The notes under the pieces were generated by a model. It ran no database searches, had not been told where the DNA came from, and saw only the letters and a list, made by a program, of their open reading frames with translations. From contig CAKKNE010000004.1 of the NCBI GenBank assembly GCA_918797485.1, positions 930,001-994,000 on the forward strand: a stretch of DNA of 64,000 bases. The letters are read 5' to 3'. Within the stretch, counting starts at the first letter, position 1. Each line of letters starts with the position of its first letter. The stretch is from Pelagomonas calceolata (taxonomy: Eukaryota). Positions 1-64,000 of this stretch are shown piece by piece. Position numbers and translations under genes: made by a program.

Positions 1-8
1 GCTGCAAT

Positions 9-754
9 ATGAAGTCCAGCGTGCTTGCGCTGGCTCTTGCCGCCACGGCCGCGCTCCCCGAGGTCGCGTTCCGTGCGATACAAATTTCACGGCGCTTCGC
101 GCTGAATCATCATCGCGTCCTGAGTCCACACACCATCGTACGCAGGTCGAGCCGCGACTTCGCGGCACGAAGGACGACGAGCACCGCGTCGGCGGGCGCA
201 AGCCTAGCTTCGGCCACCACGACGGCTTCCCGGGGCTTCAGATCCAGGACGGCGATGCGTACTCACTGAACTTTCAAGGTCCGGGAAAGGTCCTACATGA
301 AAGAGGATTGCTGGGGAAGGATTGCTGGGGCGAACCCACCATGTGCCCGAATGGCTTTGTGTGCATCCAACGTTGTACCAGTGAATACTACCAATATTGG
401 TGGTCACGCACAACCACAACGCGCTGGTATCATTGCGGGTGACCTGCGTCCTCGACCCATCAGACTCATTTGATGATATGTGTCCCCCACTCCGCAGGCT
501 GCGCCAAAGATGACGGGATTTCGTGGATCCGGAGAAGAGACAAGAGTAACGAGAGAGTAATTTGGCGAGACCGTGAAATGGGTGCTTGCATTGACAAAAA
601 CAATCCATATTATCCCTGCTCTTATTGTCAATGGCCGGGCAATTGCCCGGGAGCAGGAGTTCCAGCATACATGATGGAATGGGAGGACATTTGTAAAAAA
701 AGGGAGGAGATAGCCGATAAGTGTTTTGCTGCGAGAGGTCAATTTAATGGATAG
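9..754 (+). CDS. Secreted Cys/Trp-rich hypothetical protein; exons 9-62, 146-434, 498-754
   Basis: Signal peptide MKSSVLALALAATAA. GT-AG intron 63-145 joins to a frame that stays open until TGA 440-442. A GC-AG intron 435-497 removes that stop and joins ORF 470-754. Confidence 0.55.
63..145 (+). mobile_element. Degenerate introner-derived intron
   Basis: Contains AAATTTCACGGCGCTTCGCGCTG, similar to AAATTTTACGGCGCGTTCGTGCTG in the TIR element at 10921. The intron and the next exon both start GTCG. Confidence 0.45.
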
Positions 755-1108
755 CGTGCCTCACTCGTCCATTCTGCGGTTAGTGCCCGCCCTGCCGCCG
801 GCCCCGTTCGAGCGCTACCAACGGAACCCCCCCTCCGGGCGCTAGGATTCTGCTTCCGGCATGTCTGACTAAAACTCGTTTACTTAGTAGGCGCGGGCGG
901 CCGTGCGTTGTGGCGGTGACTACTTTTGAGCGTCGGGCTTCGGACCGCTTCGTCTCTGAGATTACTGCGGCCGCAGGCGCGACCAGACTTATCGTCCTTC
1001 AGGAAAAGCAGAGCTAGCGTCTTCGACCCACTAGCTGGTTGGTCTTAGTCAAATGCGCCAGCGCGCCCGGCTTTACTCCGCATAGGTGCACGCAAACAGC
1101 CGTCATCG

Positions 1109-3044
1109 ATGCGCAAACTCTCAACCATGCTGCTCTTGGCGCGCTGCGGCCGCGCCCTCGTCACGCCCGCCGCCGCGGCGGCGCGGAGAGGCCGCGCGCT
1201 CTCGGCAGCGCCCACCTCCTTCCCGCTCAGCAGCAGCAAGACCGTCAAGGTCGAGTACGGCGGCGCGGCCTCGGACTACGCCGGCGATTTACTTTTGTTA
1301 CCGTTCTGGTCCGACAAGGATATTGATGTGGGCGCGGCGACCATCGCGCAGGGCTGGGACGCGGCCTTTGGGGGAGCGCTCACGGAGCTCGCGGAATCCC
1401 AAGAATTCAAGGGGAAGAAGGGCGAGTCCCACGTCTTGACCGTCCCTGGAAGGTTACAAGGTGTCCGGAAAGTAGCGTTAGTTGGACTGGGCCCCAAAGA
1501 TAAAGCTATGGAGGGCTACGCCGCCCTAGGCAAAGCCGTAGCAGAAATAGCGTCAAAAGAAAAGGCGTCGTCCGTCGGCGTCGCGGCGCCTTCGCGAAGC
1601 AGGGACGCCTGGACCTTCGGCGAGCACGTCGAGGCCGTCGCACTGGCGACGTTCGAGGGCTGTTATGTGGACGATAGATTTAGGACGGGCGACAACGTCA
1701 AGAATCCCCCGAAATTATCGTCGTTGGAGTTGGTCGACGAGCCCATGTCGGTCGATGACGTTTCTCCGGACGACGCCTACGCCGCGTCCCTCGAGGAAGG
1801 TCCCCAAGAAAGTGTCGTGTCTGAAGCTGCTGAGAGGGCTCGAGCCTACGCCCAGGGGTCGGCCTTCGCCAAGGACTTGGTCAATGCCCCGCCCAACGTG
1901 TTAACACCTAGAACGTTAGCCATAGCGGCTGTGGAATTGGCCAAAGAACATCAAACGCTGGACTGCACGATCAAGGGGCCCGTGGAGTGCGCTGCGCTGG
2001 GCATGGGCGCGTACTTGGGCGTCGCGCAGGGCGCGTCGTCCGACAACGAGGCGCAATTCGTCCATCTCACCTATAAACGCGGCGTGCCGAAGACGAAGCT
2101 AGCTATTGTTGGGAAAGGTCTCACGTATGATTCAGGAGGCTACAACCTGAAGCCGTCGGCGGGGGGCATGATCGAGCTCATGAAGTTCGACATGGGCGGT
2201 GCGATCTCGGCGTCCCGTCGTGGGGAGGTGCCTCCACGCCGTCGACGCGCGTGGTTTCTTTTTCGATTTTGGGGCCGTTCGGACCGCGAGATGAACGTTT
2301 CCGAACGTCAAGGTCGCGTCGACGCCGTCGACGCGACACAGTATGCTTCGCGCAGGCGCCGCGGCGACGCTCGGCTGCGCCTCGGCCGTCGCTTCCCTGG
2401 AGGTGCCGGACTGTCGCGCGCCGCGTGGAAATCCATTGCAACGCCCGTGATTGCGTTTCCGCACAGGCGAGATCCACTTCATCGTCGCGGCCTGCGAGAA
2501 CATGATCTCCGGCGAGGCCGTGCGGCCCGGAGATGTCTTAACAGCTTCAAATGGGAAGACGATCGAAGTGGCCAATACCGACGCCGAGGGCCGGTTGACG
2601 CTGGCCGACGCCCTCGTGTACGCCGAGAAGCTGCAGCCGGAGGCCATTGTGGATCTCGCGACGCTGACCGGTGCTTGCATCGTGGCGTTGGGCGATGACG
2701 TGGCCGGAGTTTTCACGCAAAGTGATGAGCTCGCAGCGGAACTGTCCAGCGCCTCGAAGAAGGCGAGGGAAGAGGTATGGCGCATGCCCTTGCCCGACGC
2801 CTACGAGGAGCAGATCAAGTCGAAGATCGCTGATTTGGTGAATGTCGGTCCGAGAGCAGGGGGAGCGATCACCGCGGCGCTCTTCCTCGGCCACTTCGTG
2901 GAGGACGTGCCCCACGCGCACGTCGACATCGCGGGCCCGGTCTGGAACGGGAAGGACTCTTGCGCGACCGGCTTCGGGGCGAAGACGATGGCTGCCTGGG
3001 TCGAGGCCCGGGCCGCCGCGTCGGACTTCGGGGCGCCGTTCTAG
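1109..3044 (+). CDS. pepA: M17 leucyl aminopeptidase, probably organelle-targeted; introns 2199-2355 and 2413-2466
   Basis: [40 protein letters not shown]. Removing two GT-AG introns gives a continuous frame. Confidence 0.95.
2199..2355 (+). mobile_element. Repetitive intron, family A/C mosaic
   Basis: Starts GTGCGATCTCGGCGTCCCG like intron 13367. Shares GGTTTCTTTTTCGA...TTCGGAC with 12109, 13367 and 51046, and TTTCCGAAC-TCAAGGTCGCGTCGA with 8832. Confidence 0.75.
2421..2466 (+). mobile_element. Minimal degenerate TIR introner (46 bp)
   Basis: CCGCGTGGAAATC...GTTTCCGCACAG resembles the family TIR and begins exactly 8 nt after the GT donor at 2413. Confidence 0.65.
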
Positions 3045-3069
3045 GGCGTAACTTCTTAGGTGTATAGTC

Positions 3070-3669
3070 CTAGCAATTGATCGGAGCACCCAGCACCCGG
3101 CTGCCGTCGCCAGCGTAGACGCGGTTGCGGATGTCCTGGACTAATCGCCACGGGCACATGTTGAACCAGACGAAGAACGCCACCGCTTTCAGCGGAGCAT
3201 CCATGACCTGCCACGGAAGTCCGACGTACGCCCAGATGGCCAGGCCGACGAGGACCGAGCCTCCCAATACGGTCATCTCGCGTGTGACCACGAACTCGTC
3301 GTAGCCGTTCCACGCGGCTTGCGGGTTCGACTGCACGTGGTGGCGGTAGATGCCTTCGACCGGCGAGTCGCGCGGCAAGCACCGCACGGGGGTGTTGGAC
3401 GGCCACGACCCCGAGGCCCTCCGGGCGACGAAGCGCCGCATGTCATTCGTGCTGACCACCAACGGAGGCCCGCCGGCCGTGCCCGGGGCCCCGGGGTTGT
3501 CCCAGCTCGGCGGCCCCATGCGGAGGACCCAGACGGTGTGCTGGATCTCGTCCTCCGTCGGGAGTTTCTGGCCCGTCTGCGGACAGACTCGGCGCCGCGT
3601 GCCCGCGGCATCCACCACGGTCCTGACGGGCCGGCGCGGCTCGAGCCCTCTCGGAGCTTGGCGCACCAT
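3070..3669 (-). CDS. Hypothetical protein with C-terminal hydrophobic helices
   Basis: 199-aa ATG ORF with GC3-biased codons and hydrophobic segments VLGGSVLVGLAIWAYV and AVAFFVWF. Confidence 0.6.
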   Translation of the reverse strand: MVRQAPRGLEPRRPVRTVVDAAGTRRRVCPQTGQKLPTEDEIQHTVWVLRMGPPSWDNPGAPGTAGGPPLVVSTNDMRRFVARRASGSWPSNTPVRCLPRDSPVEGIYRHHVQSNPQAAWNGYDEFVVTREMTVLGGSVLVGLAIWAYVGLPWQVMDAPLKAVAFFVWFNMCPWRLVQDIRNRVYAGDGSRVLGAPINC

Positions 3670-3845
3670 TTGAGGTCTAGCGTTCGTGCCCGCTTAAGTA
3701 CTCTCTCTCTGAGGAACCTTGACTGATGGTACTTCTTATAATCGGGCGGCGCGAAACGCCTCAATGGCTGTCGACGTAGAAACCCGCGAGCTCTGGAGGC
3801 CCGGGGCTCGATCGCTAGTGAAACGCCTGGCGAAAAAGCGATTAT

Positions 3846-3867
3846 CTAGCGTCCTGTAAGACACTAG
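3846..3867 (-). promoter_or_regulatory. CTAG-bounded intergenic motif
   Basis: CTAGCGTCCTGTAAGACACTAG between divergent genes; exact core CTAGTGTCTTAC on the minus strand. Confidence 0.7.
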
Positions 3868-4112
3868 CAAGCACAAAAAGCTGCGTTGACAAAACGGCTC
3901 CAAGCAACGCACGGCGGCGCCACCGGAGGCAACGCTTTTCACACTAAAGCACCGAGCCCGCGCTCCGAAAGCAGCGACGCTCCCGCACCAAGATTGACAG
4001 CTGGGGCCCACTCACTGGCCACACAAGTGCCGCTACGTAGCGCTTCGCAAAACGACGTGAGCCGGCGCGAGCAGCGCCGGCGCAGCGAACGATCAAGAAA
4101 CGAGCGCCGCGC

Positions 4113-5120
4113 ATGGGGGACAAGTACAAGAAAATCGACGGCGCGGGTCCCCCGCCGGGCGCCGACATCGAGCTCAGCGACCGCAAGCCCAAAAGCACAT
4201 CTGATGAAGACGCCTTCGACGTGCGCGTCCTCGACGTGAAGAAGGCCGGCGCTCCCACCATAATACGCGTGCCGAAAAACGGCACCTGTGCCGATCTCAG
4301 AACTGCGGTCGAGGCCGCAATAGAAAACGCCCCTTCTGATAGACAACGATTAATCTGCAACGGCCGGTCGCTCGGCGACGGCTTACTGTCGGAATTTAAT
4401 GTGGTCCCACGGTCACCATTGTGCACGATTCACTTAACGGTAAGGCCCGAAGGGACGCAAGCGTCATCACCCGCATCAAATGAGGTCCCGTACGACGTCA
4501 GTGCCTTGGTGGCCGCCGTCGCGGCGAACCCCCTGCCGTCGGATCCCGCCGCGAGAGCTAGATATCATGTTGCGCGGACGGGCGCGCGCGTGCGGTTGCT
4601 ATCGTCGTTACTCTCCCTGTACTGTGCGGTCGCTGCTCTCGGAGCTTTTTTAGATGCCACGGCGCCGAACTCCGACGGAGACGTCGTGACCATGGTCGGG
4701 CTGGCGATTAATCTGGCCGGCGTTTACGTCGGTGGCGCGGGGATGCGGGCGGCTCGGAGAGGAGACATCCTCTCGGCGTGTCGCTACGACCATGCTTTAC
4801 GAGCACTGGCGGCGTCGTCCTTGGCCTACGAGGCCTACGTTTCTTTAGTAGTGATCCCGGAGGAGGCGCGGCATCGCGCGCCCTGGGACTCGCAAAGACC
4901 ATCAGGGAACGGCACGACCTACACGCAGAACACGTCCGGCGTGTCCCGAGACGATTTGTTTTTGTCGGGCGTCGTGAGCGTATTGCTCTGGGCGTCGATC
5001 TGGCTCGCCTGCCTGAATTCGTCGGCGCAGTACCGGCTCGCCGTGCGCGACCGGGATTCGGCGGGCGTCCGGGCGCCCGACTTGGAAGTGCAGCAGCCGG
5101 GGGACGCGTTTCTCTTATAA
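4113..5120 (+). CDS. Ubiquitin-like domain membrane protein
   Basis: UBL-like TCADLRTAVE...PSDRQRLICNGRSLGDGLLSEFNV...IHL followed by about 4 hydrophobic helices. Confidence 0.75.
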   Translation: MGDKYKKIDGAGPPPGADIELSDRKPKSTSDEDAFDVRVLDVKKAGAPTIIRVPKNGTCADLRTAVEAAIENAPSDRQRLICNGRSLGDGLLSEFNVVPRSPLCTIHLTVRPEGTQASSPASNEVPYDVSALVAAVAANPLPSDPAARARYHVARTGARVRLLSSLLSLYCAVAALGAFLDATAPNSDGDVVTMVGLAINLAGVYVGGAGMRAARRGDILSACRYDHALRALAASSLAYEAYVSLVVIPEEARHRAPWDSQRPSGNGTTYTQNTSGVSRDDLFLSGVVSVLLWASIWLACLNSSAQYRLAVRDRDSAGVRAPDLEVQQPGDAFLL

Positions 5121-5160
5121 CAATATTAGTCTAGGTTGCGTCGCCGGCGACGGCTCGAAG

Positions 5161-6999
5161 CTAGCAGCACTTCGTGGAGCAGTAGGGAAAATGGGGGTGA
5201 GCAAATGCTGTGCCATAAGCGTAGCTGGAATCGCGATACCACCTATCTTCTTGTGGGTTATGAGCTTGACCTGACCCATCGTCGTCCAGAGTGAACACGT
5301 TCGTCGGGTGGCCGTTCACGTATTCCCGCGTGTGCGTTCCGCCACACAAATAGGGAAGCGGCAAACCCAGAAGACAACAGCAACCCGACACTTCGTACTG
5401 ATCCTGGTTAAGCGCCTTCTTCGTAGTGCATAAAATGGGCGCAAGCAGCCCCAACGGCACAATCGGAAAGCAGCCGCACCAGGTCCCCGCGAGGTCCCCG
5501 GCATCGACCTTTTGGAAGGTCCGTTTCTGCGAGTGTGGGCGTTTCTTGAAGCAACAACATCCTTGTTTGGCCATTCCGTTGGCCGAGAACGTCACTCCTT
5601 CCTCGTCTCCTGCGAAGCGCCCCTCCGGCCAGTGGCGAAACTTATTAGTGCCCGGGACGCGAATCTGAACCCCGCCTTCCACGAGCGGGCACGTCACAAG
5701 AATAGGAATGACCGTGGTGCAGCCTGATCTAAACGTCTCGATCGCGTCGGCCCCGAGCGGCACCACGGTCATCGAGGGGCAAATCGTCGGAGCTGGAGTA
5801 CAGGAGCACGCGGCCGAATACCTGCCGCTGATCTCGTCCGTGCTCAGCAGCCCGTCACTCCGCGGGCCGGTGTGAAGGTCCTCCGGCGCGAGCGGCGGCG
5901 CGCGACCGGCCCATTCTCGGAAGCCTCCGCGCGGTAGCGTGACGCGGTAGGCCGCCATTTGGAGCGAAGCTCCAAAATCGTCGACGACGCCCTCGAAGTC
6001 GGCGAAGCGGATATTTTTGTGCTGGTCAGACTCCACGCCGGAGTCCACGCCCAGGACCAAGTCTCGGTGAACATTGACGACCAAGTCTGGGTCTATGACG
6101 AGGGAGATCGACCCGTCCTCGTTGACCTCCCATTCGCGACCGTAGCCCCATGTACCCGCCGTGTACGTTTCTTCGTCGCTCTCGCCGCCGACCCAACTGA
6201 CCCCGGTCCCCTCTCGGTTCCCGGCTTCGAGAACCAGGTCCGCGTCGACGCGCTTGAGGAACTTGCCCTGGACCAGTTGAACGGAGCACGCGTCTCGCGC
6301 CGCCACACATTTTGACTCGGTGTAACGCCCGCCCCAAAACCTTCGTTCTTCAGGGTACATCTTCCCAATTCCACCATTCCCGGGGTTCGACGCGTGGCAA
6401 GTCAAGGGCGCCGCGCCCCCGGCCTGCAGGGCTTGCCAGTGGTCGAAGCGGAGGACGTTTGGGCTGCCCTGCCTCACGAGCACCAACCTCGAATCGATGA
6501 TCCCTTGTGGCGCCATCCCAACAAAGCCGTGCCGCTGGTAGCTCTTGTCCTCCGGGCTGGCGGACCAGGAAACGTAGCGCCAGGGCCCGCCACGGCGCAA
6601 TATGGAGAACGCCGAGGTGCTGGAGGTCATTACAAAAGTGCCACTCGGCGCGCCGTTCTGCACGAGCTCGTCGACGAACTTACTGAAGGCGAGGCGGACG
6701 TTATATTCCTCGACCTCCATCTTGACGGGCATCGCGCGCTCGTTATCGCTCCAGCGACCCCCATATTTCTCGTTCCAGCGCCCGAGGAACTCGATGGAGC
6801 CGCGGGCGCCTCCTGCGCCGGGCTGGACCTCGTCGGCCGCGGCCGGCCCGCGCTCCATCTCCGCGGGCCGCGGCGCGGCCGGGGCTGCCACCGGTGGCGC
6901 GTGCGCGACGGATAGCACCTCACCGTAGCCCTCCGTGTGGCCTCCAGCTGCATCATCGACCACGCCGAGGACCTCTGCGACCGCGGGCGCCACCTTCAT
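5161..6999 (-). CDS. Hypothetical protein with duplicated C-terminal Cys-rich module
   Basis: Long ORF, first ATG at 6999. Two similar units: ISGRYSAACSC...GTNKF and LAGTWCGC...PTNVF. Confidence 0.7.
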   Translation of the reverse strand: MKVAPAVAEVLGVVDDAAGGHTEGYGEVLSVAHAPPVAAPAAPRPAEMERGPAAADEVQPGAGGARGSIEFLGRWNEKYGGRWSDNERAMPVKMEVEEYNVRLAFSKFVDELVQNGAPSGTFVMTSSTSAFSILRRGGPWRYVSWSASPEDKSYQRHGFVGMAPQGIIDSRLVLVRQGSPNVLRFDHWQALQAGGAAPLTCHASNPGNGGIGKMYPEERRFWGGRYTESKCVAARDACSVQLVQGKFLKRVDADLVLEAGNREGTGVSWVGGESDEETYTAGTWGYGREWEVNEDGSISLVIDPDLVVNVHRDLVLGVDSGVESDQHKNIRFADFEGVVDDFGASLQMAAYRVTLPRGGFREWAGRAPPLAPEDLHTGPRSDGLLSTDEISGRYSAACSCTPAPTICPSMTVVPLGADAIETFRSGCTTVIPILVTCPLVEGGVQIRVPGTNKFRHWPEGRFAGDEEGVTFSANGMAKQGCCCFKKRPHSQKRTFQKVDAGDLAGTWCGCFPIVPLGLLAPILCTTKKALNQDQYEVSGCCCLLGLPLPYLCGGTHTREYVNGHPTNVFTLDDDGSGQAHNPQEDRWYRDSSYAYGTAFAHPHFPYCSTKCC

Positions 7000-7130
7000 G
7001 CTGCCCGTGTAAGTTAGTCGCACAATTGTGCTGCCCCCTTGCCTCCGAAATTTGCGTTACGCCGGCTGCGGTTCGAGAGCCGCGCGCAGGCGCTGTGCAA
7101 ATCCGAGCCTGGAATCCTAGCCTACGGGTT

Positions 7131-7691
7131 TTACCCCTTACGCATCCGCAGGATCACGTCCGACGAGTGCGGCACGACTCGCAATTCCGACAGCTCCGGC
7201 TCCTCGTTCGACGAGATCGCGTCGACCACGGTATCAAAATCCATCTGCCCCGCGGGGAAGATGTCCCGCTCCGGCCGCGCCTTGCCCAGGTACTCACCGC
7301 CAATATAACGCACGGCCGTCACGCCCACCAGCACGTCGCCGACGGAGACTTTACCGGACGCGGCCGCGTTGCCCCCCACGTCGATGACTTGAACACCGCG
7401 TGGCTGCGCCGCGGTCCCGATCTCTTCAAAAACAATACCCAGCGGCCGCGCCAAGGCCACCTCGTAGTCGTAGTTCGTGTCGGCCCAGAAATCGAACAAT
7501 TGCTGCTCGTGGCTATATCCACCCGTCTCCGCCGGTGGTGCGGGCGGCATGCCGGCCGCCCCTCGGGGATACTTGACGCCTTCGCCGCAGTACCAGCGGT
7601 CGCCCGTGGCCCGCAAGGCGTTGCTTCTTTTGACGCTTGGCGGCATGAAGGCGCCGGCTGCGCAGATCAGGGCGGTGAGGGCTAGCCTCAT
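7131..7691 (-). CDS. Plastid-targeted PDZ-like domain protein
   Basis: Presequence ...AAGA-FMPP (ASAFAP type). LARPLGIVFEE...GNAAASGKVSVGDVL is PDZ-like. Confidence 0.8.
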   Translation of the reverse strand: MRLALTALICAAGAFMPPSVKRSNALRATGDRWYCGEGVKYPRGAAGMPPAPPAETGGYSHEQQLFDFWADTNYDYEVALARPLGIVFEEIGTAAQPRGVQVIDVGGNAAASGKVSVGDVLVGVTAVRYIGGEYLGKARPERDIFPAGQMDFDTVVDAISSNEEPELSELRVVPHSSDVILRMRKG

Positions 7692-8174
7692 GTTTGCTGA
7701 GTGCTTTGCTGAAACCGATGCGTTTTCGTTCAGTTCTCGAAAATGAACGTGCTCAGAGCGCTGCGAATTTATCGGCGGGCTTGCTGCATGGATGGTGAAC
7801 GACTACGCGATCCCAGTGAGAGCGCATGCGCTCACAAAGGTCGGCAAGCCGTCGCAGTCGAGCTGATTTCGGACTGCTCCACAGCGCTTGCAGATTCGCA
7901 GTAGTCCTTGACTGCGAGGAGTACTGGTTGGAAAGACCGCGGGGCGCAACCCCGCACCAGCCCAGCGCCGGCCGGCCGCAACACAAGGCGTGAACGCGGA
8001 CGCGCTGAGCGCGACGGGAACGCGCAGCACGCTATACACTACGCCACCGACGCGTAGCCCAGGAACCATGGAGACCAGCTAGCGGCGGGGCTGCCCGGAC
8101 ACCAGAGCAGCAGCAGGGGGGCTGCCTAGCCTCACGCCGCGCAGCCGTAGCGGGACGGTCCCACGCAACAAGAG

Positions 8175-11100
8175 ATGGCCCAGGACATGGCCTTCAGCCC
8201 GGACCCCAGTCAGCATAACTTTACGAGTTCCGAGTACGTCGCCGACGGGGCCGTCGCCGACGACCAGGTCCAACCCTACGACAGCACGCAAGATGCACAA
8301 AAATGGTATGATGACAATGTGAACGAGGACGCCCAGCAGAAGGCGGAAAGGCTCAATAGATTGCGACTCCAGCTCGAGCGAGCCGCGGCCCGGGAAGGCA
8401 CGTCCACCGGAGCCATCCTCGAACGACTGGAGGAATATGCTCCAGTTAGAGCCGTCTGGACGGAATATTTTGATGAGGAAAACACTCCATTTTACGTGAA
8501 CGAAGCTACCGGCGAGACGCGGTGGCAGCTCCCGCGACCGGAGGAGCTCGGTCTCGAGTTAGCTCTCGATGCGCTGCTTTGCGACGACCCAAAGCTCAAG
8601 GAAGAAAAGCTCGCCGAGCTCGCGAAGAAGAAGGCCATCGACGACGAGAGTTCGCTGATGACGGGCGAGGACTACTCGTTGGAAGACCAGGAGACGCCGG
8701 AGGAGCGGGAAGCGCGCGAAGCGCGGGAACTGGAAGAACGAATAGCGTGGGAGGAGTCCGAGCGGTTGCGAATCGAGCAGGAGCGCATCGACGACGAGCA
8801 CTTCCGGCGGGGCCAGGCCGAGGCGAAGCAGGCCTCCGTTTCTCTGTTGGCTCGGAATTTCTATTTTTCCATCAAGGACGAGGTCCGTGACTCAGTGTCT
8901 GTTTCTGACGTTTTCTGAACTTCAAGGTCGCGTCGATGGCGTCAGCGCGACGCTACGCCCACGCGACGCCGTCGACGTGGTCGTCAGAGAGTCTACACGT
9001 CTCGTGAGTGGACGGAGACGGTTTCGCGACGCCGTCGTTCGACGCAGGCCTGCACGAAGCGCGTACAAGACTGGCTCACGGAGAAGCGCGACGCCCACGA
9101 GGCCCAGCAGCGGGAGATGTACCGGACGATCAAGGCGGAGTTGAAGGTGATTGTGCGGCGTCCGATGTATGTTCATCGTTGAGAGCGTCGCGGCGACGGC
9201 ACGACGCTGTCGTCACGCGACCGCGCGCAGGTCTGCCCCGCGCCGAAGCCCATCAACGAGTTCGCCGAAGCTCTAGCCGCTGCCGCTCGGGCCGACGAGG
9301 GCGAGGAGGGCGCCAACAAAGCCGTCGATACATATGAAAAAACGGAAGAGGCCTCGGCCGCCCGGAAGCTCAAGATGACCGAAGCATTGGCCAAGAGAGT
9401 CAAGAAGAGGCGCGAAGATCGCCTCGCGCTGTGGGCGGACGACGGCGACCGCGACGACGACGACGAGGCGTGCGCTTCGAATCGATTAGCTGTCGTGCTT
9501 GAAGAAGTGAAGGGGCGAGGCGCGGACTTTAGGCACCTGCGGGAAGTGAGATTAGTCGACTGTCTGATCACGGATCAAAAACTTGCGGTCTTAGTAGAGT
9601 CGTTGGGCCAAGGCTGCGTTTCCGTATTAGCGCTGGGCGGCAACCAAATCACGAATATCGGCGCGCGGACGCTGGGCGAAGCTTTACAAGCGCTAGCGCC
9701 GCTCCGCGAACTCCATCTCAACGGCAATCACATCGCCGACCCCGGCGTCGAGTTTCTGTGCAAAGGGTTATTCGGCCACTTAACCGCTGCCGAGAAGAAG
9801 GAACAACTGCGTAAAGCTAAGAGACTACAGAGGATGGCCTCCGCAAAAGCCAAAAGGTTGAACGTCAAGGGGAAAAGCAACTCGCTGACGCCTCCCCCCG
9901 TCGCGAAGCCGCAGCCGCCGTCTCGCTTGGCCGTGTTGGATCTTTGTAGCAATCCAGTCAGTCCGGAAGGCGCTCGCGCGTTGGCCGAGTCCCTGACGCT
10001 AGAACGGTGCCGCCTGACGACTTTAAGGCTAGGAGGCGTCCCCAAAACGCTAGACTGCTTCAAGCCCACCGAGGAAGGCAATAGAGCGAGGAAAGTGAAT
10101 CAAATAGTCATCGGCGACGCCGGGGCGATCATGCTCTGCGGGGCGTTGTTATTGAGTCCGGCGGTCTTGGAAGCGAAGGGCCACTCCGGTTTAGAAACGC
10201 TGTGTCTGTCGCGGTGCGGCATCGGTCAGGCCGGAGCGAGGGCATTAGCTGCCATGTTGTACTGCGAGCCTTCCCTCACATCTTTAGATATTTCCGGCAA
10301 TGCGTTGGAGGGCAAAGGCGTCGGTCGAAGCTTCAAGGAGCGGCCCCTCGCGTCGCGAGTGCTAAAGCGCGGACTGGCCGAGCCGCCGTCCGCACCCTTG
10401 CAGGACCTAGATCGATCTAGTGGACTGGCCTGTTTGGGCCGGGCGCTGGAAGCCACGTCATCCCTTAAAAGAGTACTGCACGACGATGTGGACACTGCTT
10501 CATATTTTGATAAATGCCTAGCCCTAGATCCGCCAGCGGACTGGAGTAGACGACGACGACTCGGCGTCGACGCGTGTGCGACGCGGGAATGGTTGTTGTC
10601 CTGCTTCAAGGCCGAGGGCATGGCTCTACCGTCGCCCGGCGCGCGGGAGACGGCGCTGGCGATGGAAAATGACATGACCGAGGAACCGTCGCCAGTGCTG
10701 ACGCAGCGTCCGTTTCCGACCGTTTCCGAACTTCAACCTTGTGAAGATGGCGTCAACGCCATGCTGCGGGTCTACGCGTCTCGCGAGTGAACGGTGTCCG
10801 TGCCACGCAGGTGGAGCTCCCCATCGAGGAGAAGTCCTCTCTCTCCTCAGGCGCCACGACTAGAAGAGCGTCGCAGTTCTTCCGCCACGGGTCGCTGCTG
10901 ACCGATGGCTCGGTGGACACCTGTGTGGAAATCAAATTTTACGGCGCGTTCGTGCTGCATCGTCGCGTCGACCTCCACGCCGTCGCCGCGACGCCTGCTC
11001 GATGGCGTGGCGATGCCGGTTCCTCACCGCTCGACGGAGCCAGCACTGGTTGATTTCCACACAGGTGGACACGGTGCGAACGGCGGCGTCGCCGATGCGA

Positions 11101-14100
11101 TCATCGCAGCTGGGCCGCGTCGACGAGGAACGTTTGGTGTACGAGCCGTCGTCCTTCCACGAGCGCGGCGAGCTCACGGACGAAAATTGGCAGAAAATGA
11201 GAAGGCGCGAGGACCGCGAATTCCGTTTGTCGCAGGGGCTACCCGCGTCGCCCGCCAAGAAGACAAGTGTTAAAAGACGTACTTCGTACGACCAGTACCG
11301 AAGCACCTCATCGAGGACGCCGTCGCAGATCCTGTCTTCCCTCGAACCCGTAAGTCTCCAGAGCTCATTGATCGCTTTTGATTATGGCGACGAGCTCTTC
11401 GTGGAAGGTGAGATCGACGATTCGAACGCTGCTTGTGCCGCGTGGCAGTCGCTCGACGATGCGTGCAGTGATGTGTGGCCCCTGTCCTATCTGGAGTCGC
11501 TCGTGCCGACGCCTGTCGGGGACGACGTTTTGAACGTCTTCCACACGCTTAGGAGCGCTCCGGACGACGTTCCGTTGGGTGTCTTGTTCCCTGGGGCTGA
11601 TGTCTTGGCTGAAAGGAGTGGTGTTCCCTCGCAAGCTCGCTGGGACGCGCTGTGGCGGTGTTCTCGCTGTCTCGAGGTTCTGGGCCGAGAGAGGGAGATC
11701 CGAGCCGACGCGTCCCGTGCTGTGTTAGATGCTTCACAAAAAATTGTGGAGAAGTCGATCGATCAAAGACTGAAGCGTCGATCAGACTTCTGGCAGCACC
11801 AAGAGGCTGTTGACGCTTCATATGAAGCAGCGTGTGCAGCTCTACGGAGACGCGAAGCCGTCGCGGCGCAGTGCGCGAAGGATTTGGACGAGAAGAAGGA
11901 CGCCCTTACACAACTGCTCCAGGACTGTAGAGTAGATAGAAACAATGCGAGAGATCTGGCCAAGAGTCAAGCGAAGTCGGCCAAGAAGGCCGCCCTGGCG
12001 TCGCAGCAGGCCGCGACGGCGCTGCGCAAGGCCATGAAGAAAGCTAAGGCAGACAAAGAGCAGAAACGGGCCGAGGGGAGAGAAACGATCCACGACGAGC
12101 AGGCCCAGGCGCGCGGTGCGATCGCCGCGTTTTGAACTCGTGTCCATCGCACGATGCCGTGGGTGGTTTCTTTGTTGATTTTGAGCTGTTTCGGACCGCG
12201 TCGGGGCCGTCGCGGCGTGTCAGAGAGACAGCGGTCATGGCGTCTTCACGAGACATCATCGTCGTGAACCCACGAGAGTCTACGTGGTCAGCAGGACGCC
12301 GTCGAGACCGATTTGACGGAAATGCTCCGCGCAGGCGAGACGGACGCCCGCGTCCTCGAAGCCTTGAGAGTTTCAGATGAGGCGTCCGAATATGCCGGGA
12401 AGACCGAGGACTTGAGACTGAGAGCCTTGGAGCGCGTCACGGTCGCGGAGACTTGCTTCCAACGAACTTACTTGGAGTTACTACGACTCAAAGCGGACCA
12501 CGCTGCGGCTGCGGCCGACGTCCGGGACTGGCGATTTGTATTGATGGACTTCGACCGCGCGGAGACTTGCAGGGTCATCGAACGATGTATCGATGATGAG
12601 CCGTACGGCGACCAACAAAGGAAAGATGAGGCCTTCCACGCCGCGTGTGAAGAGGATGCAACGAGAAGCGAAGACGCTACCGTACGAGCTTTTGACCTCG
12701 CGGAGCGGTTAAAAACGGCCTCCGAGACCAGAAAAGAGCAGCAGTGCTACGACGAGCACTTAGCGGAAGGTCCGTGCGGCTCGACGGCCATGGACGACGC
12801 CGTCGTCGACGCTCGACGTAAAAGAGATGCCGCGGACGCTTCTCTCGCCGCAGCTGATGCGAAACGAAGGTTACTGGTGCGGCTGAACCCCTTCGCGTCC
12901 AAGCAACTCGCTGCCGAGCTCAACGCGAACGTCATAGCCGCCACACAGTGGCGCAAGGCCTGCTGGCAGCGCTGCGGCGACGCGCTGAAGGACGCTTCCG
13001 GTTTCAAAGCAAGTATGCGGGACGGGAACCTGACGCCGCGACGACGGGCGCAGAACGACGTTTCCGTGAAGGCGAAGCATCCCTCGTCCGAGACATTGGT
13101 GACGGCCTACAACGCCGTGACGGTGAGGGCCGTCAGAGCGATCGAGTTCGAGCAGCGCGAGGAGCAGCGCGTGCGAGATGAGGCTATCAGACTGCGGGAA
13201 GAACAGCGGCGCGATCGGAACGACCAGCTTGCGCAATTGGCGAAGGTCGACCCGCGGCAAGCTGGTCATATGATTGTACAACGTATTCGAGCGATGCGCG
13301 ACGGGGGCCTGCCGGTCGATAAAGATGATTTGGACGATCTACGAGCGTTGCGCCAGTCCAAGGCCCGCGCGATCTCGGCGTCCCGGCGTGTTGGGGTGTC
13401 TTCACTTTGTTGCTGGGACTCGTATCTAGCACACGATGCCGGGGGTGGTTTCTTGTTCGAGTTTGAGGCTCCGCGCAGGCGCGAAGGGTCGACTCCGGGC
13501 CAAGCAGACGCGTCGACTCTTCAAGCGGGCCAAGGCTTTAAGGGACGACGCCTATGAAGCCGAGTCAGCAGCAAAGCACGCCCTGCAAGCTCTGATGGAC
13601 GACAAGGAACGGAAGCGCGTTGATGAGCTGTTGAGGTCCGTGACTCGGCGTGGAAACTGAACTTGAACTTGACGCGGTCGGCGCGACGGCGTCGACGCCG
13701 TCTTCATGATCACATGAGAGTCTACGCGTCTCGCGAGGGAAGTTTCGCGACAAAGTCCGTTCCACACAGGTTGGAGGCGCTCGGACTGTCACCGCCCAAG
13801 CCGAAGGTTCGTCCCAAGAAATCATTGTGGAGGCGTGTGTTTGGTTCTAGGAAGGTGATACTGGATCGACCTTTGAAAGACGAACCGCAGTGTCCGACGC
13901 AACGGCGGCTACGGGACAAGGTCCGGACCAAGGGCCTCGCGCCCCTGCCGGCCATCTCGACGATCATCAAGGACGACTTCAGCACGCACGCGGATCACGT
14001 CGTCCTGAAGCCGAAGAAGAAGCGCTTCGAGCCGGGGAAGCCTCTGGACCTCTCGAAGGCGATCTGCTACGACTCGGACGAGTCGTCGGAGGGGGACTTG

Positions 14101-14136
14101 TTCGACGACCTCGAGGTGCTCGGGGAGGAGGGCTAA
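8175..14136 (+). CDS. Large WW + RNI-like LRR + coiled-coil protein (about 1653 aa, 8 exons); introns 8832-9047, 9147-9230, 10695-10810, 10913-11064, 12109-12294, 13367-13478, 13636-13769
   Basis: WW domain WTEYFDEENTPFYVNEATGETRWQLP; LRRs LxLxxNxIxxxGA. Removing the seven introns (1000 nt) leaves 4962 nt in one frame. Some junctions are uncertain by a few nt. Confidence 0.75.
10921..11064 (+). mobile_element. TIR introner element with perfect 8-bp TSD
   Basis: TIR CTGTGTGGAAATCAA...TTGATTTCCACACAG; TSD GTGGACAC at 10913-10920 and 11065-11072. Confidence 0.92.
12109..12294 (+). mobile_element. Repetitive intron, family A/C mosaic (GC-AG)
   Basis: ACTCGTGTCC...CACGATGCCGTGGGT-GTTTCTTT...TTCGGAC shared with 51046-51158; GAGAGTCTAC shared with 8832 and 13636. 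Confidence 0.7.
13367..13478 (+). mobile_element. Repetitive intron, family A (GC-AG)
   Basis: GCGCGATCTCGGCGTCCCG...CACGATGCCG...TTTCTTGTTCGAGTTTGAGGCTCCGCGCAG, close to 51046-51158. Confidence 0.75.
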
Positions 14137-14158
14137 GTGTGTGGTGTGTTTTTACTCG

Positions 14159-14952
14159 TTAGCACCCCTGTGGATCTACCCGCTGGTAGTACGTCTTCAC
14201 GAGCCTCGCGTCCATGCCGTCATCTCCCGTGGTAGTCGAGTAATCTATTGTGTCCTCCTCCGTCCCGGTCTGGGACCATGGGCCCGGGCCCCCCGAACAC
14301 ATTCACCTTTGGGGGGTCATAAGAGTCCCCGAGGGCCTTCATACAGTCAACTTCGTCGTCAGGATGAGCGTCGAACGAGGGGACGTGCATGAAACGTCCC
14401 AGCTTTCGCCACGGGCGCGTGGTAACGCTCGCCGTTGATGTTCCGCGACCACCGGCGGCGTACGTACGAATGCCGCCGACGCCATCAACATTTATGTCTA
14501 GAGGGTCCCGGCCATCGTCGTTTGCTTCGGTTCGACGGGGGAGACCTCGAGCTGCTTGCCCGCGAAGATGAGGGCGTCTCCGGTGGGCTGCGTCTGACAG
14601 TTTGGGTCGAGGGGGTGAGTCTGACAGCCGGGTCCCCCGCCAGCCGGATTGCTCCGTTGCTGCGGGCCGATGTACATGAAATTTGCCAGCTTTCGCCACA
14701 GGCTCGTCGTGGTCGCGCCCGCGAATTTTCCGAGGTCGTCCACCGACCGCTTACGACCTCGCCGCTTACGACCTCGCGGTCAAGCGGACTCTCGACGAGC
14801 TCGAGGCGCAGGCCGCAGTGACCGGCGAGGTCGTAAGCCTTGTACAGAGCTTGCAGCGCGTTGCCAAAGCCGGCGCGAGTCGGCGTGAGTTGGAGCGTCG
14901 GACACCCGGTCCCGGCGGCGGCGGCGACGGCCAGTATTACCCCTAAGGCCAT
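14159..14952 (-). pseudogene. Frameshifted secreted protein gene, possibly glycosyltransferase-like
   Basis: Signal peptide plus GFGNALQALYKAYDLA, then protein-like text continues in changing frames (14743, 14699 and beyond 14220) without obvious introns; internal diverged repeat. Confidence 0.45.
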
Positions 14953-15184
14953 GGCGTGGGACTTGTGAACTCAGCGGCCTGGAGTTGTGGTTTTTTTTCG
15001 TGCCGTCGCGAGAGCAATGACTTGTGGCGCAACGGCGTGCCTACGTCCCGGTGAACCTGTTTTGCCAGGCTCTGTCTGGTCGGACTTTTTTTGTGCTTCG
15101 ACGCGAGGAGTTTGTGCGTAGGAGAGAGAGTAAGCGGTCACGAACGCTAGAGTAACCACTTGGCTGTACGCGCAAAGGCGGCTG

Positions 15185-16312
15185 ATGAATCGACACGCCT
15201 GCTCTCTCCTCGTCGTCGCCCTCGTCGCCGCGCAACGGCGTCCGCAACCGAGGCCGGGTCGCCGCCGCGGCCCGCGCCTCGACCGCGCGCCTCGATGCCA
15301 CCCGGCCCGGACGGGCCTCCGATGTCAAGGCCGCGGCGGCGACGGGTGCCGGGCGCCGACCCCTCAAGTGCCATTGTATTCCAACCTCAGCTGCCCGTTC
15401 GAGTGGGGCAAGTATTCCTGTTTCCACCAGGGACGCATCCAGCAAGCCCAAGCCTCGTACGAGCATGCGTCCCGGCACATCTCCAACCGCAGTCGCGCGC
15501 CGTGCGAATCCAAACGACTGCCCAAAAATATCCTGCTGGTGGGCGATTCGACCATGCGGCAGGTCTTCGTCGCGCTGGGCTGCGGTCTCTTGCCGGTGCT
15601 CTCGGGCCGCTTCGTGGACTGGGCGGAACGGTGGCCGTGCCACAGCTCCCCCAACTGCGTCGAAGGCGGGGCACACTCGGGCTTCAACGTGGGCTGGATG
15701 GCCCTGCCAGGCTCCGAGGTTTGGTTCGTCCCCCACGCGGGTACCCTCCGACACGGCCAGGCGAACATCATCGACAGGTTTCGGAAGGAGCTGGCGTCGA
15801 ACCACTCCGTGTCGTTTCGTTTGACCCCCCGCCACGAGCGCGTGTTCCTGGGCCGGGACGACGTCGTAGTGTACAACGCCGGCCTGCACAAAAACGACCG
15901 GACCCGGCTCTACCAACAACTAGATAACTTCGGACGCGAGCTCCTGGCCCAACGCGGGCGGCACTCGCTCCCGCGCTGGGTCTACGTGACCACCGTCACG
16001 CAGCACTTCGCCACGAGCGACGGGCAATACTCGAACGGCCGGCGGTCCAAGCGGTGCCAGCCGTCGATCCCTTCCAACCCGCGCCTCGAGAGCGAGCTCT
16101 CAGTACTCCGCGAAGGCGTCAACGTCGATCGGATCTTGAGGGTCGACGATCTGGACGCGGGGGCATTGCACGTGGGGGCCTACGACGGATCTGATTGCAC
16201 GCACTACTGCATGCCGGGGGTTCCAGATGTCACGGCCCACCGGCTCCTGGAGCTGGTCCATCCACATGACTTACGCCGCCGCCGCCCATCTAGGAGTCGG
16301 TCATCGAGCTAA
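15185..16312 (+). CDS. PC-esterase / trichome-birefringence-like SGNH O-acyltransferase
   Basis: Signal peptide, LLVGDSTMRQ (GDS) and DCTHYCMPGVPD (DxxH). Confidence 0.85.
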   Translation: MNRHACSLLVVALVAAQRRPQPRPGRRRGPRLDRAPRCHPARTGLRCQGRGGDGCRAPTPQVPLYSNLSCPFEWGKYSCFHQGRIQQAQASYEHASRHISNRSRAPCESKRLPKNILLVGDSTMRQVFVALGCGLLPVLSGRFVDWAERWPCHSSPNCVEGGAHSGFNVGWMALPGSEVWFVPHAGTLRHGQANIIDRFRKELASNHSVSFRLTPRHERVFLGRDDVVVYNAGLHKNDRTRLYQQLDNFGRELLAQRGRHSLPRWVYVTTVTQHFATSDGQYSNGRRSKRCQPSIPSNPRLESELSVLREGVNVDRILRVDDLDAGALHVGAYDGSDCTHYCMPGVPDVTAHRLLELVHPHDLRRRRPSRSRSSS

Positions 16313-16449
16313 CTAGATACTTTAGATCACACCCGCCACCGCCGCGAAGTCGCCTAGGCGTGTCAGCGGCTCGGGAGGCGTGGTCTAAACGCGACAGGAC
16401 CCCTCTAGAGATGGGACACATCGTCTTTAGTCTTGGGGGCACAGGGATT

Positions 16450-17190
16450 CTAGGGCGTCACGCCGCGCGCCAGCGACTCCAGCGACGCCTGAGTGCGGTC
16501 GTTGTTGTCCTTGAGCCAGGAGATGACCGTCTCCATTGCGAGTAAATCGGCCGCCGTGCGCCGCTCCACAGCATCGAGGCGCGCCCTTAACTGCGCGACC
16601 TCGTCGTGCAGCGACTTCTGGGAGTTTTCCGACGAGACGATGGACGTGTCGTCGTCGGCGGGTTTGCCCGTGCGGAACGGCCCCATCTCGTCGCGGCCGC
16701 GCTTTTTATGAGACGTCGTCGCGGACGGGTGGCAGGCGCTCGGCCGCGTCGGCATGGCCGCGTCCTCGTCGTTGCGGAGGGGCGACACGGGGGCGTTGTT
16801 CGTGAGCTCGGCGACGGGCGTCCACGCGCCGGTGAGCTTGTCGACGAGGTACTCGCGGCCGGTCGCGTCCGTCTGTTTCTGGAAGCCTGCGGCGGAGGCG
16901 ACGTCGCGGGGGCGCTGACGCTTCCGCGACTGTGGGGCCTCCCGCGACGCCATCGACGCGAAGTGATGAGGACGCCGCATGCGTACGGCCGCCGGCCGCG
17001 TAGTCGACGGGCTGGCGCGCGTTCGCGGGGATCATGCTGACCGGCGGATAGCTCACGGGATGTCGCGTCTGGAAGCACTTTGGGAGCGGCGGCGGTGTCT
17101 TGGCCTTGCTGGAGCTGCTGTAGCGCGTCGAAATGGGCGTCCGCGCGCGGTAGAAGCGCAGTGCCGTGCCAGGCGACTGGTTTCGCATCG
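16450..17190 (-). CDS. Hypothetical protein; 5' structure uncertain, probable intron near 16930-16990
   Basis: GC3-biased frame 16450-16930 with a C-terminal coiled coil; intron-type motif CGCGTCGATGGCGTC just upstream. Confidence 0.4.
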
Positions 17191-17530
17191 ATGGCGTCCA
17201 CGTGCGTTGTTTGGGCTGCTCTCGTGTCCGAAAGACCGTCTCCACTTCCAAGTTGGAAGAGGCCCTTTCAGTACCCTCGAGGTTCAAAGGAAATCCCACC
17301 AGGCTCTCCCCGAGCTATCCAGAGCCGTTAAAAGCCCTAAGACTTGAGGGAGAGGTGCTGATTCGATAGCGTGCGGGTTGCGAGATTTGCAGCTGAGGCA
17401 CTCGCGCCCAAAACTGAGTCGCTGGAGGGCCATTCGATCTGAACGCTTGGATTCAGAGCCACTGATAGACCCTTGATAGTTTCGTGCATCGATTTCTCGC
17501 TTCCGGAGCCGCCTAGCGCTTGATTACAGC

Positions 17531-18019
17531 ATGGTGCGGCAAGCCTGCATCGTGTTCGTCGCGTACGCGGCCGCGCTGCGCCCCGCCGCCCACGTGCGAC
17601 GACGAATTGAACCGCGCTACGCTGAATGCGAGGCCGCCGAGGGCGACGTCGTCGTCTTCGCCTTGCCGGACACGGTCGACCCGCCGGGCACGCCGGGCGA
17701 GCGGCGCCTCGGCGTCGTGAAAGCCGAAATGAGTTGCACCGCGTGGGTCCACCCCCTCGTCGAGCAGGGCGCGGACCAGGGCGACGACGAGGTCATGCTC
17801 GTGGAAGACGAGGCCTTCGAGGAGCCGATCCAGTGCCAGGGCGGTATCGAGTCCGTCATCGACGACGTCTTCTACGGCCAGCTCCCCGTGCCGTCGCTGG
17901 GCGGCGGCGTCGGGTACGGCGCGACGGCCGTCGAGTGCTGGACGCTCGTCCGGGACCAGGTGCCCGACGGCGTCGACGTGCCCGTGTCGGATTCCGGCGT
18001 CGCGCCGTGGACGCACTAG
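17531..18019 (+). CDS. Hypothetical protein, probably plastid-targeted
   Basis: Signal plus transit-like MVRQACIVFVAYAAA-LRP; strong GC3 bias. Confidence 0.75.
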   Translation: MVRQACIVFVAYAAALRPAAHVRRRIEPRYAECEAAEGDVVVFALPDTVDPPGTPGERRLGVVKAEMSCTAWVHPLVEQGADQGDDEVMLVEDEAFEEPIQCQGGIESVIDDVFYGQLPVPSLGGGVGYGATAVECWTLVRDQVPDGVDVPVSDSGVAPWTH

Positions 18020-18044
18020 TTTGATATTGAATTGTGTTACTTTA

Positions 18045-18890
18045 CTAGTCGTCCTCGTCCGAGTCGTCCGGGAAGTCGCGGTCGCTTCCCCAGAACCTGA
18101 GCACGTGTCTGAACATGTCCTTGGGGAGGTCCGTGAAGAGGCACGCGACGAGATTTTGGCGCCGGCGGCGGATGCGCATTTGCGTCCCCGGTAGCCCTAG
18201 AAAAAAATACGTCTGTGGCGCCGCTCGGCCCCGAGCGCACAACTGGCGGAGCACGTCCAAACGGACCCTCGGTTCGTGAAGGTACCGCGCCCACGTGCCC
18301 GCCGCACGAACGTCGGCGACGAGCCTCATAGCCCTCCGGTGGTCCCGTTTCTGGTACCTTATCCACCCATCGGTGTCATCGTAGTCCAACAACTGATTAA
18401 CCGCCAAGATCGAGTCCACGGTGCCGCCGTAATCATCGCAAATGTCGATGCGGGCCCCGAGCGTCAGTAGGTGCCGGAATATAGCGGACTTTCGACCCCC
18501 TCCTATTGAACCACTGTGTGCGGCGGCGAGCAGCAGCGGCGTTCGGCCGGATCTCTCGTTCCGCGCGTTCACGTCCGCGCCCGCCTCGACGAGCATCGTT
18601 ATTATGTCCAACTGATTCGAGAGGCTCGTGAGGGTCTTACCCACAGCCCTGTGGAGAGGAGTCCACCCTAACCAGATGACGTCGACGTTCCGGGGTCCTC
18701 CGGCAAGCACCGCGCGGATGGCGGGAGCGTGGCGGTGCCCAACCAAGGCGGATTGCACGAGATGTAGGAGCGGTTGCCCCTCCGCGCTCGTGTCGTCGGC
18801 GCTGCCGCCGGCCTCAAAATACTTGGCTATTGCTTGCGTCGACGCGCGACTCGCGGCATATTCGACGTCGGGGGGCAAAACTCCGCTCAT
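18045..18890 (-). CDS. Ankyrin-repeat protein with C-terminal F-box-like motif
   Basis: GWTPLHRAV, GADVNARNERSGRTPLLLAA; tail LFTDLPKDMFRHVLRFW. Confidence 0.85.
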   Translation of the reverse strand: MSGVLPPDVEYAASRASTQAIAKYFEAGGSADDTSAEGQPLLHLVQSALVGHRHAPAIRAVLAGGPRNVDVIWLGWTPLHRAVGKTLTSLSNQLDIITMLVEAGADVNARNERSGRTPLLLAAAHSGSIGGGRKSAIFRHLLTLGARIDICDDYGGTVDSILAVNQLLDYDDTDGWIRYQKRDHRRAMRLVADVRAAGTWARYLHEPRVRLDVLRQLCARGRAAPQTYFFLGLPGTQMRIRRRRQNLVACLFTDLPKDMFRHVLRFWGSDRDFPDDSDEDD

Positions 18891-18965
18891 TTTACGACCT
18901 TTTCTCAAGCAAGCTCGCTTGGGTATACCCGTAGCGCATCACAAAAGCCAATGCAAAAGCTATTC

Positions 18966-18986
18966 CTAGTATCTTACATACGCTAG
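18966..18986 (+). promoter_or_regulatory. CTAG-bounded intergenic motif
   Basis: CTAGTATCTTACATACGCTAG (one mismatch to core), near the centre of the ANK/TELO2 divergent gap. Confidence 0.65.
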
Positions 18987-19046
18987 CTGCCGGCTCGGCG
19001 GCACCACGCAAAAAGCGATCGACAAAGTTCATATACGGCAGCAGGC

Positions 19047-21413
19047 ATGGCTGACGCAACGCCAGCTTCAAGACTGGCAGCCCTGCGCGCCGCCGTCGAA
19101 GGCTGCGCCGCCCACGAGATCAAAAAAGCCGGCCAGCTCCTGCGCGAGGGCGCGGAGCTCCTCAGCGACGAGCGCAGCGATGCATTAACGGAGGGATGGT
19201 GCCGCTGGCTCATTCGGGACGCGGGACCGGCCTGGCGGCGCGCTTTAGATGAGAGCGACGCGTCTGAAGCGATTGACGCCGTCGTCGACGCCGGAGGTTT
19301 GTGTGTAGCGTCCGAAGCATTGGTCGGGGCGACGGCCGCGGCCGCGGTCATTGTTGCACAGCGCGTGAAGAGCTGGGACGTCGCGGCGCTGGTGGCGTCC
19401 CTTACAGATGATGGTGACGACGCGGAGCGGTTCGCGGACGCCTGTGTACGGCTGCCGCGGCGGCTCGCGACGCTCCTGAAGGGCAAGAGTCCATTGGATG
19501 AGGCGGCTTGGCTTTCCGGTGTAGCCGACGGTTCACTAAGGAGCCCCGCCTGGCGCGTTTTAGCTGGACGCCTCGAGGCTTCTGGCCACGCGCCCCTGGT
19601 CGCCGAACGCTGGGTCCTCTGTGACGACGACGACGGCTCGCGATTAGATGCCTTGGGCGCCGGGAGCGCCTGCCGCTACGCCACGTCGCTCCTGGAGGCG
19701 ACGGACTCTCCTCAAACCCTCAGCACAATAATCACGAAGCGCCTACAAAAGTGCCCCGTCCTCCGGAGCAAGTGGACCGACGACGTCGTGACGGGCCGGA
19801 CGCGTTTGAATCATACCAAGGCGTCATTGTCCGTCTACGTCGCCAAGCGCGCGGGCTTGTACACGGAAGCGCTGGCCTCATGTTCAAAGAAGTGGCGCGA
19901 CGTCGCATTTCTGCAGAGTGTTGATGATGATAGAAGAGCGTTCCTCGCCACGTCTATTTTAGCGTTATTAGCCCTGTCGGACCCGGTGGACGTCGACGTG
20001 AACACCACCCTATCAGGTGTTGTGAGCGGCGTGTCGGCCTGCCTCGACCTTAACGATGAAAGAGATAGAGCCCGGGCGATGCTCGTGGGGGACGCCTTCG
20101 GGACGCTCGTCGGGCGCGCGCCGGACTTCGGGGACCTGCTTTCTGAGAGTGATCGGGCCTGGGCGCGCGAAGGGTTGTCCGTCTTGCCTGTGGACGAGGT
20201 CCACGCGGCGTTTCGAAACAGTCATTACTCTTCGAGCGAGGAAGCACCAACGCCGCCGCCTCCACCCGTTGAGAAGAAGAAGACGAAGAAGAAGCGTTCG
20301 CCTGATGATGTCCTCGAGAGCGGCAGCGAGAGCTCCGACGACGAGTCTGTGGAGAGCGCTTCCACTCTATCGGACGACAATTTGGAGGCCTACGATCTAG
20401 AAGATGACGGCGCTGATTTAGTACCGGTGCAGCCCCCGAAATACCTGCGAGACTTGCTCAAACTAATTAACGAAGGCGCGGACCAGGAACTCGCGAGGGA
20501 ACGGCTCCAGATGGCCCTGGCCACGTGCCCGGCGTTAGTAAGGAGTCGACCCGCCGATTTGAAGGATGTGGCTCGCGACTTGGCGCACGCGATCCTCGCG
20601 ACGGAGAACCGTTTTGACTTGGAAGATTTCTCCGAGAAAAGTCGTACTTCGCTGGCGGCGTTAACTGCTTGTAGACCAGTGGAAGTGGTACGCTACCTGC
20701 AGTTGTCGTTCTTCGATAAAGAGCTCGGGCTGAACAAGCGATTGGACGCGTTGCAAGCGATGGTCGACGGCGCCTACGAGTTGGCGGGCCGCGGGCGCCT
20801 CGCCGAGAATGAAGATATGCCCGACGGCACGGCCAAAGCTTTATTGGGTGTCGGTTCTACTCGTTCCCGGAAATTGTTAGATACGTCCGACACGAAGGTC
20901 CTGGAACGAACGAGGAGGTGGGGCTACCGTCGAACAGCGTTGCAACCGTCGTCACCGAACCTCTTCGCCCAACATGCGGCCTCGTTGTTCTTCTTTCCGT
21001 TACTGAGAGGTATTGTGGAGCACTGGGCGCCTCTGCAAAAGCGGCACCCCCACCACGCGACGGTGTTGCGAGCGCGGGCCGTGCACGCCTTGGCGTGCTT
21101 CTTGGATTGCGCGTCGAGCGCGCCGGGCAGCCAGGCGCTGGCGTCGCATTTATTGGCGTTTGCTTGGAGAGATGTAAGATCCGAGGATGCGGCTTTGAGA
21201 AGGGCGGCGCGCGGCGCCGCTTTGACTGCTTTAGCGTGGCGGCCGTGTGACGACGGCGGCGGCGCGTTGGCGTTGCTCGCGGGCGGGATCTGTGCCGATT
21301 TACCTTCTCCCGAGGACGTGCGGTCGCTCGCGTACGAGGGCCGCGACGACCCGGACGACGCGGCTCGTCGGTTGGCGCTGGCGCTCGGGGAGCTTTGTCC
21401 GGCGGGCTTCTAA
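19047..21413 (+). CDS. TELO2: Telomere length regulation protein TEL2 homolog (TTT complex)
   Basis: Acidic S/D linker, PKYLRDLL, DLAHAILATENRFDLEDF, TRRWG, NLFAQHAASLFFFPLL. Confidence 0.85.
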   Translation: MADATPASRLAALRAAVEGCAAHEIKKAGQLLREGAELLSDERSDALTEGWCRWLIRDAGPAWRRALDESDASEAIDAVVDAGGLCVASEALVGATAAAAVIVAQRVKSWDVAALVASLTDDGDDAERFADACVRLPRRLATLLKGKSPLDEAAWLSGVADGSLRSPAWRVLAGRLEASGHAPLVAERWVLCDDDDGSRLDALGAGSACRYATSLLEATDSPQTLSTIITKRLQKCPVLRSKWTDDVVTGRTRLNHTKASLSVYVAKRAGLYTEALASCSKKWRDVAFLQSVDDDRRAFLATSILALLALSDPVDVDVNTTLSGVVSGVSACLDLNDERDRARAMLVGDAFGTLVGRAPDFGDLLSESDRAWAREGLSVLPVDEVHAAFRNSHYSSSEEAPTPPPPPVEKKKTKKKRSPDDVLESGSESSDDESVESASTLSDDNLEAYDLEDDGADLVPVQPPKYLRDLLKLINEGADQELARERLQMALATCPALVRSRPADLKDVARDLAHAILATENRFDLEDFSEKSRTSLAALTACRPVEVVRYLQLSFFDKELGLNKRLDALQAMVDGAYELAGRGRLAENEDMPDGTAKALLGVGSTRSRKLLDTSDTKVLERTRRWGYRRTALQPSSPNLFAQHAASLFFFPLLRGIVEHWAPLQKRHPHHATVLRARAVHALACFLDCASSAPGSQALASHLLAFAWRDVRSEDAALRRAARGAALTALAWRPCDDGGGALALLAGGICADLPSPEDVRSLAYEGRDDPDDAARRLALALGELCPAGF

Positions 21414-21990
21414 GAGGTGTTGTTTTTGTACTTCTCCCCTCCACGCCGTCGCCGCGATAGCGTGCAAAGCCAAACTCGGAGCTAGCGTAATCGATACACT
21501 AGCAAATTCAAAGATACGCTTCGATAGCGTCAAAAGAATGACCCAAATTCAGAATACATCCTAGTCGTTTTGCCGCGACCAAATATTTCAGAGTAGCGGC
21601 CCGGGAACATACCCTCGCGCCTCCCGGAAGGCACCGCCCGCGACATTCGCGGATGAGTCTTACGGCTCGCCAAAATACACTAACGATTGACGCCGCCATC
21701 TACCGTCCAGATAGTACATTATATCAACTCCAGCTCAGTTTTCATACACACTCGACGGAACCGGAGCCGACGGCCCGCGCTCGGAGGGCGGGAGAAGAAT
21801 TCTACTAGACAACTCTCGCGTTTATGTTCATTTCCTTCCTTTTGTTAGTGGTAGAGTCCATCCAAGCCGCATCAGCGCCCACTCAGCTATTTTAGGTGCT
21901 CCGTCAGAGCCGCGCGAAACAGCGAATCCGCGCCCCCACGTTTTCCCTCAGGCGAGCTCAGAACCCAAATTCGCGAGTATCAGCGACGCC

Positions 21991-22333
21991 ACCATCCAGA
22001 TGGACCATAACGCCGTTGTTCTATTCACGATCGACCGACTTGCCCGTTCTCCGCGGACGACGGTGCGGAGACGGAGCACCGGAAAGGCCTCAGACCGGTG
22101 GTTTGTACAATAAATTTGCGTTTCAGGCGCTTCGGTTACGGGACGGGCCAGATAACCGGCCTGAACACCTACTACATTGGATTACCTGTCCCGTTTACAA
22201 CTCGCGCCTTGTCGGTCTCGAGACCCCACTATCTTGCTAAATCAAGGCCTAGAGCTGGACCTGCGACCATCAGCCCGTGTACCATCACCATGGACCATAA
22301 CGCGATCGTTTGTTCCATGACCGACCGACTTGC
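21991..22333 (+). repeat. Diverged ~53-bp direct repeat, 290 bp apart, in a 1.7-kb gene-free tract
   Basis: ACCATC..ATGGACCATAACGC...CGACCGACTTGC at 21991-22043 and 22281-22333. Confidence 0.7.
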
Positions 22334-23160
22334 GCGAGGTCCAGATGCAGATGTTCACGTCCCGAGCGTGGGCAGCTCAAAGTACCCTTCTCGCGGTGTA
22401 GATGCCATATATTTGTAATTGACTATCGGTGGGTTAGTATGGGGTCCAACGAGACCGCTACGGCGATTACTGGGGGCCCTCGAGTAATTGACGTTTTTGC
22501 CGGGAACGGGGCGCCATCGGGTCCAAATTGCACACTTTTTTCGGGGGCGGATCGGCACTCGGACGCCCTCCGGGATAGGTCTGGGGTGGGGTGGTCGCCT
22601 ACGCCGCATGCGCCGATTCTTGGGGGCCTCCGAGGGCTCTGGAAGCCATTGCCAAGTAATTCAAGCCCGAGCGGCTTGGAGTGTTGAGAGAATTGGCTGA
22701 TAATCTCCCGAAGCGACGGCGTATGCGGTGTAGGCGACTAACCATGTATAGACCGACCCTAAACGACCCCAGGGAGACCTCTTGGGCAGGGATTGACAGG
22801 ATTAAACCGGAACGGCCGCCCTGGCTCATGCCGGCTCGTTGGCCGCGAATTAAAAAATTTCCTTTTTCGCCCCCCAGTACGTGCCCCATTGCTCTCTTTG
22901 GACCCTTAGCGAACGGAAAGGTACTCAAGCGCCTGCATGTAGTAGCTGCTTCCCCCCAAAACTAGTATGTCTCGCCTAGCCCGGTCACCGTTTCATTTGG
23001 AACCGAGCCAATTTTGCGCTGCATCGCGGTCATTGGGCCGAGCCAGAGGCGCACACAGTGGCTTCAAGGCTCTTTGTGCACAGCTCCGGCCGCGCAGCGC
23101 TTCACGCCGTCGTTTCACGCCCCCCAAACAGTCCACCGCCAGTTTGTCCGCAGCAACGCG

Positions 23161-23706
23161 ATGGCCTCCCAGCTCGCCATTACCGATGACTTGGTACGCA
23201 AAGCCCTCAAGAGCGGCGTGCGGAAGGATTTACAGGCCGCGGCCAAATCCGCCGGCATCAAAGCGAACGGGACGAACGTCGCCATGACAACCGCTCTGAA
23301 GGAATACATGGAAGCGCGCGCCGATGCTGCGCCCGTGCTCGAGGAGCCCGATTACGAAACATTCGCGGCGCACGCCGACGAAACTGCCGACGAGCCGGCC
23401 GCAGCGACGCCGATGGACAACAAGCCGCGCACGCCGGCCGAGTTCCCGTCCGCGACGCCCGAGGCCGACACGCCGGCGTCGTACCTGTCGCTGGGCATCT
23501 CTGGACTCAAGGACCCCAAGATGGAGTCGCCGGCGGTAGGCAACCTCGCGGCTTACTTAGATGATCTGAACGTCGAGGCGAGCCCGCGGCCGGCGCTGGG
23601 CGACGCGTCGAACGCGGAGTCGACGCCGGAGCCTGAGGTCGTCAAGCCGGCCATCGTCGCGACCGGCCCGGCCTCCGAGTGGCAAGGCACGCACGTGCGG
23701 TTCTAG
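23161..23706 (+). CDS. Hypothetical protein with SAP/NuSAP-like N-terminal motif and disordered tail
   Basis: RKDLQAAAKSAGIKANGTNVAMTTALKEY; ends WQGTHVRF. Confidence 0.7.
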   Translation: MASQLAITDDLVRKALKSGVRKDLQAAAKSAGIKANGTNVAMTTALKEYMEARADAAPVLEEPDYETFAAHADETADEPAAATPMDNKPRTPAEFPSATPEADTPASYLSLGISGLKDPKMESPAVGNLAAYLDDLNVEASPRPALGDASNAESTPEPEVVKPAIVATGPASEWQGTHVRF

Positions 23707-24002
23707 AGTGGCCCGGTCGCGGCACCTAGACTAGACTAAGATGAAGTTATTATCCGAGACACACGCATGGAGTCGTTCTTGATACCTTCGCGATCAGTCC
23801 GCGGCGACAGAGCTAGCATAGCGACACACTAGTTGTCTTGGCGGCGGCTGCTTTGCAAGAGCGCCTGGACGTGCATGCAGTTGTAGAGAGACAAGGCAAC
23901 GATTCACTGTGATCTCTACGCCAGCCGCGGCGCGAATCCGGAGCAAGCGGCTCGTCCTAGACCCAAGCAAGCCACTGGTTCCAAGCACAGCTGCCATCCA
24001 GA

Positions 24003-24674
24003 ATGAGGAGAAGCTACGCCGCGGCTCTGTGCGTCCAGCTCGCGACAGCACTGTTCGCCGGCCACCCCTCGAAAATTCCAGTAAAACCGGTGAACGTGGC
24101 CATCGAGCCCCCGCCCACGACGCTCGGCGGCCCCGCGGCCCCCAGGGCAAAACAGAACCTCGCGGAGGAATGGAATCTGGCGGATCGCGTGCGCGCGGCC
24201 TCCGTGCCCTCGCCGACCGATGGACGGCGCCACGTCGCCTGGCGGCGGCTCGCGCGCCAGAGCGGCGACGCCGCGGAAACGCTCCGGGCCCGCTGGGCCG
24301 CTTGCGGCCACCACGGCTCGCCGGTCCTGCCGTTACTGGAACCGTGGGAAATACAGGACGGCCTCGTCCGAGGCGCAGCGGACGGCGAGGCGGTGCAGCT
24401 CGCGCTGGCAGTAGGGGGCGGCGACGAATTGTTGTTAGGGGCCGGCGTCGTCGAGACGGCGTCCGGCGCGGCCTACGAGCTCGGCGCGCCGTCCGATTCC
24501 CAAATCGAGGCGTGGCGGCGGCCGGACATCGCGCTCCCTGTTGTTGACGCTCCCCAGATGGGCTGGGTCCAGGGCGCGGCGGGCATGGTCGCGGCGCCCA
24601 CCGCGCTCGCCGCTTTAGTGGTCGCCGCCGGCGTGCTGACGCACCACCTCCAGGTCCACGTCTTCGTCATCTAA
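24003..24674 (+). CDS. Hypothetical protein with presequence and C-terminal TM helix
   Basis: MRRSYAAALCVQLATA-LF; hydrophobic C-terminus. Confidence 0.65.
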   Translation: MRRSYAAALCVQLATALFAGHPSKIPVKPVNVAIEPPPTTLGGPAAPRAKQNLAEEWNLADRVRAASVPSPTDGRRHVAWRRLARQSGDAAETLRARWAACGHHGSPVLPLLEPWEIQDGLVRGAADGEAVQLALAVGGGDELLLGAGVVETASGAAYELGAPSDSQIEAWRRPDIALPVVDAPQMGWVQGAAGMVAAPTALAALVVAAGVLTHHLQVHVFVI

Positions 24675-24736
24675 GTCTCTTGCTTTATCTGCCCGGCCGG
24701 GGGCGAGACATCCCCTCCGGAGGACTCGTGACATGA

Positions 24737-25247
24737 CTAGGCCTTAGCGAACCCTAGGCCGTTCGCCTCCGCGTAGCGCTCCATGAACCGCATGAACCGG
24801 TCCCACTCGCCGGGGCTCTTCATCTCGTGGCGCACCAATAACCCCACGGGCTTCCCTTCCACGAAGCGCGCGGAGACGTTCGCCGTCGAGATCTCGCCCT
24901 CCTCGTCCTCCATCGTCATCGCCGTGATCGCTCCTTGCGGCACGTCCTCCTCGCGCTCGCAGTTGAAGAACGACGGCTTATCAAAATTGAACGTAGCGAC
25001 GCCGTTCTCGCCGTCCTTGGACCTGCGCGGCGACGGCGTTAGCCGGTGGCGTGTCAGGTGTGTGGACACTGCGTCGCCACCGCGTCAGCTTGACGTCCGG
25101 CACGTCCGGCTCATACAAGCCCTCGTAGAAACTGATGCCGGCGCTCGGTTTGACTGATGAGAAGAGCTTGACGGCGGCGCGGGGCGTGGTCGCCGGTGCG
25201 AAGGCTGCAGCACTGCTGACAAGGAGCCAAGTTAGAGATTGCCTCAT
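24737..25247 (-). CDS. psb28: Photosystem II assembly factor Psb28, nucleus-encoded; intron 25023-25080
   Basis: AAA-FAP presequence; [37 protein letters not shown]. Confidence 0.95.
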
Positions 25248-25376
25248 GATGGCCGTCGCAGCGCTGCGGACGAATTGTCAGCGGCAGCGCGTATGCGGTG
25301 CGTCGCTGCTCAGCGAGTTATGTGTGCAAGGGGGTGCAGGCTGCGCCACGACGCAGAGCTTTTCAACAAGCACGGG

Positions 25377-25396
25377 CTAGTGTCTTACACCGCTAG
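25377..25396 (+). promoter_or_regulatory. CTAG-bounded intergenic motif
   Basis: CTAGTGTCTTACACCGCTAG about 130 bp upstream of the psb28 ATG. Confidence 0.7.
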
Positions 25397-25472
25397 CTAA
25401 AGTCGCCGCACTAGTCCGCCCACTAGTCCTAGAACCGCAACATCCTAAAAAGAGAAAGACAAACACAACAAA

Positions 25473-27216
25473 TTACTCCTCAACAAGCACGGACGCCGTC
25501 TCGTTCACGAAGACACACTCCGAGAACGTCCCCAGCAGATGCCTAGGCAGCGACACATAGACGTTGACGCCGTCGCCGCGTGGCCTTCTGACAAACACGC
25601 ACACGACAGGCGCGATGGCGCCGTGGTCTAGTGCAACGGGCGGCCCACTGCCGAAGTCGACGGCGTCCCATTCAGCGCTCCAGGAGCTCATAATGAACGT
25701 AAGAGAATTCTCGTCGAAGCGCTTCCTTATTCTTTGTCGCATCTTCTGCGCGCCTCGAAAAAAGGCCCCTCGCGCCTGGACTCGGTCCGGGGTCCGCGTC
25801 GCCAGCAAGTCGGCTCGGAGCTTCCCGGCGACGGCGCCGACGCGCGCGCCCAGCAGCTCCTTCGCCGGCAGCTCCGTACATATATCTGTCGTGGCATTGC
25901 CCGCGTAGTCTTTTGACAGCCCCAGGACCTGGCGCACGTTCGCGGCTCGTAGACAACAAGTCGTTCCTGCCTTGGATATGGGCAAACCCAGTTGAGCCAG
26001 CCGGCACACAACTAATGCCCGCCAGACGCGGGCAGTCAAAACATCGTCCGTCGACGCGTACGGCTCACTAGACTCACCGGCCGCGGCTTTGAGCGCTGCG
26101 AGTGTCGAGGCGGGCAGCGGCAGCACACAACAGTCCTCCGTGCGGATCTTCTGCGCAACGCCCACGAACTCCGGAGGTTTCTCTGAAGGCGCCCAGCGCT
26201 CCGGTGCCTCTTCTTCTATAGTCGAGGCGGGCGCCCAGCGGTCCTGTCGTGGGGAGATGTCGCCGCCTCGCGCGCATCGAGACCACGCCCGCATGAACGC
26301 GACAATGCCCTCGATGTCCGTGATCGCGTGCTGGACAAGCACTCCGACGGCCGTGCCGTTATCGAAAAGCGTTATACGGATGCGGAGCAATGGTGTCGCC
26401 GCGAGACCGTCATCAGGATCCATGCCGGCCTTCGAGGGGACGTAGGCCTCGTGGGCGGTGCGTCTGATCACTTTTTTGCTAGTTGTGTGGACGTAGGCCT
26501 CCGCGAAGGGCGTCGTGCTTTGCCGGACCTCGACACGTACGGCGCCGCCGGGCTCGAGGCCGCTCCCGTCCCTGCGCGGACATCGAAGCCGTCGAGAAAA
26601 GCGGGGAATTGAAGGTTCAGACGCGGACCGCGCGCCGCGTGTAGCGCGCCGCGAAGTGCGGAAACGCTCGCAACGCGTCGCGCAGGGCGTCGACCAACTT
26701 CTGGGGCGGCAGCGCGTGCGCGAAGAACCAGGTGCAGGGGATGGCGCGGCCGCGGTTCGCCCAGTCCATCGGCGACAGCGCCAATTGAGCGTCGGAGTCG
26801 ATCGTCAGGACGTGTTCTTTCACAAGCACCGTTTCTGCGATTGACGCCTCCTCTTCCGCGAGGTAGTTCCTAGGCACGTACCCACAATCGTCGCCGCGCG
26901 TCGCGAAGATCCAGCCCGCGCCCGGGAGGAGCTCCTGTTGCACCACGAGGACGCGGTCGCCCGCGGTGAGGCCAAGCTCGACGCGCTCGACAGCCTCAAA
27001 CGCGCGGACCGCGCGCGCGCGACACAGGTCGCCGGTGCCCGGCTCCTCGCGCTTCCTCCAATAATTTTCGGTTTCCGTCAGCGGCCGCGCGGCCCTGGCC
27101 TCGGCCGCCGCTTTCGCTGCTGATAGTTTGTCGTCGAGTCGCGCCTCCTCCTCGGCGTCGCGCTGGTAGACATGGCCGCGCCAGGGGCTGTTGACCGGGG
27201 CGGGCACCCAGGCCAT
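25473..27216 (-). CDS. SH3 domain + BAHD-family acyltransferase fusion; GC-AG intron 26572-26635
   Basis: SH3: ARAVRAFEA..ELGLTAGDRVLV..GWIF..GYVPRNYL. BAHD: LSPMD, LRAFPHFAAR, HAITD (HxxxD), DFGSG. Confidence 0.8.
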
Positions 27217-27572
27217 CAGAGCTGTTGCCCGAGCACAGTTGTCCTGGAGCGCCTCGGCGGCGTGCAGCGTAGGCTCCGGCGCCACGAGAGCGCTGCGACA
27301 GACGCGTGCGTCTCTCGTGCTGCGGCGGAGTCTTCCTCGGGCAGCCCGGGGCAGCGCTGCCGGCGTGAGAGCTGCGCTCTGCCTGGAGAGCATCAGTGCT
27401 CTGCCCGGACAACTGGCCGCAGCGGTGCACTCTCGTCGGCGCAAACGCGTGCAGGCGGCCCCAGGACGCGACCGGAACGCCGCCGCGGCGTGGCTGCCCC
27501 CCCCGCGCCGGCGGCTGCCCGTGCAGCCCTCGCACTCATTTACCTGGGACGCCATCGACGCGGCGCCCGACC

Positions 27573-28385
27573 ATGGGCAAGAAGCGCAAGCGCCAGCGGC
27601 CCGCGGGCGAGACCTTCACCCTCGTCGATAATGGAGAAAACCTCCTGGAGGGCCTGGTGCTGCGCCGCGACGCCGTCACCGTCGCGGAGGAAGCGGAATT
27701 ATTAACCTTCATAAATGATGGGCTCGCGCGCGGCCGCAACGGTTCCATAAGGAAGCCTACGTATTTGAAGGCAGAAGGCGCGCGGTCGCGGGGCAACCGG
27801 CGCGAGTCGTTGCAATACGGAGGCTTCTTCGACTTCAATCGCGGGCGGCCGGGGAAGCGAGGGCTGGTGCCGCCGTTCCCACCCATTTTAGAGAGGCTCG
27901 TCGCGAATCTGGTGAAGCGCGGCTTCATCGACGCTTCATTAAACCCCGACTCGTGCATCATCAACAGCTACGCGCCGGGCGACTGCATCCCGCCGCACAC
28001 GGACCACGCGGCCTACGCGCGGCCGATCCTGACGCTGTCGCTGCTCGGCGAGGAGCCGATTCTGGTAGGACGGTCGTTCCGGTCCACACGCGCTTGTGCC
28101 TGGGAACCGATCGTCGGCCGGTCCGTGACGCTGCCGCGGCGATCATTATTATTACTCGGAGGCAACTCGGGCAGCGTCGCAAAGCACTGCGTCTCGGCCT
28201 GCGCCGGCCCCCGCGTCTCTATTACTTTGAGAAGACAACCCCCGGAAGACTGGCGCCCCGACGCGTCCGAACTTATCGGGGGAGAAACACACAAAAAGAG
28301 AAAGCCCCTCTCCGGCTCGGCGAAACGACGCAAGAAACGGGAGAAGCTCCTTACCCGGCGCACCGAGCCGTCTCGACGAACTTGA
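27573..28385 (+). CDS. AlkB-family 2OG-Fe(II) dioxygenase (ALKBH5/9-like)
   Basis: PDSCIINSYAPGDCIPPHTD (HxD), KHCV, RVSITLR. Confidence 0.85.
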   Translation: MGKKRKRQRPAGETFTLVDNGENLLEGLVLRRDAVTVAEEAELLTFINDGLARGRNGSIRKPTYLKAEGARSRGNRRESLQYGGFFDFNRGRPGKRGLVPPFPPILERLVANLVKRGFIDASLNPDSCIINSYAPGDCIPPHTDHAAYARPILTLSLLGEEPILVGRSFRSTRACAWEPIVGRSVTLPRRSLLLLGGNSGSVAKHCVSACAGPRVSITLRRQPPEDWRPDASELIGGETHKKRKPLSGSAKRRKKREKLLTRRTEPSRRT

Positions 28386-28788
28386 CGGCTGGTAAAAACC
28401 CGGCCTCGGCGGCCTGCTCGTAACATTCCTTGGCCTGTTCCACATCTCTCACGAAGCGGCCCTGCTCGTTGTAGAAGCCCGTCCACCAGAGCTGCGCGAG
28501 CGCGTGCGTCGCCGCCGGCAGTCCGGCGTCGGACGCCTTCTGGTAGTACTCGAGCGCTTCTCGATCTCTCCCTTGCTTTTGTAAGTAACAGCCGTAGTTG
28601 TGCAGCGCATTCACATTACCTGACGCAGCCGCGAGGCGGTACAATTCGGCGGCTTTATCGTCGTCGCGGTCCTGACCGATGCCCACGTCGCTCGACAGGC
28701 GGCTACCTAATTCACAGCGCGCCGCGGCGTCGCCCGCGTCGGCCAGCTCCTGGAGGAGGTTCTCGGCGATGGTCTTCGTGGCCGACAT
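28351..28788 (-). CDS. Sel1-repeat protein
   Basis: KAAELYRLAAASGNVNALHNYG, YYQKASDAGLPAA, CYEQAAEAG. Confidence 0.85.
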   Translation of the reverse strand: MSATKTIAENLLQELADAGDAAARCELGSRLSSDVGIGQDRDDDKAAELYRLAAASGNVNALHNYGCYLQKQGRDREALEYYQKASDAGLPAATHALAQLWWTGFYNEQGRFVRDVEQAKECYEQAAEAGFLPAVKFVETARCAG

Positions 28789-29182
28789 GATGGCTGCCCT
28801 TAGCTCGGTGGTTGTGGTCTACCCTCTGGCGTGGGACGCTTGTTGGTTGGGTGCCGAGGCGTGCGGACGATGCGAACCTGTCTGTATTCGGCTGCCCCTC
28901 GCGTTTCGCGTCGGAGACGGGCACAATAAATGGGAGGCGCTGCAGAGAGGACCCCGTACGACGAGCCACTAGGCTACAAGGCGTCTTTGGGCGGGAGAGC
29001 TCGTCTGGTATGCAACTCGAGGGCATCGTCGGAGCGCCACGAGGTCATTTCGAGGGCACGCCTCGCGGCCCCGGCTTCTCCAATCCCGGTGCACCCAGAG
29101 CTATCACGCCGCACGCCGGCTCAGACAGCGTTTCCGCAGTGCTTGCAAGCTCAGACCGTCGCTCGGGTCACGTCGATCAGCC

Positions 29183-30071
29183 ATGAAGCTCGTCGTTGCC
29201 CTCGCTTTGCCCGCGGCTGCGCTGCGGCCCGTTAAAGTCACGATGTCCGCAGCCCAGAACCGGCGCGCCTTCGTCATTGGAGGCACCGCGGCGGCGGCGG
29301 CTGCTGCGACGAAGGCCAACGCCTACTCCCTGCCTGATTTACCGTATGCCTACGACGCGCTCGAGCCGTCCATCGACGCCGCGACGATGAAGTTCCACCA
29401 TGGCGCGCGCCCGGCGTATCGAGACGTTGCATCGCGAGAGAGCGCAGCCCCACGCCGACGGCGCGACCCCTCGCAGACAAGCACCACGCGACCTACGTCG
29501 CCGGCATCAACGGCAAGCTCGACGAGAAGGACCAGCCGCCGATTGCCGACCTGATGAAGATCGTCCGCGTGCCCGCGTCCCCCGAACGCCTCACGCCCGT
29601 CACACCGAGCGCGCGCAGGCCAAGGACAAGGGCTACAACAACGCGGGCGGCGGCGTCTACAACCACGACATGTTCTGGCAGGCCATGGCGCCGAAGGGCA
29701 AAGGAGGCGCGCCGAGCGCCGCTTTGGCCGCGGCCATCGACAAGTCCTTTGGATCGATGGACAAGATGAAGGAGGAGTGGGAGGCGCTCGCCGCGCCGGC
29801 CTCGACCTTCGGGAGCGGCTGGGTCTGGCTCTACGTCAAGGGCAAGGACCTCAAAATGGGCAACACGCCGAACCAGGACAACCCGCTCATGAAGGGCGCG
29901 AACGTCGAGGGCATCCCCATTTTGGGCATTGACGTGTGGGAGCACGCGTACTACCTCAAGTACCAGAACCGCCGCCCGGAGTACGTCAAGGCCTTCTGGG
30001 ACGTCGTCAACTGGAACCAGGTGTCGGCCTGGTACGACGACGCGCTCGCCGGCAAGGCGCCCCAGTTCTGA
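29183..30071 (+). CDS. Mn/Fe superoxide dismutase (Mn-type signature), plastid-targeted; introns 29403-29476 and 29563-29618
   Basis: [39 protein letters not shown]; spliced length 759 nt. Confidence 0.95.
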
Positions 30072-30095
30072 GCTGTCCCCTCTAGTAACAACAGC

Positions 30096-31935
30096 TCACA
30101 CTTTAGGTTCCTCTAGTAGAGGTTTTCGCTCCTCGTCATCATTCGTGCCGCACGCGTCCCTTCCAAATGAGAGGACGCCGTCGCGGAGGAACGGCAGGCC
30201 GGCCACGATGAGTAGCGGCGACGTGAGCGAGAGCGCCAAAACGACGAGCCAGACGGTACGCGGGTCTGGAGCGGTATCAGTAAACCCTGGACACGCCGGA
30301 CAGGCCGCCGGGCAGCTAGGACTCAGCGCCGCCGCGCAGGTCCCACCGGCGGCCGACACGCACGCGTCACCGGCGGCGACGGCGCAGAATCGCCCGAGCT
30401 CGTCCCGGCAACCTGGACAGTTCGGATTGAACTCGCGGTTCAGCCAGCCCACGAGCACGGTGGACGGCCAGGCGAGGAAGAGGTCCTTCAGAGAGGCAAG
30501 CGCCAAGAACAGCCCTTCCCGGCCCGGCGGCGCGAGACTCACGGCCCAGGCCTGCTGGCGCGGACTCCACAGCACCTCGCCGGCCGTGAGCCAGGCTTCC
30601 CAGACGACAGCACCCGGCGCCGTCGGCGAGACGATCATCGCAATCGGAGACGTGGCCATGATCCACACGCCCGGCACGATGATTCTAAAGGCCTCGGAAT
30701 CAGAGGTGAACGCAGCAACAATAGGTGGCAGCAAGAAGCACCTGTGTGGAAATCAACCAGTGCGTCGGGTGCACCCGATAATTCTTTCGCATCGAGCAGG
30801 CGTCGCGTCGATGGCGAACGCGCCGTAAAATTTGATTCCACACAGAAAGCACCCCCACATACCGACGCTGTGCACGAGGAAGATGCCCCCGCCCTCGCCG
30901 AATTGTCTCTCCAGAAAGGGAGGCAGCAGTTGATCCACCTGCGTGGAAATCAAATTTCGGGCGCCCCACGCCATCGACGCGAGATGCCCACGTAACCGCG
31001 TCTGGTCGCAACCTAACTCACTGGTTGATTTCCACACAGGTCGCGACCTCGGTCCACTGCTTCGCGACGCCGAAGACAGCCAGCGACATCGCGACGACGC
31101 GCCAGATCTCCCGCGTGCGCAGCGTCGCCGCCACGTCGCTCCACTTGGCCGAGGGGCGCCCGCCCGCGTGGCTCGCGACGACGCGGAGAGTGGCCGCCTG
31201 GCGCGCGGCTTCTCGGGTTTGCCACGCGCGCCACGCTGTCAGGGAATAGCTCGTCGGTGGCGGCGCCGACGCCACGGGGCTGCCGTCGTCGGCCTCGACG
31301 ACGCTCTCGTCGCGGAGGTGGAGCGCGACCAAGAGCCACGACGCGCAGACGACGACGAAGGTGAGCACGAGGAACTGGCGCGTGGGCGTATAGACCTCGC
31401 CGAAGAGTAATGCGTCGCCGCGGCGGCGGAACGCGTCGATGCAGACGTCCGCGAGCGCTCCGGAGAGATTAAATGTTGCATATTCGACAGCAAACGCAAA
31501 GGCGCGCGTCTTGGGCGTCGTCAGCTTCTTCAGAGCGACGCGGTAGAGGCCCGTGGCGAGTAAAGCTTCCCCCGCCGGCGAGAAGAGATAGAACGCCGCG
31601 TGGATCGCCGTCCGAGACCGACCGAACGCGAGGAGCCCGCGACCGACGACGGACACGCTCAGCGCCGTCAGCGCGACGCGCCGTACCCCTACGGCGTCCG
31701 TCAGCACCGCGCCGATGAGTCCAAAAGCGACGTGCAGCGAGGCGGAAGTGCCCAGCACGCTCGCGGCCTCGAGGTCGTCGTGGCCGAACTCGTTCGTCAG
31801 GTAGAGCTGCTGGACGAATCGTAAGCCAAAACTACGGAAGGAGTTGAGGAACACGAGTAGCAGCACGAGCCGCACCGAGTTCGGCAATGCCGTGAACGCA
31901 ACCACATTATCGCGGAACTTGGCAGCAGCTGTCAT
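30096..31935 (-). CDS. MFS transporter (POT/PTR-like); introns 30939-31047 and 30742-30852
   Basis: Many TM helices, GAVLTDAVGVRR (motif A). Removing the two introner introns gives 1620 nt in frame. Confidence 0.85.
30742..30845 (-). mobile_element. TIR introner element
   Basis: CTGTGTGGAAATCAA...TTTGATTCCACACAG; flanks GTGCTTT / GTGCTTCT on the minus strand. Confidence 0.9.
30939..31039 (+). mobile_element. TIR introner element, inverted relative to host gene
   Basis: CTGCGTGGAAATCAA...TTGATTTCCACACAG; GT donor exactly 8 nt outside the element, but the two flanks no longer match well. Confidence 0.88.
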
Positions 31936-32447
31936 TGATCAAGATCCTCCCGTGTCCGGCGCGAACAGGCCGCGTCGCGCCGCGGAAGGCGCGGGAGCCG
32001 CCGGTGCAGGGCTGTGGTCGCAGCCTTTGCTTGCGGCGTACACGCAATAATAGATCTCCGTAGTGCGCTGTACGCAGAGAGATATGGTACTCCTTTAGTC
32101 GTGCACCAGCGCGTTGGGAGTCACGTCGCGCTGCCGCGCCGTGAGGTGGTCCAAATAGCCGCTGCCAGCTGCAGCTTTTTGGAGAGCGACAGCTTTGCAA
32201 AAAAGCCGACGCTGGCTCGCAGAGAGACTTCAGCGCTGCAGCATTGATCGATTCGTGCACGCACACGACGAACGCACCGCAGAACGCAAGCACGGGTCGC
32301 TGGCAAGCAGTGCAGCCACTTGCAGCAGCACCGCCTTGCACAGACTGCAGCCGCTTAACTGCGGCAGAGCGCCGCACGCCATCGACGCGTCACAAGGCCG
32401 TCGTACAGTTGCGCAAGCCGTCGCCGCGCCAAAAACAAAAACGCCAA

Positions 32448-33728
32448 ATGCCCTGGCGCCGCCCGCCGCGCGTCGAGGACGATGCAGCCTTACCAAAGAC
32501 GGACGCCGCCGGACGACCGTTCGCGGACGACCACCAGGCGGCGCGCTACGCCTTGAGTAGAGATGCGTTGCGCGCGCGCGAGGCCCGGCGCGCATCGGAA
32601 AGTATAGAGGTCGATGCCGTGCAAGAGCGCGCCCCGGACGGCGCCTACGTCAACGATGAGACGCCGCGCATCTACCTCATGGTCGACGATAGAGGGAAAG
32701 CCGCCAAATTACTGGCACTGCTCAACGACGAACAAACGTGCAAAGCGTACTTCCCGTCCTTGACGCACGCGGGAGCGGTCTGCGCGCCGCGCGCGCCCTC
32801 CGAGAAGCGGGCGAAGGGTTGTCGAAGGACGGCCTGGGTCGCTCTACGGAATGCGGCGCTCGGAGCCGTGAGAGGTGCGATTGATCAGTCGCCGGCGCCG
32901 ATCGAAACGCATCTCGTGCAGCGCGCGCTGTACGGGGACGTCGACGTCTCAAAAGGTGCGGCGGAGGACGGCGCCGTCGCGGCCGTTGTAGTAGAGCTGT
33001 GCCGTCACGGAGGGCCCCTGAAGGTCGCGGTGCGCGCCCAGCCCCGCGCGCTCGAGAAGCGCATCATTCGAGCGCTGCCGGCGTGGTGCGCGCTCGAGCC
33101 CCAGTCCTATGATCTAGCTGTCCACGCCTTTTCAGATGACCAGCTCGGGACACGGATCGCGCTCGTGCCAAAGCGCGACGAGTGGCTCGCGACAAAGGAC
33201 GCGGACAAGGGCGAATTTACCAGAGCGGCGGGCAAGTTACGGGAGATCCTCGACTGTCGCATGGTGGACTTTCCTCCCGGGAGTCACGTGGTGGACGTCG
33301 GCGCGGCACCTGGAGGGTGGACGTTTGAATTGGCACAGCGGGGCATTAGAGTGGCCGCCGTGGACCCCGCAGAACTGCGAGACGATGTCGCAAAGCACCC
33401 GCTCGTGACGCATTTCCGACAGAAAGTGGAAGACTTTTCCTGTTCTCATGAGTTGGGCGGGCTGGTCTGCGATATTAACAGCGCGCCGTCCACGCTACTG
33501 GAGATCCTGGAACCCTTGGTCCGAAAGCTCGCCAAGGGTTCATCAATTGTGCTGACGCTGAAGTTCGGGGGAAGAGGGCACGACGGCGAGAGCGATCGCC
33601 GGAAAAGAGTTGCTGCTGCCGAAGTTTTGAGGGACTTGGAGGAGATCGCTCCTCTGGCATCGTCGCGGTTTTGCTGGCTCGTGGCAAATACGGACCGGGA
33701 GCGGACATTAGTGTGTCGCTTGAAGTAA
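32448..33728 (+). CDS. FtsJ/RlmM-like RNA 2'-O-methyltransferase
   Basis: TRAAGKLREI, VVDVGAAPGGWT, VAAVDPA, LVCD, LTLK. Confidence 0.85.
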   Translation: MPWRRPPRVEDDAALPKTDAAGRPFADDHQAARYALSRDALRAREARRASESIEVDAVQERAPDGAYVNDETPRIYLMVDDRGKAAKLLALLNDEQTCKAYFPSLTHAGAVCAPRAPSEKRAKGCRRTAWVALRNAALGAVRGAIDQSPAPIETHLVQRALYGDVDVSKGAAEDGAVAAVVVELCRHGGPLKVAVRAQPRALEKRIIRALPAWCALEPQSYDLAVHAFSDDQLGTRIALVPKRDEWLATKDADKGEFTRAAGKLREILDCRMVDFPPGSHVVDVGAAPGGWTFELAQRGIRVAAVDPAELRDDVAKHPLVTHFRQKVEDFSCSHELGGLVCDINSAPSTLLEILEPLVRKLAKGSSIVLTLKFGGRGHDGESDRRKRVAAAEVLRDLEEIAPLASSRFCWLVANTDRERTLVCRLK

Positions 33729-33940
33729 GTGTCTGTTGTCTTATGGCGTTTCCGAAGTTTCGCGCGGGCGGTTCTTGGCGTTGTGCCCGCGCCTCGTGAG
33801 CCGTCCCAGCTAGTCGGGGAGTAGTATGTCTCTGGATTTGTAGTGGCATTTTAAAATCGGGACACGTGGAGCCCCGGACCCGCACGCATCATGATCAGAT
33901 TGCATGGCATCAGTCTGTGCTAAGGCTGCCCTGCGCGACG

Positions 33941-34654
33941 ATGATGCGGTCGGCTGCGCTTCTGTGCGTGGCGAGTCTATTACCAGCCGTGGCTGGCATC
34001 GCGATGGACGATAACACCATCAGGACGGCCGTCACGGAGTGGCTCTCGGACGCGAGCGCCGCCGAGGCGACGTACGGCCACATTTCTACGTGGGAGACTG
34101 GGGGGGTGACGGACATGTCGAAGTTGTTCTACTTGATGGCTTTCAACGACGACGTCGGCGCGTGGGACACCTCAGGCGTAACGAGCATGTCCGGCATGTT
34201 CATGAGCAGCACGTTTAACCAGGACATCGGCGCGTGGGACACCTCGGCCGTCAGAACGATGGACTATATGTTCTACTACGCTTCGTCGTTCAACCGACCG
34301 ATCGGCGACTGGATTGTTGACAGCATTACGGACATGAGATACATGTTCTGGTACGCCTCGGCCTTCGACCAGGACCTCGGCTGGTGCGTGGCCGACGACG
34401 TGGACCTGCGCTACGCGTTCCGCAACACCCCGTGCGAGCCGACGTATTGCGGCGTCACGCGCAAAAACGAATTCGACGAGTGCGAAGCCATCGTCGACGA
34501 CGACGCTTACGACATCTTCGTCGTCGACGACGACAAGGACGACGATGACGACTACGACGATGATGACGACTGCGGATATGGATCCTTGTGCAACGATGCC
34601 GCCACGACCCGCTCCGCCGCCCTCGCCGCCCTCGTCATCGGCGCCGCGCTCTAG
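33941..34654 (+). CDS. DUF285/BspA-like surface repeat protein
   Basis: Signal peptide, repeats of FNxDIGAWDTSxVxxMxxMF, acidic tract and hydrophobic C-terminus (possible GPI signal). Confidence 0.88.
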   Translation: MMRSAALLCVASLLPAVAGIAMDDNTIRTAVTEWLSDASAAEATYGHISTWETGGVTDMSKLFYLMAFNDDVGAWDTSGVTSMSGMFMSSTFNQDIGAWDTSAVRTMDYMFYYASSFNRPIGDWIVDSITDMRYMFWYASAFDQDLGWCVADDVDLRYAFRNTPCEPTYCGVTRKNEFDECEAIVDDDAYDIFVVDDDKDDDDDYDDDDDCGYGSLCNDAATTRSAALAALVIGAAL

Positions 34655-34937
34655 GGATGGCGCCAAGACCCATTTCATTGCCTACGGCGCCATCGCCGCG
34701 GCCCTTCTCCTCCTCTTGCTCTGAGTCGAGGGAATTCCTTCATCGGCCCCCCCTTTTTGCCTTCCTCTCCTTCGAGTCTATGATAAGAATTCATTCTCTG
34801 ACCTTACGCCACAGGGGGGGATCGGGGGTGCTCACGCCGGCCAGCGAGTACGTCCGAGTCAGCGAGTTGTCTCCGAGTCGGGTTGCGGCGGGGGGACAAC
34901 GGCATAAGCTGTACCAAATTAAGGCTCGCGGGGGGAG

Positions 34938-37900
34938 TCAAGGGGACGCCTCGCGCAGGATGCGCCGCGAATACGAGGTCTGCTGGTTCTTCTGCGTCAT
35001 CGTCCGCAGGTCGGCGACGTACTTGCCACCAGACAATTGCACCAGCGACCGCTCCTGGACCAAGGCCTGCTCCAGCGTACTCGCCGCTTTTTCATCAAAC
35101 GGGACCCAGTAGGGCGGCCGCACGACGGGGTGCTGGGAAATCCTCTCGGGCGTTTCTTCCCAATACCACGTGACCCGCGTCGGATCGAAGATGAACCGCG
35201 GCTTCTGGACCGCGGGCGGCCGCGGTAAATCCCCAGCGCCGACGACGGCCACGACGGAGCCGACGGGACCGACGGGCGAGTGCTTCGGCGAGCGCCAGCT
35301 CCCGTCCTGGACGCGGCGCTCGTCGTGCACGGGCGTCCGCATCGCCCGCCGCCGGTTGATCGTGTCCTCCCTCGATCGTAGTTTATCGGTGGTCTCCTTC
35401 CACTTGTGGAAGAAGGTCTGCACGTCTAGACTATCGGCGCCGTGCAATTCAAACACCGTCTCGAGCCGCACGATGCCCTCCTGCACGCGCTTCTCGGCCT
35501 TCTTGAAATGCGACAGCTCCGACGACTCGTCCTCGTGGAACTGGCCCAGGAACCAGGCCGTGGCGAAGAGCCCGGCGTAGAATAGTAGTAGTAAAAAGTT
35601 GAGCCAAAACAAGCCACTATGGAAGCCGGCCCGCTCCCAGATGATCTTGGACTGGAACACGGGTGGCGCCGGATTCACGAAACTAATAATGATCTGGACC
35701 ACAAAAAACGAAGGGACCATGATCCTTCTCGCCGCTCTATCCAAGGCGTTCGTCTCGAGCCCGGCGAACATGAGGTTGAAGAGCCAGAAGGTCCAGTCGT
35801 CGGCCTTCGACCTTCTCCTGATTTTACTCTGGGCGGCCTTGACCCTTATAAAAAATTTCTCGTCGCCACCGGCCGCCTGCTGCTGCCGGTAGTCCCTCGA
35901 GCTCTTCACCAACAATATAAACGCCAGGAACTGATACACTAACATGATCACGAAGTACCAGTCCAGCCACGTGAAGACCTTCGTGACCTTGGCTTCGTAC
36001 ATCATAAATTGCGCGGCCAAAATAGTGGTAATAGCAACCGCGCTGCGATCAATGCCCGCCCCTTCGGCCCGGATCCAGAAGACCGTGAAACCCAATAAAT
36101 TGAAGGCCCAGCCCACCAATACATAACTCATAACCGCGAACTGCGAGTTCCGCTCGATCCGGAAGCGGAACTTGACGGTCTTGCCCGAGGGGTGGGAGCC
36201 CACCTTGACCGGTGCGTCGCCGCCGTCGCCGTCCCAGCCCTCGCAGCCCTCGATCCTCCCCACGATGTGCCCATCCCTAATATCTATCTCGGATTCGGAC
36301 TCGGCCACGGTCACGTCCAGGGAACACGTGTGGACGTCGTAGGGATAGTTTCTGAGGTTTGAGTCCGTGTCGCAGCCGTACTCGCCGACCGTCCGGAAGG
36401 AATATTTAACGCTACCGTCCGGTTTCACCTCCGCGGGCAACCTTTTAATAAGTTGCAGGCCCTCCGGCGTCTGGAGGTTGTGGATGTACATCTCTGGGAC
36501 CCATATGCGATCGATGTCGACCCTTATGGGTCCCTCGAAGACGTTACTGTCATATTTCAGTCGTGTGTCGACCCACTCCAGGTCGACCCACGCCGTCGCG
36601 GAGAAGGACCCGCCCGCCGTGTCCATGGTTTGAATTTCCAACTCTCTCACCGAAGCGGTGACGGGCAGGGGCGAGTCGTCGTCGGTCTTCGCCGCCACCG
36701 TAGCCTGGTAGGACGTGTGGTGGATCAGCGCGTCCACGGTGAAGCCCTCGGCGTCGGCGTACTGGCAGGACGTCTCCGTCTCCGTCGTCGTCTCCTCGTA
36801 GAACGCGCAGTCCGCCTCCACGTCCGCGACCGCGGCGTCCCAGGCGTCGACGCCGGTCTCGGCCGCGAGCGCGACCGCGGCGTCCGTGTACGGCTCGAGG
36901 TCGGCGGTGCATTTTTCCCACAGGTTCTCGCCCGTCGTTTCCGCGAAGTAGGCCTTGAGGTCGTCCGTCGTGTCGATCGGGTCGCCGGCGGCGGCCGCCG
37001 CGTCGACCGCGTCCAGGACGTTCTGCACCGCGCGCCACAGGCCCGCCCCCGCGACGCCGACGTACTGGTCGGCGGACGCCACCATGAAGTCGTCGTCTAA
37101 CAAATGCTCCTCGACCCTATCAAAGCCGGCGATCATCAGCTTGGCCGCGCCCTCCCAACTGAGCGTCTCGTCGATGGCCTTTCGCGCGCCCAGGAGCATC
37201 CGGTCGTTGGCCGCCAGGATCGTCGTGATGGACGGGTCGTGGATCAGCGCCTTCTTCGTCAGCTCGTAGGCCAGGTCCTGGTCGAACCTGGCCCGGGCCT
37301 CGGTCGTCTTCGTGATCTTCGCCTCGCAGTTCTTCCAGAGCCACTCGAGCTGCGCGTCGACCCGGATGTCGAACGCCGGCTGGTCGTTGCCGTAGAGCTT
37401 CAGCACGCGGTGCTCGACGCCCCGGCCGAAGCGGCGGCACGTCTCGGCGGCCACGAGCTGCGCCGCGGTCTCCACGTCGGGCGTGAAGGTCCAGTAGAAG
37501 TTCTTCGAGGTGTCGTTGTTCGTGGGAGGGCTCGCGCCGTAGACGAAGAGCACGGTCGCATTTTGGCCCAACAAGTAGTCGTACATGTCGATGCCCACGC
37601 CCGCGCGCGCCGCGCCGACGACGACGACGTCGCTCAAGTCGACACCGTCCTCCTCGATTTTGTCCCGTATGTCGTCCGGGACCATGCAGCCCAGCGGCAG
37701 GGCTCGATCGTGGAAGTCCTCCGCGAGCGCGCCGGAGGCCTTGAGCGCGCCGAGGTCGGCGGCGCAGTTGGCCGTGAGGGTCGGGTCGACCATCTTGAAC
37801 GACCGCTTGTATTCCCCCTTGAAGGTCTCGTTGAACGCGTGGCGCACGGGGCCCCAGTAGTCCTGGAGGTAGTCGTCGCCTGCGCGGGATGTGCGGTCTC

Positions 37901-38106
37901 TCGCGCGTGCTCTCTCGCATCGACGGTGGCGGTGTCTCGGCGCGGCGCCGCCCCGACGCCATCGGCGCGCACGCGTCGCATCGACGCCACTCGCCACGCC
38001 ACTCGAGCGCTTCCGACGCCGCGCCCGCGCCGGGGAAGATGCCGTAGAGGCGCCTTGCTTGGATTATTGGCATGCAGCACGCGAGCGCCCAGAGCGGGGC
38101 GCGCAT
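34938..38106 (-). CDS. Pentameric ligand-gated (Cys-loop) ion channel with N-terminal periplasmic-binding-protein domain and C-terminal WWE domain; GC-AG intron 37880-37994
   Basis: Signal peptide; PBP1-like ILAANDRMLLGA...IAGFD; LBD WVDTRL, IWVPEM, C..NYPYDVHTC; M1-M4; WWE-like WYWEE...WVPFD...YVADLRTMTQKN..T.YSRRILR. Confidence 0.85.
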
Positions 38107-38227
38107 GGTCCCGGGCTGCCCGCGGCCGTGTCGCGTCGTCTGTTTGCTGCCTTGACCGTTCGGCAACGGTGCGTTTGTCCTGTGGCCACAACAGAGCCCC
38201 TCGATCTAAACTTTCTTGCTGGGATGC

Positions 38228-38248
38228 CTAGTGTCTTACGACCGCTAG
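38228..38248 (+). promoter_or_regulatory. CTAG-bounded intergenic motif
   Basis: CTAGTGTCTTACGACCGCTAG about 120 bp upstream of the channel ATG. Confidence 0.7.
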
Positions 38249-38350
38249 CGGATTCTAAACGCGGGAGCCGTCTAAGCGCACACCCGCACGAGATTCAATG
38301 AATCACAGACGCCATCGCCGCGACGCGCGCGTAAACTTTCACGACCATTA

Positions 38351-39124
38351 CTACACGACGACGCTCCCGCGCTTCGACCCCCTTACTTCAAGCTCGAGCG
38401 CCGCCGGCTTGCGCAGGGCCTCGGCCTTCGCCGCGGCGCGCGACCCGAGGGACGCCTCGAGTGCGGCGAATTGCGCCGCGACCGTTGCCGCGTCGAGGCC
38501 GAGGAGCTGCGGCGCGCCGAGGACCAGCGTGCGAAGGTCGCCGTCGGCGAAGTCGTAGTCGCTCCGAAGCATGTCAAACGTCGGCGCCACGTCGAGGTCG
38601 TAGCGCAGGCCTAGCGCTTGCGGCAGGCGCAGGATCACTTTCTTTCTCAGCGTCACGTCGTCGAGGGCTAGATTCTTTTGTAAAGCATCTGCGGCCGCTC
38701 TCACGCGCGCCGCGGAGTAGCTCAGGACCTCGGGCACGCGCCTCGCTATTCGCTTGATCTCCGCATCCCCGAGGCCTAGGCTTCGGAGCCCGTCGCATCG
38801 GTTTTCAAACTCTGAGGTCACCTCGGCGTATCTTGCTTCCAGGTTCTCTTTATCGTCGTCGTCGGCCTCCGGATCCTTGACTGCGTACTGGTAGGTCTGG
38901 CGCGTCGCGCGCGGCGACGCGGCGACCACGCGTGCCTCGATGTCCGATGCCTCATCGACATCAATCTCGAACGTGCGCTCGCAGAAGTCCGCAATGGCGC
39001 CCTTTAGAGCTAATTGACGATTGCTGCCGGCGTTTAGAGCTAATTGACGATTGCTGCCGGCGTTTAGGGCGCTGAAGGCTGCAGCACCAGAGGCAATGCT
39101 TAGCAATAGCCTTGCTGATTGCAT
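38351..39124 (-). CDS. Plastid-targeted mTERF-like protein
   Basis: AAA-FS presequence; repeats IARRVPEVLSYS, VILRLPQALGL, LVLGAPQLLGL. Confidence 0.8.
   Translation of the reverse strand: MQSARLLLSIASGAAAFSALNAGSNRQLALNAGSNRQLALKGAIADFCERTFEIDVDEASDIEARVVAASPRATRQTYQYAVKDPEADDDDKENLEARYAEVTSEFENRCDGLRSLGLGDAEIKRIARRVPEVLSYSAARVRAAADALQKNLALDDVTLRKKVILRLPQALGLRYDLDVAPTFDMLRSDYDFADGDLRTLVLGAPQLLGLDAATVAAQFAALEASLGSRAAAKAEALRKPAALELEVRGSKRGSVVV
39003..39067. repeat. Perfect 30-bp tandem duplication in transit peptide
   Basis: TTTAGAGCTAATTGACGATTGCTGCCGGCG twice (LNAGSNRQLA x2). Confidence 0.9.
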
Positions 39125-39239
39125 CTTTGCGGGCTGGTGGTTGCGGCGGCGATTGATGGCGGCCTTTGGTGTTTGCTCGGTTGCAGCTGTGCTTATTGGC
39201 AGCACGTGTGGGCAAAAAAACGGGCACGCTCTCCCAAGG

Positions 39240-39261
39240 CTAGCGGAGTGTAAGACACTAG
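39240..39261 (-). promoter_or_regulatory. CTAG-bounded intergenic motif
   Basis: CTAGCGGAGTGTAAGACACTAG in a divergent gap. Confidence 0.7.
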
Positions 39262-39334
39262 AAAGCACAGCGCAAAAACGCCAGCAGCGCATCTGCTGCA
39301 CAAAGATTCTGTTTTCGAGTGCCATTTATCGTAA

Positions 39335-39781
39335 ATGATGCAGTCCTCGTTGTGCTTCGCCCTCCTGGTGACCACGGCTGCCGCTCTCCAAGCACCTACG
39401 TCACGGGCTGGCATGCGTCGTGGAGTCGCGCGCGCACCGATGGTGGGCGTGCTCGCGCCGACGAGCAGTGCGCTCTGCGCCGCGGACGACGACGGCTACG
39501 AGGCGCCCAAAATTGAATTCGACCCGGACGCCGACGGCGCACGCGCGGCGTCCGATATAGCGCTTCCCTTCCGGGCACGGGGGACCGACGCAAGGTTGCG
39601 AGAGCGCGCCGTGTCGTTCGGTCGTTCGCCTCGTCGACGACGCGCGCTCAACCCAATATATTTTTTCTCCAACGCAGTCGGCGGCCGCGACCTGTGGAGC
39701 GACTGGAAGAATGGTATCTACATCGGCAGCGTCGCCATCGGAGTGCTGCTGCCGCTGTTCTTCTTCGTCGTCCGGCCATGA
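39335..39781 (+). CDS. Small plastid-targeted single-TM protein; probable in-frame GC-AG intron 39537-39677
   Basis: AAA-LQAP presequence; C-terminal helix GIYIGSVAIGVLLPLFFFVV; pyrimidine tract plus CGCAG at 39677. Confidence 0.65.
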   Translation: MMQSSLCFALLVTTAAALQAPTSRAGMRRGVARAPMVGVLAPTSSALCAADDDGYEAPKIEFDPDADGARAASDIALPFRARGTDARLRERAVSFGRSPRRRRALNPIYFFSNAVGGRDLWSDWKNGIYIGSVAIGVLLPLFFFVVRP

Positions 39782-40286
39782 GGGGGTGAGTTGTGGAAGT
39801 CGACCCGCGGCCCGCGGTGGCGGCCTCGTGGGGGACCTGTGGCTGGTAAGGCGTTTGGTACGTTTCCTAAGACTCGTCCGTCCGCCCCCCGGGATGGTTC
39901 CTCATAGCATTCGCGCGGGTCGAATTGCTCTGGCTGGCCAAGTCCGTAATCTGCAAAACGCCCTCACGACGTCCAATTGTCCTCATTAACCCCGCGCGCG
40001 CTTGTGAACACTCTCGGCGCCTTACTTTTACGCCTCACGCAGAAATTCGTGCAACTCGGCCGCTCGTAAGCGTCCAAAACTGCCTCCAGTGCATCACTAC
40101 CACCTTCACGGCATTTTCACGGCGTCAGTTGTATTTCTATATTGCGCGGGAGCACGTGCGGTACGCCCAAACTACTGCGTCGCGCTCAATTCGAAAATCG
40201 ATGGTCGCGGTCGTGAAACCGGACGCGGGCCCGATCCGGTCCGATCGTACGATTTATACCACTCGTGTACCACAGGCCCCATCATC

Positions 40287-41120
40287 ATGTCCAAGTCCAT
40301 TATTGCCCTCGCGCTACTCGCCGCCTCGTCGACGGCCCTTCTCGATGTCCACAAGCAGAGCAATCTGCGCCGCCGCCTCGGCAAAGGAAAGTACGGCGGC
40401 GGCAAGTCGGGCTCCAAGTCGGGATCCAAATCTGGCTACGAAGACGAAGACGAGGATGCGGACTGCTCGTGCGACACGGTGTACGAGGAACTCGAGCTCT
40501 GCAAGGAGAACAGCGAAGCCTGCCAGGACGAGCTCGAACAGTGCACCGAGCAGATCCAGATAAATCAGAAGGAGTGCGATGAGACGAAGGAGAACCTCGA
40601 GGGCCAGATCGCGCAGCTCACGGAGCAGCTCGACGCCTGCGAAGCCGATACCGCGTCCCAAACGGAGACGATCGTCAAGCTCCAGACGCAGATCACCGAG
40701 CTCCAGTCGGCGCTGGACGCCTGCACCAAGGAGAGCGTGGGCCTCGCCGACGAGCTGAAGGCCTGCCAGGCGAACCACGGCGACTCCTCTGGCAAGATCA
40801 ACGAGCTCGAGACGGCGCTCAAGGCCTGCAACGAGGACCGGGAGAAGGCCGCTCAGACAATCGCGACGCTCGAAGCGGATGCTAAGGCGGCCGCGAAGCA
40901 GATCGCCGACTACCAGGCCAAGGTCGCGAGCCTCGAAGCCGCGCTCGCGAAGGCGAGCGTCGACGCCGTCGTGGCCTCCGAGAAGACGGCTGCCTCGTCA
41001 GTCGAAGCTTCCGCGATCGCCTTAGAAGCGACAAAGCTCATACTGGCGCGCGCGGAGTCGCTCGAGGCGTCGCGCAAGGCCGAATCGCTCGACGGCTTCA
41101 CGCCCGAGCCGGCCAAGTAG
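40287..41120 (+). CDS. Secreted coiled-coil protein with heptad-spaced cysteines
   Basis: Signal peptide, RRRL, (KSGS)n, long heptad repeat. Confidence 0.8.
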   Translation: MSKSIIALALLAASSTALLDVHKQSNLRRRLGKGKYGGGKSGSKSGSKSGYEDEDEDADCSCDTVYEELELCKENSEACQDELEQCTEQIQINQKECDETKENLEGQIAQLTEQLDACEADTASQTETIVKLQTQITELQSALDACTKESVGLADELKACQANHGDSSGKINELETALKACNEDREKAAQTIATLEADAKAAAKQIADYQAKVASLEAALAKASVDAVVASEKTAASSVEASAIALEATKLILARAESLEASRKAESLDGFTPEPAK

Positions 41121-41215
41121 GCTTCACGCCCCGCGGAGGACACTACCCACCTCCGCAAGATCCCTCCCCGACCACTACCCCGCGCGACCACGACCACTAA
41201 AAAAACTACCACTAA

Positions 41216-43151
41216 TTAGCTATCATCCACGTCCTTCTGAAAGACTCGCTCAAGGAACGCCGAATTCGTGACGCCGGCCGGCCGCTCATCCGCTATAGAT
41301 GGAGGCAGCTCCGCCCGCACCAAGTCGACGCCGTCGAACGCGTCCAACATCTCCCGCAGCGCGTCGAAGTCAGCATCATCCCCTACGGAAGTACATGTCC
41401 CCCGGGACGCCTGGCCGACGCGGCCCGCCCGGCCCGCCACATGCGCGTACGTCGCAGGACCGCCCTCCGTAACATCACCAACTCGATACACATGACTGAC
41501 GTTCGGGAAGTCGAGACCGCGCGCAGCGGACGGCACCGTCACGAGCACGGTCGCGCCGTCTCGTGCCGCGACCTCTGCAAACGAATCGTCCGTCGCCGAC
41601 GCGCGCGCCATGCTGCCGGCCGCGACCGTCGGGGAGCCGCCCTCCGTCGGGAGGAGGGCGGCGACGGCGTGGGCGCCCCATAGCGACGTTCTCAGCTGCC
41701 TTGCTAACGCGTCGGCCGACGTCTCGTTGGCGGCGAAGACCACGGCCCTCGGTCTCGGGCCTTGACCGGACTCCTCCCACTCCCTCAAATCCCGCCTCAG
41801 ACACCGCGCCAAGATGAGCGGCCTTTTCCACTCGGGAACGTCGAGGAACTCGTGTCTTACGGAAGAGGGCGTTCGTATCTTTTCCTGGGTCAGGGAGAAG
41901 GGCTCAGTGCCACTCTCCGTGGCCTTCGTGGCCGTGCCGTTTCTCAGTAAAGAACTCGCGTCGGTTAACGTGGCGCCCACTAACACACGAGGCACCTTTG
42001 CCAAGCCCAGCGTCTCGAGGATATCTGCGGAGACATCACCACAAGCGTCGGCCTCGTCCACACAAACTAATTTGATATGTGACGTGTCCATGAGGTCCGG
42101 CGCCTCCTTCAACGCGTCTCGCAGCGTAGCAGCGTCGGCGACCAGCACGTCGCAGTCCGCCAAGTCATCAGGTAACGTCGACGAGGGCGTAAAGGTCCCC
42201 CCATAGTCGTCGTACCCGAAATCATCGGTCTTCTCCACGACGATCCGCCTTTCCTTGGCCGCGGCGACGGCTCTGTCCAAATCCGCGTCCGACGCGAGAG
42301 CCGCGACCCGACAGCCCTTCGGGCCCTTGTAGGCGAAGAGTGAGGAAGCGTCGCCGGGGAAGTAGCTGCCTTGGTTCCTATTGGTCCCGCCGACCTGTGT
42401 GGAAATCTTCGCGTCGACCTCCACGCCATCGATCCGACGCCGGCTCGATGGCGTGGCGATGCCGGTTCCTCACCACTGGTTGATTTCCACACAGGTCGAC
42501 TACGATCGTAAAACACGCCGTTCCCAATTGAAGAGCTAAGGCGCGCGACGGACACAACACCAACGCCAAAGGTGCTCCTCGAGGATCCCCAAACCGCGGC
42601 GGCCGGAAGCCTTCCAAATTCTGCGCGCTCGTCCACAGGGCTGGACTGAAGGTCGCCATCGCCGCTTGTGGAGTTAACAAGCCGAGATTGCTGCCCGCGT
42701 CGAGCTGCGTGCGTTCCCGTTCCGCGAGCTTCGTGTCGAGCACCGCGAGGAGAGGTGCGAGAAAGGCCAACGTCTTGCCGCTGCCTGTGGGTGCCGAGAC
42801 GACGACATCTGTCGAGCCGTCGACGGCATCTAACGCAGCTTCTTGCACCGGTGTGGGGAACCTCATCCCTAGGTCTTGCAGTCGCGCTTGCAGCCAGCCG
42901 GGCGCGCCTCGCGACGCCCAATCTCCAGACTTCGTCGTCGCACCGCCGTTGATCGCTTCTAGTTTCTTCTTCAACTCTGCTGCTTTACGGAAGTCCTCCT
43001 GCTGCACGGCGGCGTTCAATTGGGTCATGAGAGCGTTCACGTCGTCGGCGGCGGCGGCTCTGACGGGCGCGAGGCTCTGAACATGGCGTGGTGGCCGCTG
43101 GAAGGCGCGCGTTTGTAGTATTATCGCAACGACGAGGGCTGGTCGATGCAT
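41216..43151 (-). CDS. Plastid-targeted DEAD-box RNA helicase with N-terminal UVR motif; intron about 42395-42503
   Basis: PTPVQ, APTGSGKT, VDEAD, ARGLDF, HVAGRAGR; EDFRKAAELK is UVR-like. Confidence 0.88.
42395..42494 (+). mobile_element. TIR introner element, inverted relative to host gene
   Basis: CTGTGTGGAAATC...GATTTCCACACAG; interior GCTCGATGGCGTGGCGATGCCGGTTCCTCACC identical to the copy at 10921. Confidence 0.9.
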
Positions 43152-43479
43152 CGTGCGCGGTCGCTACTATCGATGTGAGTGCTGCTGCTGAGTGTGCAGC
43201 AGAGTGCGCGCGCGGTTACTGCGTTTCAGTGCTTGCGGCGAGGCGTTCGATCTGTGTGTAACGTGTGCACACAGCGCCGTTCGCGTTTGCGCAGCCGTGC
43301 GCGCTTGTGCGTGCTCCAGCTGGCCAAGAGCAAAGAGCAGTCCTCGCCTTTGCAGACGCCTCACGCGGCCGTTGGGACAGCACCGCTCGTCGTAGCCGTC
43401 GAAAACACGTCGCAGCAGTCACGTCGACGACGTATCGAGCCGCGGTATCGCGTGCAGTGCTCTCAGGCTCCGCAACAGC

Positions 43480-44403
43480 ATGGCAGCACAAGTAGAGGCC
43501 ACGCCCAACGACGCCGCGGCCCTCGAGGCCTTTTTTGAGAAGGCAGGAGGTTGGCCGGCCGCACAACACAAGGTCGACGCGCTCGCCACGTTCGCGCAAC
43601 AAGCATTGGAAGCCAACGCGAAGGTCGCGCTCGTCACTTCCGGCGGAACCACAGCCCCTCTGGAAAGACGAACGGTGAGGTACGTGGACAACTTTAGTAC
43701 GGGAAATCGGGGCGCGGCGCTGGCCGAGCACCTCGCTTCCAAAGGGCAGACGCCAGCGTTTGACGCCACGGGCTACCGCGTCGTATACCTCCACCGGTCG
43801 ACGGCGGCGTTCCCCTTCACGCGGCACGTGCACGACGCGCTGCGCGCCGACCCGGCCGGGACGCTCCAGCGGCTGGCGGAGGGCCCGTATTGTGCGAAAT
43901 CCTTCGCGGCGCTGCAGGATTCCAAGCGGTTTCTGGCCGTACCCTTCGACACCATCGGCGAGTATTTGGGGCTCCTGCGGGCGTGCTGCACGGCGCTGGA
44001 GCCGCTCGGAGGGAATGTGCTCGTCGTCCTGGCGGCGGCGGTGTCAGACTTCTACGTGCCTGACCTCTGCGAGCACAAGATCCAGAGTCGTAGTGGTGGC
44101 GGTCTGTCGTTGGAGTTCGCGCCCGTGCCGAAATGTTTAGGTTATGTGAAGCGGTGGGGCTCGCCCCAGTTTTGTGTCTGTGGCTTCAAGCTCGAGACGG
44201 ACGAACAGCTCTTGAAAAAGAAAGCTATGGCGTCCCTCGCGAACTACGGCCTCGACTGCGTCGTGGCGAATATGTTGGCGACGTACCGGGAGCGCGCGAC
44301 GGTCTACACCGCGAGTGAGGGCGTCGTCGTCGCGGGCGACGACGTCGACGCGCGGCTCGCCGAGGAGCTGATGCGCGTGCACGCGGCGAGGGGCGTGTCG
44401 TAA
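43480..44403 (+). CDS. PPCS: Phosphopantothenate-cysteine ligase
   Basis: LVTSGGTTAPLERRTVRYVDNFSTGNRGA, AAAVSDFY, HKIQS, FKLETD. Confidence 0.93.
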   Translation: MAAQVEATPNDAAALEAFFEKAGGWPAAQHKVDALATFAQQALEANAKVALVTSGGTTAPLERRTVRYVDNFSTGNRGAALAEHLASKGQTPAFDATGYRVVYLHRSTAAFPFTRHVHDALRADPAGTLQRLAEGPYCAKSFAALQDSKRFLAVPFDTIGEYLGLLRACCTALEPLGGNVLVVLAAAVSDFYVPDLCEHKIQSRSGGGLSLEFAPVPKCLGYVKRWGSPQFCVCGFKLETDEQLLKKKAMASLANYGLDCVVANMLATYRERATVYTASEGVVVAGDDVDARLAEELMRVHAARGVS

Positions 44404-44725
44404 GTTTTGACGACCTTTTCCGATGCGTCGCGCTCAAGGCCAGTCCACCGGTCTTGGACAGCGCCCCGATGCGTCTCGGGCGACGCCAGAGTCCGGTCGA
44501 CTGGACCGTACGGGGCTCCACGCTCGGAAGTGCGGGGCACTGCTTTCTGCTCTACTTCGGCCGACCGACCTCAAGACCTCAAGGCAGAAACTCGGCCGCG
44601 AGGCGCGCATGCAAGTAGAATCGATGCCATAAGGGGTAGCAAGGGCAACAACAGGGGCTGCAGGGCGCCACCTTACCAGGGGCTGCTGCCCCACGCAACA
44701 ACCTCGCACGAGGGACGCGAGGGCG

Positions 44726-46469
44726 ATGGCACCTCACCAGCAGATTATCCTCACCGCCTTGCTGCTGGGAGCAGCCCGCGCGCCCCCGCCGGGCGGTGGC
44801 CCTCCGGGCGGTGGCCCTCCGGGCGGTGGCCCGCCGGGCGGCGGCGGCGGCGGCGGCGGCGGGGGCGGGGGCGGCGGCGGCGGGGGCGGGGGCGGCAGTA
44901 GCGGCACGAGCTGTGCGGCGGACGGGAGCAGTGCGAGCTACACGGAGACGATCACGACCAAGAGCGGCGTGAGCGTGCGGGAGATCGTGTCCACCGGTTG
45001 TCCCAACCACGAGTCCTACTGCACGGGGAAACCCGGAAATTCGTGCGGCGACGAAGGAGAGCAAACGACGCTCGTCGAGGCCACCGAGCAAAGCTTGAGT
45101 GTCGAGGTGCCCGCGAATCCAAAACTCAAGAACTCGTTTACGGCCGGCGAGCTCGATTGTTCCATGGGCACCGTTGCCTACGCGCTGAACGGAGTTGGAT
45201 TCTATTCCGGCGCAGTTGCGTTTGATTTGGGTGGCAACTGCCCTCAGCTCGACGTGGCCGATCCGGAGGCCGAGTGGATCTCGTTTGATTGCTGTTCCGG
45301 GCACAGCACGGGCTCCGGCGGCTACCACTACCACTTCCCCCCATCGTGCTTAATTGCGCAAGCCAACGCTGACGCACCCATAGCGGGTGGACACTCGCCG
45401 CAGATTGGCTGGGCGCAGGATGGCTTCCCGATCTGTCCGCGACCGGCGTCTGCTTATACGCCATCGACGCGACTCGTCATTCACCGCCCAATTCCGCGCA
45501 GACGGCCCTTTCGGCCCCGGCGGCGTCGAGATTCGGAATTGCGGCGCCTCAGGCGCCGACGCGACCTACTGCCAGGACGCGTGCGGCGGCTACGAGGGTG
45601 AGCTGGACGGCGTCGATAATTATAAGTATCGCTACTACGTCACGGGCAAGGTCGGCGACCTGAATGCTCTGCCTTCGAACCCGAAGCCCGACTCGGAGGC
45701 GCTCTATTTTCCGTACACCATAAGGTGCCACCGTGGTGCGACGGTCAGCGAGTATAACAGCGTGCCGGGTTCCAACGGCTACACGAGCGCGCACACCGCT
45801 ACCGCGCACCCGGGTTACACGACGCCCCTCCCGGTCCAGTGCCTCGACGGCAAGGGCCTCGACGACTACGACGTCTTCGCAAGCGCGCCGGCGCCCACGC
45901 CTCGGCCGACGCCGGCACCTACCACGCCTCGGCCGACGCCGGCGCCCGTCGAGGACGCGCCGGCACCCGTCGAGGACCCCACGCCCCGGCCGACGCCGAT
46001 CCCGACGCCGCAGCCGACGCGGGAGCCGACGGTCGCGCCGACGCCCGAGCCGACGACGCCCTCAAGAAGACGGCGGCGCGACGACGACCACGACGACCAC
46101 TGGTGGGACTATTACCACGAAGAAGAAGACGACGACGACGACGACTGCGGCTCGGAGCTCGTCATGTCCGGCGGCCTCGTCGCGATCGGACTCACGTTTA
46201 CCGGGATAAGCATCGCTGCGATCGCGAATGCGGTCCAGGAACAATGCGCATTAGGACCGACAATCGTCTACGAGGCTGGGACGACGAATCCCTACTACAT
46301 CTCACCAAATCTATGCTCCATCGGGACCAAGACCTACGCTTCGAAGAAGACCGTGCGCGACGCCTCGCCGCGCAAGGTCTGCCGCAAGTTCTGCGAGGCT
46401 GCATCAGAGAAGGGGAAACTTGCACTGAAGCACGTGCAGGGCCTGACGTGCTACTGCAAACGGAAGTAG
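44726..46469 (+). CDS. Secreted/surface YHYH-domain protein with poly-Gly and Pro/Thr-rich stalk; intron 45435-45501
   Basis: ALNGVGFY, GYHYH, IGWAQDGFPI|YGP, YRYYVT, FPY; PTPRP repeats. Confidence 0.85.
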
Positions 46470-46704
46470 CAGCAAGTGGTGTAATGTGTTCTTGCTTGTG
46501 AGTTCTAATGGCGCCGGCCGCCCCGTGGGTGCCACTATCCCCTCTTTGTAACGGTGCTAGGACTAGTGGGCGGCGTCCCTGGGGGAAGCGTACAGGATAC
46601 CAAGCTCGGAAGAGGCACTAGCTTTCTGCTCTCCTGCCAGTGCCACGACTCGCGACCGCCCTTCGCAGCCCGAGCTGGCCGGGCAGCCATCGGTCATCAT
46701 AATC

Positions 46705-47202
46705 ATGAGCGCGGACCTCATCAAGGCCGCGAAAGCAGGCGACGTGGCGGAGGCGCGGCGCTGCCTCGACGCCGGTGCGGACGGGAAGAGGAATGAAGCT
46801 TTAATGGAAGCAGCCCGGTGCGGCCACGCGGAGGTGGCAGCTTTGCTCATAGAGCGCGGCGCGAACGCGTCGTACGGCTCCAAGAAGTGCGATTTTCAGA
46901 CGCCGTTGATCCAGGCTGCTCTAGAAAATAAGCTCGCCGTCGTCGAGCTGTTGATAGAAAAAGGAGCGAACGTCAACGCGAATGATAATGATTTCCGGAC
47001 GGCGCTGATGTACGCCGCGAAGGAGGGCCACGTGGCCGTCGTGGAGGCACTACTCAAAGCCGAGCCGGATTTGACATTGTCAGACAACGACGACTTGACG
47101 GCGCCGATGTTAGCTCAACTCTTCGACCAGGACGCCGTCGTCGAGATTTTTAAGGCCGCTGGCGTCACGCAGTTCGAGAAGGAGGACTCGGACGACTACT
47201 GA
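46705..47202 (+). CDS. Ankyrin-repeat protein
   Basis: QTPLIQAA, GANVNA, RTALMYAAKEGHVAVVEALL. Confidence 0.9.
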   Translation: MSADLIKAAKAGDVAEARRCLDAGADGKRNEALMEAARCGHAEVAALLIERGANASYGSKKCDFQTPLIQAALENKLAVVELLIEKGANVNANDNDFRTALMYAAKEGHVAVVEALLKAEPDLTLSDNDDLTAPMLAQLFDQDAVVEIFKAAGVTQFEKEDSDDY

Positions 47203-47317
47203 GGCGCGCCTCCTGAAATTCGCCTCCCCGCCACAGCGGGAATAAGTATTAATGTATTACTATTACGCTGAGGCTTCGCGGCGAGTCTCCTGCCCAGAGA
47301 GTCGCTATATTGCTACC

Positions 47318-47540
47318 TTACACGCTCCCCGACGGCGGCGGCGACGGCTGCGTTTCGCGGGCGCGGAGCGCGGCCCGCGCCTCTCGCAAGCGGCGCTCAA
47401 TACATCCTGTATGCGGGTGTGAGCTACCGAGCACACGCCGCGCGATCCGTTCCGTGTCCTCGAGCGTCGTCACGGCCTCGCGGAGCTCCTTGAGCGTGGC
47501 GCCGTCGGCTTTGTAGAGCGCCTCCCCGTAAATCCACCCT
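47318..47540 (-). pseudogene. 5'-truncated fragment of a TPR-like repeat gene
   Basis: WIYGEALYKADGATLKELREAVTTLEDTERIARRVLGSSHPHT...* with no start seen. Confidence 0.6.
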
Positions 47541-47709
47541 GGGCTGGACGCACGTGGACGTGCTCGACGCCTTCGGCGGCTCGGCGACGGAGTACTCTTC
47601 CACTGAGTTCTACGCCGATGCGGTCCACTTGAATGAGGATGGCTACGCGCGACTGTGGACTTTACCTAAAATCCAGGCGTTCTTCGAGTGCTATACGCCG
47701 AAGGCCTAG
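47539..47709 (+). pseudogene. 5'-truncated SGNH hydrolase C-terminal fragment
   Basis: GWTHVDVLDAFGG...FYADAVHLNEDGYARLW (DxxHL block V) with no N-terminal half. Confidence 0.6.
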
Positions 47710-48065
47710 TGTGGGCCCCAAACACTGATTCCCCAAATTGGCTATCGCGCGATTTCATTCGCAGGGTGGGCGCAATCTTACCAAAAGCCACCGTACAGGA
47801 CCAGCGGCACGACCTACACCCAAGGCGAGAACTAAATGTTGAATTGCACATCACCACACGCCACCGATTGAAGCGCCTCGACAAGCAGCGACTAACCACC
47901 CTGAAAGTCAATGATTGCAGGGCGCGGCAGGCGCGGCGCCGCGCGTTGAAGGGCCAGCTGCCGGCCCTGTTTCGAGCGCACGGCTTTTACCGGCCGGAAA
48001 TCGTTCGCCACGTCCTGACGTACGTCGGCTACGACCTCCCGGCGGGACACCTTACGGATAAATAG
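47710..48065 (+). other. ATG-less ORF fragment with F-box-like tail
   Basis: Open frame ending RPEIVRHVLTYVGYD...*; no in-frame ATG. Confidence 0.3.
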
Positions 48066-48088
48066 AATTCAAATTCACACCTAAACTA

Positions 48089-51000
48089 TTAAGATGGCAG
48101 GTTCTGCCCCCGACCCGCCGCCAACCCGACGCCCTTGGGCATCTTCTGCTTCCGCGAGTCCTTCAGCTCCGACGTCTGGTAGTAGTGCGGCGCGATCTCG
48201 CAGAGCCAGTCCGGCTCGATCGGTAAAACGTTGCGCATGTACTCTTTGGAAGTAAACGCTAATTCATGATAACAGACCCACTTGGGCATCACCTCCTCGT
48301 GGGCCATGACCGAGGAAGGATGCACATACACGGTCTTCATCTGTTTTACAGTTTTGTACTCTCCCGAAGAGGCCAATTTGGCGGCGTTGTAGAAGTAGCC
48401 GCCGCAGATGGCCTTGGACAAGGCTTCGACGTCGGACGCTTCGCTCAACTCGAGCTCGACGCGCTCACAAAGGCCAGCGAACTGGTCCCGCACATCCCTC
48501 GCCCTAACCATGGACTTGGCCTGAATATAGTTCTCGAAGCACCACTGCGTCGACATGTCCGCGTCGGCCCACTGCTTGTAGACGCGCAGCAAAGCGCCGT
48601 GATCACCGCCGCCTCCTCTTGCAAAATTCATCCGAGCGTTATCCGCGTGGACCGCCCGATCTTTCGGTCGGTAGTAGACGGCATTTCCAGCGTTCAACAT
48701 GGCACCCACAATAATACACTCAGAGACACACCCGTACTTGTCTCCGAGAATAATCGCCTTCGAGAGCTGGGGATCACACGGGAACTCGGCCATTCGTCGG
48801 CCTAGCTTCGTGAGCTCGCCGCGATCGTTCAGCGCTCCCAGCGCGTAGAGCTGCTCTAAAGCTCGGATGAGCATCTCGGCGGGCGGCGGGTCCTGCGTGA
48901 GTCATGGCGTCGCGGGGCGTCGACGGCGATGGCGTGCCGTGTGTGTTCGCGCGAGCGTCGCGGCGATGGCGTAGAGCACATACGCCATCGACGCGAGTCT
49001 CAAGGGTCGAAGCAGACGTCGCGTCGATGGCGTATGACTAGACGCCGGCGCGCGACCATGAAATCGAAGTGCAGCAAATCGTGGATCCCCAGCGACTTCA
49101 GCATCAACACCACGGAGTTCATGTTCGTCCGCTGGATCTCGGGGATCGTATTTTCTTCCAACTCATGCGCAAAGCTCCACTTCGTGTAGAGCCGGAAACA
49201 CGTCCCCGGTTGGGTCCGACCGGCTCTCCCGGCTCGCTGCGCCGCCTGCGCTTGACTAATTGGAGTGACGATCAACGATTCAATACCAGAACGGGGGTTG
49301 TAGGTCTTCTGCTTGCAGAAACCCGTGTCGATGACGTAACATATGCCGTCGATGGTCAGAGACGTCTCAGCGATGTTCGTGCCGATCACGACCTTCCGCG
49401 CGTCCTTCGGCGTGGGCTCGAAGATCTTGGCCTGCTGTTCGGACGGGAGGGAGGCGTAGATGGGGCAGATGAGGAGTTCCTTGATGCGCGCTCCCAATGC
49501 TTTTGTGCGCTCCAATAAGTTCTCTACCGCGGCTTCTATTTCTTCCTGGCCCGTCAGGAACACGAGGATGTCTCCGGGCGGCTGGGAGACGTGCGTCTGG
49601 AGGACCGAAACTACTGCCGCGTCCAAGTAATCGGCTTCTGGCGCCTTCGTATATAAAATTTCCACATCATAAGTCCTCCCGGGAATGTTAAATATAGCGG
49701 CATCATCAAAATACGTCGAAAAGGCCTCGGCGTTCATCGTCGCGCTCGATATCACGATCTTGATGTCTTCCCGGAACCGTGCTATATCTTTTATCAGGCC
49801 AAACAACACATCCGTATGTAGAGTACGTTCATGCGCCTCGTCGATCATCATGACGCTGTAGGACTGGAGGTCGGGCTCTCCTAAAAACTCGCGGAGGAGC
49901 CTGCGCGGCGTTGTAGGGTGACGGCGTGCTCTCGCGCGCGTCGACGGCGCCTCGCTACGCCTGGACGCCATCGACGCGACGCACGCGCGCCGTCGAGCAG
50001 ACAACGCAGCGATGGCGTGCTCTCTCGCGCGCGTCGACGGTGCCGCGGCGCCCCGCGACGGCGCGCTCTCGGCGCCATCGACGAACAGGACGCCGCCGCA
50101 TTACATGCCGTCCGTCATGTATTTAATGACCGTGTCCTGGGAGGTACAATCTTCAAACCGGATGGAGTAGCCCACTTCTCTGCCAAGGACCACATCGAGC
50201 TCCTTGGAAACGCGAGCAGCAACCGACATGGCCGCGACGCGCCGCGGCTGCGTGCACCCAATACATCCCACCTTCGAATAGCCGACCTCGTGGAGGTACT
50301 GGGGCAGTTGCGTCGTTTTCCCAGAACCGGTCTCGCCGACGACGATGAGCACTTGATTATCTTGGACCGCCTCGAGGAACTCCTCCCGGTAGGCGTAGAC
50401 CGGCAGCTTCTTCCTCACCGCCAAGAGCTCCTCATGAGCCGTCAGCTTGGCGAGTTTCTTGGAATCTCTGGAACTCCTTTCTATTTCCGGAACCGCTAAA
50501 TCGGCCTTCTTGCCCTTCTTCACGTCATCTTTTCCTTTGAGTAACATCGCATCCCTCACGAAGTCGACGTGGTCCTCGAAGACGTAGTCTTCATCAGAAA
50601 CGTCATACCTCGACTTCTTTTTTTGCCTCGATGAGCCGGCTCGTCGCTGCTGTTCTTGGTCCCAGAGCTCCTGCTCCGTCAGCGGCTCGTCCTCCTCTTC
50701 ATACCTCTGGTTCAGGGCGGATTCTCTAGCCTCAGCTAACGACTGTTCCTTCGGGCGATCCTCGTACGCGTCCGGGACCCTATAGCCATCATCATTTTTC
50801 TGGAAGCGGTGGCGGTCCTTGGCCTGCGTTGGTTGCGGTGAGTCTCTCTCGCACGGTGGCGACTCCGTAGCCCCGCGACGCCGTCGCCGCGAGCTGTTCG
50901 AAATTCGAGGACGCCGCACCCCTACCATCGCCAAGATTTTTTTGGACAGCTCGTGCTGCTGCTTCTCCTCCGCCGTGAGCTGCTCGTCGCCGAAGAGCTG

Positions 51001-51740
51001 CTCCTCCTGGTCGACCTCCGCTTGGAGCAAATCGAGTTGCTTCGCCTGCGCGGAGCATCGCGGTGTCCGAACGGCCTCAAACTCGAAAAAGAAACGACCC
51101 ACGGCATCGTGAGACGGACACGAGTCCACCACAACACGACGGGACGCCGCGAGCGCGCCTCCCACTTGTCGAGGTACGCCTGCCTCGCGAACTTTCTCAT
51201 TAATTTAACATCATCTTCCCTTGCGAGCGGGTCGACGGTCCCTCGCGTGGCCAACTCCGCGATCTCCTGCTGACTGAGCCCTTGCTCCGCTTCTAATCGT
51301 TTCGTTCTAAGTTCGTCCCTTTCCCTCATCCTTTGCACTAGTGCGTCGCGCTCCTCCAGGTCCTCGTCCAGGGCGTTGTCCTTCCGCTGGGCCTCGGGGT
51401 CCACGATCTGCTGCGTGCGCTGCGTTCTTCTTCGTTGTTTCTCTCGCAGCTGCTCTATCCTCGACGTGGTGTCGTCTTCGTTCGAAGATGGCAAAGGTTG
51501 CCGTCTCCGTCTAGGTTGTTGGGACGAGGTTTGGGCGCCGGCCGAGCCTCTCGCTCGCTGCCACAATTCGTCGCAGAAGTTGGCATCGTTGATGTCGGCC
51601 TCTCTGAGCAGTGCCGCGAGCTGGTCTCTCGAGGAGGCCCTGGCGGGTAAGGACGCGACGTAGGACGCTACGCTGGACGAGGAGAAGCCGGCGACGGCGT
51701 GGAGGGCGTCGGCGACCCAGGCTTTGAGGTCGTCGGCCAT
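48089..51740 (-). CDS. DHX16: Pre-mRNA splicing DEAH helicase DHX16/Prp2; introns 51046-51158, 50824-50925, 49901-50104, 48893-49056
   Basis: [54 protein letters not shown]; spliced length 3069 nt. Confidence 0.93.
51046..51158 (-). mobile_element. Repetitive intron, family A (GC-AG)
   Basis: GGCGTCCCGTCGTG...CACGATGCCGTGGGTCGTTTCTTTTTCGAGTTTGAGGCC...CTCCGCGCAG, similar to 13367, 12109 and 2199. Confidence 0.78.
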
Positions 51741-52084
51741 GGCTGCGGTGCGGCCTCAGGAGGCAGGGCCTGCTCTCCGCTGCTGTTGGGCCCGCGAGTC
51801 TATTTTTTTGGCAGGCGGTCACAGTGGTGCCGTAGGTCTGCTGCCGCAACGCTGGCTTATCACCACGGCGGTTCTGCACTCGTTCCAGGCGCTCAAAGCT
51901 TTAGCCCATGAGGCTAGTACGAGAGTACGCTAGCAAGACGCGTCTCGAAGACGCCTGAATCGCTCTGCGCACGCGTCGGAGAGCCGGCGACGGCGTTGGA
52001 GGCTGGCAAAAGGCGCGTCCTGAATTGCCTCGCTTTGGCCCGCAGCAGGACCGGCGATCGAGCTTTACGCCGCGGAGGACAGCC

Positions 52085-52767
52085 ATGGGGTTAAACTCAG
52101 CGTCTCTAGGAGCCATGAATGATGCAAAGAAAGCACCGCTGGAGCGATAAGACCGTCGGACGTCCAGCGAGCGAGTACAGCTCTTGCTGCAGCGAGGCCG
52201 CCTGTACATGCTACAAGCGCGCCCGCGGGCCGCAAGACTGAGAGCCGGCACCGCTAGCAATCCTGCGAGCCCGCCGGCAACGCTCGGAGGCCGCCGGCGA
52301 CGCTCACAGAGGACGCGCCAACGAGACGCCCGCTCGAGACCGCGAACGAAGCATCACACCCCTCACCACACAGGTTCTCCCGCTTCGTCGAAGTCGGACG
52401 GATCGTCCTCGTGAACTACGGCCCCGACGCCGGCAAGCTCGCGACGATTATTGATATTGTCGACGGGAACAAGTGCATGATCGACGGGCCCGTGCCGAAG
52501 ACGGGCGTGGCGCGCCAAGTCATCCCCTTCAAGCGGCTCGCATTAACTGACATCGTCATCGAAGTGCCCAAGAGCGCTAGGCAGAAGACGCTCGTGAAGG
52601 CGTGGGACGCCGAGAAGGTCGAGGAGACGTGGGCCGCCACCTCCTGGGCGAAGAAGTTGGCAAGAAAGAAGGTGCGCGCGTCGCTGACGGACTTCCAGCG
52701 CTTCCAGCTCATGGTCGCGCGGAAGCAGAAGGCGGCATTGGTCAAGGCGCAGCTCGAGAAGATGTGA
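52085..52767 (+). CDS. RPL14: 60S ribosomal protein L14 (eL14); probable intron 52090-52373
   Basis: MG|FSRFVEVGRIVLVNYGPDAGKLATIIDIVD...LTDFQRF. First exon inferred. Confidence 0.92.
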
Positions 52768-52895
52768 GGTAGACGGGTAAAAAAAAATACTAGTGATTCG
52801 CGTCGACGGCGTGGTGGGGGGCGTCTTCCGGCGACAGGTGCGACTCGTGATAGGAGTACACCGTCACGGTGAAAAATTAAAAAAACATCACGACG

Positions 52896-53711
52896 TTAGA
52901 AAATAGAAAACTCCTCGCGCACATCCGACTCGCCCGGGAGGCGGCTCCGCTCGACCGCGGTGACGGAGCCGTCCGCGCGGACGAGGAACACCGTATGCGT
53001 CCGCGTGCCCCAGAACTTGTTCGAGGAGACCTCGACGGGCGGCACGCAGACGTAGCAGAGCCGGTCCTCGACGCTTGGAGGCATGCGCGTCGGCGAGAGC
53101 GGTAGCTTCGTGCCGTCGGCGAGCACATCAAACAACGCCTCCACGAGGGCGTCGTCCGCAGCGTCGCGGAGCGCCTCGGCGAAGCGTGCGCGCCCCCGCT
53201 CCGCCGTCGACCAGGCCGCGTCCAGGCCGGGCGCGGCGTTCGTGATCACGCTGATCCCGCGCGGCATCTCTGCGACACCACCGCCGCGGTTGCACGCGTG
53301 CCAGGCGTCTTCACTTGATCCGAAGACGGCGTTGAAGCCCGCGTATTGCGCGCCGTCGCGGACGGCGGCGCGCGCCGCTTCCTCTGGCGTTGACTCGCCG
53401 AGCAGAAAATTCGCGCAGAGCGCGCCGCGCGACGGGGCATCTGGCGGCGCTTGCTCCGGCTCGCGGACGTTCAGAATACACGACCAGCGTCCACCGTCAG
53501 ACATCCCTAGCCACGTGCCACCTCCACTTATATCGCGGCCGCCGACCACCTTCTCGTTGTCGCGCCAGCGCCCGAGCCGGTCCGCGGGCCTTGATAAGAT
53601 CTCGTCGCGGTTCGACGCGATGACGAGGCGGTAGCGTTTGGCGAGTTCGTGCTCCCACTCCTCACAAACCTCGTCCGGCGCCGGCGCCCGCCACACAAAA
53701 ACCAGACACAT
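52896..53711 (-). CDS. TANGO2: TANGO2 / NRDE-family protein
   Basis: N-terminal MC, IASNRDE, GRDISGGGTWLG, SRG, YAGFN, GTRTHTV. Confidence 0.92.
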   Translation of the reverse strand: MCLVFVWRAPAPDEVCEEWEHELAKRYRLVIASNRDEILSRPADRLGRWRDNEKVVGGRDISGGGTWLGMSDGGRWSCILNVREPEQAPPDAPSRGALCANFLLGESTPEEAARAAVRDGAQYAGFNAVFGSSEDAWHACNRGGGVAEMPRGISVITNAAPGLDAAWSTAERGRARFAEALRDAADDALVEALFDVLADGTKLPLSPTRMPPSVEDRLCYVCVPPVEVSSNKFWGTRTHTVFLVRADGSVTAVERSRLPGESDVREEFSIF

Positions 53712-53870
53712 TCAGAGGTCGTGCACAATCTCCGCGCCGAGCTCGTGACCCGCGAGCCAGATGAAGAGCGTCAGTAAACCGGCGATGGACGTGAGCACGA
53801 TGCAGAGGTCCCAGGGACCGTCGGGCTCGTCCTGCGGTCGGCGGCGCGGCAGTCGCGGCTTGGGGGGCAT
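53712..53870 (-). CDS. 52-aa single-TM microprotein ORF abutting TANGO2
   Basis: MPPKPRLPRRRPQDEPDGPWDLCIVLTSIAGLLTLFIWLAGHELGAEIVHDL*; start context CCAAAAACAC-ATG; TGA immediately followed by the TANGO2 ATG. Confidence 0.65.
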   Translation of the reverse strand: MPPKPRLPRRRPQDEPDGPWDLCIVLTSIAGLLTLFIWLAGHELGAEIVHDL

Positions 53871-54034
53871 GTGTTTTTGGGCTGTGCTGGGTGGTGGTGT
53901 TGTGCAGCGGCAGTTATGGCCGACGAGTGGCGCTGTCGTGTTAGATACAGCGAGCAGCGATGCGAAGCGTCACTTCTACGGTCCGGAGACCTACTGCTTC
54001 GATCTCTACGTCCACTTTTTTCACCCTGGGATTG

Positions 54035-54056
54035 CTAGTGTCTTACAGACCGCTAG
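54035..54056 (+). promoter_or_regulatory. CTAG-bounded intergenic motif
   Basis: CTAGTGTCTTACAGACCGCTAG, about 165 and 162 bp from the divergent ATGs at 53870 and 54218. Confidence 0.7.
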
Positions 54057-54217
54057 CCCTCTGAAATTCAGGGTCAGCTTTGTTCCGGGCGCGCGACTCA
54101 AAAGGCGGGCACGCGAGACTCCCTAGGCCAGTAGCCCTCCGCCTAAACGGCGCCCGCCGCGAACGCCGCGAGAAAACGCCCCGAAACCGCCGACCAATAA
54201 TTGCCACAAAAATCTCC

Positions 54218-55237
54218 ATGGCCGAAGACGCCGCGCCGCCAGAACTCCCGCCCCGCGAGGCCGCCACCCCACCAGAACTCCCGCCCCGCGAGGCCGTCGA
54301 AAGCCTCTCCCTGGAAGAGGACGTCGCCGACCTCGACGCGGCCGCGGCCGACGAAGGCTACGAGGAGGAAGCCGCCGACGCCGCCGAGGAGCTGCAGGAG
54401 GCTCCTCTGACGGAGGAGGAGGAGGAGGAGGCCCGCGGCGTGGCCCAGCATTTGCTGCTCAACGCGCCGCCGGGCGAATTCACAGAGCTTCTCGACGATG
54501 TCGCCTCAATTACGCCGGAGCGGGCGCTCGAGGGCGGCTTCGTGAACGGCGTGGCGCGCGCGCGCAACGCCCAGATCCTCGAGGCCGCGATCACAGAAGA
54601 CGGGGCGCGCGTCGTCTTGTGCCGCGAGGCGGAGGTGACGCCTACTTCTTATAGAGATGCAAACGGCAAGCTGTACGACGTCGACCATGCTACCCTCGAA
54701 GCCATACCGGTTGAGGACGTGTATGACGAGGACGCTGTGCCCGAGTCACTGAAGAGCGCGAGAGACGACCTCCAGAAGGCATTGGCCGTGTACGCCTCCA
54801 CAAGATACCTGGGCGAGGGCCACGCCGCCACATTTGTGGTAGGAGACGCCCTGAAGTGCGTCGTGCGCGGCGCGCGGAAGAACCTTGGAAACTTCCACTC
54901 GGGAAGCTGGGCGTCGGCCTGGACCCTCACGCCGTCTTCCGAGGGCTACGACGTGCAGGGCATGATACAGGTACGAGCCCACTACTTCGAGGACGGCAAC
55001 GTGCAGTTGTATGCGACGAAAGAGGTCACGGCGTCGACGCGAGACGTCTCCCAGTTAATCGAAGCCAGCGAGAACGAATTGCACGCCGGCTTGGAAGCGA
55101 TGTACGGCGACATGGCCGACGCGACCTTCAAAGCCTTACGTAGAGTGATGCCCATCACGAAGCTCAAGATGAAGTGGTCCGTGGACGCCTTACGGCTCAA
55201 GGGCGGTTTAACCAAGGCGGCGGCGGAGGCGTACTAA
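54218..55237 (+). CDS. CAPZA: F-actin capping protein alpha subunit
   Basis: LLNAPPGEF, NFHSGSWASAW, HYFEDGNVQL, FKALRRVMPITK. Confidence 0.92.
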   Translation: MAEDAAPPELPPREAATPPELPPREAVESLSLEEDVADLDAAAADEGYEEEAADAAEELQEAPLTEEEEEEARGVAQHLLLNAPPGEFTELLDDVASITPERALEGGFVNGVARARNAQILEAAITEDGARVVLCREAEVTPTSYRDANGKLYDVDHATLEAIPVEDVYDEDAVPESLKSARDDLQKALAVYASTRYLGEGHAATFVVGDALKCVVRGARKNLGNFHSGSWASAWTLTPSSEGYDVQGMIQVRAHYFEDGNVQLYATKEVTASTRDVSQLIEASENELHAGLEAMYGDMADATFKALRRVMPITKLKMKWSVDALRLKGGLTKAAAEAY

Positions 55238-55246
55238 GTAGCTATC

Positions 55247-56062
55247 CTAGAGCGGCTTACTCACGGCGGCGGAGGAGTGCTCCGCGCGCGCTTTTCTCCT
55301 CACGAGCCAGGCCCGCAGGACGCCGCGATCCTCGCGCTCCCCGTCACTCAACAACCTTTCATCCCCATGGAGCTCCGGCCGCCTTTCCACAATGTGCGTC
55401 AGCACCGGGCCGCCGAGCAACGAGGCCCATCGAACGGGCGCCGTCGCCAGCGTTCCTTTCTGGAAGTCGAAAATTTGCAGTGACGCCTCTTCCGGTCTTT
55501 TCTTCGGAGAATTCTTTTCCGCGGAAGCGCAAACTTCTCTAGCTGGCGCGCAAGCTAACGCAAAGGCGCCTAAGAGTCGTCGCACGCCTACCGGTAGTAG
55601 CGAGGGGTCCTGCAAAGCGTCCTCCGGTCGTAGCCACCGCGCGAAGGCGAACGCTCCGATTGATGTGGCGCACAGATGCTCGAGGTCCCGCAACCACAAA
55701 GCGTACATGCATCGTGACGGGTCTAACTCCTCGTAGAGCCGGGCGAAGAGCACCGAACCGATTTCTAGAGCAGCGACGACGCTCTCCCGCACGAGACGCC
55801 TCAATAGCATCCGCCACGCGTCGACCCCATACGAGCATCGGATATCCGACAGCCACGGTCTCGTACCGGTCCAGGGCCTTCGTTTAATGTCCATGATGCA
55901 ATATCCAACCTCCCGCTCGTGCCTTTCAACGACGGGCTCCTCACTGCGCTTCTTGCAGGGCGTCGGCGTGTATTCGAGCGCCATGACGACGCTGCCGTCC
56001 ATGGACGGCGGCGGCGCGCCGGAGGGGCGCGTCGGTGGCGTTTGTGGGGGGTCTGCTGCCAT
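55247..56062 (-). CDS. Hypothetical protein
   Basis: 271-aa ATG ORF filling the gap between CAPZA and the next divergent gene. Confidence 0.6.
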   Translation of the reverse strand: MAADPPQTPPTRPSGAPPPSMDGSVVMALEYTPTPCKKRSEEPVVERHEREVGYCIMDIKRRPWTGTRPWLSDIRCSYGVDAWRMLLRRLVRESVVAALEIGSVLFARLYEELDPSRCMYALWLRDLEHLCATSIGAFAFARWLRPEDALQDPSLLPVGVRRLLGAFALACAPAREVCASAEKNSPKKRPEEASLQIFDFQKGTLATAPVRWASLLGGPVLTHIVERRPELHGDERLLSDGEREDRGVLRAWLVRRKARAEHSSAAVSKPL

Positions 56063-56421
56063 GGCTTTGTGCCTGGCGGTTCCTCCGCCGGTCGTCGCGC
56101 AGTGCCTTCCTCCCTGTGGTCGCTCGGGCAGCGTCCGCGAGCCAGGCGGCAGAGAGGCAACGGATGGCCGCCTAGCTAGAGACACACTAGGAATCACTCG
56201 GCGTTATCGTCCGCGCGCTGGTCTTGGGCCCTCCACGAGGCTCTAGGTTCACCAAAGGACCGGGAGACGCGCCCCTGTCGCACGGCACCCCCAGCGCACC
56301 CGCGACCGCCGGACGGGCAGCCTAAGCAGCGCCAGCTCGATACTTGGTAGGGGCAGCCATACCAGCGCCACCCGCGAGACCTAAGTCAACAGGGAGGGGC
56401 AGCTGACCCCCCGAGGCAAGG

Positions 56422-56871
56422 ATGGCCGACACGGGCAAGATCAAGGAGATGAAGGATAGGGAAGAGCGCTGCGAGCGCGCACGTACCCGCGTCTCGCGAT
56501 CTCGGCACCGAAACTCGGACACGACCTCCGAGCGATACCCTCGACCCAGTATGGAGAGTAACACCTCCCCCAAACCACGACACACCCCGAGTTGAAGCGC
56601 AACTTGACCTTGGATTGCCCCGCAGGCCCAAAAGTACGTCAACGAATTGCAGGAGGTGCACCAGCGCGTCCAGTTCGAGGCCAAGGGCACGCAGAAGAAG
56701 CTGAACGCGCTGCGGAAGCGGGCGGCGGCGGCGGCGGAGGACGAGGCGCGGTGTCTGGACGCCGAATTGGTGATTGCGCGGCGCCAGAAGTTGAAGGACC
56801 TCTACGCGTCGGACTACGACCGGTACCAGGTGGAATTGGAGGCCATGGGGCTGTCGCTGAACTTCGAGTAA
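56422..56871 (+). CDS. Small coiled-coil protein, CFAP141-like (ciliary); probable GC-AG intron 56479-56625
   Basis: C-terminal ELVIARRQKLKDLYASDYDRYQVELEAMGL resembles my recollection of the CFAP141/DUF4558 tail. Confidence 0.6.
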
Positions 56872-57168
56872 GTGCTTCTCTATAAGCATCATGTGGACTC
56901 GGCGGCCGTTTGCGCGGGGCGCCTTGTCGGGTCTTCCCACGAGAGAGTTTTCATGGCGGGCCGGGTCCTGGAGGCCTGGGGGCCCGGGGGGAAAACTCTC
57001 GGCCGCAGCCGCGCGCGCCCTGCGAGAGTCTTGGCACAGAGAGAGGCAGGCCAATTAGGGGCAGCGTCCGGCCTCACCCCGGGGCGCAGCGATCGCAGCG
57101 GTCGTCGCATCAGTTCGTCGCATCGATAGCGTGCACATGCAAGCGACGCGAGGGGCAGCCCGACAGTG

Positions 57169-58272
57169 ATGGTCTCAAGCAAGCAGGCCCTAGCTGAGGC
57201 GCACGCCGCCGCCGCGCGGCGCGCCGCCCGGGCGCGCGTCGCGGCGCTGAAGGCCGGGACTAGTGCCAAGCCGGTGGTCGACGCGACCTGGGCAAAGCTG
57301 ATGCAGGGCTGTGCGGACTGTCAACAGCGCGCGGAGGCGGCCGAGACCCTGGAGACCTGGCGCGCCTTCGCGGCGGCAGCGCACGCGTTGCGGGACGCCG
57401 TCGGCATTGAGGGAGACAAGTGCGAGGAGCCGGGGTGCAAGACGTGCCAGCCGACTCCATTTCTTTTTGTCCCGAAGGGAGTCGTGATGCCCCCAGCCCC
57501 ACCAAAAGACGAGCCCACGCCGGAAGAGCGCAGGAACGCCCAGGCCTTCGCGAAGAAGGCGACGTGCGACGCTGGAATTGGGCTCGGGGGTCTATTGCTG
57601 AAGCGCGGGCGGCGAGGGGAAGCTTGTGACGCGTTGGCCACCGCTCTCAAGGCCGACGAGTCGAACGGCGAGGCCTGGACCTTACGGGCGGCGGCCTTCG
57701 CAGAGATGGGTGAGGACGGCTCTATATTGGAAATTGTCGAGCTTCATTTACGGAAGGCCGCGCAGCTCTCGCCGGACGACGACGAGCTTCAAGCACAGCA
57801 CGCCGTCGCGGCGTGTCGGGCGGCGGTCGTCATGGAGGCGACTGACCCGCCTCGCGTGGAGGGGACGCTCGCCGAGCGCGCGCGACAAGCGTCGACGCTC
57901 CTCGAGGACGGTGCCACACTCATGAGAGAAGGCCTCTACAAAACCGCACATAGCCGGTATCTGCGCGCGGTCGACCTGCTCGACGCGCTGCCGGGTCCCA
58001 AGGCGAAGGCCGCGGCCGACGAGGCGCGGCTCAACGCCGCGGGGTGTCTGTTGCAATTGCCGGGCGACCACGACGTCGCGAGTTTATGTGATGCGCTACC
58101 GTCGACGCGGGCCCTACTACGGCGCGCGGCGGCGCGCGAGCGACGTGGGGACTACGCGGCGGCGCTCGCCGACCTGCGCGAGGCGCGCCTGTCATCCGTC
58201 GACCGGGCACTCGTCGACGCGCGGATCGCGCACTGCGAGCATTTGCGGGATACGCGTGGGGTGGTCGTGTAA
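57169..58272 (+). CDS. Tetratricopeptide-repeat protein
   Basis: ALKADESNGEAWTLRAAAF, HLRKAAQLSPDD, ALLRRAAARERRGDYAAALADL. Confidence 0.8.
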   Translation: MVSSKQALAEAHAAAARRAARARVAALKAGTSAKPVVDATWAKLMQGCADCQQRAEAAETLETWRAFAAAAHALRDAVGIEGDKCEEPGCKTCQPTPFLFVPKGVVMPPAPPKDEPTPEERRNAQAFAKKATCDAGIGLGGLLLKRGRRGEACDALATALKADESNGEAWTLRAAAFAEMGEDGSILEIVELHLRKAAQLSPDDDELQAQHAVAACRAAVVMEATDPPRVEGTLAERARQASTLLEDGATLMREGLYKTAHSRYLRAVDLLDALPGPKAKAAADEARLNAAGCLLQLPGDHDVASLCDALPSTRALLRRAAARERRGDYAAALADLREARLSSVDRALVDARIAHCEHLRDTRGVVV

Positions 58273-58304
58273 TGTGAACATAGATTGTGAACACAAGTTA
58301 TAAG

Positions 58305-59564
58305 CTAGCGCCGCCGCGTCAACAGCGCCGCCGCCAGCAACCCTATCGACACGACGGCCGCCGCGCGCGAGATCGCCGCGGCCAGCCGGTCCAGCGCCGG
58401 CGCGACGCCGTCGGAAGGCGGGACCGCTGGCGCCGCCGGGGGCTCCTCCGTCGGCGCGTGCACCACACCACCGCCCAGTAGAGTAGCCAACGCCACGTAG
58501 TGCGCGCCCCGCAAGCCCAGATCGTCGACGAGCACCAGGCGCAACGGCACGCGGTCCAACACGGGACGCAACCGCCCCCGATCTTTGTAAGCTTCCAGGA
58601 ACACCCTTTCTTTGAGCCTCTCCCGATTCTTCACGGCGATGCCCCCACAAACATAAAGCCCGCCGAACGGCAGCCACTTCACCGCAGCGTTGCCAAGTTC
58701 CGCGCCGTAGGCATCGAGGACCAGATTCAAAGCCTCGCCACAGAGATGGTCGTCGTACGCGGCCCTTGCTATAACTCCAGCACCCTCCGGGTGTGCTTTT
58801 ATTCTCTTCTGCAGATCTTTATCGACTTTTCCCGGAAACTTCTCGGCAAAAAAATCGTACACGTTGACGATGCCCTTTCCGGAAATGACCCGTTCCGCCG
58901 AGACGCGCCCACCGAATCTGCGTTGTAGTGCGGTCAACAGTTCCGTCTGGATGGCATCCCTGGGAGCGAACGCGACGTGACCGCCTTCCGAGGGCCACGC
59001 CTCATACACGCCTGACGAAGCCGTCGCGTAAGCTTCACCTAAACCAGTACCCGCCCCGACGCAAGCGATCGGCGCACCAGGTGACGGTTGCGACGGCCCA
59101 TTCAACGTCGAATAGTCGCCGTCGCGCAGCGTCACGACGCCGAATCCATTAGCAACAAAATCATTGACTAAACGCATCGTGCCCGGTTGCATGCGGAATT
59201 CGGCCTCGAGGAGTCTAGCTTCTATCCTCCACCCGAGATTCGTGAACGTGACCCTATCTCCCTCTTCTACCGGTCCGGCTACCGCCAGACATCCCGCGGC
59301 GAGTTCTACTAAACCAACGTTGGCCTCCGCGAGAAACGCGTGTAAGAGCTCGGTAAAGTCTCCGGGCAGGTTGTTCGTTTTATATGTTTGCGCATACAGG
59401 GGCGGCTCCGTGCCTATCGCCTCGAGGTCTTTCTTGGAGGCGGTGTGCTGGAGGCGGAAGAGCTCCAAGCGGCTGTTGGTGCCGCCGAGATCGCCGCACA
59501 GCACGCAGCGGACGTTGGCGAGCATGGAGGCGGACCTTGTCATGCGGGGGCGCTCGGGCGCCAT
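58305..59564 (-). CDS. glk: Bacterial-type glucokinase with C-terminal membrane anchor
   Basis: GDLGGTNSR, LAVAGPV, LVNDF, GAGTGLGEA, SEGGH, AERVISGKG, GGLYVCGGI. Confidence 0.93.
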   Translation of the reverse strand: MAPERPRMTRSASMLANVRCVLCGDLGGTNSRLELFRLQHTASKKDLEAIGTEPPLYAQTYKTNNLPGDFTELLHAFLAEANVGLVELAAGCLAVAGPVEEGDRVTFTNLGWRIEARLLEAEFRMQPGTMRLVNDFVANGFGVVTLRDGDYSTLNGPSQPSPGAPIACVGAGTGLGEAYATASSGVYEAWPSEGGHVAFAPRDAIQTELLTALQRRFGGRVSAERVISGKGIVNVYDFFAEKFPGKVDKDLQKRIKAHPEGAGVIARAAYDDHLCGEALNLVLDAYGAELGNAAVKWLPFGGLYVCGGIAVKNRERLKERVFLEAYKDRGRLRPVLDRVPLRLVLVDDLGLRGAHYVALATLLGGGVVHAPTEEPPAAPAVPPSDGVAPALDRLAAAISRAAAVVSIGLLAAALLTRRR

Positions 59565-59778
59565 GGTGTTTTGGTGTGATTCGCCGCGGCGGTGATTCGC
59601 GCCCGCTTTTTTGGTGGACTTTGGCTGTCGGTGGTTGCGTGAGCCTTTTATGGCTGCGCGATGCCGTAGCTATGCAGGAAACGCCGCGTCGGCGACGTCA
59701 ACCGCTTCTCGACGAGCGCTGGTGCAACCGACGCGGCCCTACAGCGAATTCCCGCTTGCCCTGAAAAAAGCGGCGGAG

Positions 59779-59800
59779 CTAGCGGCATGTAAGACACTAG
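59779..59800 (-). promoter_or_regulatory. CTAG-bounded intergenic motif
   Basis: CTAGCGGCATGTAAGACACTAG about 215 bp upstream of the glucokinase ATG. Confidence 0.7.
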
Positions 59801-59884
59801 GAGAGGGGTACGGGGGACCCCGCGACGTAACTAGCCTGAGCCTGAGGCATCGACAGGGGGAACGATCGCAAAGGGCGAGACCGA

Positions 59885-60918
59885 TTACGCACACGTCGCC
59901 AGCAGTCGCGGCACGACGGTCGGATGCTTCCGCCCGAGCGCCGCCGCGCACGCTTCCGCGCGACGCCGCCATGCCGCTGCGCAGGAGCGGTCCGATGAAC
60001 CACGAGCGCAGGCGCGGGCGACGCCGTCGAAGCCACCGTCCGCCGGGCGGCCATCAGACGCCGCGTAGGCTCGCAAGCGCGCCAACCATGGCTTCACGCG
60101 CGTCAGACAATCAGTAGTCGCATTGTCGGAGCCGCGAAAGAAGCCCACCTTCGCCACACCCAGGAACTGCGCGAAGGCGACGGCATGCGCGCGCGGGTGC
60201 CGCGCCGCCAAGTCGTAGGAGAGGAAGAAGGTCCGCCGGCAGTCGAGGCCTTTGATGGCCTTCTCGAGGCGCGCGACCGCTTTGGCGTAAAACGCTTCTT
60301 CGCGGTGCAGCGTGTCGACGCGGCCCCCGTCCATATCCCTAAACTTCCAGAAGCGCCTCAATATACTCTCCTGCGTCGCCACGGCGTCCCTCACCAGGAC
60401 GACGTGCCAGCGGCCTTTGTCCACGACGGGATACTTCGGCGCGTCATTACTAAAGCAGCGCCAGGCGCTCCCGCGGCGCGCGCGGCTCCGCGCCTTTACA
60501 TACACAACTTTGGCGCCGACGCGCGACTCGGAGCAACACCCGCCACAACTGGAAAAGGAAAACTGGCCGCCGCACCGCTTCAGCTTGCCGCCGCCGCCGC
60601 AGAGGCGCCGCGGCAGGCCCTCGAGCCAGTGGTGACCTGTGTGGAAATCAATGCAGTTACGTACGGGAAGACGCGTCGCGTCGATGGCGGGGCGTCCGAA
60701 ATTTGATTTCCACACAGGTGGTGGCCCACGCCCTCGGTGCCCAGGGTCTTGAAGTTCGAGCCCTTGGGCTTCGGGCGCCAGCCGTGTTGGCGTTGGGCGG
60801 CGAGGCAGCGGCCCGCGGTGCTTGCGGGCGGCCAGAGGCGTGATGCTACGTCGAAATATTCAGTCGCGTTCTCGGGCCGCGCGGCCGCCGCGGTTATGAC
60901 GGCGAGGAGGCGGCGCAT
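59885..60918 (-). CDS. Secreted sulfotransferase-like protein; GC-AG intron 60637-60725
   Basis: Signal peptide; LGTEGVGHH (PSB-loop-like), VVLVRDAV..S..RR, LSYD; spliced length 945 nt. Confidence 0.65.
60637..60717 (-). mobile_element. TIR introner element with 8-bp TSD (7/8 match)
   Basis: CTGTGTGGAAATCAA...TTGATTTCCACACAG; flanks GTGGTGAC (60629-60636) and GTGGTGGC (60718-60725). Confidence 0.92.
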
Positions 60919-61128
60919 GACTCGCGGGTCGTCAATTGATGGTCCCCATTAATTACGGCGCTCGCGGCGACCAGTGCTTTATGCCAATTTTTTGCAGGCA
61001 GATAAAATATGAACACAGGCCTTCCGGACAGGTGCTTATCATATCAAAAGGCACGCCCCCACAGTGACGAATCTCCCTTGAAGGTATTGCTTCTACAAAG
61101 CAAATGGTAGGGTTACGCATAAAGCGAG

Positions 61129-61149
61129 CTAGCGAATGTAAGACACTAG
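61129..61149 (-). promoter_or_regulatory. CTAG-bounded intergenic motif
   Basis: CTAGCGAATGTAAGACACTAG near the centre of a divergent gap. Confidence 0.7.
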
Positions 61150-61341
61150 CAATCTCGACAGCAGCCAAAGCGCGCGCCGTGTCGAGCGCATAGGTGCGAT
61201 AGGAGCATTTGGACCGCAGCAGCGGTGCCAAATAATATTAGCGACGACCGCTGCAGCGCTACAGCATTTCTAGGGAGCCGCTCTGCGGCACACACAGACG
61301 CCCGCGACGCCAGCCGACGCGCGCATCAATCAATAGCAGCA

Positions 61342-62524
61342 ATGCGCGTCGCCTGGACCGGCTTCGGCCAGTTCCAGGGCGTCGAGGCGAACCCGTCGGC
61401 CGTGCTCGCGCAGCGCCTCGCGGCGCAGCACGCCGACGATTCCGTCGAGATCTTGGAAGTGTCGGCCGCCGCCGCGAAGGCGTGGCGCTGCCCCGACGCC
61501 GGGCTCGTGGTTCATCTGGGCGTCGCGATCACCTACGACGCCATCACGTTGGAACGCTGCGCGTATAATGATGCCTCGTTCCGCGTGCCGGACCAGAACG
61601 CCTTCCAGCCGTCCAAGGCGTCCATCGACGAGGCCGAGCGCTTCGGTGCAACCAGGACGTCGAGCATCGACCTCGCCGCAGTTGCTCAGAAAGCGGGCGT
61701 GAACGTGTCGGACGACGCTGGACGATTTGTAGCAATGCGGTGTCCGGTAGTACGCCGTCGCGGCGATGGCGTCGCAGCGGGAGTAATTATCAGCACGCTG
61801 TCACGGCGCATCGACCGAAGGACGCCTCGCGAAGACGCGCCGCGCGCAGGTGTGCAACTACCTCTACTTCTGCTCCCTCGCCACCGGCGTGCCTTGCGTG
61901 TTCGTCCACGTGCCTCCCGTCGAACGCCTGCCGCTCGAGGCGCAGGTGGAGACGCTGGCGCGGTTGAGGGGTTACCTGGTCGAGGCGGTCGGTAGTAACG
62001 CCGTCGACGTCCTGGCCGACGTCGCGGCGGCGGCAAACGGCGCCGGCGTGCTGGACCAGCTCGTTTCCTTAGGTATTGATCAGGAACGGGCGGCCTTCGC
62101 GGTGGCAGCGGGCTGCACGAGCGTCGAGGCGGCGATGGAGATGCTGTTCGCCGAGCAGCCGCCAGCGCCGCCGCCGTCGCATGCGATGAAGATGGTTTTG
62201 GTCGTCCGGGAGGACCTGGGCATGAGCCGCGGCAAGGTCGCGGCGCAGTGCGCGCACGCGGCGCTCGGCGGGGCGCGGCGCGCCGACGCGACCGTCATCG
62301 AGCGGTGGGCCGGCGCGGGCGAGACGATGATCGTCGTCGCCGCGCCGCACGAGGGGCTTGCCGCGCTCCGCGACGCCGCGTCGACCGCGGGCCTCCCGCA
62401 CTGCCTCGTCGCCGACGCGGGGCGGACCGAGGTCGCACCGGGCACGGAGACCGTGTTGGCCGTGGGGCCGGGCGAGGTCTCGCGCGTGGATGCGATCACG
62501 GGGCGGTTGCGGTTGCTGCGGTAG
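61342..62524 (+). CDS. Pyroglutamyl peptidase I (C15) + UBA + peptidyl-tRNA hydrolase 2 fusion; intron 61729-61849
   Basis: TGFGQF..NPS, LERCAYN, DAGRF|VCNY, FVHVP; UBA-like QLVSLGI...VEAAMEML; PTH2 KMVLVVREDLGMSRGKVAAQCAHA, DAGRTEV. Confidence 0.88.
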
Positions 62525-62548
62525 TAGTCTTTGTTGTTACTTTTTACT

Positions 62549-63301
62549 TCAGTAGGCCCCCGTGTGAAACGCAAAAGCGACGACGTGTGACAGCGCGTCC
62601 ACCGGGAGGCGCGGGAAGACGACTCTGGCGAACGTCTTCGCGAGCGCTTGCCGGTGGGCTTTCTCGTAATTCCGAAAACCGCCAGCAGCGACCACCTTGC
62701 GGAGGTACTGGTCGTCGGTGTCGACCAGGAGCTTGGCAGGGCCAAATTGAAGGCCCTCAGGTAAGACGAGCGGGACCACCACCCTTATCATGCCCCCGAA
62801 CGTGGCGCCGGCGCGGAGCAGAAGGTAGAAGATGCGTTGGGACTCGGCATAAGGAGGTGGAATATTGGTCCCATATTCTTGTGCGCCTCGCGTGGCCATT
62901 GCCAGCGGGGTGTGATTGTAAACATGGTTTACAACGCGTCGGTCCGGATCGGCCCCCGCGGCGAGGAGCAGGGCTACACACTCCGACTTTCCTCGGCAGG
63001 CGGCCCGATTCAGCGCGGTCCACCCGAGCTCGCAACGAGTGTTCACCTCTGCGGTAACCGCGGTGCCCGCGGCCTCGAGCAGGACTTTCAGAACACTTCC
63101 GTCTCCCAGGGCTGCTCGGTGGAGTGCGCGTCCCAGGGCTCCTGGGGAGTCTTTCACAAGTCTTAGGTTGTGCCGCACGCTTTGTACGTCACCACGCTCC
63201 GCGTACTGCATGATCAAGCCATGATAATACATGACCATCGGACGACTTGGATCGTTGTCGTTCATCAGAAATCCATCACCTTGTGATACGTATTCTGTCA
63301 T
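62549..63301 (-). CDS. Ankyrin-repeat protein with C-terminal F-box-like motif
   Basis: GWTALNRAACRGKSECVALLLAAGADP; tail FPRLPVDALSHVVAF. Confidence 0.85.
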   Translation of the reverse strand: MTEYVSQGDGFLMNDNDPSRPMVMYYHGLIMQYAERGDVQSVRHNLRLVKDSPGALGRALHRAALGDGSVLKVLLEAAGTAVTAEVNTRCELGWTALNRAACRGKSECVALLLAAGADPDRRVVNHVYNHTPLAMATRGAQEYGTNIPPPYAESQRIFYLLLRAGATFGGMIRVVVPLVLPEGLQFGPAKLLVDTDDQYLRKVVAAGGFRNYEKAHRQALAKTFARVVFPRLPVDALSHVVAFAFHTGAY

Positions 63302-63413
63302 GATGTGAACAGCCTCGACGCGCGAGTGCGAGTTGCAAAGGCAAAATCGCCTGAAAAAACCCGCGCCGCCGGAGCACTCATCTTAAACAAACCACATTAA
63401 ACAAAACCGTGAC

Positions 63414-64000
63414 TCACTCCACGCCGCCAGCGCGCCGCGCGAGCTGCTTCCGCCGCCGCTTCGGGTTCGGCCTTTTGGCCTCGGCGCGGACGTGGCCCGC
63501 GCGGCGCAGCGCGTCGACGTCGGCGAAGACGTTGTCGGAGAGCGTCGATCCAATTGACGCCGTCGCCGCGGCGCCCCGGCCCGAGTCGACGACCCACACC
63601 GAAAAAAACGGCGACGCGTCCGCGCCGGCGCCGAGCGGGTGGTCGAAGCCGTAGCGCTCCCGCGGCGCGACGAAGAACGGCCTCGCTTCGTCGCCAAACG
63701 CCTCGCGGAACCAGCGCCGCTCGACGACGTAGGCAGGCAGTAACAACGCGAACGGCTTGCGCGTCGCGAGCGCCCACCGCAGGCACCGCTCCTTGTGGTC
63801 CTCGGAGAAGGGCGGGTTCGTCACGACAACATCGTGCGTCGTGTTTGCTGGGTCCCTGTAGGCCTTTGAGGCGTAGAAGTCGAGGTTGTCGTTTTTCGCG
63901 TTCGTAAAGCCGAGCTCCCTTAGATGCCTCTTGACCGCGCCGTCGCAGTAGTAGGGGTCATAGATGCGCGTTTCTGCGCGGCTCTTCGCTACTAAGGCAT
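63414..64000 (-). CDS. NPPF-motif (N6-adenine-type) methyltransferase-like protein, 5' end outside window
   Basis: IYDPYYCDGAV...VVVTNPPFS...KPFALLLP. Confidence 0.7.
   Translation of the reverse strand, partial: ALVAKSRAETRIYDPYYCDGAVKRHLRELGFTNAKNDNLDFYASKAYRDPANTTHDVVVTNPPFSEDHKERCLRWALATRKPFALLLPAYVVERRWFREAFGDEARPFFVAPRERYGFDHPLGAGADASPFFSVWVVDSGRGAAATASIGSTLSDNVFADVDALRRAGHVRAEAKRPNPKRRRKQLARRAGGVE

Follow-up and report, generated by a model that had tools for sequence, protein, structure and literature searches.

We found a long, two-armed DNA motif in the pelagophyte alga Pelagomonas calceolata and its wild relatives, and its best reading is an orientation-independent proximal promoter element. 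We put at roughly 0.7 the probability that it is an intergenic, orientation-independent gene-start element, likely bound by a general transcription factor, with start sites that this factor would place ~30 nt outside either arm. The original prediction had proposed a general, bidirectional promoter or a nucleosome-exclusion site; the general promoter reading, in either orientation, is supported by the motif's non-coding position, enrichment at gene starts, symmetry and retention at homologous promoters, and also by the unrelated neighbouring genes, the absence of transposon signs and the RNA 5' ends nearby.

Sequence and genomic position of the motif

The window, which is the whole 64-kb stretch of DNA analysed, carries seven copies of the exact motif CTAGTGTCTTAC-N2-4-CGCTAG, a number reached in 0 of 100 dinucleotide shuffles (mean 0.00 copies). 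One further copy is near-exact and about six more are loose. All of these, the loose CTAG pairs and the 18966 site with its one mismatch among them, were found where the original prediction had placed them (Table 1); CGCTAG closes every exact site, and the predicted distances from motif to ATG were correct within a few bases. A pattern scan of metagenomes gave at least 125 distinct further sites in at least 124 stretches. The spacer, given earlier as 1-4 nt, spans 2-4 nt at the window sites and 2-5 nt in the metagenomes, where the 125 sites listed have spacers of 4 nt (76 sites), 3 nt (35), 5 nt (8) and 2 nt (6), and none of 1 nt. The core of the predicted consensus was borne out by the metagenome sites and its extent was not: the consensus is longer, (G)(C)TTG-CTAGTGTCTTAC-(AGGC)-CGCTAG-CT, and with this extension the motif measures ~27 nt.

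The motif is an imperfect inverted repeat, with the half-sites GCTAGTGTCT and GCTAGCGGCC when read inward and 16-19 nt from CTAG to CTAG. CTAG-N10-16-CTAG was found 17 times in the window against 1.98 expected, and two extra loose CTAG pairs, at 25393 and 25411, are chained onto the 25377 site. Scored with a two-arm weight matrix (threshold 12), nine window sites reach at least 18 against 0.1 expected, while the copies at 56172, 1014 and 23813 are marginal and those at 22962 and 51914 fall under the threshold. Inside a helicase ORF, at 41849, is another 12-mer with one mismatch; it lacks a right arm. All seven window sites chosen on the left arm alone also have the right arm, in which 0 of 42 bases differ versus 5 of 16 in the 4-nt spacers (p=0.001). 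In the locus flanks, 4/4 unselected CTAGTGTC sites are followed by another CTAG at 16-18 nt. The arms are conserved while the spacers vary, and the putative binder is likely a dimeric or two-domain factor.

Table 1. Copies of the motif in the window and their neighbouring genes
Copy	Position	Strand	Context
Exact, 4-nt spacer	3846..3867	-	divergent gap, ORFs 3070-3669(-) / 4113-5120(+)
One mismatch	18966..18986	+	centred: ankyrin gene (ATG 18890, -) / TEL2-like gene (ATG 19047, +)
Exact, 2-nt spacer	25377..25396	+	upstream of Psb28 gene (ATG 25247, -)
Exact	38228..38248	+	upstream of ion-channel/WWE gene (ATG 38106, -); just beyond mTERF stop
Exact	39240..39261	-	between mTERF (likely ATG 39124, -) and ORF 39335 (+)
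Exact	54035..54056	+	centred between ATG 53870 (-) and capping-protein ATG 54218 (+)
Exact	59779..59800	-	upstream of glucokinase (ATG 59564, -)
Exact	61129..61149	-	between ATG 60918 (-) and pyroglutamyl peptidase ATG 61342 (+)
Loose	56172..56190	-	between ORF 56062 (-) and CFAP141 gene (ATG 56422, +)
Loosest	51914..51933	+	between DEAH-helicase region (ATG 51740, -) and RPL14 (ATG 52085, +)
Loose	1014..1034	-	74 nt upstream of leucine aminopeptidase ATG (1109, +)
Loose	21482..21502	-	left end of multi-copy non-coding stretch; no gene start adjoining
Loose, short	22962..22979	+	181 nt upstream of ORF 23161 (+)
Loose	23813..23832	-	170 nt upstream of ORF 24003 (+)

The sites had been described as intergenic, and none of the 125 metagenome sites listed falls in predicted coding DNA, though 55% of locus bases are coding; the coding predictor was correct on 88/88 held-out pieces. 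Among the 48 listed sites with both neighbours called, 26 lie in divergent, 20 in tandem and 2 in convergent gaps, and at least one gene start is faced by 46. Convergent gaps are under-used (2/48 versus 16% of the window's non-coding bases; p=0.014). The near-centring predicted for divergent pairs holds in 22 of them (p=8e-5 versus uniform), a figure partly expected from the shortness of the gaps. We observed no preferred orientation in tandem gaps (11 versus 9), and the median ATG distance is 155 nt on one side (n=49) and 164 nt on the other (n=48; p=0.30). The window sites gave the impression of a CACTAG end directed toward the gene, which fails on this larger set, 11 to 9. The motif sits in the gaps between genes, which are poorer in GC and CpG. 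As anticipated, the neighbouring genes are functionally unrelated: the 48 of 110 neighbours with Pfam families range over metabolism, transport, translation and signalling. The motif is missing from most promoters of the window and by hand count is present at about 1 in 5 (8 strong sites for ~45 window genes).

No orthology to the window was found among the at least 124 metagenome loci, where the matches were repeats only. Conservation at related promoters, proposed earlier as a check, was observed in four homologous pairs (L016/L113, L052/L095, L066/L071 and L093/L097), which retain the motif amid drifting flanks, their alignments having 69-81% identity and spacer indels; in a fifth (L039/L083) the motif is inverted ahead of the same gene. 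These pairs were ascertained by the presence of the motif in both members, so a retention rate is not derivable from them. The strict pattern gave no match in viral contigs, and the looser pattern gave 54 stretches with scattered spacing, of which one (L161) is motif-like; we took these as chance. Prokaryote genomes gave 10 matches, and a bacterial element was rejected.

RNA 5' ends and a model of motif function

Stranded poly(A) RNA-seq reads from one sample, whose 5' ends are not cap-mapped, pile up at their 5' ends on at least 5 of the 16 motif-facing sides in the window. On four of the five sides listed, the RNA 5' ends fall 25-32 nt outside the motif edge (simulated chance 0.001); the CTAGTG arm accounts for three of these sides and the CGCTAG arm for one. 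They lie at 25348/25351 for the 25377 site (26-29 nt from the CTAGTG arm), at 54008 for the 54035 site (27 nt, CTAGTG arm), at 56216-56222 for the loose 56172 copy (26-32 nt, CTAGTG arm) and at 59749/59754 for the 59779 site (25-30 nt, CGCTAG arm), where a + strand transcript starts on the opposite side. The exception is the loose 51914 copy, whose RPL14 5' ends are at 52045-52058, 112-125 nt off. These RNA 5' ends, from four sites only, suggest a start site ~30 nt from the motif edge, a tighter placement than originally proposed.

Start sites on both sides of one motif were seen at no site among the 5' ends listed, and the 38228 and 61129 sites have no 5' end among the matches listed. At the 39240 site, + strand depth climbs only at the end of the bin 38658-39311, and upstream of the 22962 site there are hardly any + strand reads. 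Three window promoters have 5' ends and no motif (28910, 29094-29102 and 33908-33924). In the pooled motif flanks, neither an initiator-like nor a poly-A/T signal recurs at a set distance. The reads also revealed an intron at 37876-38028, near the 38228 site. The capping-protein gene (54097-55209) has no reads in any run; such dips were not counted as a finding.

Our model suggests that a putative factor docks on the two-armed motif and that transcription would start ~30 nt outside it, on either side. Because the start sites would lie ~30 nt beyond either arm, one motif could serve both directions, and thus two divergent genes, or one gene and an antisense RNA. We also entertain, as a speculative extension that is possible but doubtful, that a two-armed, lineage-specific core promoter element replaces the TATA box in Pelagomonas-like algae. 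Here, one complex would direct initiation ~30 nt outward on both sides, the 27-nt site would be the whole divergent core promoter, and its reader could be a domesticated, transposase-like dimer.

Alternative readings of the motif

The same position and symmetry data would also fit a chromatin boundary, an insulator or a replication-origin mark, which would lie in promoter gaps only because a compact genome offers open, non-coding DNA there; the 30-nt offset would then be secondary to the positioning of a +1 nucleosome. The motif occurs at only a minority of promoters, the good copy at 21482 sits at the end of a repeat with no gene start before it, and yeast general regulatory factors, according to 10.1101/331793, partly restrict rather than drive initiation. 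However, the under-use of convergent gaps (p=0.014) and RNA 5' ends within 8 nt of one offset on four of the five sides listed make this unlikely. Transcription of the upstream gene could be stopped at the motif by a roadblock or terminator: the 25377, 38228 and 59779 sites do lie just past the 3' end of the gene before them, and + strand depth drops near 61129. With 26 of the 48 sites in divergent gaps, which have no incoming gene, and just 2 in convergent ones, we consider this reading very improbable. We hold a hairpin, acting as RNA or as a DNA cruciform, to be scarcely credible: the CTAGTG strand can fold into a stem of 7-9 pairs, its deviations including G-U wobbles, and two window sites fold at -10.6 and -12.0 kcal/mol, but 71 of the 125 listed sites have a mismatching C opposite T7, the fold (-6.60) is no better than with column-shuffled spacers (-6.72), and the DNA fold reaches only -1.5 kcal/mol. 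Moreover, the flanking pairs show no covariation in homologous promoters, mapped transcripts start outside the motif, and the window has no Rfam match; a separate Rfam search of 21300-23200 gave nothing.

A neutral relic of mobile elements that favours promoter gaps, be it a remnant of 12-15 nt enclosed by duplicated CTAG target sites or a footprint, is also quite improbable. In its favour, a 4-nt target duplication could account for the CTAG at either end, the motif has arms in imperfect inverted repeat, loose copies flank the multi-copy stretch at 21.4-22.9 kb, and the genome has many introner-like elements (10.1101/2021.10.25.465678). In contrast, information is at background by 6 nt to the left and 3 nt to the right of the motif, a flanking direct repeat of at least 2 nt is absent in 119 of the 125 listed sites, which have only 14 flank-to-flank matches, and the flank preference is non-palindromic. 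The arms are constant against variable spacers (p=0.001) rather than uniformly decayed, the motif stays where homologous flanks diverge, and none of the 110 neighbouring proteins belongs to a transposase, reverse transcriptase or helitron family. The original prediction had named a transposon end as the contrary case, and the 125 listed sites do not bear out a shared body or flank homology, nor, in 119 of them, an outer target-site duplication. A now functional site may nonetheless have a co-opted transposon origin. Helitron and CACTA ends, compared with the motif orientation in the form we assume for them, were ruled out by the flank and homologue analyses and by orientation. A likeness to the RFX X-box was rejected as well; position -4 is G in only 10% of sites.

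Significance and comparison with known systems

Pelagophytes rank with the most abundant eukaryotes of the ocean (10.1101/2021.10.25.465678). The literature searched contained no promoter grammar for them and no description of the motif, in line with the initial remark that it was not recognised as a described element. The exact 12-mer CTAGTGTCTTAC appears once among the text matches listed, in a yeast diphthamide paper. As a long and nearly invariant sequence, the motif offers a direct bait for the putative factor, a gene-start marker for annotation and a sequence tag by which metagenome bins with this algal DNA can be recognised. It could also serve as a compact promoter for expressing transgenes in both directions. 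Should the 30-nt offset be true on both sides, it would be a new way to set start sites in a TATA-less eukaryote.

The TATA box lies ~30 nt upstream of the start site, as this motif appears to do, but the algal motif is two-armed, contains GC and is symmetric in use. None of eight RNA 5' ends has a TATA-like word within 45 nt upstream, and the motif flanks show no TATA-like excess. The Abf1 site is bipartite; to our knowledge, the algal motif has no sequence likeness to Abf1, Reb1 or Rap1 sites and differs in sequence from the human bidirectional promoter motifs. The oomycete INR has the start-site pattern YCAYY, found at 0/8 RNA 5' ends.

Regarding function, 10.1101/2023.06.27.546584 describes human bidirectional promoter motifs (NFY, SP, ETS, ZNF143, NRF1 and CREB) that resemble the algal motif in their unrelated targets; a near-symmetric effect on both strands, transcription away from the motif and a position-specific offset would be further parallels. 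The algal motif is longer (~27 nt) and has a variable spacer, and its offset comes from four RNA-seq sites only. Yeast Abf1, Reb1 and Rap1 are similar in that a single kind of site occurs at hundreds of promoters, unrelated to one another and lying in short intergenic gaps (10.1101/331793). In yeast, however, initiation takes place by scanning, far downstream of where the pre-initiation complex forms; the algal 5' ends lie ~30 nt from the motif. MITEs, footprints and pelagophyte introner elements share short interspersed copies with inverted ends (10.1101/2021.10.25.465678), but the algal motif is 20-23 nt long, has no internal body and no duplication outside the CTAGs, is never coding and has constrained arms. 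Finally, oomycetes use the core promoter elements INR, FPR and DPEP, with INR+FPR in ~13% of genes, and INR/FPR, as described in PMC3599244, is likewise a lineage-specific core block (16-19 nt) found at a minority of genes in a TATA-less stramenopile genome. The oomycete elements are directional and overlap or follow the start site, whereas the algal motif has another sequence, lies upstream and occurs in either orientation.

Anatomy of the two-armed motif

As originally reported, the window holds seven exact copies of the left-arm 12-mer, each at the position first given and followed after 2-4 nt by CGCTAG, a count reached in 0/100 shuffles. With one mismatch allowed we observed 9 matches (0.05 expected); the proposed copy at 18966 is a full motif with both arms, and a match at 41849 lies inside an ORF without a right arm. 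Pairs of CTAG at a spacing of 10-16 nt occur 17 times in the window, against 1.98 expected. When a two-arm weight matrix derived from metagenome sites was scored on the window, 9 sites reached at least 18 (null mean 0.1). By this matrix, the looser copies that had been suggested at 56172, 1014 and 23813 are marginal, and those at 22962 and 51914 do not reach the threshold. Some promoters without the full motif (28967, 15145, 17513 and 33810) have isolated arm-like words (CACTAG, CGCTAG, CTAGCG and CTAGT) that may be half-sites.

The metagenome sites listed give the consensus (G)(C)TTG-CTAGTGTCTTAC-(AGGC)-CGCTAG-CT, and information reaches background by 6 nt on the left and 3 nt on the right. 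Together the two arms make up an imperfect inverted repeat, and length varies through indels at several inner positions. Near the motif (~100-150 nt), GC drops to 0.55-0.59 and CpG is reduced.

At a few sites (window 38257; metagenome loci L017, L040 and L106), the CGCTAG arm is followed at 6-40 nt by a second, AAACGCGGGAGCCCTGGAAG-like element. In the flanks of loci L001-L124, up to 120 nt from the motif, GGCTGCCC shows the strongest enrichment of any 8-mer (16 vs 2.5 expected) and is possibly a further promoter word. A 44-nt repeat adjoins the motif at three unrelated loci (window 59803-59846, L008 and L078; 91-95% alike), and it explains the chimeric read joints 54032-59803.

Distribution and placement beside genes

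The strict pattern occurs in at least 124 metagenome stretches (129 matches, or 125 distinct sites once 4 duplicates were dropped) and in no viral contig. Of the 1-4 nt originally claimed for the spacer, 2-4 nt holds in the window; a 1-nt spacer is found in none of the 125 sites listed despite being permitted by the pattern, and chance matches in this set are therefore few. One viral contig (L161) carries a one-mismatch copy in 45% GC DNA, through chance or host origin. Among 10 matches in prokaryote genomes, 7 are on MAG contigs with motif-type flanks (L125, L126, L128-L131 and L134), several near contig ends; these probably represent pelagophyte sequence that was binned with, or joined to, genomes of bacteria and archaea.

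The window is gene-dense and eukaryotic, and its 63% GC and palindromic-ended GT-AG and GC-AG introns fit the Pelagomonas calceolata description, in its accessible text (10.1101/2021.10.25.465678). Among named organisms, the window's glucokinase has its nearest relatives in Chrysophaeum taylorii (53%) and Aureoumbra lagunensis (54%), both pelagophytes, environmental proteins being nearer (84-97%); for the protein beside metagenome site L073 the nearest named relatives are likewise pelagophyte. The other metagenome loci, taken together, share the composition and introner-like repeats of the window.

Conservation, which the original prediction had named as a check, was observed in four locus pairs whose alignments (69-81% identity) run through the motif, with intact arms, spacer indels and diverged immediate flanks. 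All pairs were found via the motif, and they therefore reveal that lineages share its placement, not how often it is retained. L039 and L083 carry the motif in opposite orientations ahead of the same gene. When window sites are selected by their left arm, the right arm differs at 0/42 bases, against 5/16 in 4-nt spacers (p=0.001).

A coding model whose training set was 35 window ORFs gave the correct strand and frame for 88/88 held-out pieces. Overlap with predicted coding segments was 0/125 for the listed metagenome sites, and the 9 matrix-strong window sites are all non-coding, in agreement with the intergenic location first reported. Where both neighbours were callable within 500 nt (48/125 listed sites), 26 sites are divergent, 11 and 9 tandem by orientation, and 2 convergent. 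The baseline for non-coding bases in the window is 36% divergent, 48% tandem (introns counted) and 16% convergent, giving a convergent deficit at motif sites (p=0.014). From the CTAGTG side to the ATG the median distance is 155 nt (n=49); from the opposite side it is 164 nt (n=48). The near-centring seen earlier in divergent pairs recurs, with 11/22 motifs within one tenth of the centre, and the neighbouring genes are again functionally unrelated (Pfam families in 48/110 segments, with no shared function).

RNA 5' ends beside the motif

Stranded poly(A) RNA from one sample (four runs over 51500-62600, two over 21000-40600) covers 16 motif-facing sides by our own count. Among the rows listed, 5'-end pile-ups, which are not capped ends, occur at 5 of these sides, and no site has starts mapped on both. 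Four of the five fall within an 8-nt span (simulated chance 0.001 if uniform between motif and ATG). TATA-like or initiator-like words were found at 0/8 RNA 5' ends, and the full motif is absent from three other promoters with 5'-end rows in 21000-40600.

Introns and RNA 5' ends located in the window
Feature	Coordinates	Distance	Remarks
RNA 5' ends	59749/59754	25-30 nt from CGCTAG arm	pointing away from motif
RNA 5' end	54008	27 nt from motif	pointing away from motif
RNA 5' ends	56216-56222	26-32 nt from motif	pointing away from motif
RNA 5' ends	25348/25351	26-29 nt from motif	pointing away from motif
RNA 5' ends	52045-52058	112-125 nt from loosest copy (51914)	
Introns	56479-56625, 60963-61019, 29402-29476, 37876-38028		spliced; GC donors; introner-like palindromic types with shared ends

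A spliced plus-strand transcript (~59830-61140; introns 60628-60718 and 60963-61019) lies between two motif copies, opposite in direction to glucokinase and antisense to a little-expressed predicted minus-strand gene (59885-60918); at the 59779 copy, it fits two-way firing.

A minus-strand ORF of 52 codons (53712-53870), coding-like in composition and without a Pfam family, has a TGA abutting the TANGO2 ATG (53711). Judging by falling depth and by read pile-ups at 53496 and 53399, most transcripts seem to end within TANGO2. A loose copy of the motif stands at either end of a ~1.5 kb non-coding multi-copy stretch (21440-22980), which contains a direct repeat of 74 nt and an inverted repeat of 37 nt and has no Rfam match; reads there derive from other copies. 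The long minus-strand gene at 34938-38106 joins a neurotransmitter-gated ion-channel ligand-binding domain to a C-terminal WWE domain.

A putative bound promoter element

The data show the sequence, placement, symmetry and constraint of the motif and, for four copies, RNA 5' ends close by. The general bidirectional promoter originally proposed is supported by the avoidance of coding segments (0/125 listed), the divergent sites (26/48), the balanced tandem orientations and the four 5' ends 25-32 nt off. We put the probability of a bound promoter element at roughly 0.7. A dimeric or two-domain factor would bind both arms, keep the intergenic gap accessible and position initiation just beyond its footprint in both directions.

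Among the alternatives, a boundary or origin mark appears unlikely. A transposon relic is improbable: 119/125 listed sites lack duplication outside the CTAGs, homology among the flanks of the listed metagenome sites is scant, and the 110 neighbouring segments include no mobile-element Pfam families, so the signs of a transposon raised earlier, flank homology and duplications outside the CTAGs, are largely missing. One strand can fold, but the most frequent variant disrupts a pair and covariation is absent, which makes a hairpin very improbable; a terminator, at odds with the predominance of divergent sites, seems just as remote.

The motif is real and is probably a general promoter element, apparently not described before, in Pelagomonas-like algae. 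Neither 'motif' nor 'promoter' occurs in the accessible main text of the Pelagomonas genome preprint (10.1101/2021.10.25.465678). The accessible literature on Pelagomonas promoters, motifs and transcription factor binding sites, and on pelagophyte start sites and Aureococcus core promoters, yielded no description, nor did literal motif strings among the matches listed. According to the available part of one report (PMC12700378), a virus that infects the related Aureococcus methylates CTAG-type words in its own genome; a link to the motif is speculation.

The putative element would work similarly to human bidirectional motifs (10.1101/2023.06.27.546584) and yeast general regulatory factor sites (10.1101/331793), and would fill the same role as the oomycete INR+FPR (PMC3599244); as far as the accessible text of these sources goes, the likeness is proposed for the role, not for sequence or factor.

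Follow-up and report, generated by a model that had tools for sequence, protein, structure and literature searches.

Six introns in a 64,000-nt stretch of the Pelagomonas calceolata genome (GCA_918797485.1 CAKKNE010000004.1:930001-994000, hereafter the window) are very probably internally deleted copies of one kind of mobile element. This element is 203 bp long, has terminal inverted repeats (TIRs), and is flanked by an 8-bp target site duplication (TSD); its copies were likely moved by cut-and-paste transposition and are spliced out without any change to the encoded protein. RNA reads across two of the introns, transcript-derived and public proteins, and family copies in metagenomes provide the evidence.

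Six TIR elements interrupt genes in the window

An earlier reading of the window, made from the sequence alone, had proposed five copies and one minimal relic of a TIR element, each interrupting a coding frame. We recovered all six, in five unrelated host genes, and the interruption of coding frames was confirmed for each by frame, profile, and protein comparison. The 13-mer TIR has 10 matches at up to two mismatches in the window (63% GC). Chance alone would yield 1.15 ± 1.03, and none of 100 shuffles gave as many as 10. With a weight matrix derived from 202 family ends, we recovered six left/right pairs, together with one cross-pair of 30742 with 31039, which joins the two neighboring copies in a major facilitator superfamily (MFS) gene. 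With this matrix, no further TIR pairs were found in the window, and none in eight simulated windows. Five of the copies align as internal deletions of two master elements, S1 (10921, 30742, and 42395) and S2 (30939 and 60637). The features are as follows, with each element named by its first position:

2413-2466, plus strand: 54-nt intron in the leucine aminopeptidase gene (1109-3044), with a GT donor 8 nt upstream of the 46-nt relic 2421-2466
10913-11064, plus strand: 152-nt intron in an LRR-protein gene, comprising a TSD copy (10913-10920, GT donor) and the S1 element 10921-11064, forward
11065-11072, plus strand: second TSD copy of the 10921 element, perfect
30742-30852, minus strand: predicted 111-nt intron (MFS intron 2), comprising a 7-nt TSD remnant with a GT donor and the S1 element 30742-30845, forward
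30939-31047, minus strand: predicted 109-nt intron (MFS intron 1), with a donor at -8 and the S2 element 30939-31039, inverted; TSD match 3/8
42395-42503, minus strand: 109-nt intron in a DEAD/Helicase_C gene, with a GT donor 9 nt upstream of the S1 element 42395-42494, inverted
60637-60725, minus strand: 89-nt intron in the host gene 59885-60918, with a GC donor at -8 and the S2 element 60637-60717, forward
60712-60713, minus strand: TIR-internal GT, 4 nt into the 60637 element; its use would keep 12 extra nt (four residues) in frame

The TIR is 13 to 15 nt long in the five copies and the relic, and the right TIR of the 30742 copy carries a 1-nt deletion. Membership in the family is weaker within the window for the relic, whose ends score 14.6 and 8.5 with the matrix; three relatives have N-Q at the relic site, which fits intact TIR letters there. 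Host strands bear out the orientations first proposed: the 30939 and 42395 copies run opposite to their hosts, which lie on the minus strand, and 10921, 30742, and 60637 are forward.

The TSDs had been described as ranging from perfect to eroded. Only two of the six copies show an 8-bp TSD in register (10921, 8/8; 60637, 7/8); in the other four, none is recognizable in register (30742, 3/8; 30939, 3/8; 42395, 0/8; 2421, 1/8). At 30939, the intronic and exonic 8-mers differ at five of eight places, and the element end equals that of family copies over 30 nt. The donor lies at -8 in four copies, but is 7 nt from the TIR in 30742 (predicted) and 9 nt in 42395 (from RNA). A 1-nt deletion in the intronic TSD copy would explain the -7 donor at 30742.

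Splicing of the window introns

Junctions in RNA-seq reads had been suggested as a check, and both copies with a listed junction are spliced seamlessly. One is forward and the other inverted, and in each the acceptor is the CAG at the TIR end, in agreement with the sequence-only reading. At the inverted 42395 copy, a joint from 42392 to 42502 skips 109 nt (11 reads in run X21, 18 reads in X22, and a contig of X5). This joint sets the intron at 42395-42503, and the donor is therefore 9 nt from the TIR rather than 8. A donor at -6 would also keep the frame there, but the reads show -9. The intron splits the DEAD profile into positions 1-64 and 90-161. At the forward 10921 copy, a joint skips 152 nt with GT..AG borders (five reads in X21 and three in X23, plus X1 and X6 contigs). 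We rejected a branch point fixed in the TIR motif TTGAT, because splicing still occurs in the 42395 copy, whose acceptor end no longer has TTGAT.

All of these reads are polyA reads; X21, X22, X23, and X1 represent one sample, and X5 and X6 two others. Junction counts are low (3 to 18 reads per run), and reads of other family copies cross-map onto the elements. Another copy of the family, elsewhere in the genome, occurs abundantly in unspliced form among polyA reads (885 and 817 reads). We did not count runs X12-X20, whose word shares are small, as habitat evidence; in X12, one private joint (37627 to 38493) was ignored.

The other four window introns (2421, 30742, 30939, and 60637) are predicted to be spliced, based on identical or colinear proteins. 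If retained, intron 2413-2466 would place an in-frame stop in the leucine aminopeptidase gene. The spliced model is identical over 574/574 residues to a P. calceolata protein (CAH0373322.1 / UniRef100_A0A7S3ZU80) and colinear with 11 of the 12 homologues aligned, the twelfth of which reads into the preceding intron. The gene that hosts 60637 is labeled as sulfotransferase-domain by UniRef and clusters with a named P. calceolata protein. Spliced at the GC donor, its model equals the MMETSP transcript protein P0043 over 314/314 residues, and P0200 has the same junction. Donors at -12 (GT) and -14 (GC) were also tried at this locus, and neither reproduces the transcript protein.

The MFS transporter gene (30096-31935) hosts both the 30742 and 30939 elements. 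Donors at -8 (30939) and -7 (30742) yield a single 539-residue frame, and in a frame test -7 is the sole donor at 30742 that gives a long open frame on both sides. The resulting model is colinear, with no added residue, with five full-length relatives (P0192, P0193, P0197, P0266, and P0268). A piece of X5 contig 9 starts at 31046, which fits the 30939 junction. Neither MFS junction is among the best 15 of 126 joints listed, with a gene depth below 10. Among unspliced gene calls of close relatives, those of the same five read through both MFS sites. Two further calls (P0002 and P0003) read through the 30939 site but into the 30742 element, and three (P0001, P0195, and P0196) read into the 30939 element. 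This pattern fits presence/absence polymorphism among relatives, although spliced or part-spliced transcripts would look alike.

Family copies in metagenomes reveal the TSD length and a donor rule

A metagenome scan with a 21-nt element end returned at least 121 stretches. From the 120 loci read, we obtained 101 paired copies with distinct flanks and 47 unpaired ends, which may derive from several Pelagomonas populations. Every position of the 15-nt TIR is conserved in 89 to 101 of the 101 copies listed. A perfect 8-bp TSD flanks 47 of these copies, compared with 0 to 2 of 101 for lengths of 4 to 7 and 9 to 11 bp. Mean identity of the 8-bp TSD is 0.83, against 0.36 when shuffled.

All 47 perfect TSDs listed begin with GT/GC or end with AC/GC, a property of 31.5% of background 8-mers. 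That is, each TSD provides a donor on at least one strand: 16 at the start only, 23 at the end only, 8 at both, and 0 at neither (Fisher test, P = 6.5e-7). More broadly, a donor is present at -8, on one strand or the other, in 100 of the 101 copies listed. With a codon model, 79 of the 101 received confident coding calls, each with its donor at -8 (forward in 37 and reverse in 42; GT in 67 and GC in 12); the other 22 were discarded because they scored low, contained a stop, or had too small a margin. The same model recovers the six window introns, a result that is partly circular because the hosts were among the window genes used for training.

Exactly 203 nt is the length of 15 of the 101 copies listed, and 12 of these have a perfect TSD, as do 11 of the 34 copies listed that are shorter than 120 nt. 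Overall, shorter elements have more eroded TSDs (Spearman 0.37, P = 1.4e-4), which supports the earlier suggestion that TSD erosion reflects different ages. There are 23 near-full-length copies listed, with 15, 3, and 4 in three subfamilies whose interiors are only 45 to 50% alike.

Two further ideas were set aside. A palindromic target preference (GTnnnnAC), which 9 of 10 window ends had suggested, is rejected because only 8 of the 47 perfect TSDs have both sides. There is also no support for the idea that the intronic TSD copy drifts toward AC and so lengthens the TIR stem (5/39 intronic vs 2/39 exonic).

A model for seamless intron gain

We propose that the elements would be mobilized in trans by a cut-and-paste transposase. 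Both TIR ends read CAG outward, and an acceptor is therefore supplied in either orientation. The donor is a GT or GC at the start of the upstream TSD copy or of what remains of it, so that the intron consists of the element and a single TSD copy (211 nt in a young insertion). Removal of this unit restores the host frame and leaves the mRNA unchanged. Where the 8-mer provides no donor on the host strand, the insertion would likely be eliminated by selection. Later internal deletion likely shortens the intron, while its TSD copy drifts or gains small indels. Together, shrinkage and TSD drift could yield the present copies of 46 to 144 nt with donors at -7 to -9.

We favor selection as the source of the donor rule because the either-or pattern of donors misfits a palindromic target preference. 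The rule might instead reflect which target sites the transposase itself prefers, or gene-body targeting, although we consider this unlikely. GT outnumbers GC by 44:11 among the perfect TSD ends listed, against background frequencies of 0.053:0.121, and donor-less copies are absent (0 of 47 perfect TSDs listed) even though approximately 11% of the genome is intergenic (Guerin 2022). Both observations would suit a preference. However, a symmetric transposase should give independent or palindromic half-sites, whereas the two sides are negatively associated, and TSDs with a donor on both sides (8/47, 17%) occur at the background rate of 17% among the copies listed.

A four-residue discrepancy at the 60637 locus

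The public protein for the 60637 host (CAH0373356.1, our P0198, 318 aa) equals the model that uses the TIR-internal GT, with 8 + 4 = 12 nt kept. Its four extra residues are absent from the two transcript-derived proteins, which join seamlessly at the GC donor. This disagreement between the public model and the transcript proteins is one small new point of our analysis. In an Aureococcus sp. metagenome-assembled genome (MAG), an 8-bp TSD plus 4 bp of the element has been reported to add four amino acids (Gozashti 2022, PMC9860276); MAGs were left out of the RNA-seq analysis in that study.

The public protein could mean that two donors function in this family: that of the TSD, which is seamless, and the TIR-internal GT, which adds 12 nt in frame and serves as a backup at weak sites. 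CAH0373356.1 matches the internal-donor model exactly, the internal GT is intact in 88/101 A ends and 101/101 B ends of the copies listed, and the Aureococcus sp. introner follows the same 8 + 4 arithmetic (Gozashti 2022, PMC9860276, Fig. 2F-G). We nevertheless find a second working donor quite improbable, although a minor isoform at 60637 may be real. Both transcript-derived proteins splice at the GC donor of this very locus. Furthermore, no +12 joint occurs at 10921 among the best 15 of 23 joints listed, at a depth of only five and three reads, and there is no visible rescue of donor-less sites, with 0 of 47 perfect TSDs listed lacking a donor of their own. That none of these young copies is without a TSD donor argues that the internal GT is unable to stand in for it.

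Keeping to a single seamless donor, we tentatively suggest that the published addition of four amino acids may be a gene-model error at the GC-donor copies of this family, and, separately, that three subfamilies sharing 203 bp may reflect a constraint on length imposed by the transposase or by the spacing of nucleosomes; the two together are a speculation that could well fail. If the error is real, the predictor takes the GT 4 bases inside the TIR while cells splice at the GC of the TSD, and up to approximately 15% of copies, namely the GC-donor ones, could be represented in public proteins with such a false insertion.

Search for a transposase

In line with the sequence-only reading, a Pfam scan of 68 of the window's 135 ORFs of at least 150 residues matched no transposase family. 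No autonomous copy or transposase was found among the 47 unpaired TIR ends listed from metagenome loci. Of these ends, 15 have a degenerate partner or a distant weak match, and the others are decayed or truncated at the end of a contig; the 10 inspected by eye are short decayed copies or unrelated flanks. The domain PF05699 is absent among 14,639 annotation rows examined.

The sequence-only reading had linked the 8-bp TSD to hAT elements. TSDs of this length are common to hAT, P, and Merlin elements, and are thus not diagnostic of hAT. The short TIR of hAT elements begins (C/T)A(A/G)NG; here, the second base is T in 94 and 100 of the 101 copies listed at the two ends, off that consensus. The Aureococcus-type mechanism proposed in the same reading stands, but membership in hAT is unproven because no transposase was found, and we do not file the family there.

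The failure to find an autonomous partner, together with the four window copies whose TSD is unrecognizable in register, counts against the model. Old introns homogenized by gene conversion, or spread by reverse splicing, would need no DNA transposition and would suit both the missing transposase (unpaired ends and window ORFs) and the diverged 8-mers beside a family-like element end at 30939, but this origin is very improbable: reverse splicing is strand-fixed and leaves no TSD, whereas the 8-bp duplications here are specific to each locus, the termini are inverted, and both orientations are used equally. We retain cut-and-paste transposition as likely, driven in trans. Its transposase would make the element usable as a tool for seamless insertion.

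Carriage by viruses was also considered. We treated 53 single 15-mer matches in viral contigs, which include no close TIR pair, as chance. Viral contigs also contain three loose TIR pairs 1.4 to 2.5 kb apart.

Comparison with known introners

Introners of P. calceolata and the mechanism described here have both been published, and the phenomenon is thus already known. Guerin 2022 (PMC9481584) reports 956 putative introner elements in P. calceolata, with GT and GC donors, an AG acceptor, and a conserved TIR. The same study places a peak of intron length near 210 bp, equal to the 203 + 8 of the family described here. In the passages of its text that we cover, there is no analysis of TSDs, orientation, or subfamilies.

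Gozashti 2025 (PMC12130899, Dataset S2) lists P. calceolata fam2, with 340 introners, as a TIR DNA element of 202 bp with a TIR of 13, 281 GT and 42 GC donors, and the mode "co-opt 5' carry 3'". The related entries fam3 and fam39 are 203 bp long, with TIRs of 13 to 14. Species, length, TIR length, donor ratio, and mechanism all resemble the family described here (203 bp; TIR 13 to 15; 67 GT and 12 GC), a comparison of descriptors rather than sequences, and the fam2 row gives no TSD length. The window family is very likely fam2 with its sister families, already catalogued. The hAT label of fam2 rests on a RepBase blastn match to hATv-2N1_EHux (PMC12130899). We did not find the TIR letters in the supplements searched, including 13 of the 14 of Gozashti 2025. 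Figures, GitHub files, and bioRxiv supplements may hold them, and we therefore do not present the sequence, the TSD, or the counts of orientation as unpublished.

In Aureococcus anophagefferens, one splice site is carried by the introner and the TSD provides the other (bioRxiv 10.1101/2020.10.14.339549; PMC10228655; Huff, Zilberman and Roy 2016, as cited in PMC10228655 and PMC5647799). The same scheme applies here, in another genus; the comparison is one of mechanism. Donors of Aureococcus fam1 and fam2 are 96 to 97% GT, compared with about 85% GT here. Family 4 of the Aureococcus sp. MAG (PMC9860276), compared by description, adds 12 bp, which is the arithmetic of the TIR-internal donor; that family is reported to add residues; here, transcript-derived proteins show the seamless form. 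In the dinoflagellate Polarella glacialis, introner-like element (ILE) classes 6, 8, and 10 share the 8-nt TSD, the TSD donor, and both orientations (bioRxiv 10.1101/2020.10.14.339549). The same source describes its 8-nt, either-orientation classes as like those of A. anophagefferens. GA donors are also allowed in Polarella, and the comparison is one of features.

The window family fits the tested features of an Aureococcus-type TIR introner: it is multi-copy, has a TIR and a TSD of fixed length, co-opts its donor, and occurs in both orientations. Through reads and counts at population scale, our results confirm for an abundant picoalga of the ocean a mode of intron gain that had already been published. 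They add a quantified 8-bp TSD and one-strand donor rule, a likely reduction of intron length from 203 to 46 nt, and a four-residue case that bears on one published introner mechanism.

Subfamilies and end variants of the TIR introner family

The 120 metagenome loci read for the TIR introner family (L054-L173) reveal three subfamilies that have the 203-bp length and the TIR in common, while their interiors are unrelated (e.g., L057, L061, and L065). In two loci (L060:2606 and L132:1404), a family end is preceded, about 100 nt away, by a TIR-like end that has the same flank; this possibly represents a nested or adjacent related element. In two copies (L098:4142 and L100:2450), the TSD is shifted by two bases and the first base of the TIR is changed, which is a small end rearrangement.

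At 30939-31047, in the MFS transporter host, the intronic and exonic TSD copies are mismatched at five of eight places. The intronic copy reads V-A-T in the window versus V-P-T in the unspliced gene calls of three relatives (P0001, P0195, and P0196), and all three keep the exonic V-D-Q. These sequence comparisons point to an intronic copy that either changes fast or has been replaced. At the 30742 site in another relative, the upstream TSD copy would, judged from the read-through protein (P0002), retain no more than about 2 nt before the TIR.

RNA reads and other window features

PolyA reads on the window have loose ends at 11073 (885 and 817 reads), 30740 (about 3000 reads per run), and 30775. 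These ends represent one family copy outside the window that is abundant and unspliced in polyA RNA. This copy could lie in a UTR, be a poorly spliced intron, or be a small fraction of the transcripts of a very highly expressed gene.

Four further RNA joints fit ordinary introns, two of them within an Fe/Mn superoxide dismutase gene.

RNA joints fitting ordinary introns (RNA reads)
29402-29475
29563-29618
37877-38027
39536-39676

Spurious joints near 34245-34355 arise because reads from paralogues cross-map onto the gene of a DUF285 repeat protein (33800-34651). A short intergenic motif, possibly a promoter element, occurs at least four times in the window (39238-39278, 54018-54058, about 59775-59800, and about 61128-61150).

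A second group of similar sequences, apparently introns

A second set of window sequences, 70-85% similar to one another in pieces, is more decayed than the TIR introner family. These sequences are apparently introns.

Members of the second group
2199-2355, plus strand, required for the aminopeptidase reading frame
about 8885-9030, plus strand, mutual similarity
10695-10810, plus strand, splicing seen in reads, TIR-like end
about 12115-12290, plus strand, mutual similarity
from about 13367, plus strand, mutual similarity
about 13660-13769, plus strand, TIR-like end
about 51050-51170, minus strand, mutual similarity

Two members, ending at 10810 and 13769, carry ends that resemble the TIR of the TIR introner family.

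What the first reader, a model, noticed from the sequence alone, without database searches (positions are those of the whole stretch)
34938..38106. Cys-loop ion channel with a PBP sensor domain, a fifth TM helix and a WWE tail
Seen: after one intron, a single frame of about 1017 aa encodes a signal peptide, a periplasmic-binding-protein type 1-like region (ILAANDRMLLGA, IAGFD), a pLGIC extracellular domain with a Cys pair 15 residues apart around YPYD (animal receptors have 13), M1-M4, an extra hydrophobic helix GLFWLNFLLLLFYAGLFATAWFL, and a WWE-like domain. Established: pLGICs end extracellularly after M4, some prokaryotic pLGICs carry extra N-terminal sensor domains, and WWE domains occur in ubiquitin/ADP-ribosylation proteins and can bind poly(ADP-ribose). 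Inference: the fifth helix returns the chain to the cytosol. This could be an algal chemosensory channel gated by a sugar-like solute and coupled to ADP-ribose or ubiquitin signalling.
Basis: partly seen in the sequence, partly recalled or inferred. Interest (0 to 1): 0.8.

Follow-up and report, generated by a model that had tools for sequence, protein, structure and literature searches.

The report
Five-helix sugar-sensor channel with WWE tail
An expressed gene of the ocean alga Pelagomonas encodes a relative of nerve-receptor ion channels with a bacterial-type sugar-binding fold at its front, a predicted extra membrane helix and a WWE domain at its end, so it likely opens in response to a dissolved small molecule and may also be tuned by ADP-ribose signals inside the cell.

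Summary
RNA shows one transcript with a 151-nt GC-AG intron. The product is 1005 aa (not ~1017), identical to Pelagomonas calceolata UniRef100_A0A7S4A075. Pfam confirms the pLGIC extracellular domain (1e-18) and WWE (1e-8). The N-terminal domain folds like ribose/glucose-type periplasmic binding proteins and keeps their C-lobe sugar contacts, while the loop-B aromatic of the usual agonist site is missing. The fifth hydrophobic helix follows a canonical M4, is modelled confidently, and occurs in 25 of 26 relatives whose chain runs on past a located M4. PBP+pLGIC+M5 is therefore a wider algal family (Aureococcus, diatoms); this scan noted its PBP fusion before on other DNA (e1-9763033). WWE appears only in the Pelagomonas-type clade. 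It keeps the AMP-pocket residues, and the same WWE subtype lies behind a single TM in a receptor-like PARP and in lectin receptors. The 15-residue Cys loop is a minor insertion; close relatives have 13. PBP-pLGIC fusions (bacteria) and protist Cys-loop receptors are published; I found no report of M5 or WWE on a pLGIC. Ligand, ion, pentamer and ADP-ribose binding are untested. Verdict: new variant of a known kind.

The parts
38031..38106 (-). Exon 1 (aa 1-25 plus 1 nt): likely signal peptide (aa 1-17) and the likely first strand of the PBP domain
   Evidence: RNA joint; homologs P0162, P0172, P0263 have a hydrophobic leader before the same mature start; signal peptide judged by eye
37880..38030 (-). 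151-nt intron, GC donor and AG acceptor, with a 4-nt direct repeat at the boundaries
   Evidence: skip 151, 4 letters fit both sides; only register 38030/37880 gives GC..AG
34938..37879 (-). Exon 2, aa 26-1005 plus stop
36756..37877 (-). Sugar-type (RbsB/LacI-like) periplasmic-binding-protein type I domain, aa ~19-400, starting in exon 1; predicted ligand residues W34, R198, F224, N250, D279, Q297; N-glycosylation sequons at 42, 132, 147
36801..36965 (-). Ala/acidic helical insertion aa 331-385, poorly conserved (20% identity to P0162)
36150..36728 (-). pLGIC extracellular domain aa 410-602, with Y-P-x-D loop, beta9 Trp and pre-M1 Arg602; no loop-B aromatic
36324..36374 (-). Cys loop C528-C544 (15 residues between)
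36078..36146 (-). M1, aa 604-626; Val in place of the 14' Pro
35991..36047 (-). M2, aa 637-655: Arg 0', Leu 9', preceded by Asp -1'
35898..35969 (-). M3, aa 663-686
35679..35744 (-). M4, aa 738-759, with the D-R-x-x-R..P motif also found at the chain end of four-helix pLGIC hits
35547..35615 (-). Extra hydrophobic helix M5, aa 781-803 (predicted transmembrane)
35340..35546 (-). Conserved helical stalk aa 804-872 (predicted cytosolic; 70% identical to P0162)
34953..35168 (-). WWE domain aa 930-1001; W932, Y979, Q988, R997 correspond to the AMP sub-pocket of RNF146/ZAP

Best explanation
This expressed gene encodes a pentameric-ligand-gated-channel subunit of Pelagomonas calceolata whose sugar-type binding-protein domain likely replaces the usual agonist site as the sensor, so that binding of a dissolved monosaccharide- or polyol-like solute would open a probably cation-conducting pore, while a predicted fifth helix would carry the WWE domain into the cytosol, where it likely reads ADP-ribose signals. 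Shown: a single spliced transcript, the domain order, the PBP and pLGIC folds (by model), conservation of M5 across an algal family, and WWE restricted to this clade among the hits. Inferred: extracellular PBP and ECD, membrane crossing by M5, pentamer assembly, closure of the PBP lobes transmitted to the ECD to gate the pore, cation selectivity, and WWE acting as an ADP-ribose-dependent regulator of gating, docking or turnover.
For: Single transcript. PBP fold: the listed Foldseek hits are ribose, glucose/galactose, allose and other sugar-type PBPs plus LuxP. T. maritima RBP F172/N198/D223 (PMC2630998) align directly to F224/N250/D279. In 29 family rows: R198 in 28, aromatic at 224 in 28, N250 in 21, D279 in 24, Q297 in 22. 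Loop-B aromatic in 7 of 30 family members versus 12 of 15 conventional Cys-loop-like hits without a PBP, and in none of the first 15 rows closest to the query. Five of the 7 superfamily-conserved positions of Jaiteh 2016 are kept. M1-M3 is 94% identical to P0162 versus 34% for the linker, WWE 65% and M5 70%. Asp at -1' in 22 of 29. M5: 25 of 26 correctly located relatives with a tail of 25 or more residues have KD19 >= 1.6, whereas all 22 correctly located outside pLGIC hits end within 23 residues of M4. WWE: the Y/Q/R equivalents of RNF146 Y144/Q153/R163 are kept, and Y107 corresponds to Trp as in ZAP (PMC8853533; that position rests on recalled RNF146 sequence). The same WWE subtype follows a single TM in P0272 (ANF_receptor-TM-WWE-PARP) and in P0112/P0270 (C-type lectin-TM-WWE).
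Against: No functional data. The protein itself has no Pfam PBP hit. Its N-lobe has Tyr139 where 20 of 29 relatives have Glu (the Asp89-like contact) and Val161 where 17 have Asn, so the ligand may differ or binding may be weak. The M1 14' Pro and the M2-M3 Pro, conserved in 77% and 88% of pLGICs, are absent. The 15 residues after M5 are net acidic (1 K/R, 4 D/E), against the positive-inside rule, although several relatives are strongly basic there. Jaiteh 2016 warns that the pre-M2 motif does not reliably predict selectivity in protists. AF2 did not fold the WWE (pLDDT <50). Most relatives have M5 but no WWE (0 of 51 LBD-bearing proteins), so WWE is not needed for the family's core function. 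A receptor-PARP was not shown in this species.
Confidence: 0.55

Rival explanations
1. The channel is gated by something else (protons, ions, or a ligand at the ECD interface), and the PBP domain is only an allosteric modulator or ligand concentrator, like the accessory N-terminal domain of DeCLIC.
For: The best PDB sequence matches of the channel part are GLIC, which is proton-gated. DeCLIC's NTD is modulatory (PMC12664993 passages). Tasneem 2004 proposed that fused PBPs concentrate ligand for the LBD. The N-lobe contacts are changed.
Against: The loop-B aromatic is lost in most family members, while the C-lobe sugar contacts are among the most conserved PBP positions.
Confidence: 0.22
2. The protein is a non-conducting or poorly conducting receptor, or an accessory subunit of a heteropentamer, that signals through M5, the helical stalk and the WWE rather than by ion flux.
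For: Two gating-interface prolines are missing. M2 carries Gln, Phe, Met and Tyr at its outer end. The same WWE subtype serves single-pass receptors. Aureococcus has at least two paralogs (P0263, P0264), so heteromers are possible.
Against: Arg 0', Leu 9' (26 of 29 rows, the other 3 being gaps), the pre-M1 Arg/Pro-loop Asp pair and 94-100% M1-M3 identity within the clade are what a working pore predicts.
Confidence: 0.13
3. The channel works as in the best explanation, but the WWE is a lineage-specific passenger or a plain protein-interaction tail with no ADP-ribose role.
For: WWE is limited to the Pelagomonas-type clade. This WWE subtype is shuffled among many proteins (ankyrin, C2, GRDP, lectin). 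The residue matching RNF146 W114 (recalled) is Val.
Against: WWE keeps 65% identity against 34% for the flanking linker, and the AMP-pocket residues are kept in the clade rows.
Confidence: 0.3
4. The fifth hydrophobic helix does not cross the membrane (surface helix, or it replaces a non-inserted M4), leaving a four-helix channel.
For: A predicted fifth TM in Alvinella Alpo2 was ascribed to the MX helix (PMC4801368 passages). M4 here is weakly hydrophobic, and the post-M5 flank is acidic.
Against: The helix lies after, not before, the canonical M4 motif. It has the most favourable insertion score of the segments scored, is conserved in 25 of 26 relatives, and is followed by cytosolic-type domains (WWE here; an IQ-like motif at E=1.5e-4 in Seminavis P0032).
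Confidence: 0.08

Closest known systems
Bacterial PBP-I-fused pLGICs of Magnetospirillum and Bradyrhizobium (Tasneem, Iyer, Jakobsson, Aravind 2004, PMC549065; passages read)
   Same: An N-terminal periplasmic-binding-protein type I domain fused to LBD + TM domain; proposed chemoreceptors; untested.
   Different: Here the gene is eukaryotic and spliced, the PBP is of the ribose/glucose type, the Cys-loop cysteines are present, and there is a fifth helix and a WWE tail. The PBP subtype of the bacterial fusions was not checked.
Protist Cys-loop / Pro-loop receptors (Jaiteh, Taly, Henin 2016, PMC4795631; parts 1-5 of 8 and part of S1 read)
   Same: Stramenopile pLGICs with Cys-loop cysteines, including Aureococcus; F/Y-P-x-D, beta9 Trp, pre-M1 Arg, R0', L9'.
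   Different: That study cut away the domains before the ECD and after M4, so PBP, M5 and tails were not described. This protein lacks the M1 and M2-M3 prolines and has C-x15-C.
DeCLIC (PMC12664993 passages; PMC9897478 listing only)
   Same: A pLGIC with an accessory N-terminal domain; the only one partly characterised according to that paper.
   Different: Its NTD is two calcium-binding lobes, not a sugar PBP; it is bacterial.
GLIC, GABA-A, glycine and nicotinic receptors
   Same: ECD+TMD fold (PDB sequence E~1e-13; Foldseek E~1e-20) and the M4 motif.
   Different: They end after M4 on the outside and have no PBP; the animal receptors use an aromatic box whose loop-B residue is missing here.
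WWE domains of RNF146, Deltex, TRIP12, HUWE1, ZAP/PARP13
   Same: Profile match to RNF146 WWE (E=3e-6); AMP sub-pocket residues kept.
   Different: No E3 or PARP domain in this chain; attached to an ion channel; carries an insertion typical of an algal WWE subtype.
Ionotropic glutamate receptors (recalled; also discussed in the PMC549065 passages)
   Same: PBP-type clamshell domains coupled to an ion channel.
   Different: Tetrameric, with an unrelated pore; an analogy only.

Membership tests
pLGIC (Pro-loop) superfamily | F/Y-P-x-D motif with invariant Pro | tested here: met
   Y537-P538-Y539-D540; Pro in 29 of 29 family rows
pLGIC (Pro-loop) superfamily | Beta-sandwich ECD followed by helices M1-M4 | tested here: met
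   Pfam PF02931 1e-18; AF2 model and Foldseek to nAChR/GABA-A/GlyR, E~1e-20
pLGIC (Pro-loop) superfamily | Pre-M1 Arg, beta9 Trp, M2 R0' and L9' | tested here: met
   R602, W574, R637, L646
pLGIC (Pro-loop) superfamily | M1 14' Pro and M2-M3 Pro (common at 77% and 88%, not invariant) | tested here: not met
   V614 at 14'; no Pro between M2 and M3
pLGIC (Pro-loop) superfamily | Pentameric assembly and gated ion flux | not testable with these tools
   No five-copy model of the full channel was run; needs cryo-EM and electrophysiology
Classical Cys-loop receptors | C-x13-C disulfide loop | tested here: not met
   C-x15-C; nearest relatives have x13, so this is a 2-residue insertion in a homologous loop
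Classical Cys-loop receptors | Aromatic agonist box (loop B tested) | tested here: not met
   No aromatic at +6..+9 after the second Cys; other loops not scored
Classical Cys-loop receptors | Four TM helices and an extracellular C-terminus | tested here: not met
   Conserved fifth hydrophobic helix and a 200-residue tail; topology predicted, not measured
Sugar-type PBP-I (RbsB/LacI family) | Two-lobed alpha/beta fold | tested here: met
   AF2 pLDDT 84.9; Foldseek best E=4.6e-11, TM 0.5-0.66 to sugar SBPs
Sugar-type PBP-I (RbsB/LacI family) | C-lobe and hinge ligand contacts (R141, F164, N190, D215, Q235 in E. coli RBP) | tested here: met
   F224, N250, D279 by direct alignment to tmRBP; R198 and Q297 by conservation and position
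Sugar-type PBP-I (RbsB/LacI family) | N-lobe contacts (N13, F15/F16, D89, R90) | tested here: inconclusive
   Y33/W34 aromatic pair kept; Tyr139 where 20 of 29 have Glu; equivalence to RBP numbering inferred
Sugar-type PBP-I (RbsB/LacI family) | Binds a sugar | not testable with these tools
   Needs a binding assay
ADP-ribose-binding WWE domains | WWE profile match | tested here: met
   PF02825 35.8 bits versus cut-off 21.1
ADP-ribose-binding WWE domains | AMP sub-pocket residues (RNF146 Y107, Y144, Q153, R163) | tested here: met
   Y979, Q988, R997/998 by alignment; W932 for Y107 as in ZAP (the register of this position is recalled)
ADP-ribose-binding WWE domains | Phosphoribose sub-pocket and measured PAR binding | not testable with these tools
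   AF2 did not fold the WWE

The most novel reading that the evidence does not exclude
Pelagophyte algae run a membrane signalling circuit in which receptor-PARPs (Venus-flytrap-TM-WWE-PARP) make ADP-ribose marks that are read by the WWE tail of a five-helix, sugar-gated Cys-loop channel. This would be the first pentameric channel gated through a fused sugar-binding protein and directly regulated by ADP-ribosylation from a cytosolic C-terminus.
Probability: 0.2. Interest if true: 0.9.

Novelty: new variant of a known kind. Interest (0 to 1): 0.66.

Why it matters
No biological role is known for any pLGIC of a unicellular organism (Jaiteh 2016). This family carries its own ligand clue in a sugar-type binding domain that can be expressed and screened alone, which makes that open question directly testable in one of the most abundant ocean eukaryotes. 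A fifth helix breaks the four-helix, outside-C-terminus plan of the superfamily and gives these channels a cytosolic tail that different algae have loaded with different modules. A WWE on an ion channel would link ADP-ribose signalling to membrane excitability. A sugar-gated pLGIC would also be a natural template for biosensors.

Tried and rejected
No whole genome is held, so paralogs and a receptor-PARP in this species could not be searched. Pfam on the protein and on its PBP part alone gave no PBP family; Flavi_NS4A and XPB_C hits are below cut-off and were dismissed. A scan of prokaryote genomes with the close alignment A1 found no relative (24 pattern matches, none confirmed); it used two peptides only and is no evidence of absence. 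A profile search with the family alignment returned only 6 close proteins. The full-length AF2 model did not fold the WWE. VIA-align searches were not obtained. No complex prediction was run: the full pentamer does not fit, and a dimer would pass by likeness to solved pLGICs. The tree (FastTree, 83 sequences, 288 columns, midpoint root, mostly unnamed rows) groups the PBP family apart from conventional Cys-loop-like and Cys-less hits (0.89) but has no reference receptors, so origin and gene transfer were not tested. The idea that C-x15-C is a special feature was rejected. The 1016-aa GT-AG model was rejected by RNA. In Jaiteh's S1 alignment I saw all or part of 7 of 12 Aureococcus entries; none looked like this family, and the other 5 were not seen. 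Metatranscriptome runs X15 and X17 give only short, partly divergent contigs: presence in marine RNA libraries, not expression level. The ESM Atlas PBP-only hits scored 0.88-0.89, which is a lead only. Searching earlier scan notes by sequence and for 'WWE PARP transmembrane receptor alga' found nothing.
Full report
Gene model. The finding is a minus-strand gene. A stop-free frame runs from 37877 to 34941 (979 aa, P0001). An upstream ATG at 38106, with an in-frame stop and no other Met further upstream, opens a 76-nt exon. Removing 38030-37880 (151 nt, GC..AG) gives a 1005-aa protein with no internal stop. RNA confirms this. The skip of 151 nt is the only joint inside the gene in 8 runs laid. 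It is shown by 13, 6 and 6 raw reads in three poly-A runs of one sample, and by contigs in X4, X11, X13 and weakly X15; X17 shows no joint. Contigs of 3168 nt (X11) and 3133 nt (X13) cover the whole coding sequence without a mismatch. Read orientation is opposite to that of the plus-strand neighbour, and coverage is 3'-biased and thin (about 1-12x) over the PBP part. The spliced product equals P0221, labelled by its sources as Pelagomonas calceolata UniRef100_A0A7S4A075 'WWE domain-containing protein'. The NCBI model CAH0373341.1 (1016 aa) uses a 118-nt GT-AG intron that no run showed. So the gene is known to databases, but its UniRef name reflects only the tail.

Domains. Pfam finds Neur_chan_LBD (E=1e-18, aa 410-549) and WWE (E=1.1e-8, aa 930-1001), both above cut-off. 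The channel part matches GLIC by sequence (about 1e-13). An AF2 model (mean pLDDT 79.4, 85-row alignment) matches nicotinic, GABA-A and glycine receptors (about 1e-20). Pfam gives no PBP hit for this protein. The N-terminal 300 residues do match T. maritima ribose-binding protein (3e-5 to 9e-5). The homolog P0005 hits Peripla_BP_4 (1.1e-5). A model of the domain alone (pLDDT 84.9) returns ribose, allose and glucose/galactose binding proteins and LuxP (best E=4.6e-11).

A wider family. A full HMMER search gave 711 proteins at E<=0.001. Of the 150 listed I scanned 54 long ones: 51 have the LBD, 18 of these also hit Peripla_BP_4 (14 above cut-off), and none of the 51 has a WWE. Named members are Aureococcus anophagefferens 'GABA-A receptor' P0263 and P0264, Seminavis robusta P0032 and Entomoneis P0253. 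The Atlas cluster nearest by features (score 0.94) has 63 members, all LBD, 38% Peripla_BP_4; it is eukaryotic, with phylum known for only 3 (Haptophyta commonest). LBD plus WWE in one chain was seen only in the close clade P0001-P0005 and their cluster members (64-84% identity).

Fifth helix. Hydropathy and a summed insertion scale pick aa 782-800 as the most favourable segment. AF2 draws it as a helix at pLDDT 94-95 after M4. M4 is identified by the D-R-x-x-R..P motif, which in four conventional hits (P0121, P0124, P0129, P0143) sits at the chain end. Of 42 family proteins, 9 had no motif match, 2 were mis-located and dropped, 5 end within 12 residues of M4, and 25 of the remaining 26 have a segment with KD19 >= 1.6 after M4. 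Of 36 other pLGIC hits, 12 had no match, 2 were mis-located, and all 22 others end within 23 residues. Against: the first 15 residues after M5 are net acidic here, although several relatives are basic there. A fifth predicted TM in Alvinella Alpo2 was explained by its authors as the MX helix (PMC4801368, passages). That explanation does not fit a helix lying after M4. No TM predictor was available, so the crossing is inferred.

Sensor. PMC2630998 (passages) lists the ribose contacts. tmRBP F172, N198 and D223 align to F224, N250 and D279. Across 29 family rows R198 is kept in 28, an aromatic at 224 in 28, N250 in 21, D279 in 24, Q297 in 22 and W34 in 19. The clade differs in the N-lobe: Tyr139 where 20 of 29 have Glu, and Val161 where 17 have Asn. 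The ligand may thus not be a plain pentose or hexose. Loop B of the classical agonist site has an aromatic in 7 of 30 family members against 12 of 15 conventional Cys-loop-like hits, and none here. All three N-glycosylation sequons lie in the PBP domain, and two of its cysteines are conserved in at least 90% of rows, which fits an outside location (inference).

Pore. Five of the seven positions that Jaiteh 2016 lists as most conserved are kept (Y-P-x-D, beta9 Trp, pre-M1 Arg). The M1 and M2-M3 prolines are not. M2 has Arg 0', Leu 9' and Asp at -1' (22 of 29 rows), which suggests cation selectivity, but the same paper warns that this site is not reliable in protists. M1-M3 is 94-100% identical within the clade. 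The Cys loop has 15 residues; the nearest relatives have 13 and other branches 15 or 16, so this is a small insertion.

WWE. A profile of this WWE subtype matches RNF146 (3e-6), Deltex, TRIP12 and HUWE1. PMC8853533 (passages) names Y107, Y144, Q153 and R163 as the AMP sub-pocket and notes Trp for Y107 in ZAP. Here Y979, Q988 and R997 (or R998) align to the last three, and W932 is the likely Y107 equivalent (register recalled). WWE identity to P0162 is 65% against 34% for the linker. The same subtype (E 1e-15 to 1e-19) lies behind a single TM in P0272, a 1319-aa ANF_receptor-TM-WWE-PARP protein, and in P0112/P0270, C-type lectin-TM-WWE proteins. P0270 carries a repeat also present in this window, which suggests the same lineage. 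This supports a cytosolic WWE and shows that membrane-anchored PARP-type enzymes with this module exist in the collection. It does not show that P. calceolata has one or that they interact.

Mechanism. Most likely, a solute closes the PBP clamshell, the movement passes to the ECD and opens a cation pore, and M5 brings a helical stalk and WWE to the cytosol for regulation by ADP-ribose. The anatomy is shown; every functional step is inferred. I put the whole model at 0.55. The rivals are PBP as modulator (0.22), a non-conducting or accessory subunit (0.13) and a non-crossing M5 (0.08); independently of these, the WWE may have no ADP-ribose role (0.3).

Comparison with print. PBP-I fused to a pLGIC was predicted in alpha-proteobacteria (PMC549065, passages). 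Protist Cys-loop receptors, including Aureococcus, were listed by Jaiteh 2016, who cut off the terminal domains and named their study as future work (parts 1-5 of 8; supplement search and 2 of 201 parts). The diatom survey PMC11085791 (passages) counts pLGICs without architectures. PMC12664993 (passages) calls DeCLIC the only pLGIC with a partly characterised NTD. PMC9481584 (passages) gave genome context only, and bioRxiv 10.64898/2026.10.17.759577 (passages) had nothing relevant. Searches showed no paper, among the rows listed, that describes a eukaryotic sugar-PBP pLGIC, a post-M4 helix family or a WWE-bearing channel. The library lacks most subscription journals.

Verdict. A real, expressed, conserved gene and a new variant of the pLGIC superfamily. 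It is not a classical Cys-loop receptor by strict features, but it likely works like one with an added sensor. Interest 0.66.

Noticed in passing
P0272 (1319 aa) and P0155: A single-pass receptor-like protein: leader, ANF_receptor (Venus flytrap) 329-479, TM ~816, WWE 896-967, PARP catalytic domain 1111-1239. The catalytic His and Tyr motifs are visible and the third position looks hydrophobic, which by recall suggests a mono-ADP-ribosyltransferase. A 'receptor PARP' deserves its own study; two searches found no description.
   Followed up: partly
P0112 / P0270: C-type lectin-TM-WWE receptors with the same WWE subtype; P0270 ends in a repeat shared with window 30921-30998.
   Followed up: partly
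window 37880-38030: GC-AG intron with a 4-nt direct repeat at its ends, reminiscent of introner insertions (recalled; introner-length introns are noted for this species in PMC9481584). The NCBI model mis-splices it.
   Followed up: partly
P0043, P0047, P0049-P0051, P0058, P0063-P0066, P0071, P0084, P0087, P0099: A second clade of long (880-1070 aa) C-x15-C pLGICs with 240-600 residues of N-terminal sequence lacking a PBP Pfam hit and ending at M4; possibly another undescribed sensor domain.
   Followed up: no
P0032 (Seminavis robusta CAB9498257.1): Family member with a 420-residue tail after M5 ending in an IQ-like motif (E=1.5e-4, below cut-off), a possible calmodulin site.
   Followed up: no
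window 33948-34654 (+): Expressed DUF285 (BspA-like) gene; reads from many paralogs pile on it, indicating a large repeat family.
   Followed up: no
window 32145-33728 (+), 38351-39325 (-), 41216-42469 (-), 40008-41120 (+): Neighbours: FtsJ-like methyltransferase, mTERF protein, DEAD-box helicase piece and a coiled-coil protein; no functional link to the channel.
   Followed up: no
window ~30600-31050 and ~42900-43160: Short repeated elements whose translations recur; likely a dispersed repeat or introner family.
   Followed up: no
Jaiteh 2016 S1, Aureococcus F0YCK2: Another Aureococcus pLGIC appears to carry an EF-hand-like sequence in the M3-M4 loop (judged by eye), the usual place for cytosolic modules, in contrast to the post-M5 tail here.
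   Followed up: no

Follow-up and report, generated by a model that had tools for sequence, protein, structure and literature searches.

Bicistronic expression from nuclear genes has been described in green algae, red algae, fungi and Cryptosporidium, in the accessible portion of PMC11761812. The closest counterparts of the locus analysed here are the bicistronic loci of green algae (PMC7896298; PMC11291117/PMC11892635), for which the available parts of the papers report one promoter, a short conserved ORF1 followed by a longer ORF2, an unspliced unit and a free relative reading frame, with no AUG before ORF2 other than that of ORF1 (PMC11291117), and in all of these respects the present locus is alike. 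According to the same excerpts these loci use leaky scanning, and some of those in Auxenochlorella have overlapping stop and start codons (PMC11291117). The terms TANGO2 and NRDE are absent from the main text of PMC7896298 and from the seven supplementary files each of PMC7896298 and PMC11892635 that were available, although unlabelled lists in them could hide an orthologue. Partial accounts of two further systems describe a similar order, namely the CDC26/TTM3 pair (PMC11291117), where a single mRNA encodes a conserved functional small protein and, downstream of it, an enzyme or larger protein, and the likewise microprotein-first transcript of SLC35A4/STREMI. The TURBS systems of caliciviruses and influenza B also resemble our locus, in that stop and restart lie within a few nucleotides of each other with a UGGGA upstream (PMC5972666, in the sections available).

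We describe a locus in a 64,000-nt stretch of DNA, analysed as a whole and referred to below as the window, in which a conserved gene for a microprotein, probably unannotated, lies in the same transcribed unit as a gene of the TANGO2/NRDE family. We consider it probable that this is a bicistronic nuclear gene, an unspliced unit of ~1.13 kb with ORF1 followed 0–2 nt later by TANGO2 and likely yielding separate proteins. It differs from the green-algal loci in its spacer (0–2 nt here, medians of 40–183 nt there) and in its leader (140–150 nt against medians of 54–83 nt), both sets of medians coming from the accessible part of PMC11291117, and from CDC26/TTM3 in that its ORF1 has no known family, was seen in a narrow clade only and is absent from in front of TANGO2 in a relative with 51% identity (L006). 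The host is likely a stramenopile and not a chlorophyte, which makes the green-algal cases an analogy. Several ORFs in the window have, by eye, a signal-peptide-like start and then a Phe or Leu transit-like stretch, an order given as the pattern of secondary red plastids in the part of PMC4329603 consulted. The sequence is eukaryotic and marine, being present in poly(A) RNA runs and in metatranscriptomes from seawater. The GC content of the window is 0.58–0.67, which fits the pelagophyte Pelagomonas, the genome of which is described, in the available text of PMC9481584, as having 63% GC, six nuclear contigs and few introns; we take the host to be a likely pelagophyte.

ORF1 and its junction with TANGO2

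ORF1 (53870–53712, minus strand) encodes a microprotein of 52 amino acids, the basic N-terminus of which is also the length-variable end of the protein, and which has one predicted membrane helix, the best 19-residue Kyte–Doolittle window reaching a mean hydropathy of 2.42 at residues 22–40. It carries a nearly invariant DGPWDLC motif and the C-terminal tail HDL, and its GC3 is 0.87 as against 0.82 for TANGO2. The TGA of ORF1 occupies 53714–53712 and the next base opens the ATG TGT of ORF2, with 0 nt between them at the TGA-ATG junction (53714–53709). ORF2 (53711–52896, minus strand) encodes a TANGO2/NRDE protein of 271 amino acids with a Met-Cys start and, according to the RNA reads, without an intron; it matches PF05742 with an E value of 1e-50 and 173.7 bits, the cut-off being 22.6. 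A first-pass annotation of this DNA had pointed to a 52-aa ORF immediately before an in-frame TANGO2 start, and to its basic N-terminus, single transmembrane helix and GC3-biased codons, and the coordinates, hydropathy and codon usage agree with it. The window holds 12 such stop–start pairs, this locus included, when a pair is defined as an ORF of at least 35 aa whose end is −4 to +10 nt away from one of at least 100 aa; since adjacency alone is therefore not beyond chance, the claim rests on transcript data and conservation. A second candidate of this kind (19032–18892, 46 aa, gap of 1 nt) was rejected, as its promoter-motif look-alike lies inside the ORF and a divergent gene begins 15 nt from its ATG. 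The neighbouring genes are those of actin capping protein alpha, in divergent orientation, and of RPL14, in convergent orientation.

Relatives were sought with the N-terminus of TANGO2 only, so that the presence of ORF1 was not selected for, and the best 80 of 498 were taken; the upstream DNA of ten loci (L001–L009 and L020) was read by eye and the others were searched with ORF1 by tblastn. ORF1 was found in 5 of these 80 loci, exactly those with an identity of at least 74%, and as L004 and L005 are identical there are four distinct close relatives. All four keep ORF1 in front of TANGO2, as the junction reading and tblastn agree, and the capping protein and RPL14 neighbours are retained wherever contigs reach them. 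L006 (74% GC) has TANGO2 without ORF1 and with different neighbours, which limits the pairing to a narrow clade. The junctions read TGA-gc-ATG (L001), TGA-ga-ATG (L002), TAG-c-ATG (L003) and TAG-ATG (L004), that is, spacers of 2, 2, 1 and 0 nt after the stops TGA, TGA, TAG and TAG, and contigs of the metatranscriptome X15 also have 2-nt insertions at the junction. Counting the window, spacers of 0, 1 and 2 nt occur with both TGA and TAG stops, as expected of separate ORFs.

This variation bears directly on a suggestion of the first-pass annotation, that readthrough of the TGA gives a membrane-anchored isoform, and on the related explanations that selenocysteine insertion makes such an ORF1–TANGO2 fusion or that the TGA is a sequencing error. 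The window and L004 do have the two ORFs in frame, and a database protein of 318 aa (P0199, on two contigs) joins the start of ORF1 to TANGO2. P0199, however, leaves the ORF1 frame in the middle of the helix and is a frameshift product, either a rare variant or an error, three of the four distinct relatives are out of frame, with spacers of 1 or 2 nt, and two have a TAG stop; the occurrence of all three frames and two stop codons rules out a conserved readthrough or selenocysteine. A fusion would moreover bury Cys2 of TANGO2, the 3′ UTR of only ~10 nt speaks against selenocysteine, and the SECIS search that had been proposed found neither a SECIS nor any other Rfam family in 52700–54400, a single miRNA match (E 0.33) being at chance level. 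As for an error, no other letter occurs at the TGA in the raw RNA reads (bin depth of 15–28 per run) or in the pieces of the DNA run X3 that cross it. We therefore give this explanation next to no weight.

ORF1 is protein-coding and under purifying selection. Across the window and L001–L003, which form six pairs, its dN/dS is 0.03–0.14, falling to 0–0.02 in a core of 36 codons, and that of TANGO2 is 0.15–0.27 in the same pairs; against L004 the values are 0.23–0.34 for ORF1 (core 0.10–0.21) and 0.13–0.19 for TANGO2, it being understood that pairs are not independent and that the TANGO2 values against L002 and L004 cover only the first 149 and ~100 codons. Both ORFs are thus conserved colinearly, with a dN/dS far below 1 for each and their order kept, and the expectation of the first-pass annotation that ORF1 should be conserved held good. 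Variable columns of ORF1 number 4, 3 and 21 by codon position, and the pooled pN/pS is 0.079 in frame, the remaining five frames giving 0.28–6.3. Conservation over the last 36 residues before the stop exceeds that of TANGO2, and the indels of ORF1 are all in frame and confined to the N-terminus.

A search of protein collections gave 12 of 12 ORF1 candidates at 76–96% identity, and 44 distinct variants were fetched, with tails of HDL (39), HDP (3), HEL (1) and an extended form (1). Marine sequence data often contain ORF1, with exact variants on 108 contigs (the window sequence) and on 383 contigs. For UniRef and nr TANGO2 is listed and ORF1 is not, which makes ORF1 probably unannotated. More distant homologues were sought by a profile search of 1.84 billion representatives, which gave two matches, both of them this ORF, and by a search of longer proteins (150–2000 aa, 7993 candidates scored), which gave one; the long match P0212 proved to be a frameshifted copy of ORF1 itself. 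Two further entries were set aside: P0006, a rare variant or an error in which the stop is lost and the reading runs on out of frame, and P0139 of the same cluster, which is unrelated. ORF1 has no Pfam match, its best PDB hit has an E value of 0.26 and its best Atlas score (0.87) is to an unnamed cluster, in searches where a 52-aa query has little power. The TANGO2/NRDE label was likewise not found in the 11 of 17 supplementary files available from a pelagophyte proteomics paper (PMC13284251).

ORF1 is likely a single-pass membrane microprotein with a function of its own. Under the general sorting rules of membrane proteins, the group of Arg residues that precedes the helix, together with the HDL tail, hints at a place in the ER membrane with the basic N-terminus in the cytosol.

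Transcription of the locus

Transcript evidence comes from four raw stranded poly(A) RNA runs of one sample, of each of which 6–12% was read. Minus-strand coverage is unbroken from ~54010 into the bin 52871–52927, and no splice joints and no variant letters were seen along the ORF1–TANGO2 unit in the four runs, from which it follows that the TGA is genuine and is not spliced out. The 5′ ends cluster at 54008 in run X24 (6 of a depth of 16), depth is near zero above 54010, and the zero depth at 54068–54400 argues against DNA contamination. Single unbranched contigs without other letters span 52889–54020 and 52888–54021 in X6 and X7, two runs from two studies, although their status as RNA is a guess and a contig that spans two genes is no proof of one transcript. 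In short reads, then, the locus is unspliced with one 5′ end region, as is a bicistronic locus of the green-algal type.

The 5′-end pile-up and the ends of the two contigs define a 5′ leader of ~140–150 nt (54021–53871, minus strand), and the whole 151-nt stretch is without an ATG. At the other end, the contig ends point to a very short 3′ UTR of some 10 nt (52895–52888, minus strand), with the poly(A) site likely near 52888, by a U-rich tract; a T-rich tract also follows the TANGO2 stop in L003 and L004. No poly(A) loose end is listed near 52888, while the neighbouring RPL14 has one at 52796.

Upstream of the leader, some 10–25 nt from the transcript 5′ end, lies a promoter-associated motif, CTAGC...GTAAGACACTAG (~54057–54032, minus strand), which may act as the promoter element of the unit. 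Its pattern, CTAG-N(8–15)-ACACTAG, occurs in 10 copies in the window with the next ATG 35–245 nt downstream, and it also precedes ORF1 in L001–L003; it was not found in L004 or L006. Summed contig depth in the DNA run X3 is ~62,000 in the motif bin and ~540 beside it. The motif had been described as centred relative to the ATG of ORF1; its centre at 54044 is in fact equidistant from that ATG (53870) and from the ATG of the capping protein (54218), an arrangement that the relatives do not keep.

Could the two ORFs instead be served by separate mRNAs, TANGO2 starting inside ORF1, ORF1 having a short mRNA of its own and short reads merging the two? Short reads cannot phase molecules, and the dip in summed depth at the junction (88, between 128 over ORF1 and 147 over the first 210 nt of TANGO2) would agree with this and with internal starts that are dispersed. 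None of the four runs has a 5′-end pile-up inside ORF1, however, no promoter motif is present within it, and its synonymous sites drift freely, so that two monocistronic mRNAs appear quite improbable.

A second alternative concerns the 3′ end. Depth falls ~6.5-fold inside TANGO2, from 147 to 22 in its 3′ part, and fragment ends cluster at 53496 in two of the four raw runs (6 of 29 and 7 of 26), marking a possible internal 3′ end by alternative polyadenylation (53500–53490, minus strand). A single promoter might accordingly give two mRNA forms, of which the dominant one, of ~0.5 kb, carries ORF1 only and ends at ~53496, and the minor one, of 1.13 kb, is bicistronic and alone yields TANGO2. The locus would then be bicistronic in part, and only the proportions of the main reading would change. 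The fall sets in beyond 53440–53496, the two depth peaks within 54010–53496 are those expected of paired 150-nt reads on a short RNA, and GC content in 250-nt fragments is 0.66 at the 3′ end, close to that of the well-covered part (0.62–0.66). Against this, depth tracks GC (rho −0.67, p 0.001), with middle fragments at 0.70–0.74, and GC bias accounts for part of the fall; there is no poly(A) loose end at 53496, although RPL14 shows one; and the X6 and X7 contigs run unbroken through 53496, whereas RPL14 contigs end near the 3′ end of that gene. We regard the two-form alternative as possible but unlikely.

The proposal of the first-pass annotation that one mRNA gives two proteins thus stands as regards the transcribed unit, which has the RNA reads, the unbroken contigs, selection and conserved order behind it, and translation of both proteins from the same molecule is what we infer from these. 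The outcomes it had named as speaking against the proposal were a TANGO2 transcription start within the small ORF, an unconserved ORF1 and an erroneous TGA. None of them came about: there is no cluster of 5′ ends within ORF1, its sequence is conserved, and RNA reads contain the TGA.

Starting translation of TANGO2

If both proteins come from one mRNA, ribosomes would load at the cap and most of them would initiate at the AUG of ORF1, which has a C at −3. A share would skip this codon, meet no other AUG and start at that of TANGO2, giving a free N-terminal Cys2 such as the Ntn-hydrolase fold needs. ORF1 would on this account be a membrane microprotein with its own function and TANGO2 a passenger of lower output.

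Several features of the sequence fit this route. In the five distinct loci, the window included, the sequence from one start to the other is free of ATG in every frame, and the only AUG between 54021 and 53712 in the window is that of ORF1; ATGs occur further upstream in L002 (−350) and L004 (−322), which may or may not fall within the leaders there. Of the 44 ORF1 variants, the 42 that begin at the homologous Met have no internal Met. An ATG-free stretch of this kind has a chance of 0.21 under synonymous shuffling, and 16 of 68 control windows show one; the loci are, besides, related to one another. C stands at −3 of the ORF1 AUG in all five loci, a purine being found there in 24 of 30 hand-picked starts of the window. 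At −3 of the TANGO2 AUG there is A in three loci and T in two; in the lineages with 1- and 2-nt spacers it is the A of the stop codon that occupies this position, and the favoured base there fits initiation by scanning. Scored with a weight matrix trained on 30 unverified starts of the window, the context of ORF1 comes out at the 67th percentile in four of the five loci and that of TANGO2 at only the 20th–50th, opposite to the weak-ORF1, strong-ORF2 contexts of green algae as the partial accounts give them, which are therefore not clearly matched. The first-pass annotation had likened the ORF1 start context to that of glucokinase; both contain AAAACAC, but off by one base, glucokinase having A at −3 and G at +4 and ORF1 having C at both, and the likeness did not survive.

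Leaky scanning gives no explanation of why the spacer is held at 0–2 nt. This is the main attraction of termination–reinitiation, a sub-case of the bicistronic reading in which a ribosome that ends ORF1 restarts at the adjacent AUG. The spacer stays within these limits in all five distinct loci despite many indels in the leader and in the N-terminal part of ORF1, and U is found at −3 of the TANGO2 AUG in the two lineages with a 0-nt spacer, a poor context for scanning. UGGGA, the core of the TURBS in the available part of PMC5972666, is also present in all five. It lies ~98 nt upstream of the junction, however, about twice as far as the ~45-nt TURBS region of influenza B reaches according to the same text, and is forced by the Trp-Asp codons; no covarying or conserved structure was found with it, only one of 35 predicted pairs having a double change and the covariation term being −0.08, and we rejected it as a TURBS element. 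Synonymous divergence in the ORF1 core (0.45–1.17) is not below that of TANGO2 (0.35–0.64). The portion of PMC5972666 consulted calls reinitiation rare when the preceding ORF is long, and in a compact genome short spacers may need no mechanism. Within the bicistronic reading we somewhat favour leaky scanning and leave reinitiation a smaller though substantial share; taken over all explanations of the locus, reinitiation is a tentative option.

TANGO2 decay and the standing of the locus

As in the TANGO2/NRDE family at large (PF05742; human structure in PMC13044924, of which part was available), the protein encoded here has a Met-Cys start, NRDE at 34–37 (N34-R35-D36-E37) and Asn158. According to that portion of PMC13044924, Cys2 is proposed to act as nucleophile in an Ntn-hydrolase fold. 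That NRDE/TANGO2 proteins begin with Met-Cys had been noted at first pass, and of the fetched proteins that carry the NRDE motif of this clade, 73 of 76 do so. It departs from the family at the residue aligned to human Lys166 in the proposed active site, a position mapped by its spacing of nine residues after human Asn157 (PMC13044924, same portion): in alignment A2 the basic residue is absent and Thr is found in all 13 close-clade rows, whereas the other six rows have Lys.

A further departure is that a sister lineage has truncating alleles. In L004, codon 103 of TANGO2 is an in-frame TAG while ORF1 is intact, and in the L004 cluster products of 102 aa (on 12, 1 and 1 contigs) and of 203 aa (on 7 and 6 contigs) outnumber the full-length form of 270 aa (1 contig), although the 203-aa end could be an intron. 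The longest contigs have the same lengths (43617, 35468 and ~10957) for intact ORF1 variants and for truncated TANGO2 products, which suggests that the two sit on the same contigs, as is directly seen only for L004.

These lineages also speak to an alternative in which ORF1 is a conserved-peptide uORF, the nascent peptide stalling the ribosome and controlling TANGO2 in cis with no role as a free protein. Sequence-dependent uORFs are known in plants, in the part of PMC2075485 available, and such a function could be expected to conserve the C-terminal 36 residues more strongly than TANGO2 and to place ORF1 only in front of TANGO2, as was seen among the best 80 of 498 relatives; our literature search found no paper linking TANGO2 with a uORF. 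A full hydrophobic helix with a basic N-terminal flank, on the other hand, fits a membrane protein, and the persistence of an intact ORF1 where TANGO2 carries a nonsense codon, with truncated products in the majority, indicates that ORF1 likely has an independent function. Unless the decay of TANGO2 is very recent, as it could be, a role of its own is more likely for ORF1 than one in regulation alone, and we hold the uORF explanation to be improbable.

Taking these observations further, stramenopile picoalgae might use bicistronic mRNAs with a junction of 0–2 nt and coupled termination–reinitiation that works without a TURBS of the viral type, with ORF1 being essential and TANGO2 a recent passenger that is being lost in sister lineages. 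This is a speculative and on balance unlikely reading; were it true, current annotation would lack a whole class of such loci across the genome.

Our literature searches, from which most subscription papers fell outside scope, found no report of stramenopile or pelagophyte nuclear genes that are bicistronic or polycistronic. The locus is a further case of a known bicistronic kind, in a lineage for which these searches turned up no earlier one. If the bicistronic reading is true, nuclear bicistronic expression would be extended to a likely pelagophyte stramenopile, and an orphan predicted membrane microprotein, more conserved than its TANGO2 neighbour and apparently missing from reference proteins, would be added to those known. 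The natural spacers of 0, 1 and 2 nt, together with a lineage in which TANGO2 is broken, would then make up a comparative series for leaky scanning versus reinitiation on a cellular mRNA.

A recurrent CTAG-N(8-15)-ACACTAG motif and a shared intergenic region

The motif CTAG-N(8-15)-ACACTAG is repeated through the window at 10 copies per 64 kb (positions 3846, 21482, 23813, 25396, 38248, 39240, 54056, 56172, 59779 and 61129), and every one of these copies is followed by an ATG 35-245 nt downstream. It is also found in three relatives' loci carrying TANGO2 (L001:554, L002:336 and L003:141), and the summed contig depth at the motif is very high in one DNA run. It is likely that the motif is a genome-wide core promoter element of Pelagomonas calceolata.

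The expressed unit made up of the 52-aa microprotein ORF and TANGO2 has a common intergenic region with the divergent gene for actin capping protein alpha, for which depth over the 5' part (54218-54400) was zero in all four raw RNA runs, which are stranded poly(A) runs of one sample. This common promoter region may act in a single direction under the sampled conditions. The capping protein itself carries an acidic N-terminal extension of approximately 67 aa, which is not present in solved relatives and is retained in L001 and L002.

A second arrangement resembling the microprotein–TANGO2 pair, in which a 46-aa hydrophobic ORF on the reverse strand (18892-19032) stops 1 nt upstream of a 281-aa ORF, is likely spurious, and has a promoter-motif look-alike inside it.

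Convergent neighbours of TANGO2

Downstream, TANGO2 and RPL14 are convergent, with very short 3' UTRs on both sides (52767-52898) and RPL14 poly(A) at 52794-52796; in L001 (1680-1815) the TANGO2 stop lies directly within the RPL14 3' end region. In L006, a high-GC relative, the ORF convergent with TANGO2 (1633-2439) is composed of tandem amino-acid repeats, with a unit of about 30 aa that contains GGITFGNEA.

Truncation of TANGO2 and a substitution at a proposed active-site position

A sister lineage at 74% identity has a truncated TANGO2 (L004:3001-3810, identical in L005; proteins P0177, P0181, P0183, P0042 and P0179) that occurs in two forms, the first with a TAG at codon 103, read in DNA, and the second ending at residue 203. 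A full-length allele, P0176, is also present in this lineage.

Residue 169 of the window TANGO2 (53205-53207) aligns with Lys166, the proposed active-site residue of human TANGO2. Thr occupies this position in all 13 sequences of the close clade, and Lys in the six more distant ones; the activity of TANGO2 may be altered in the close clade.
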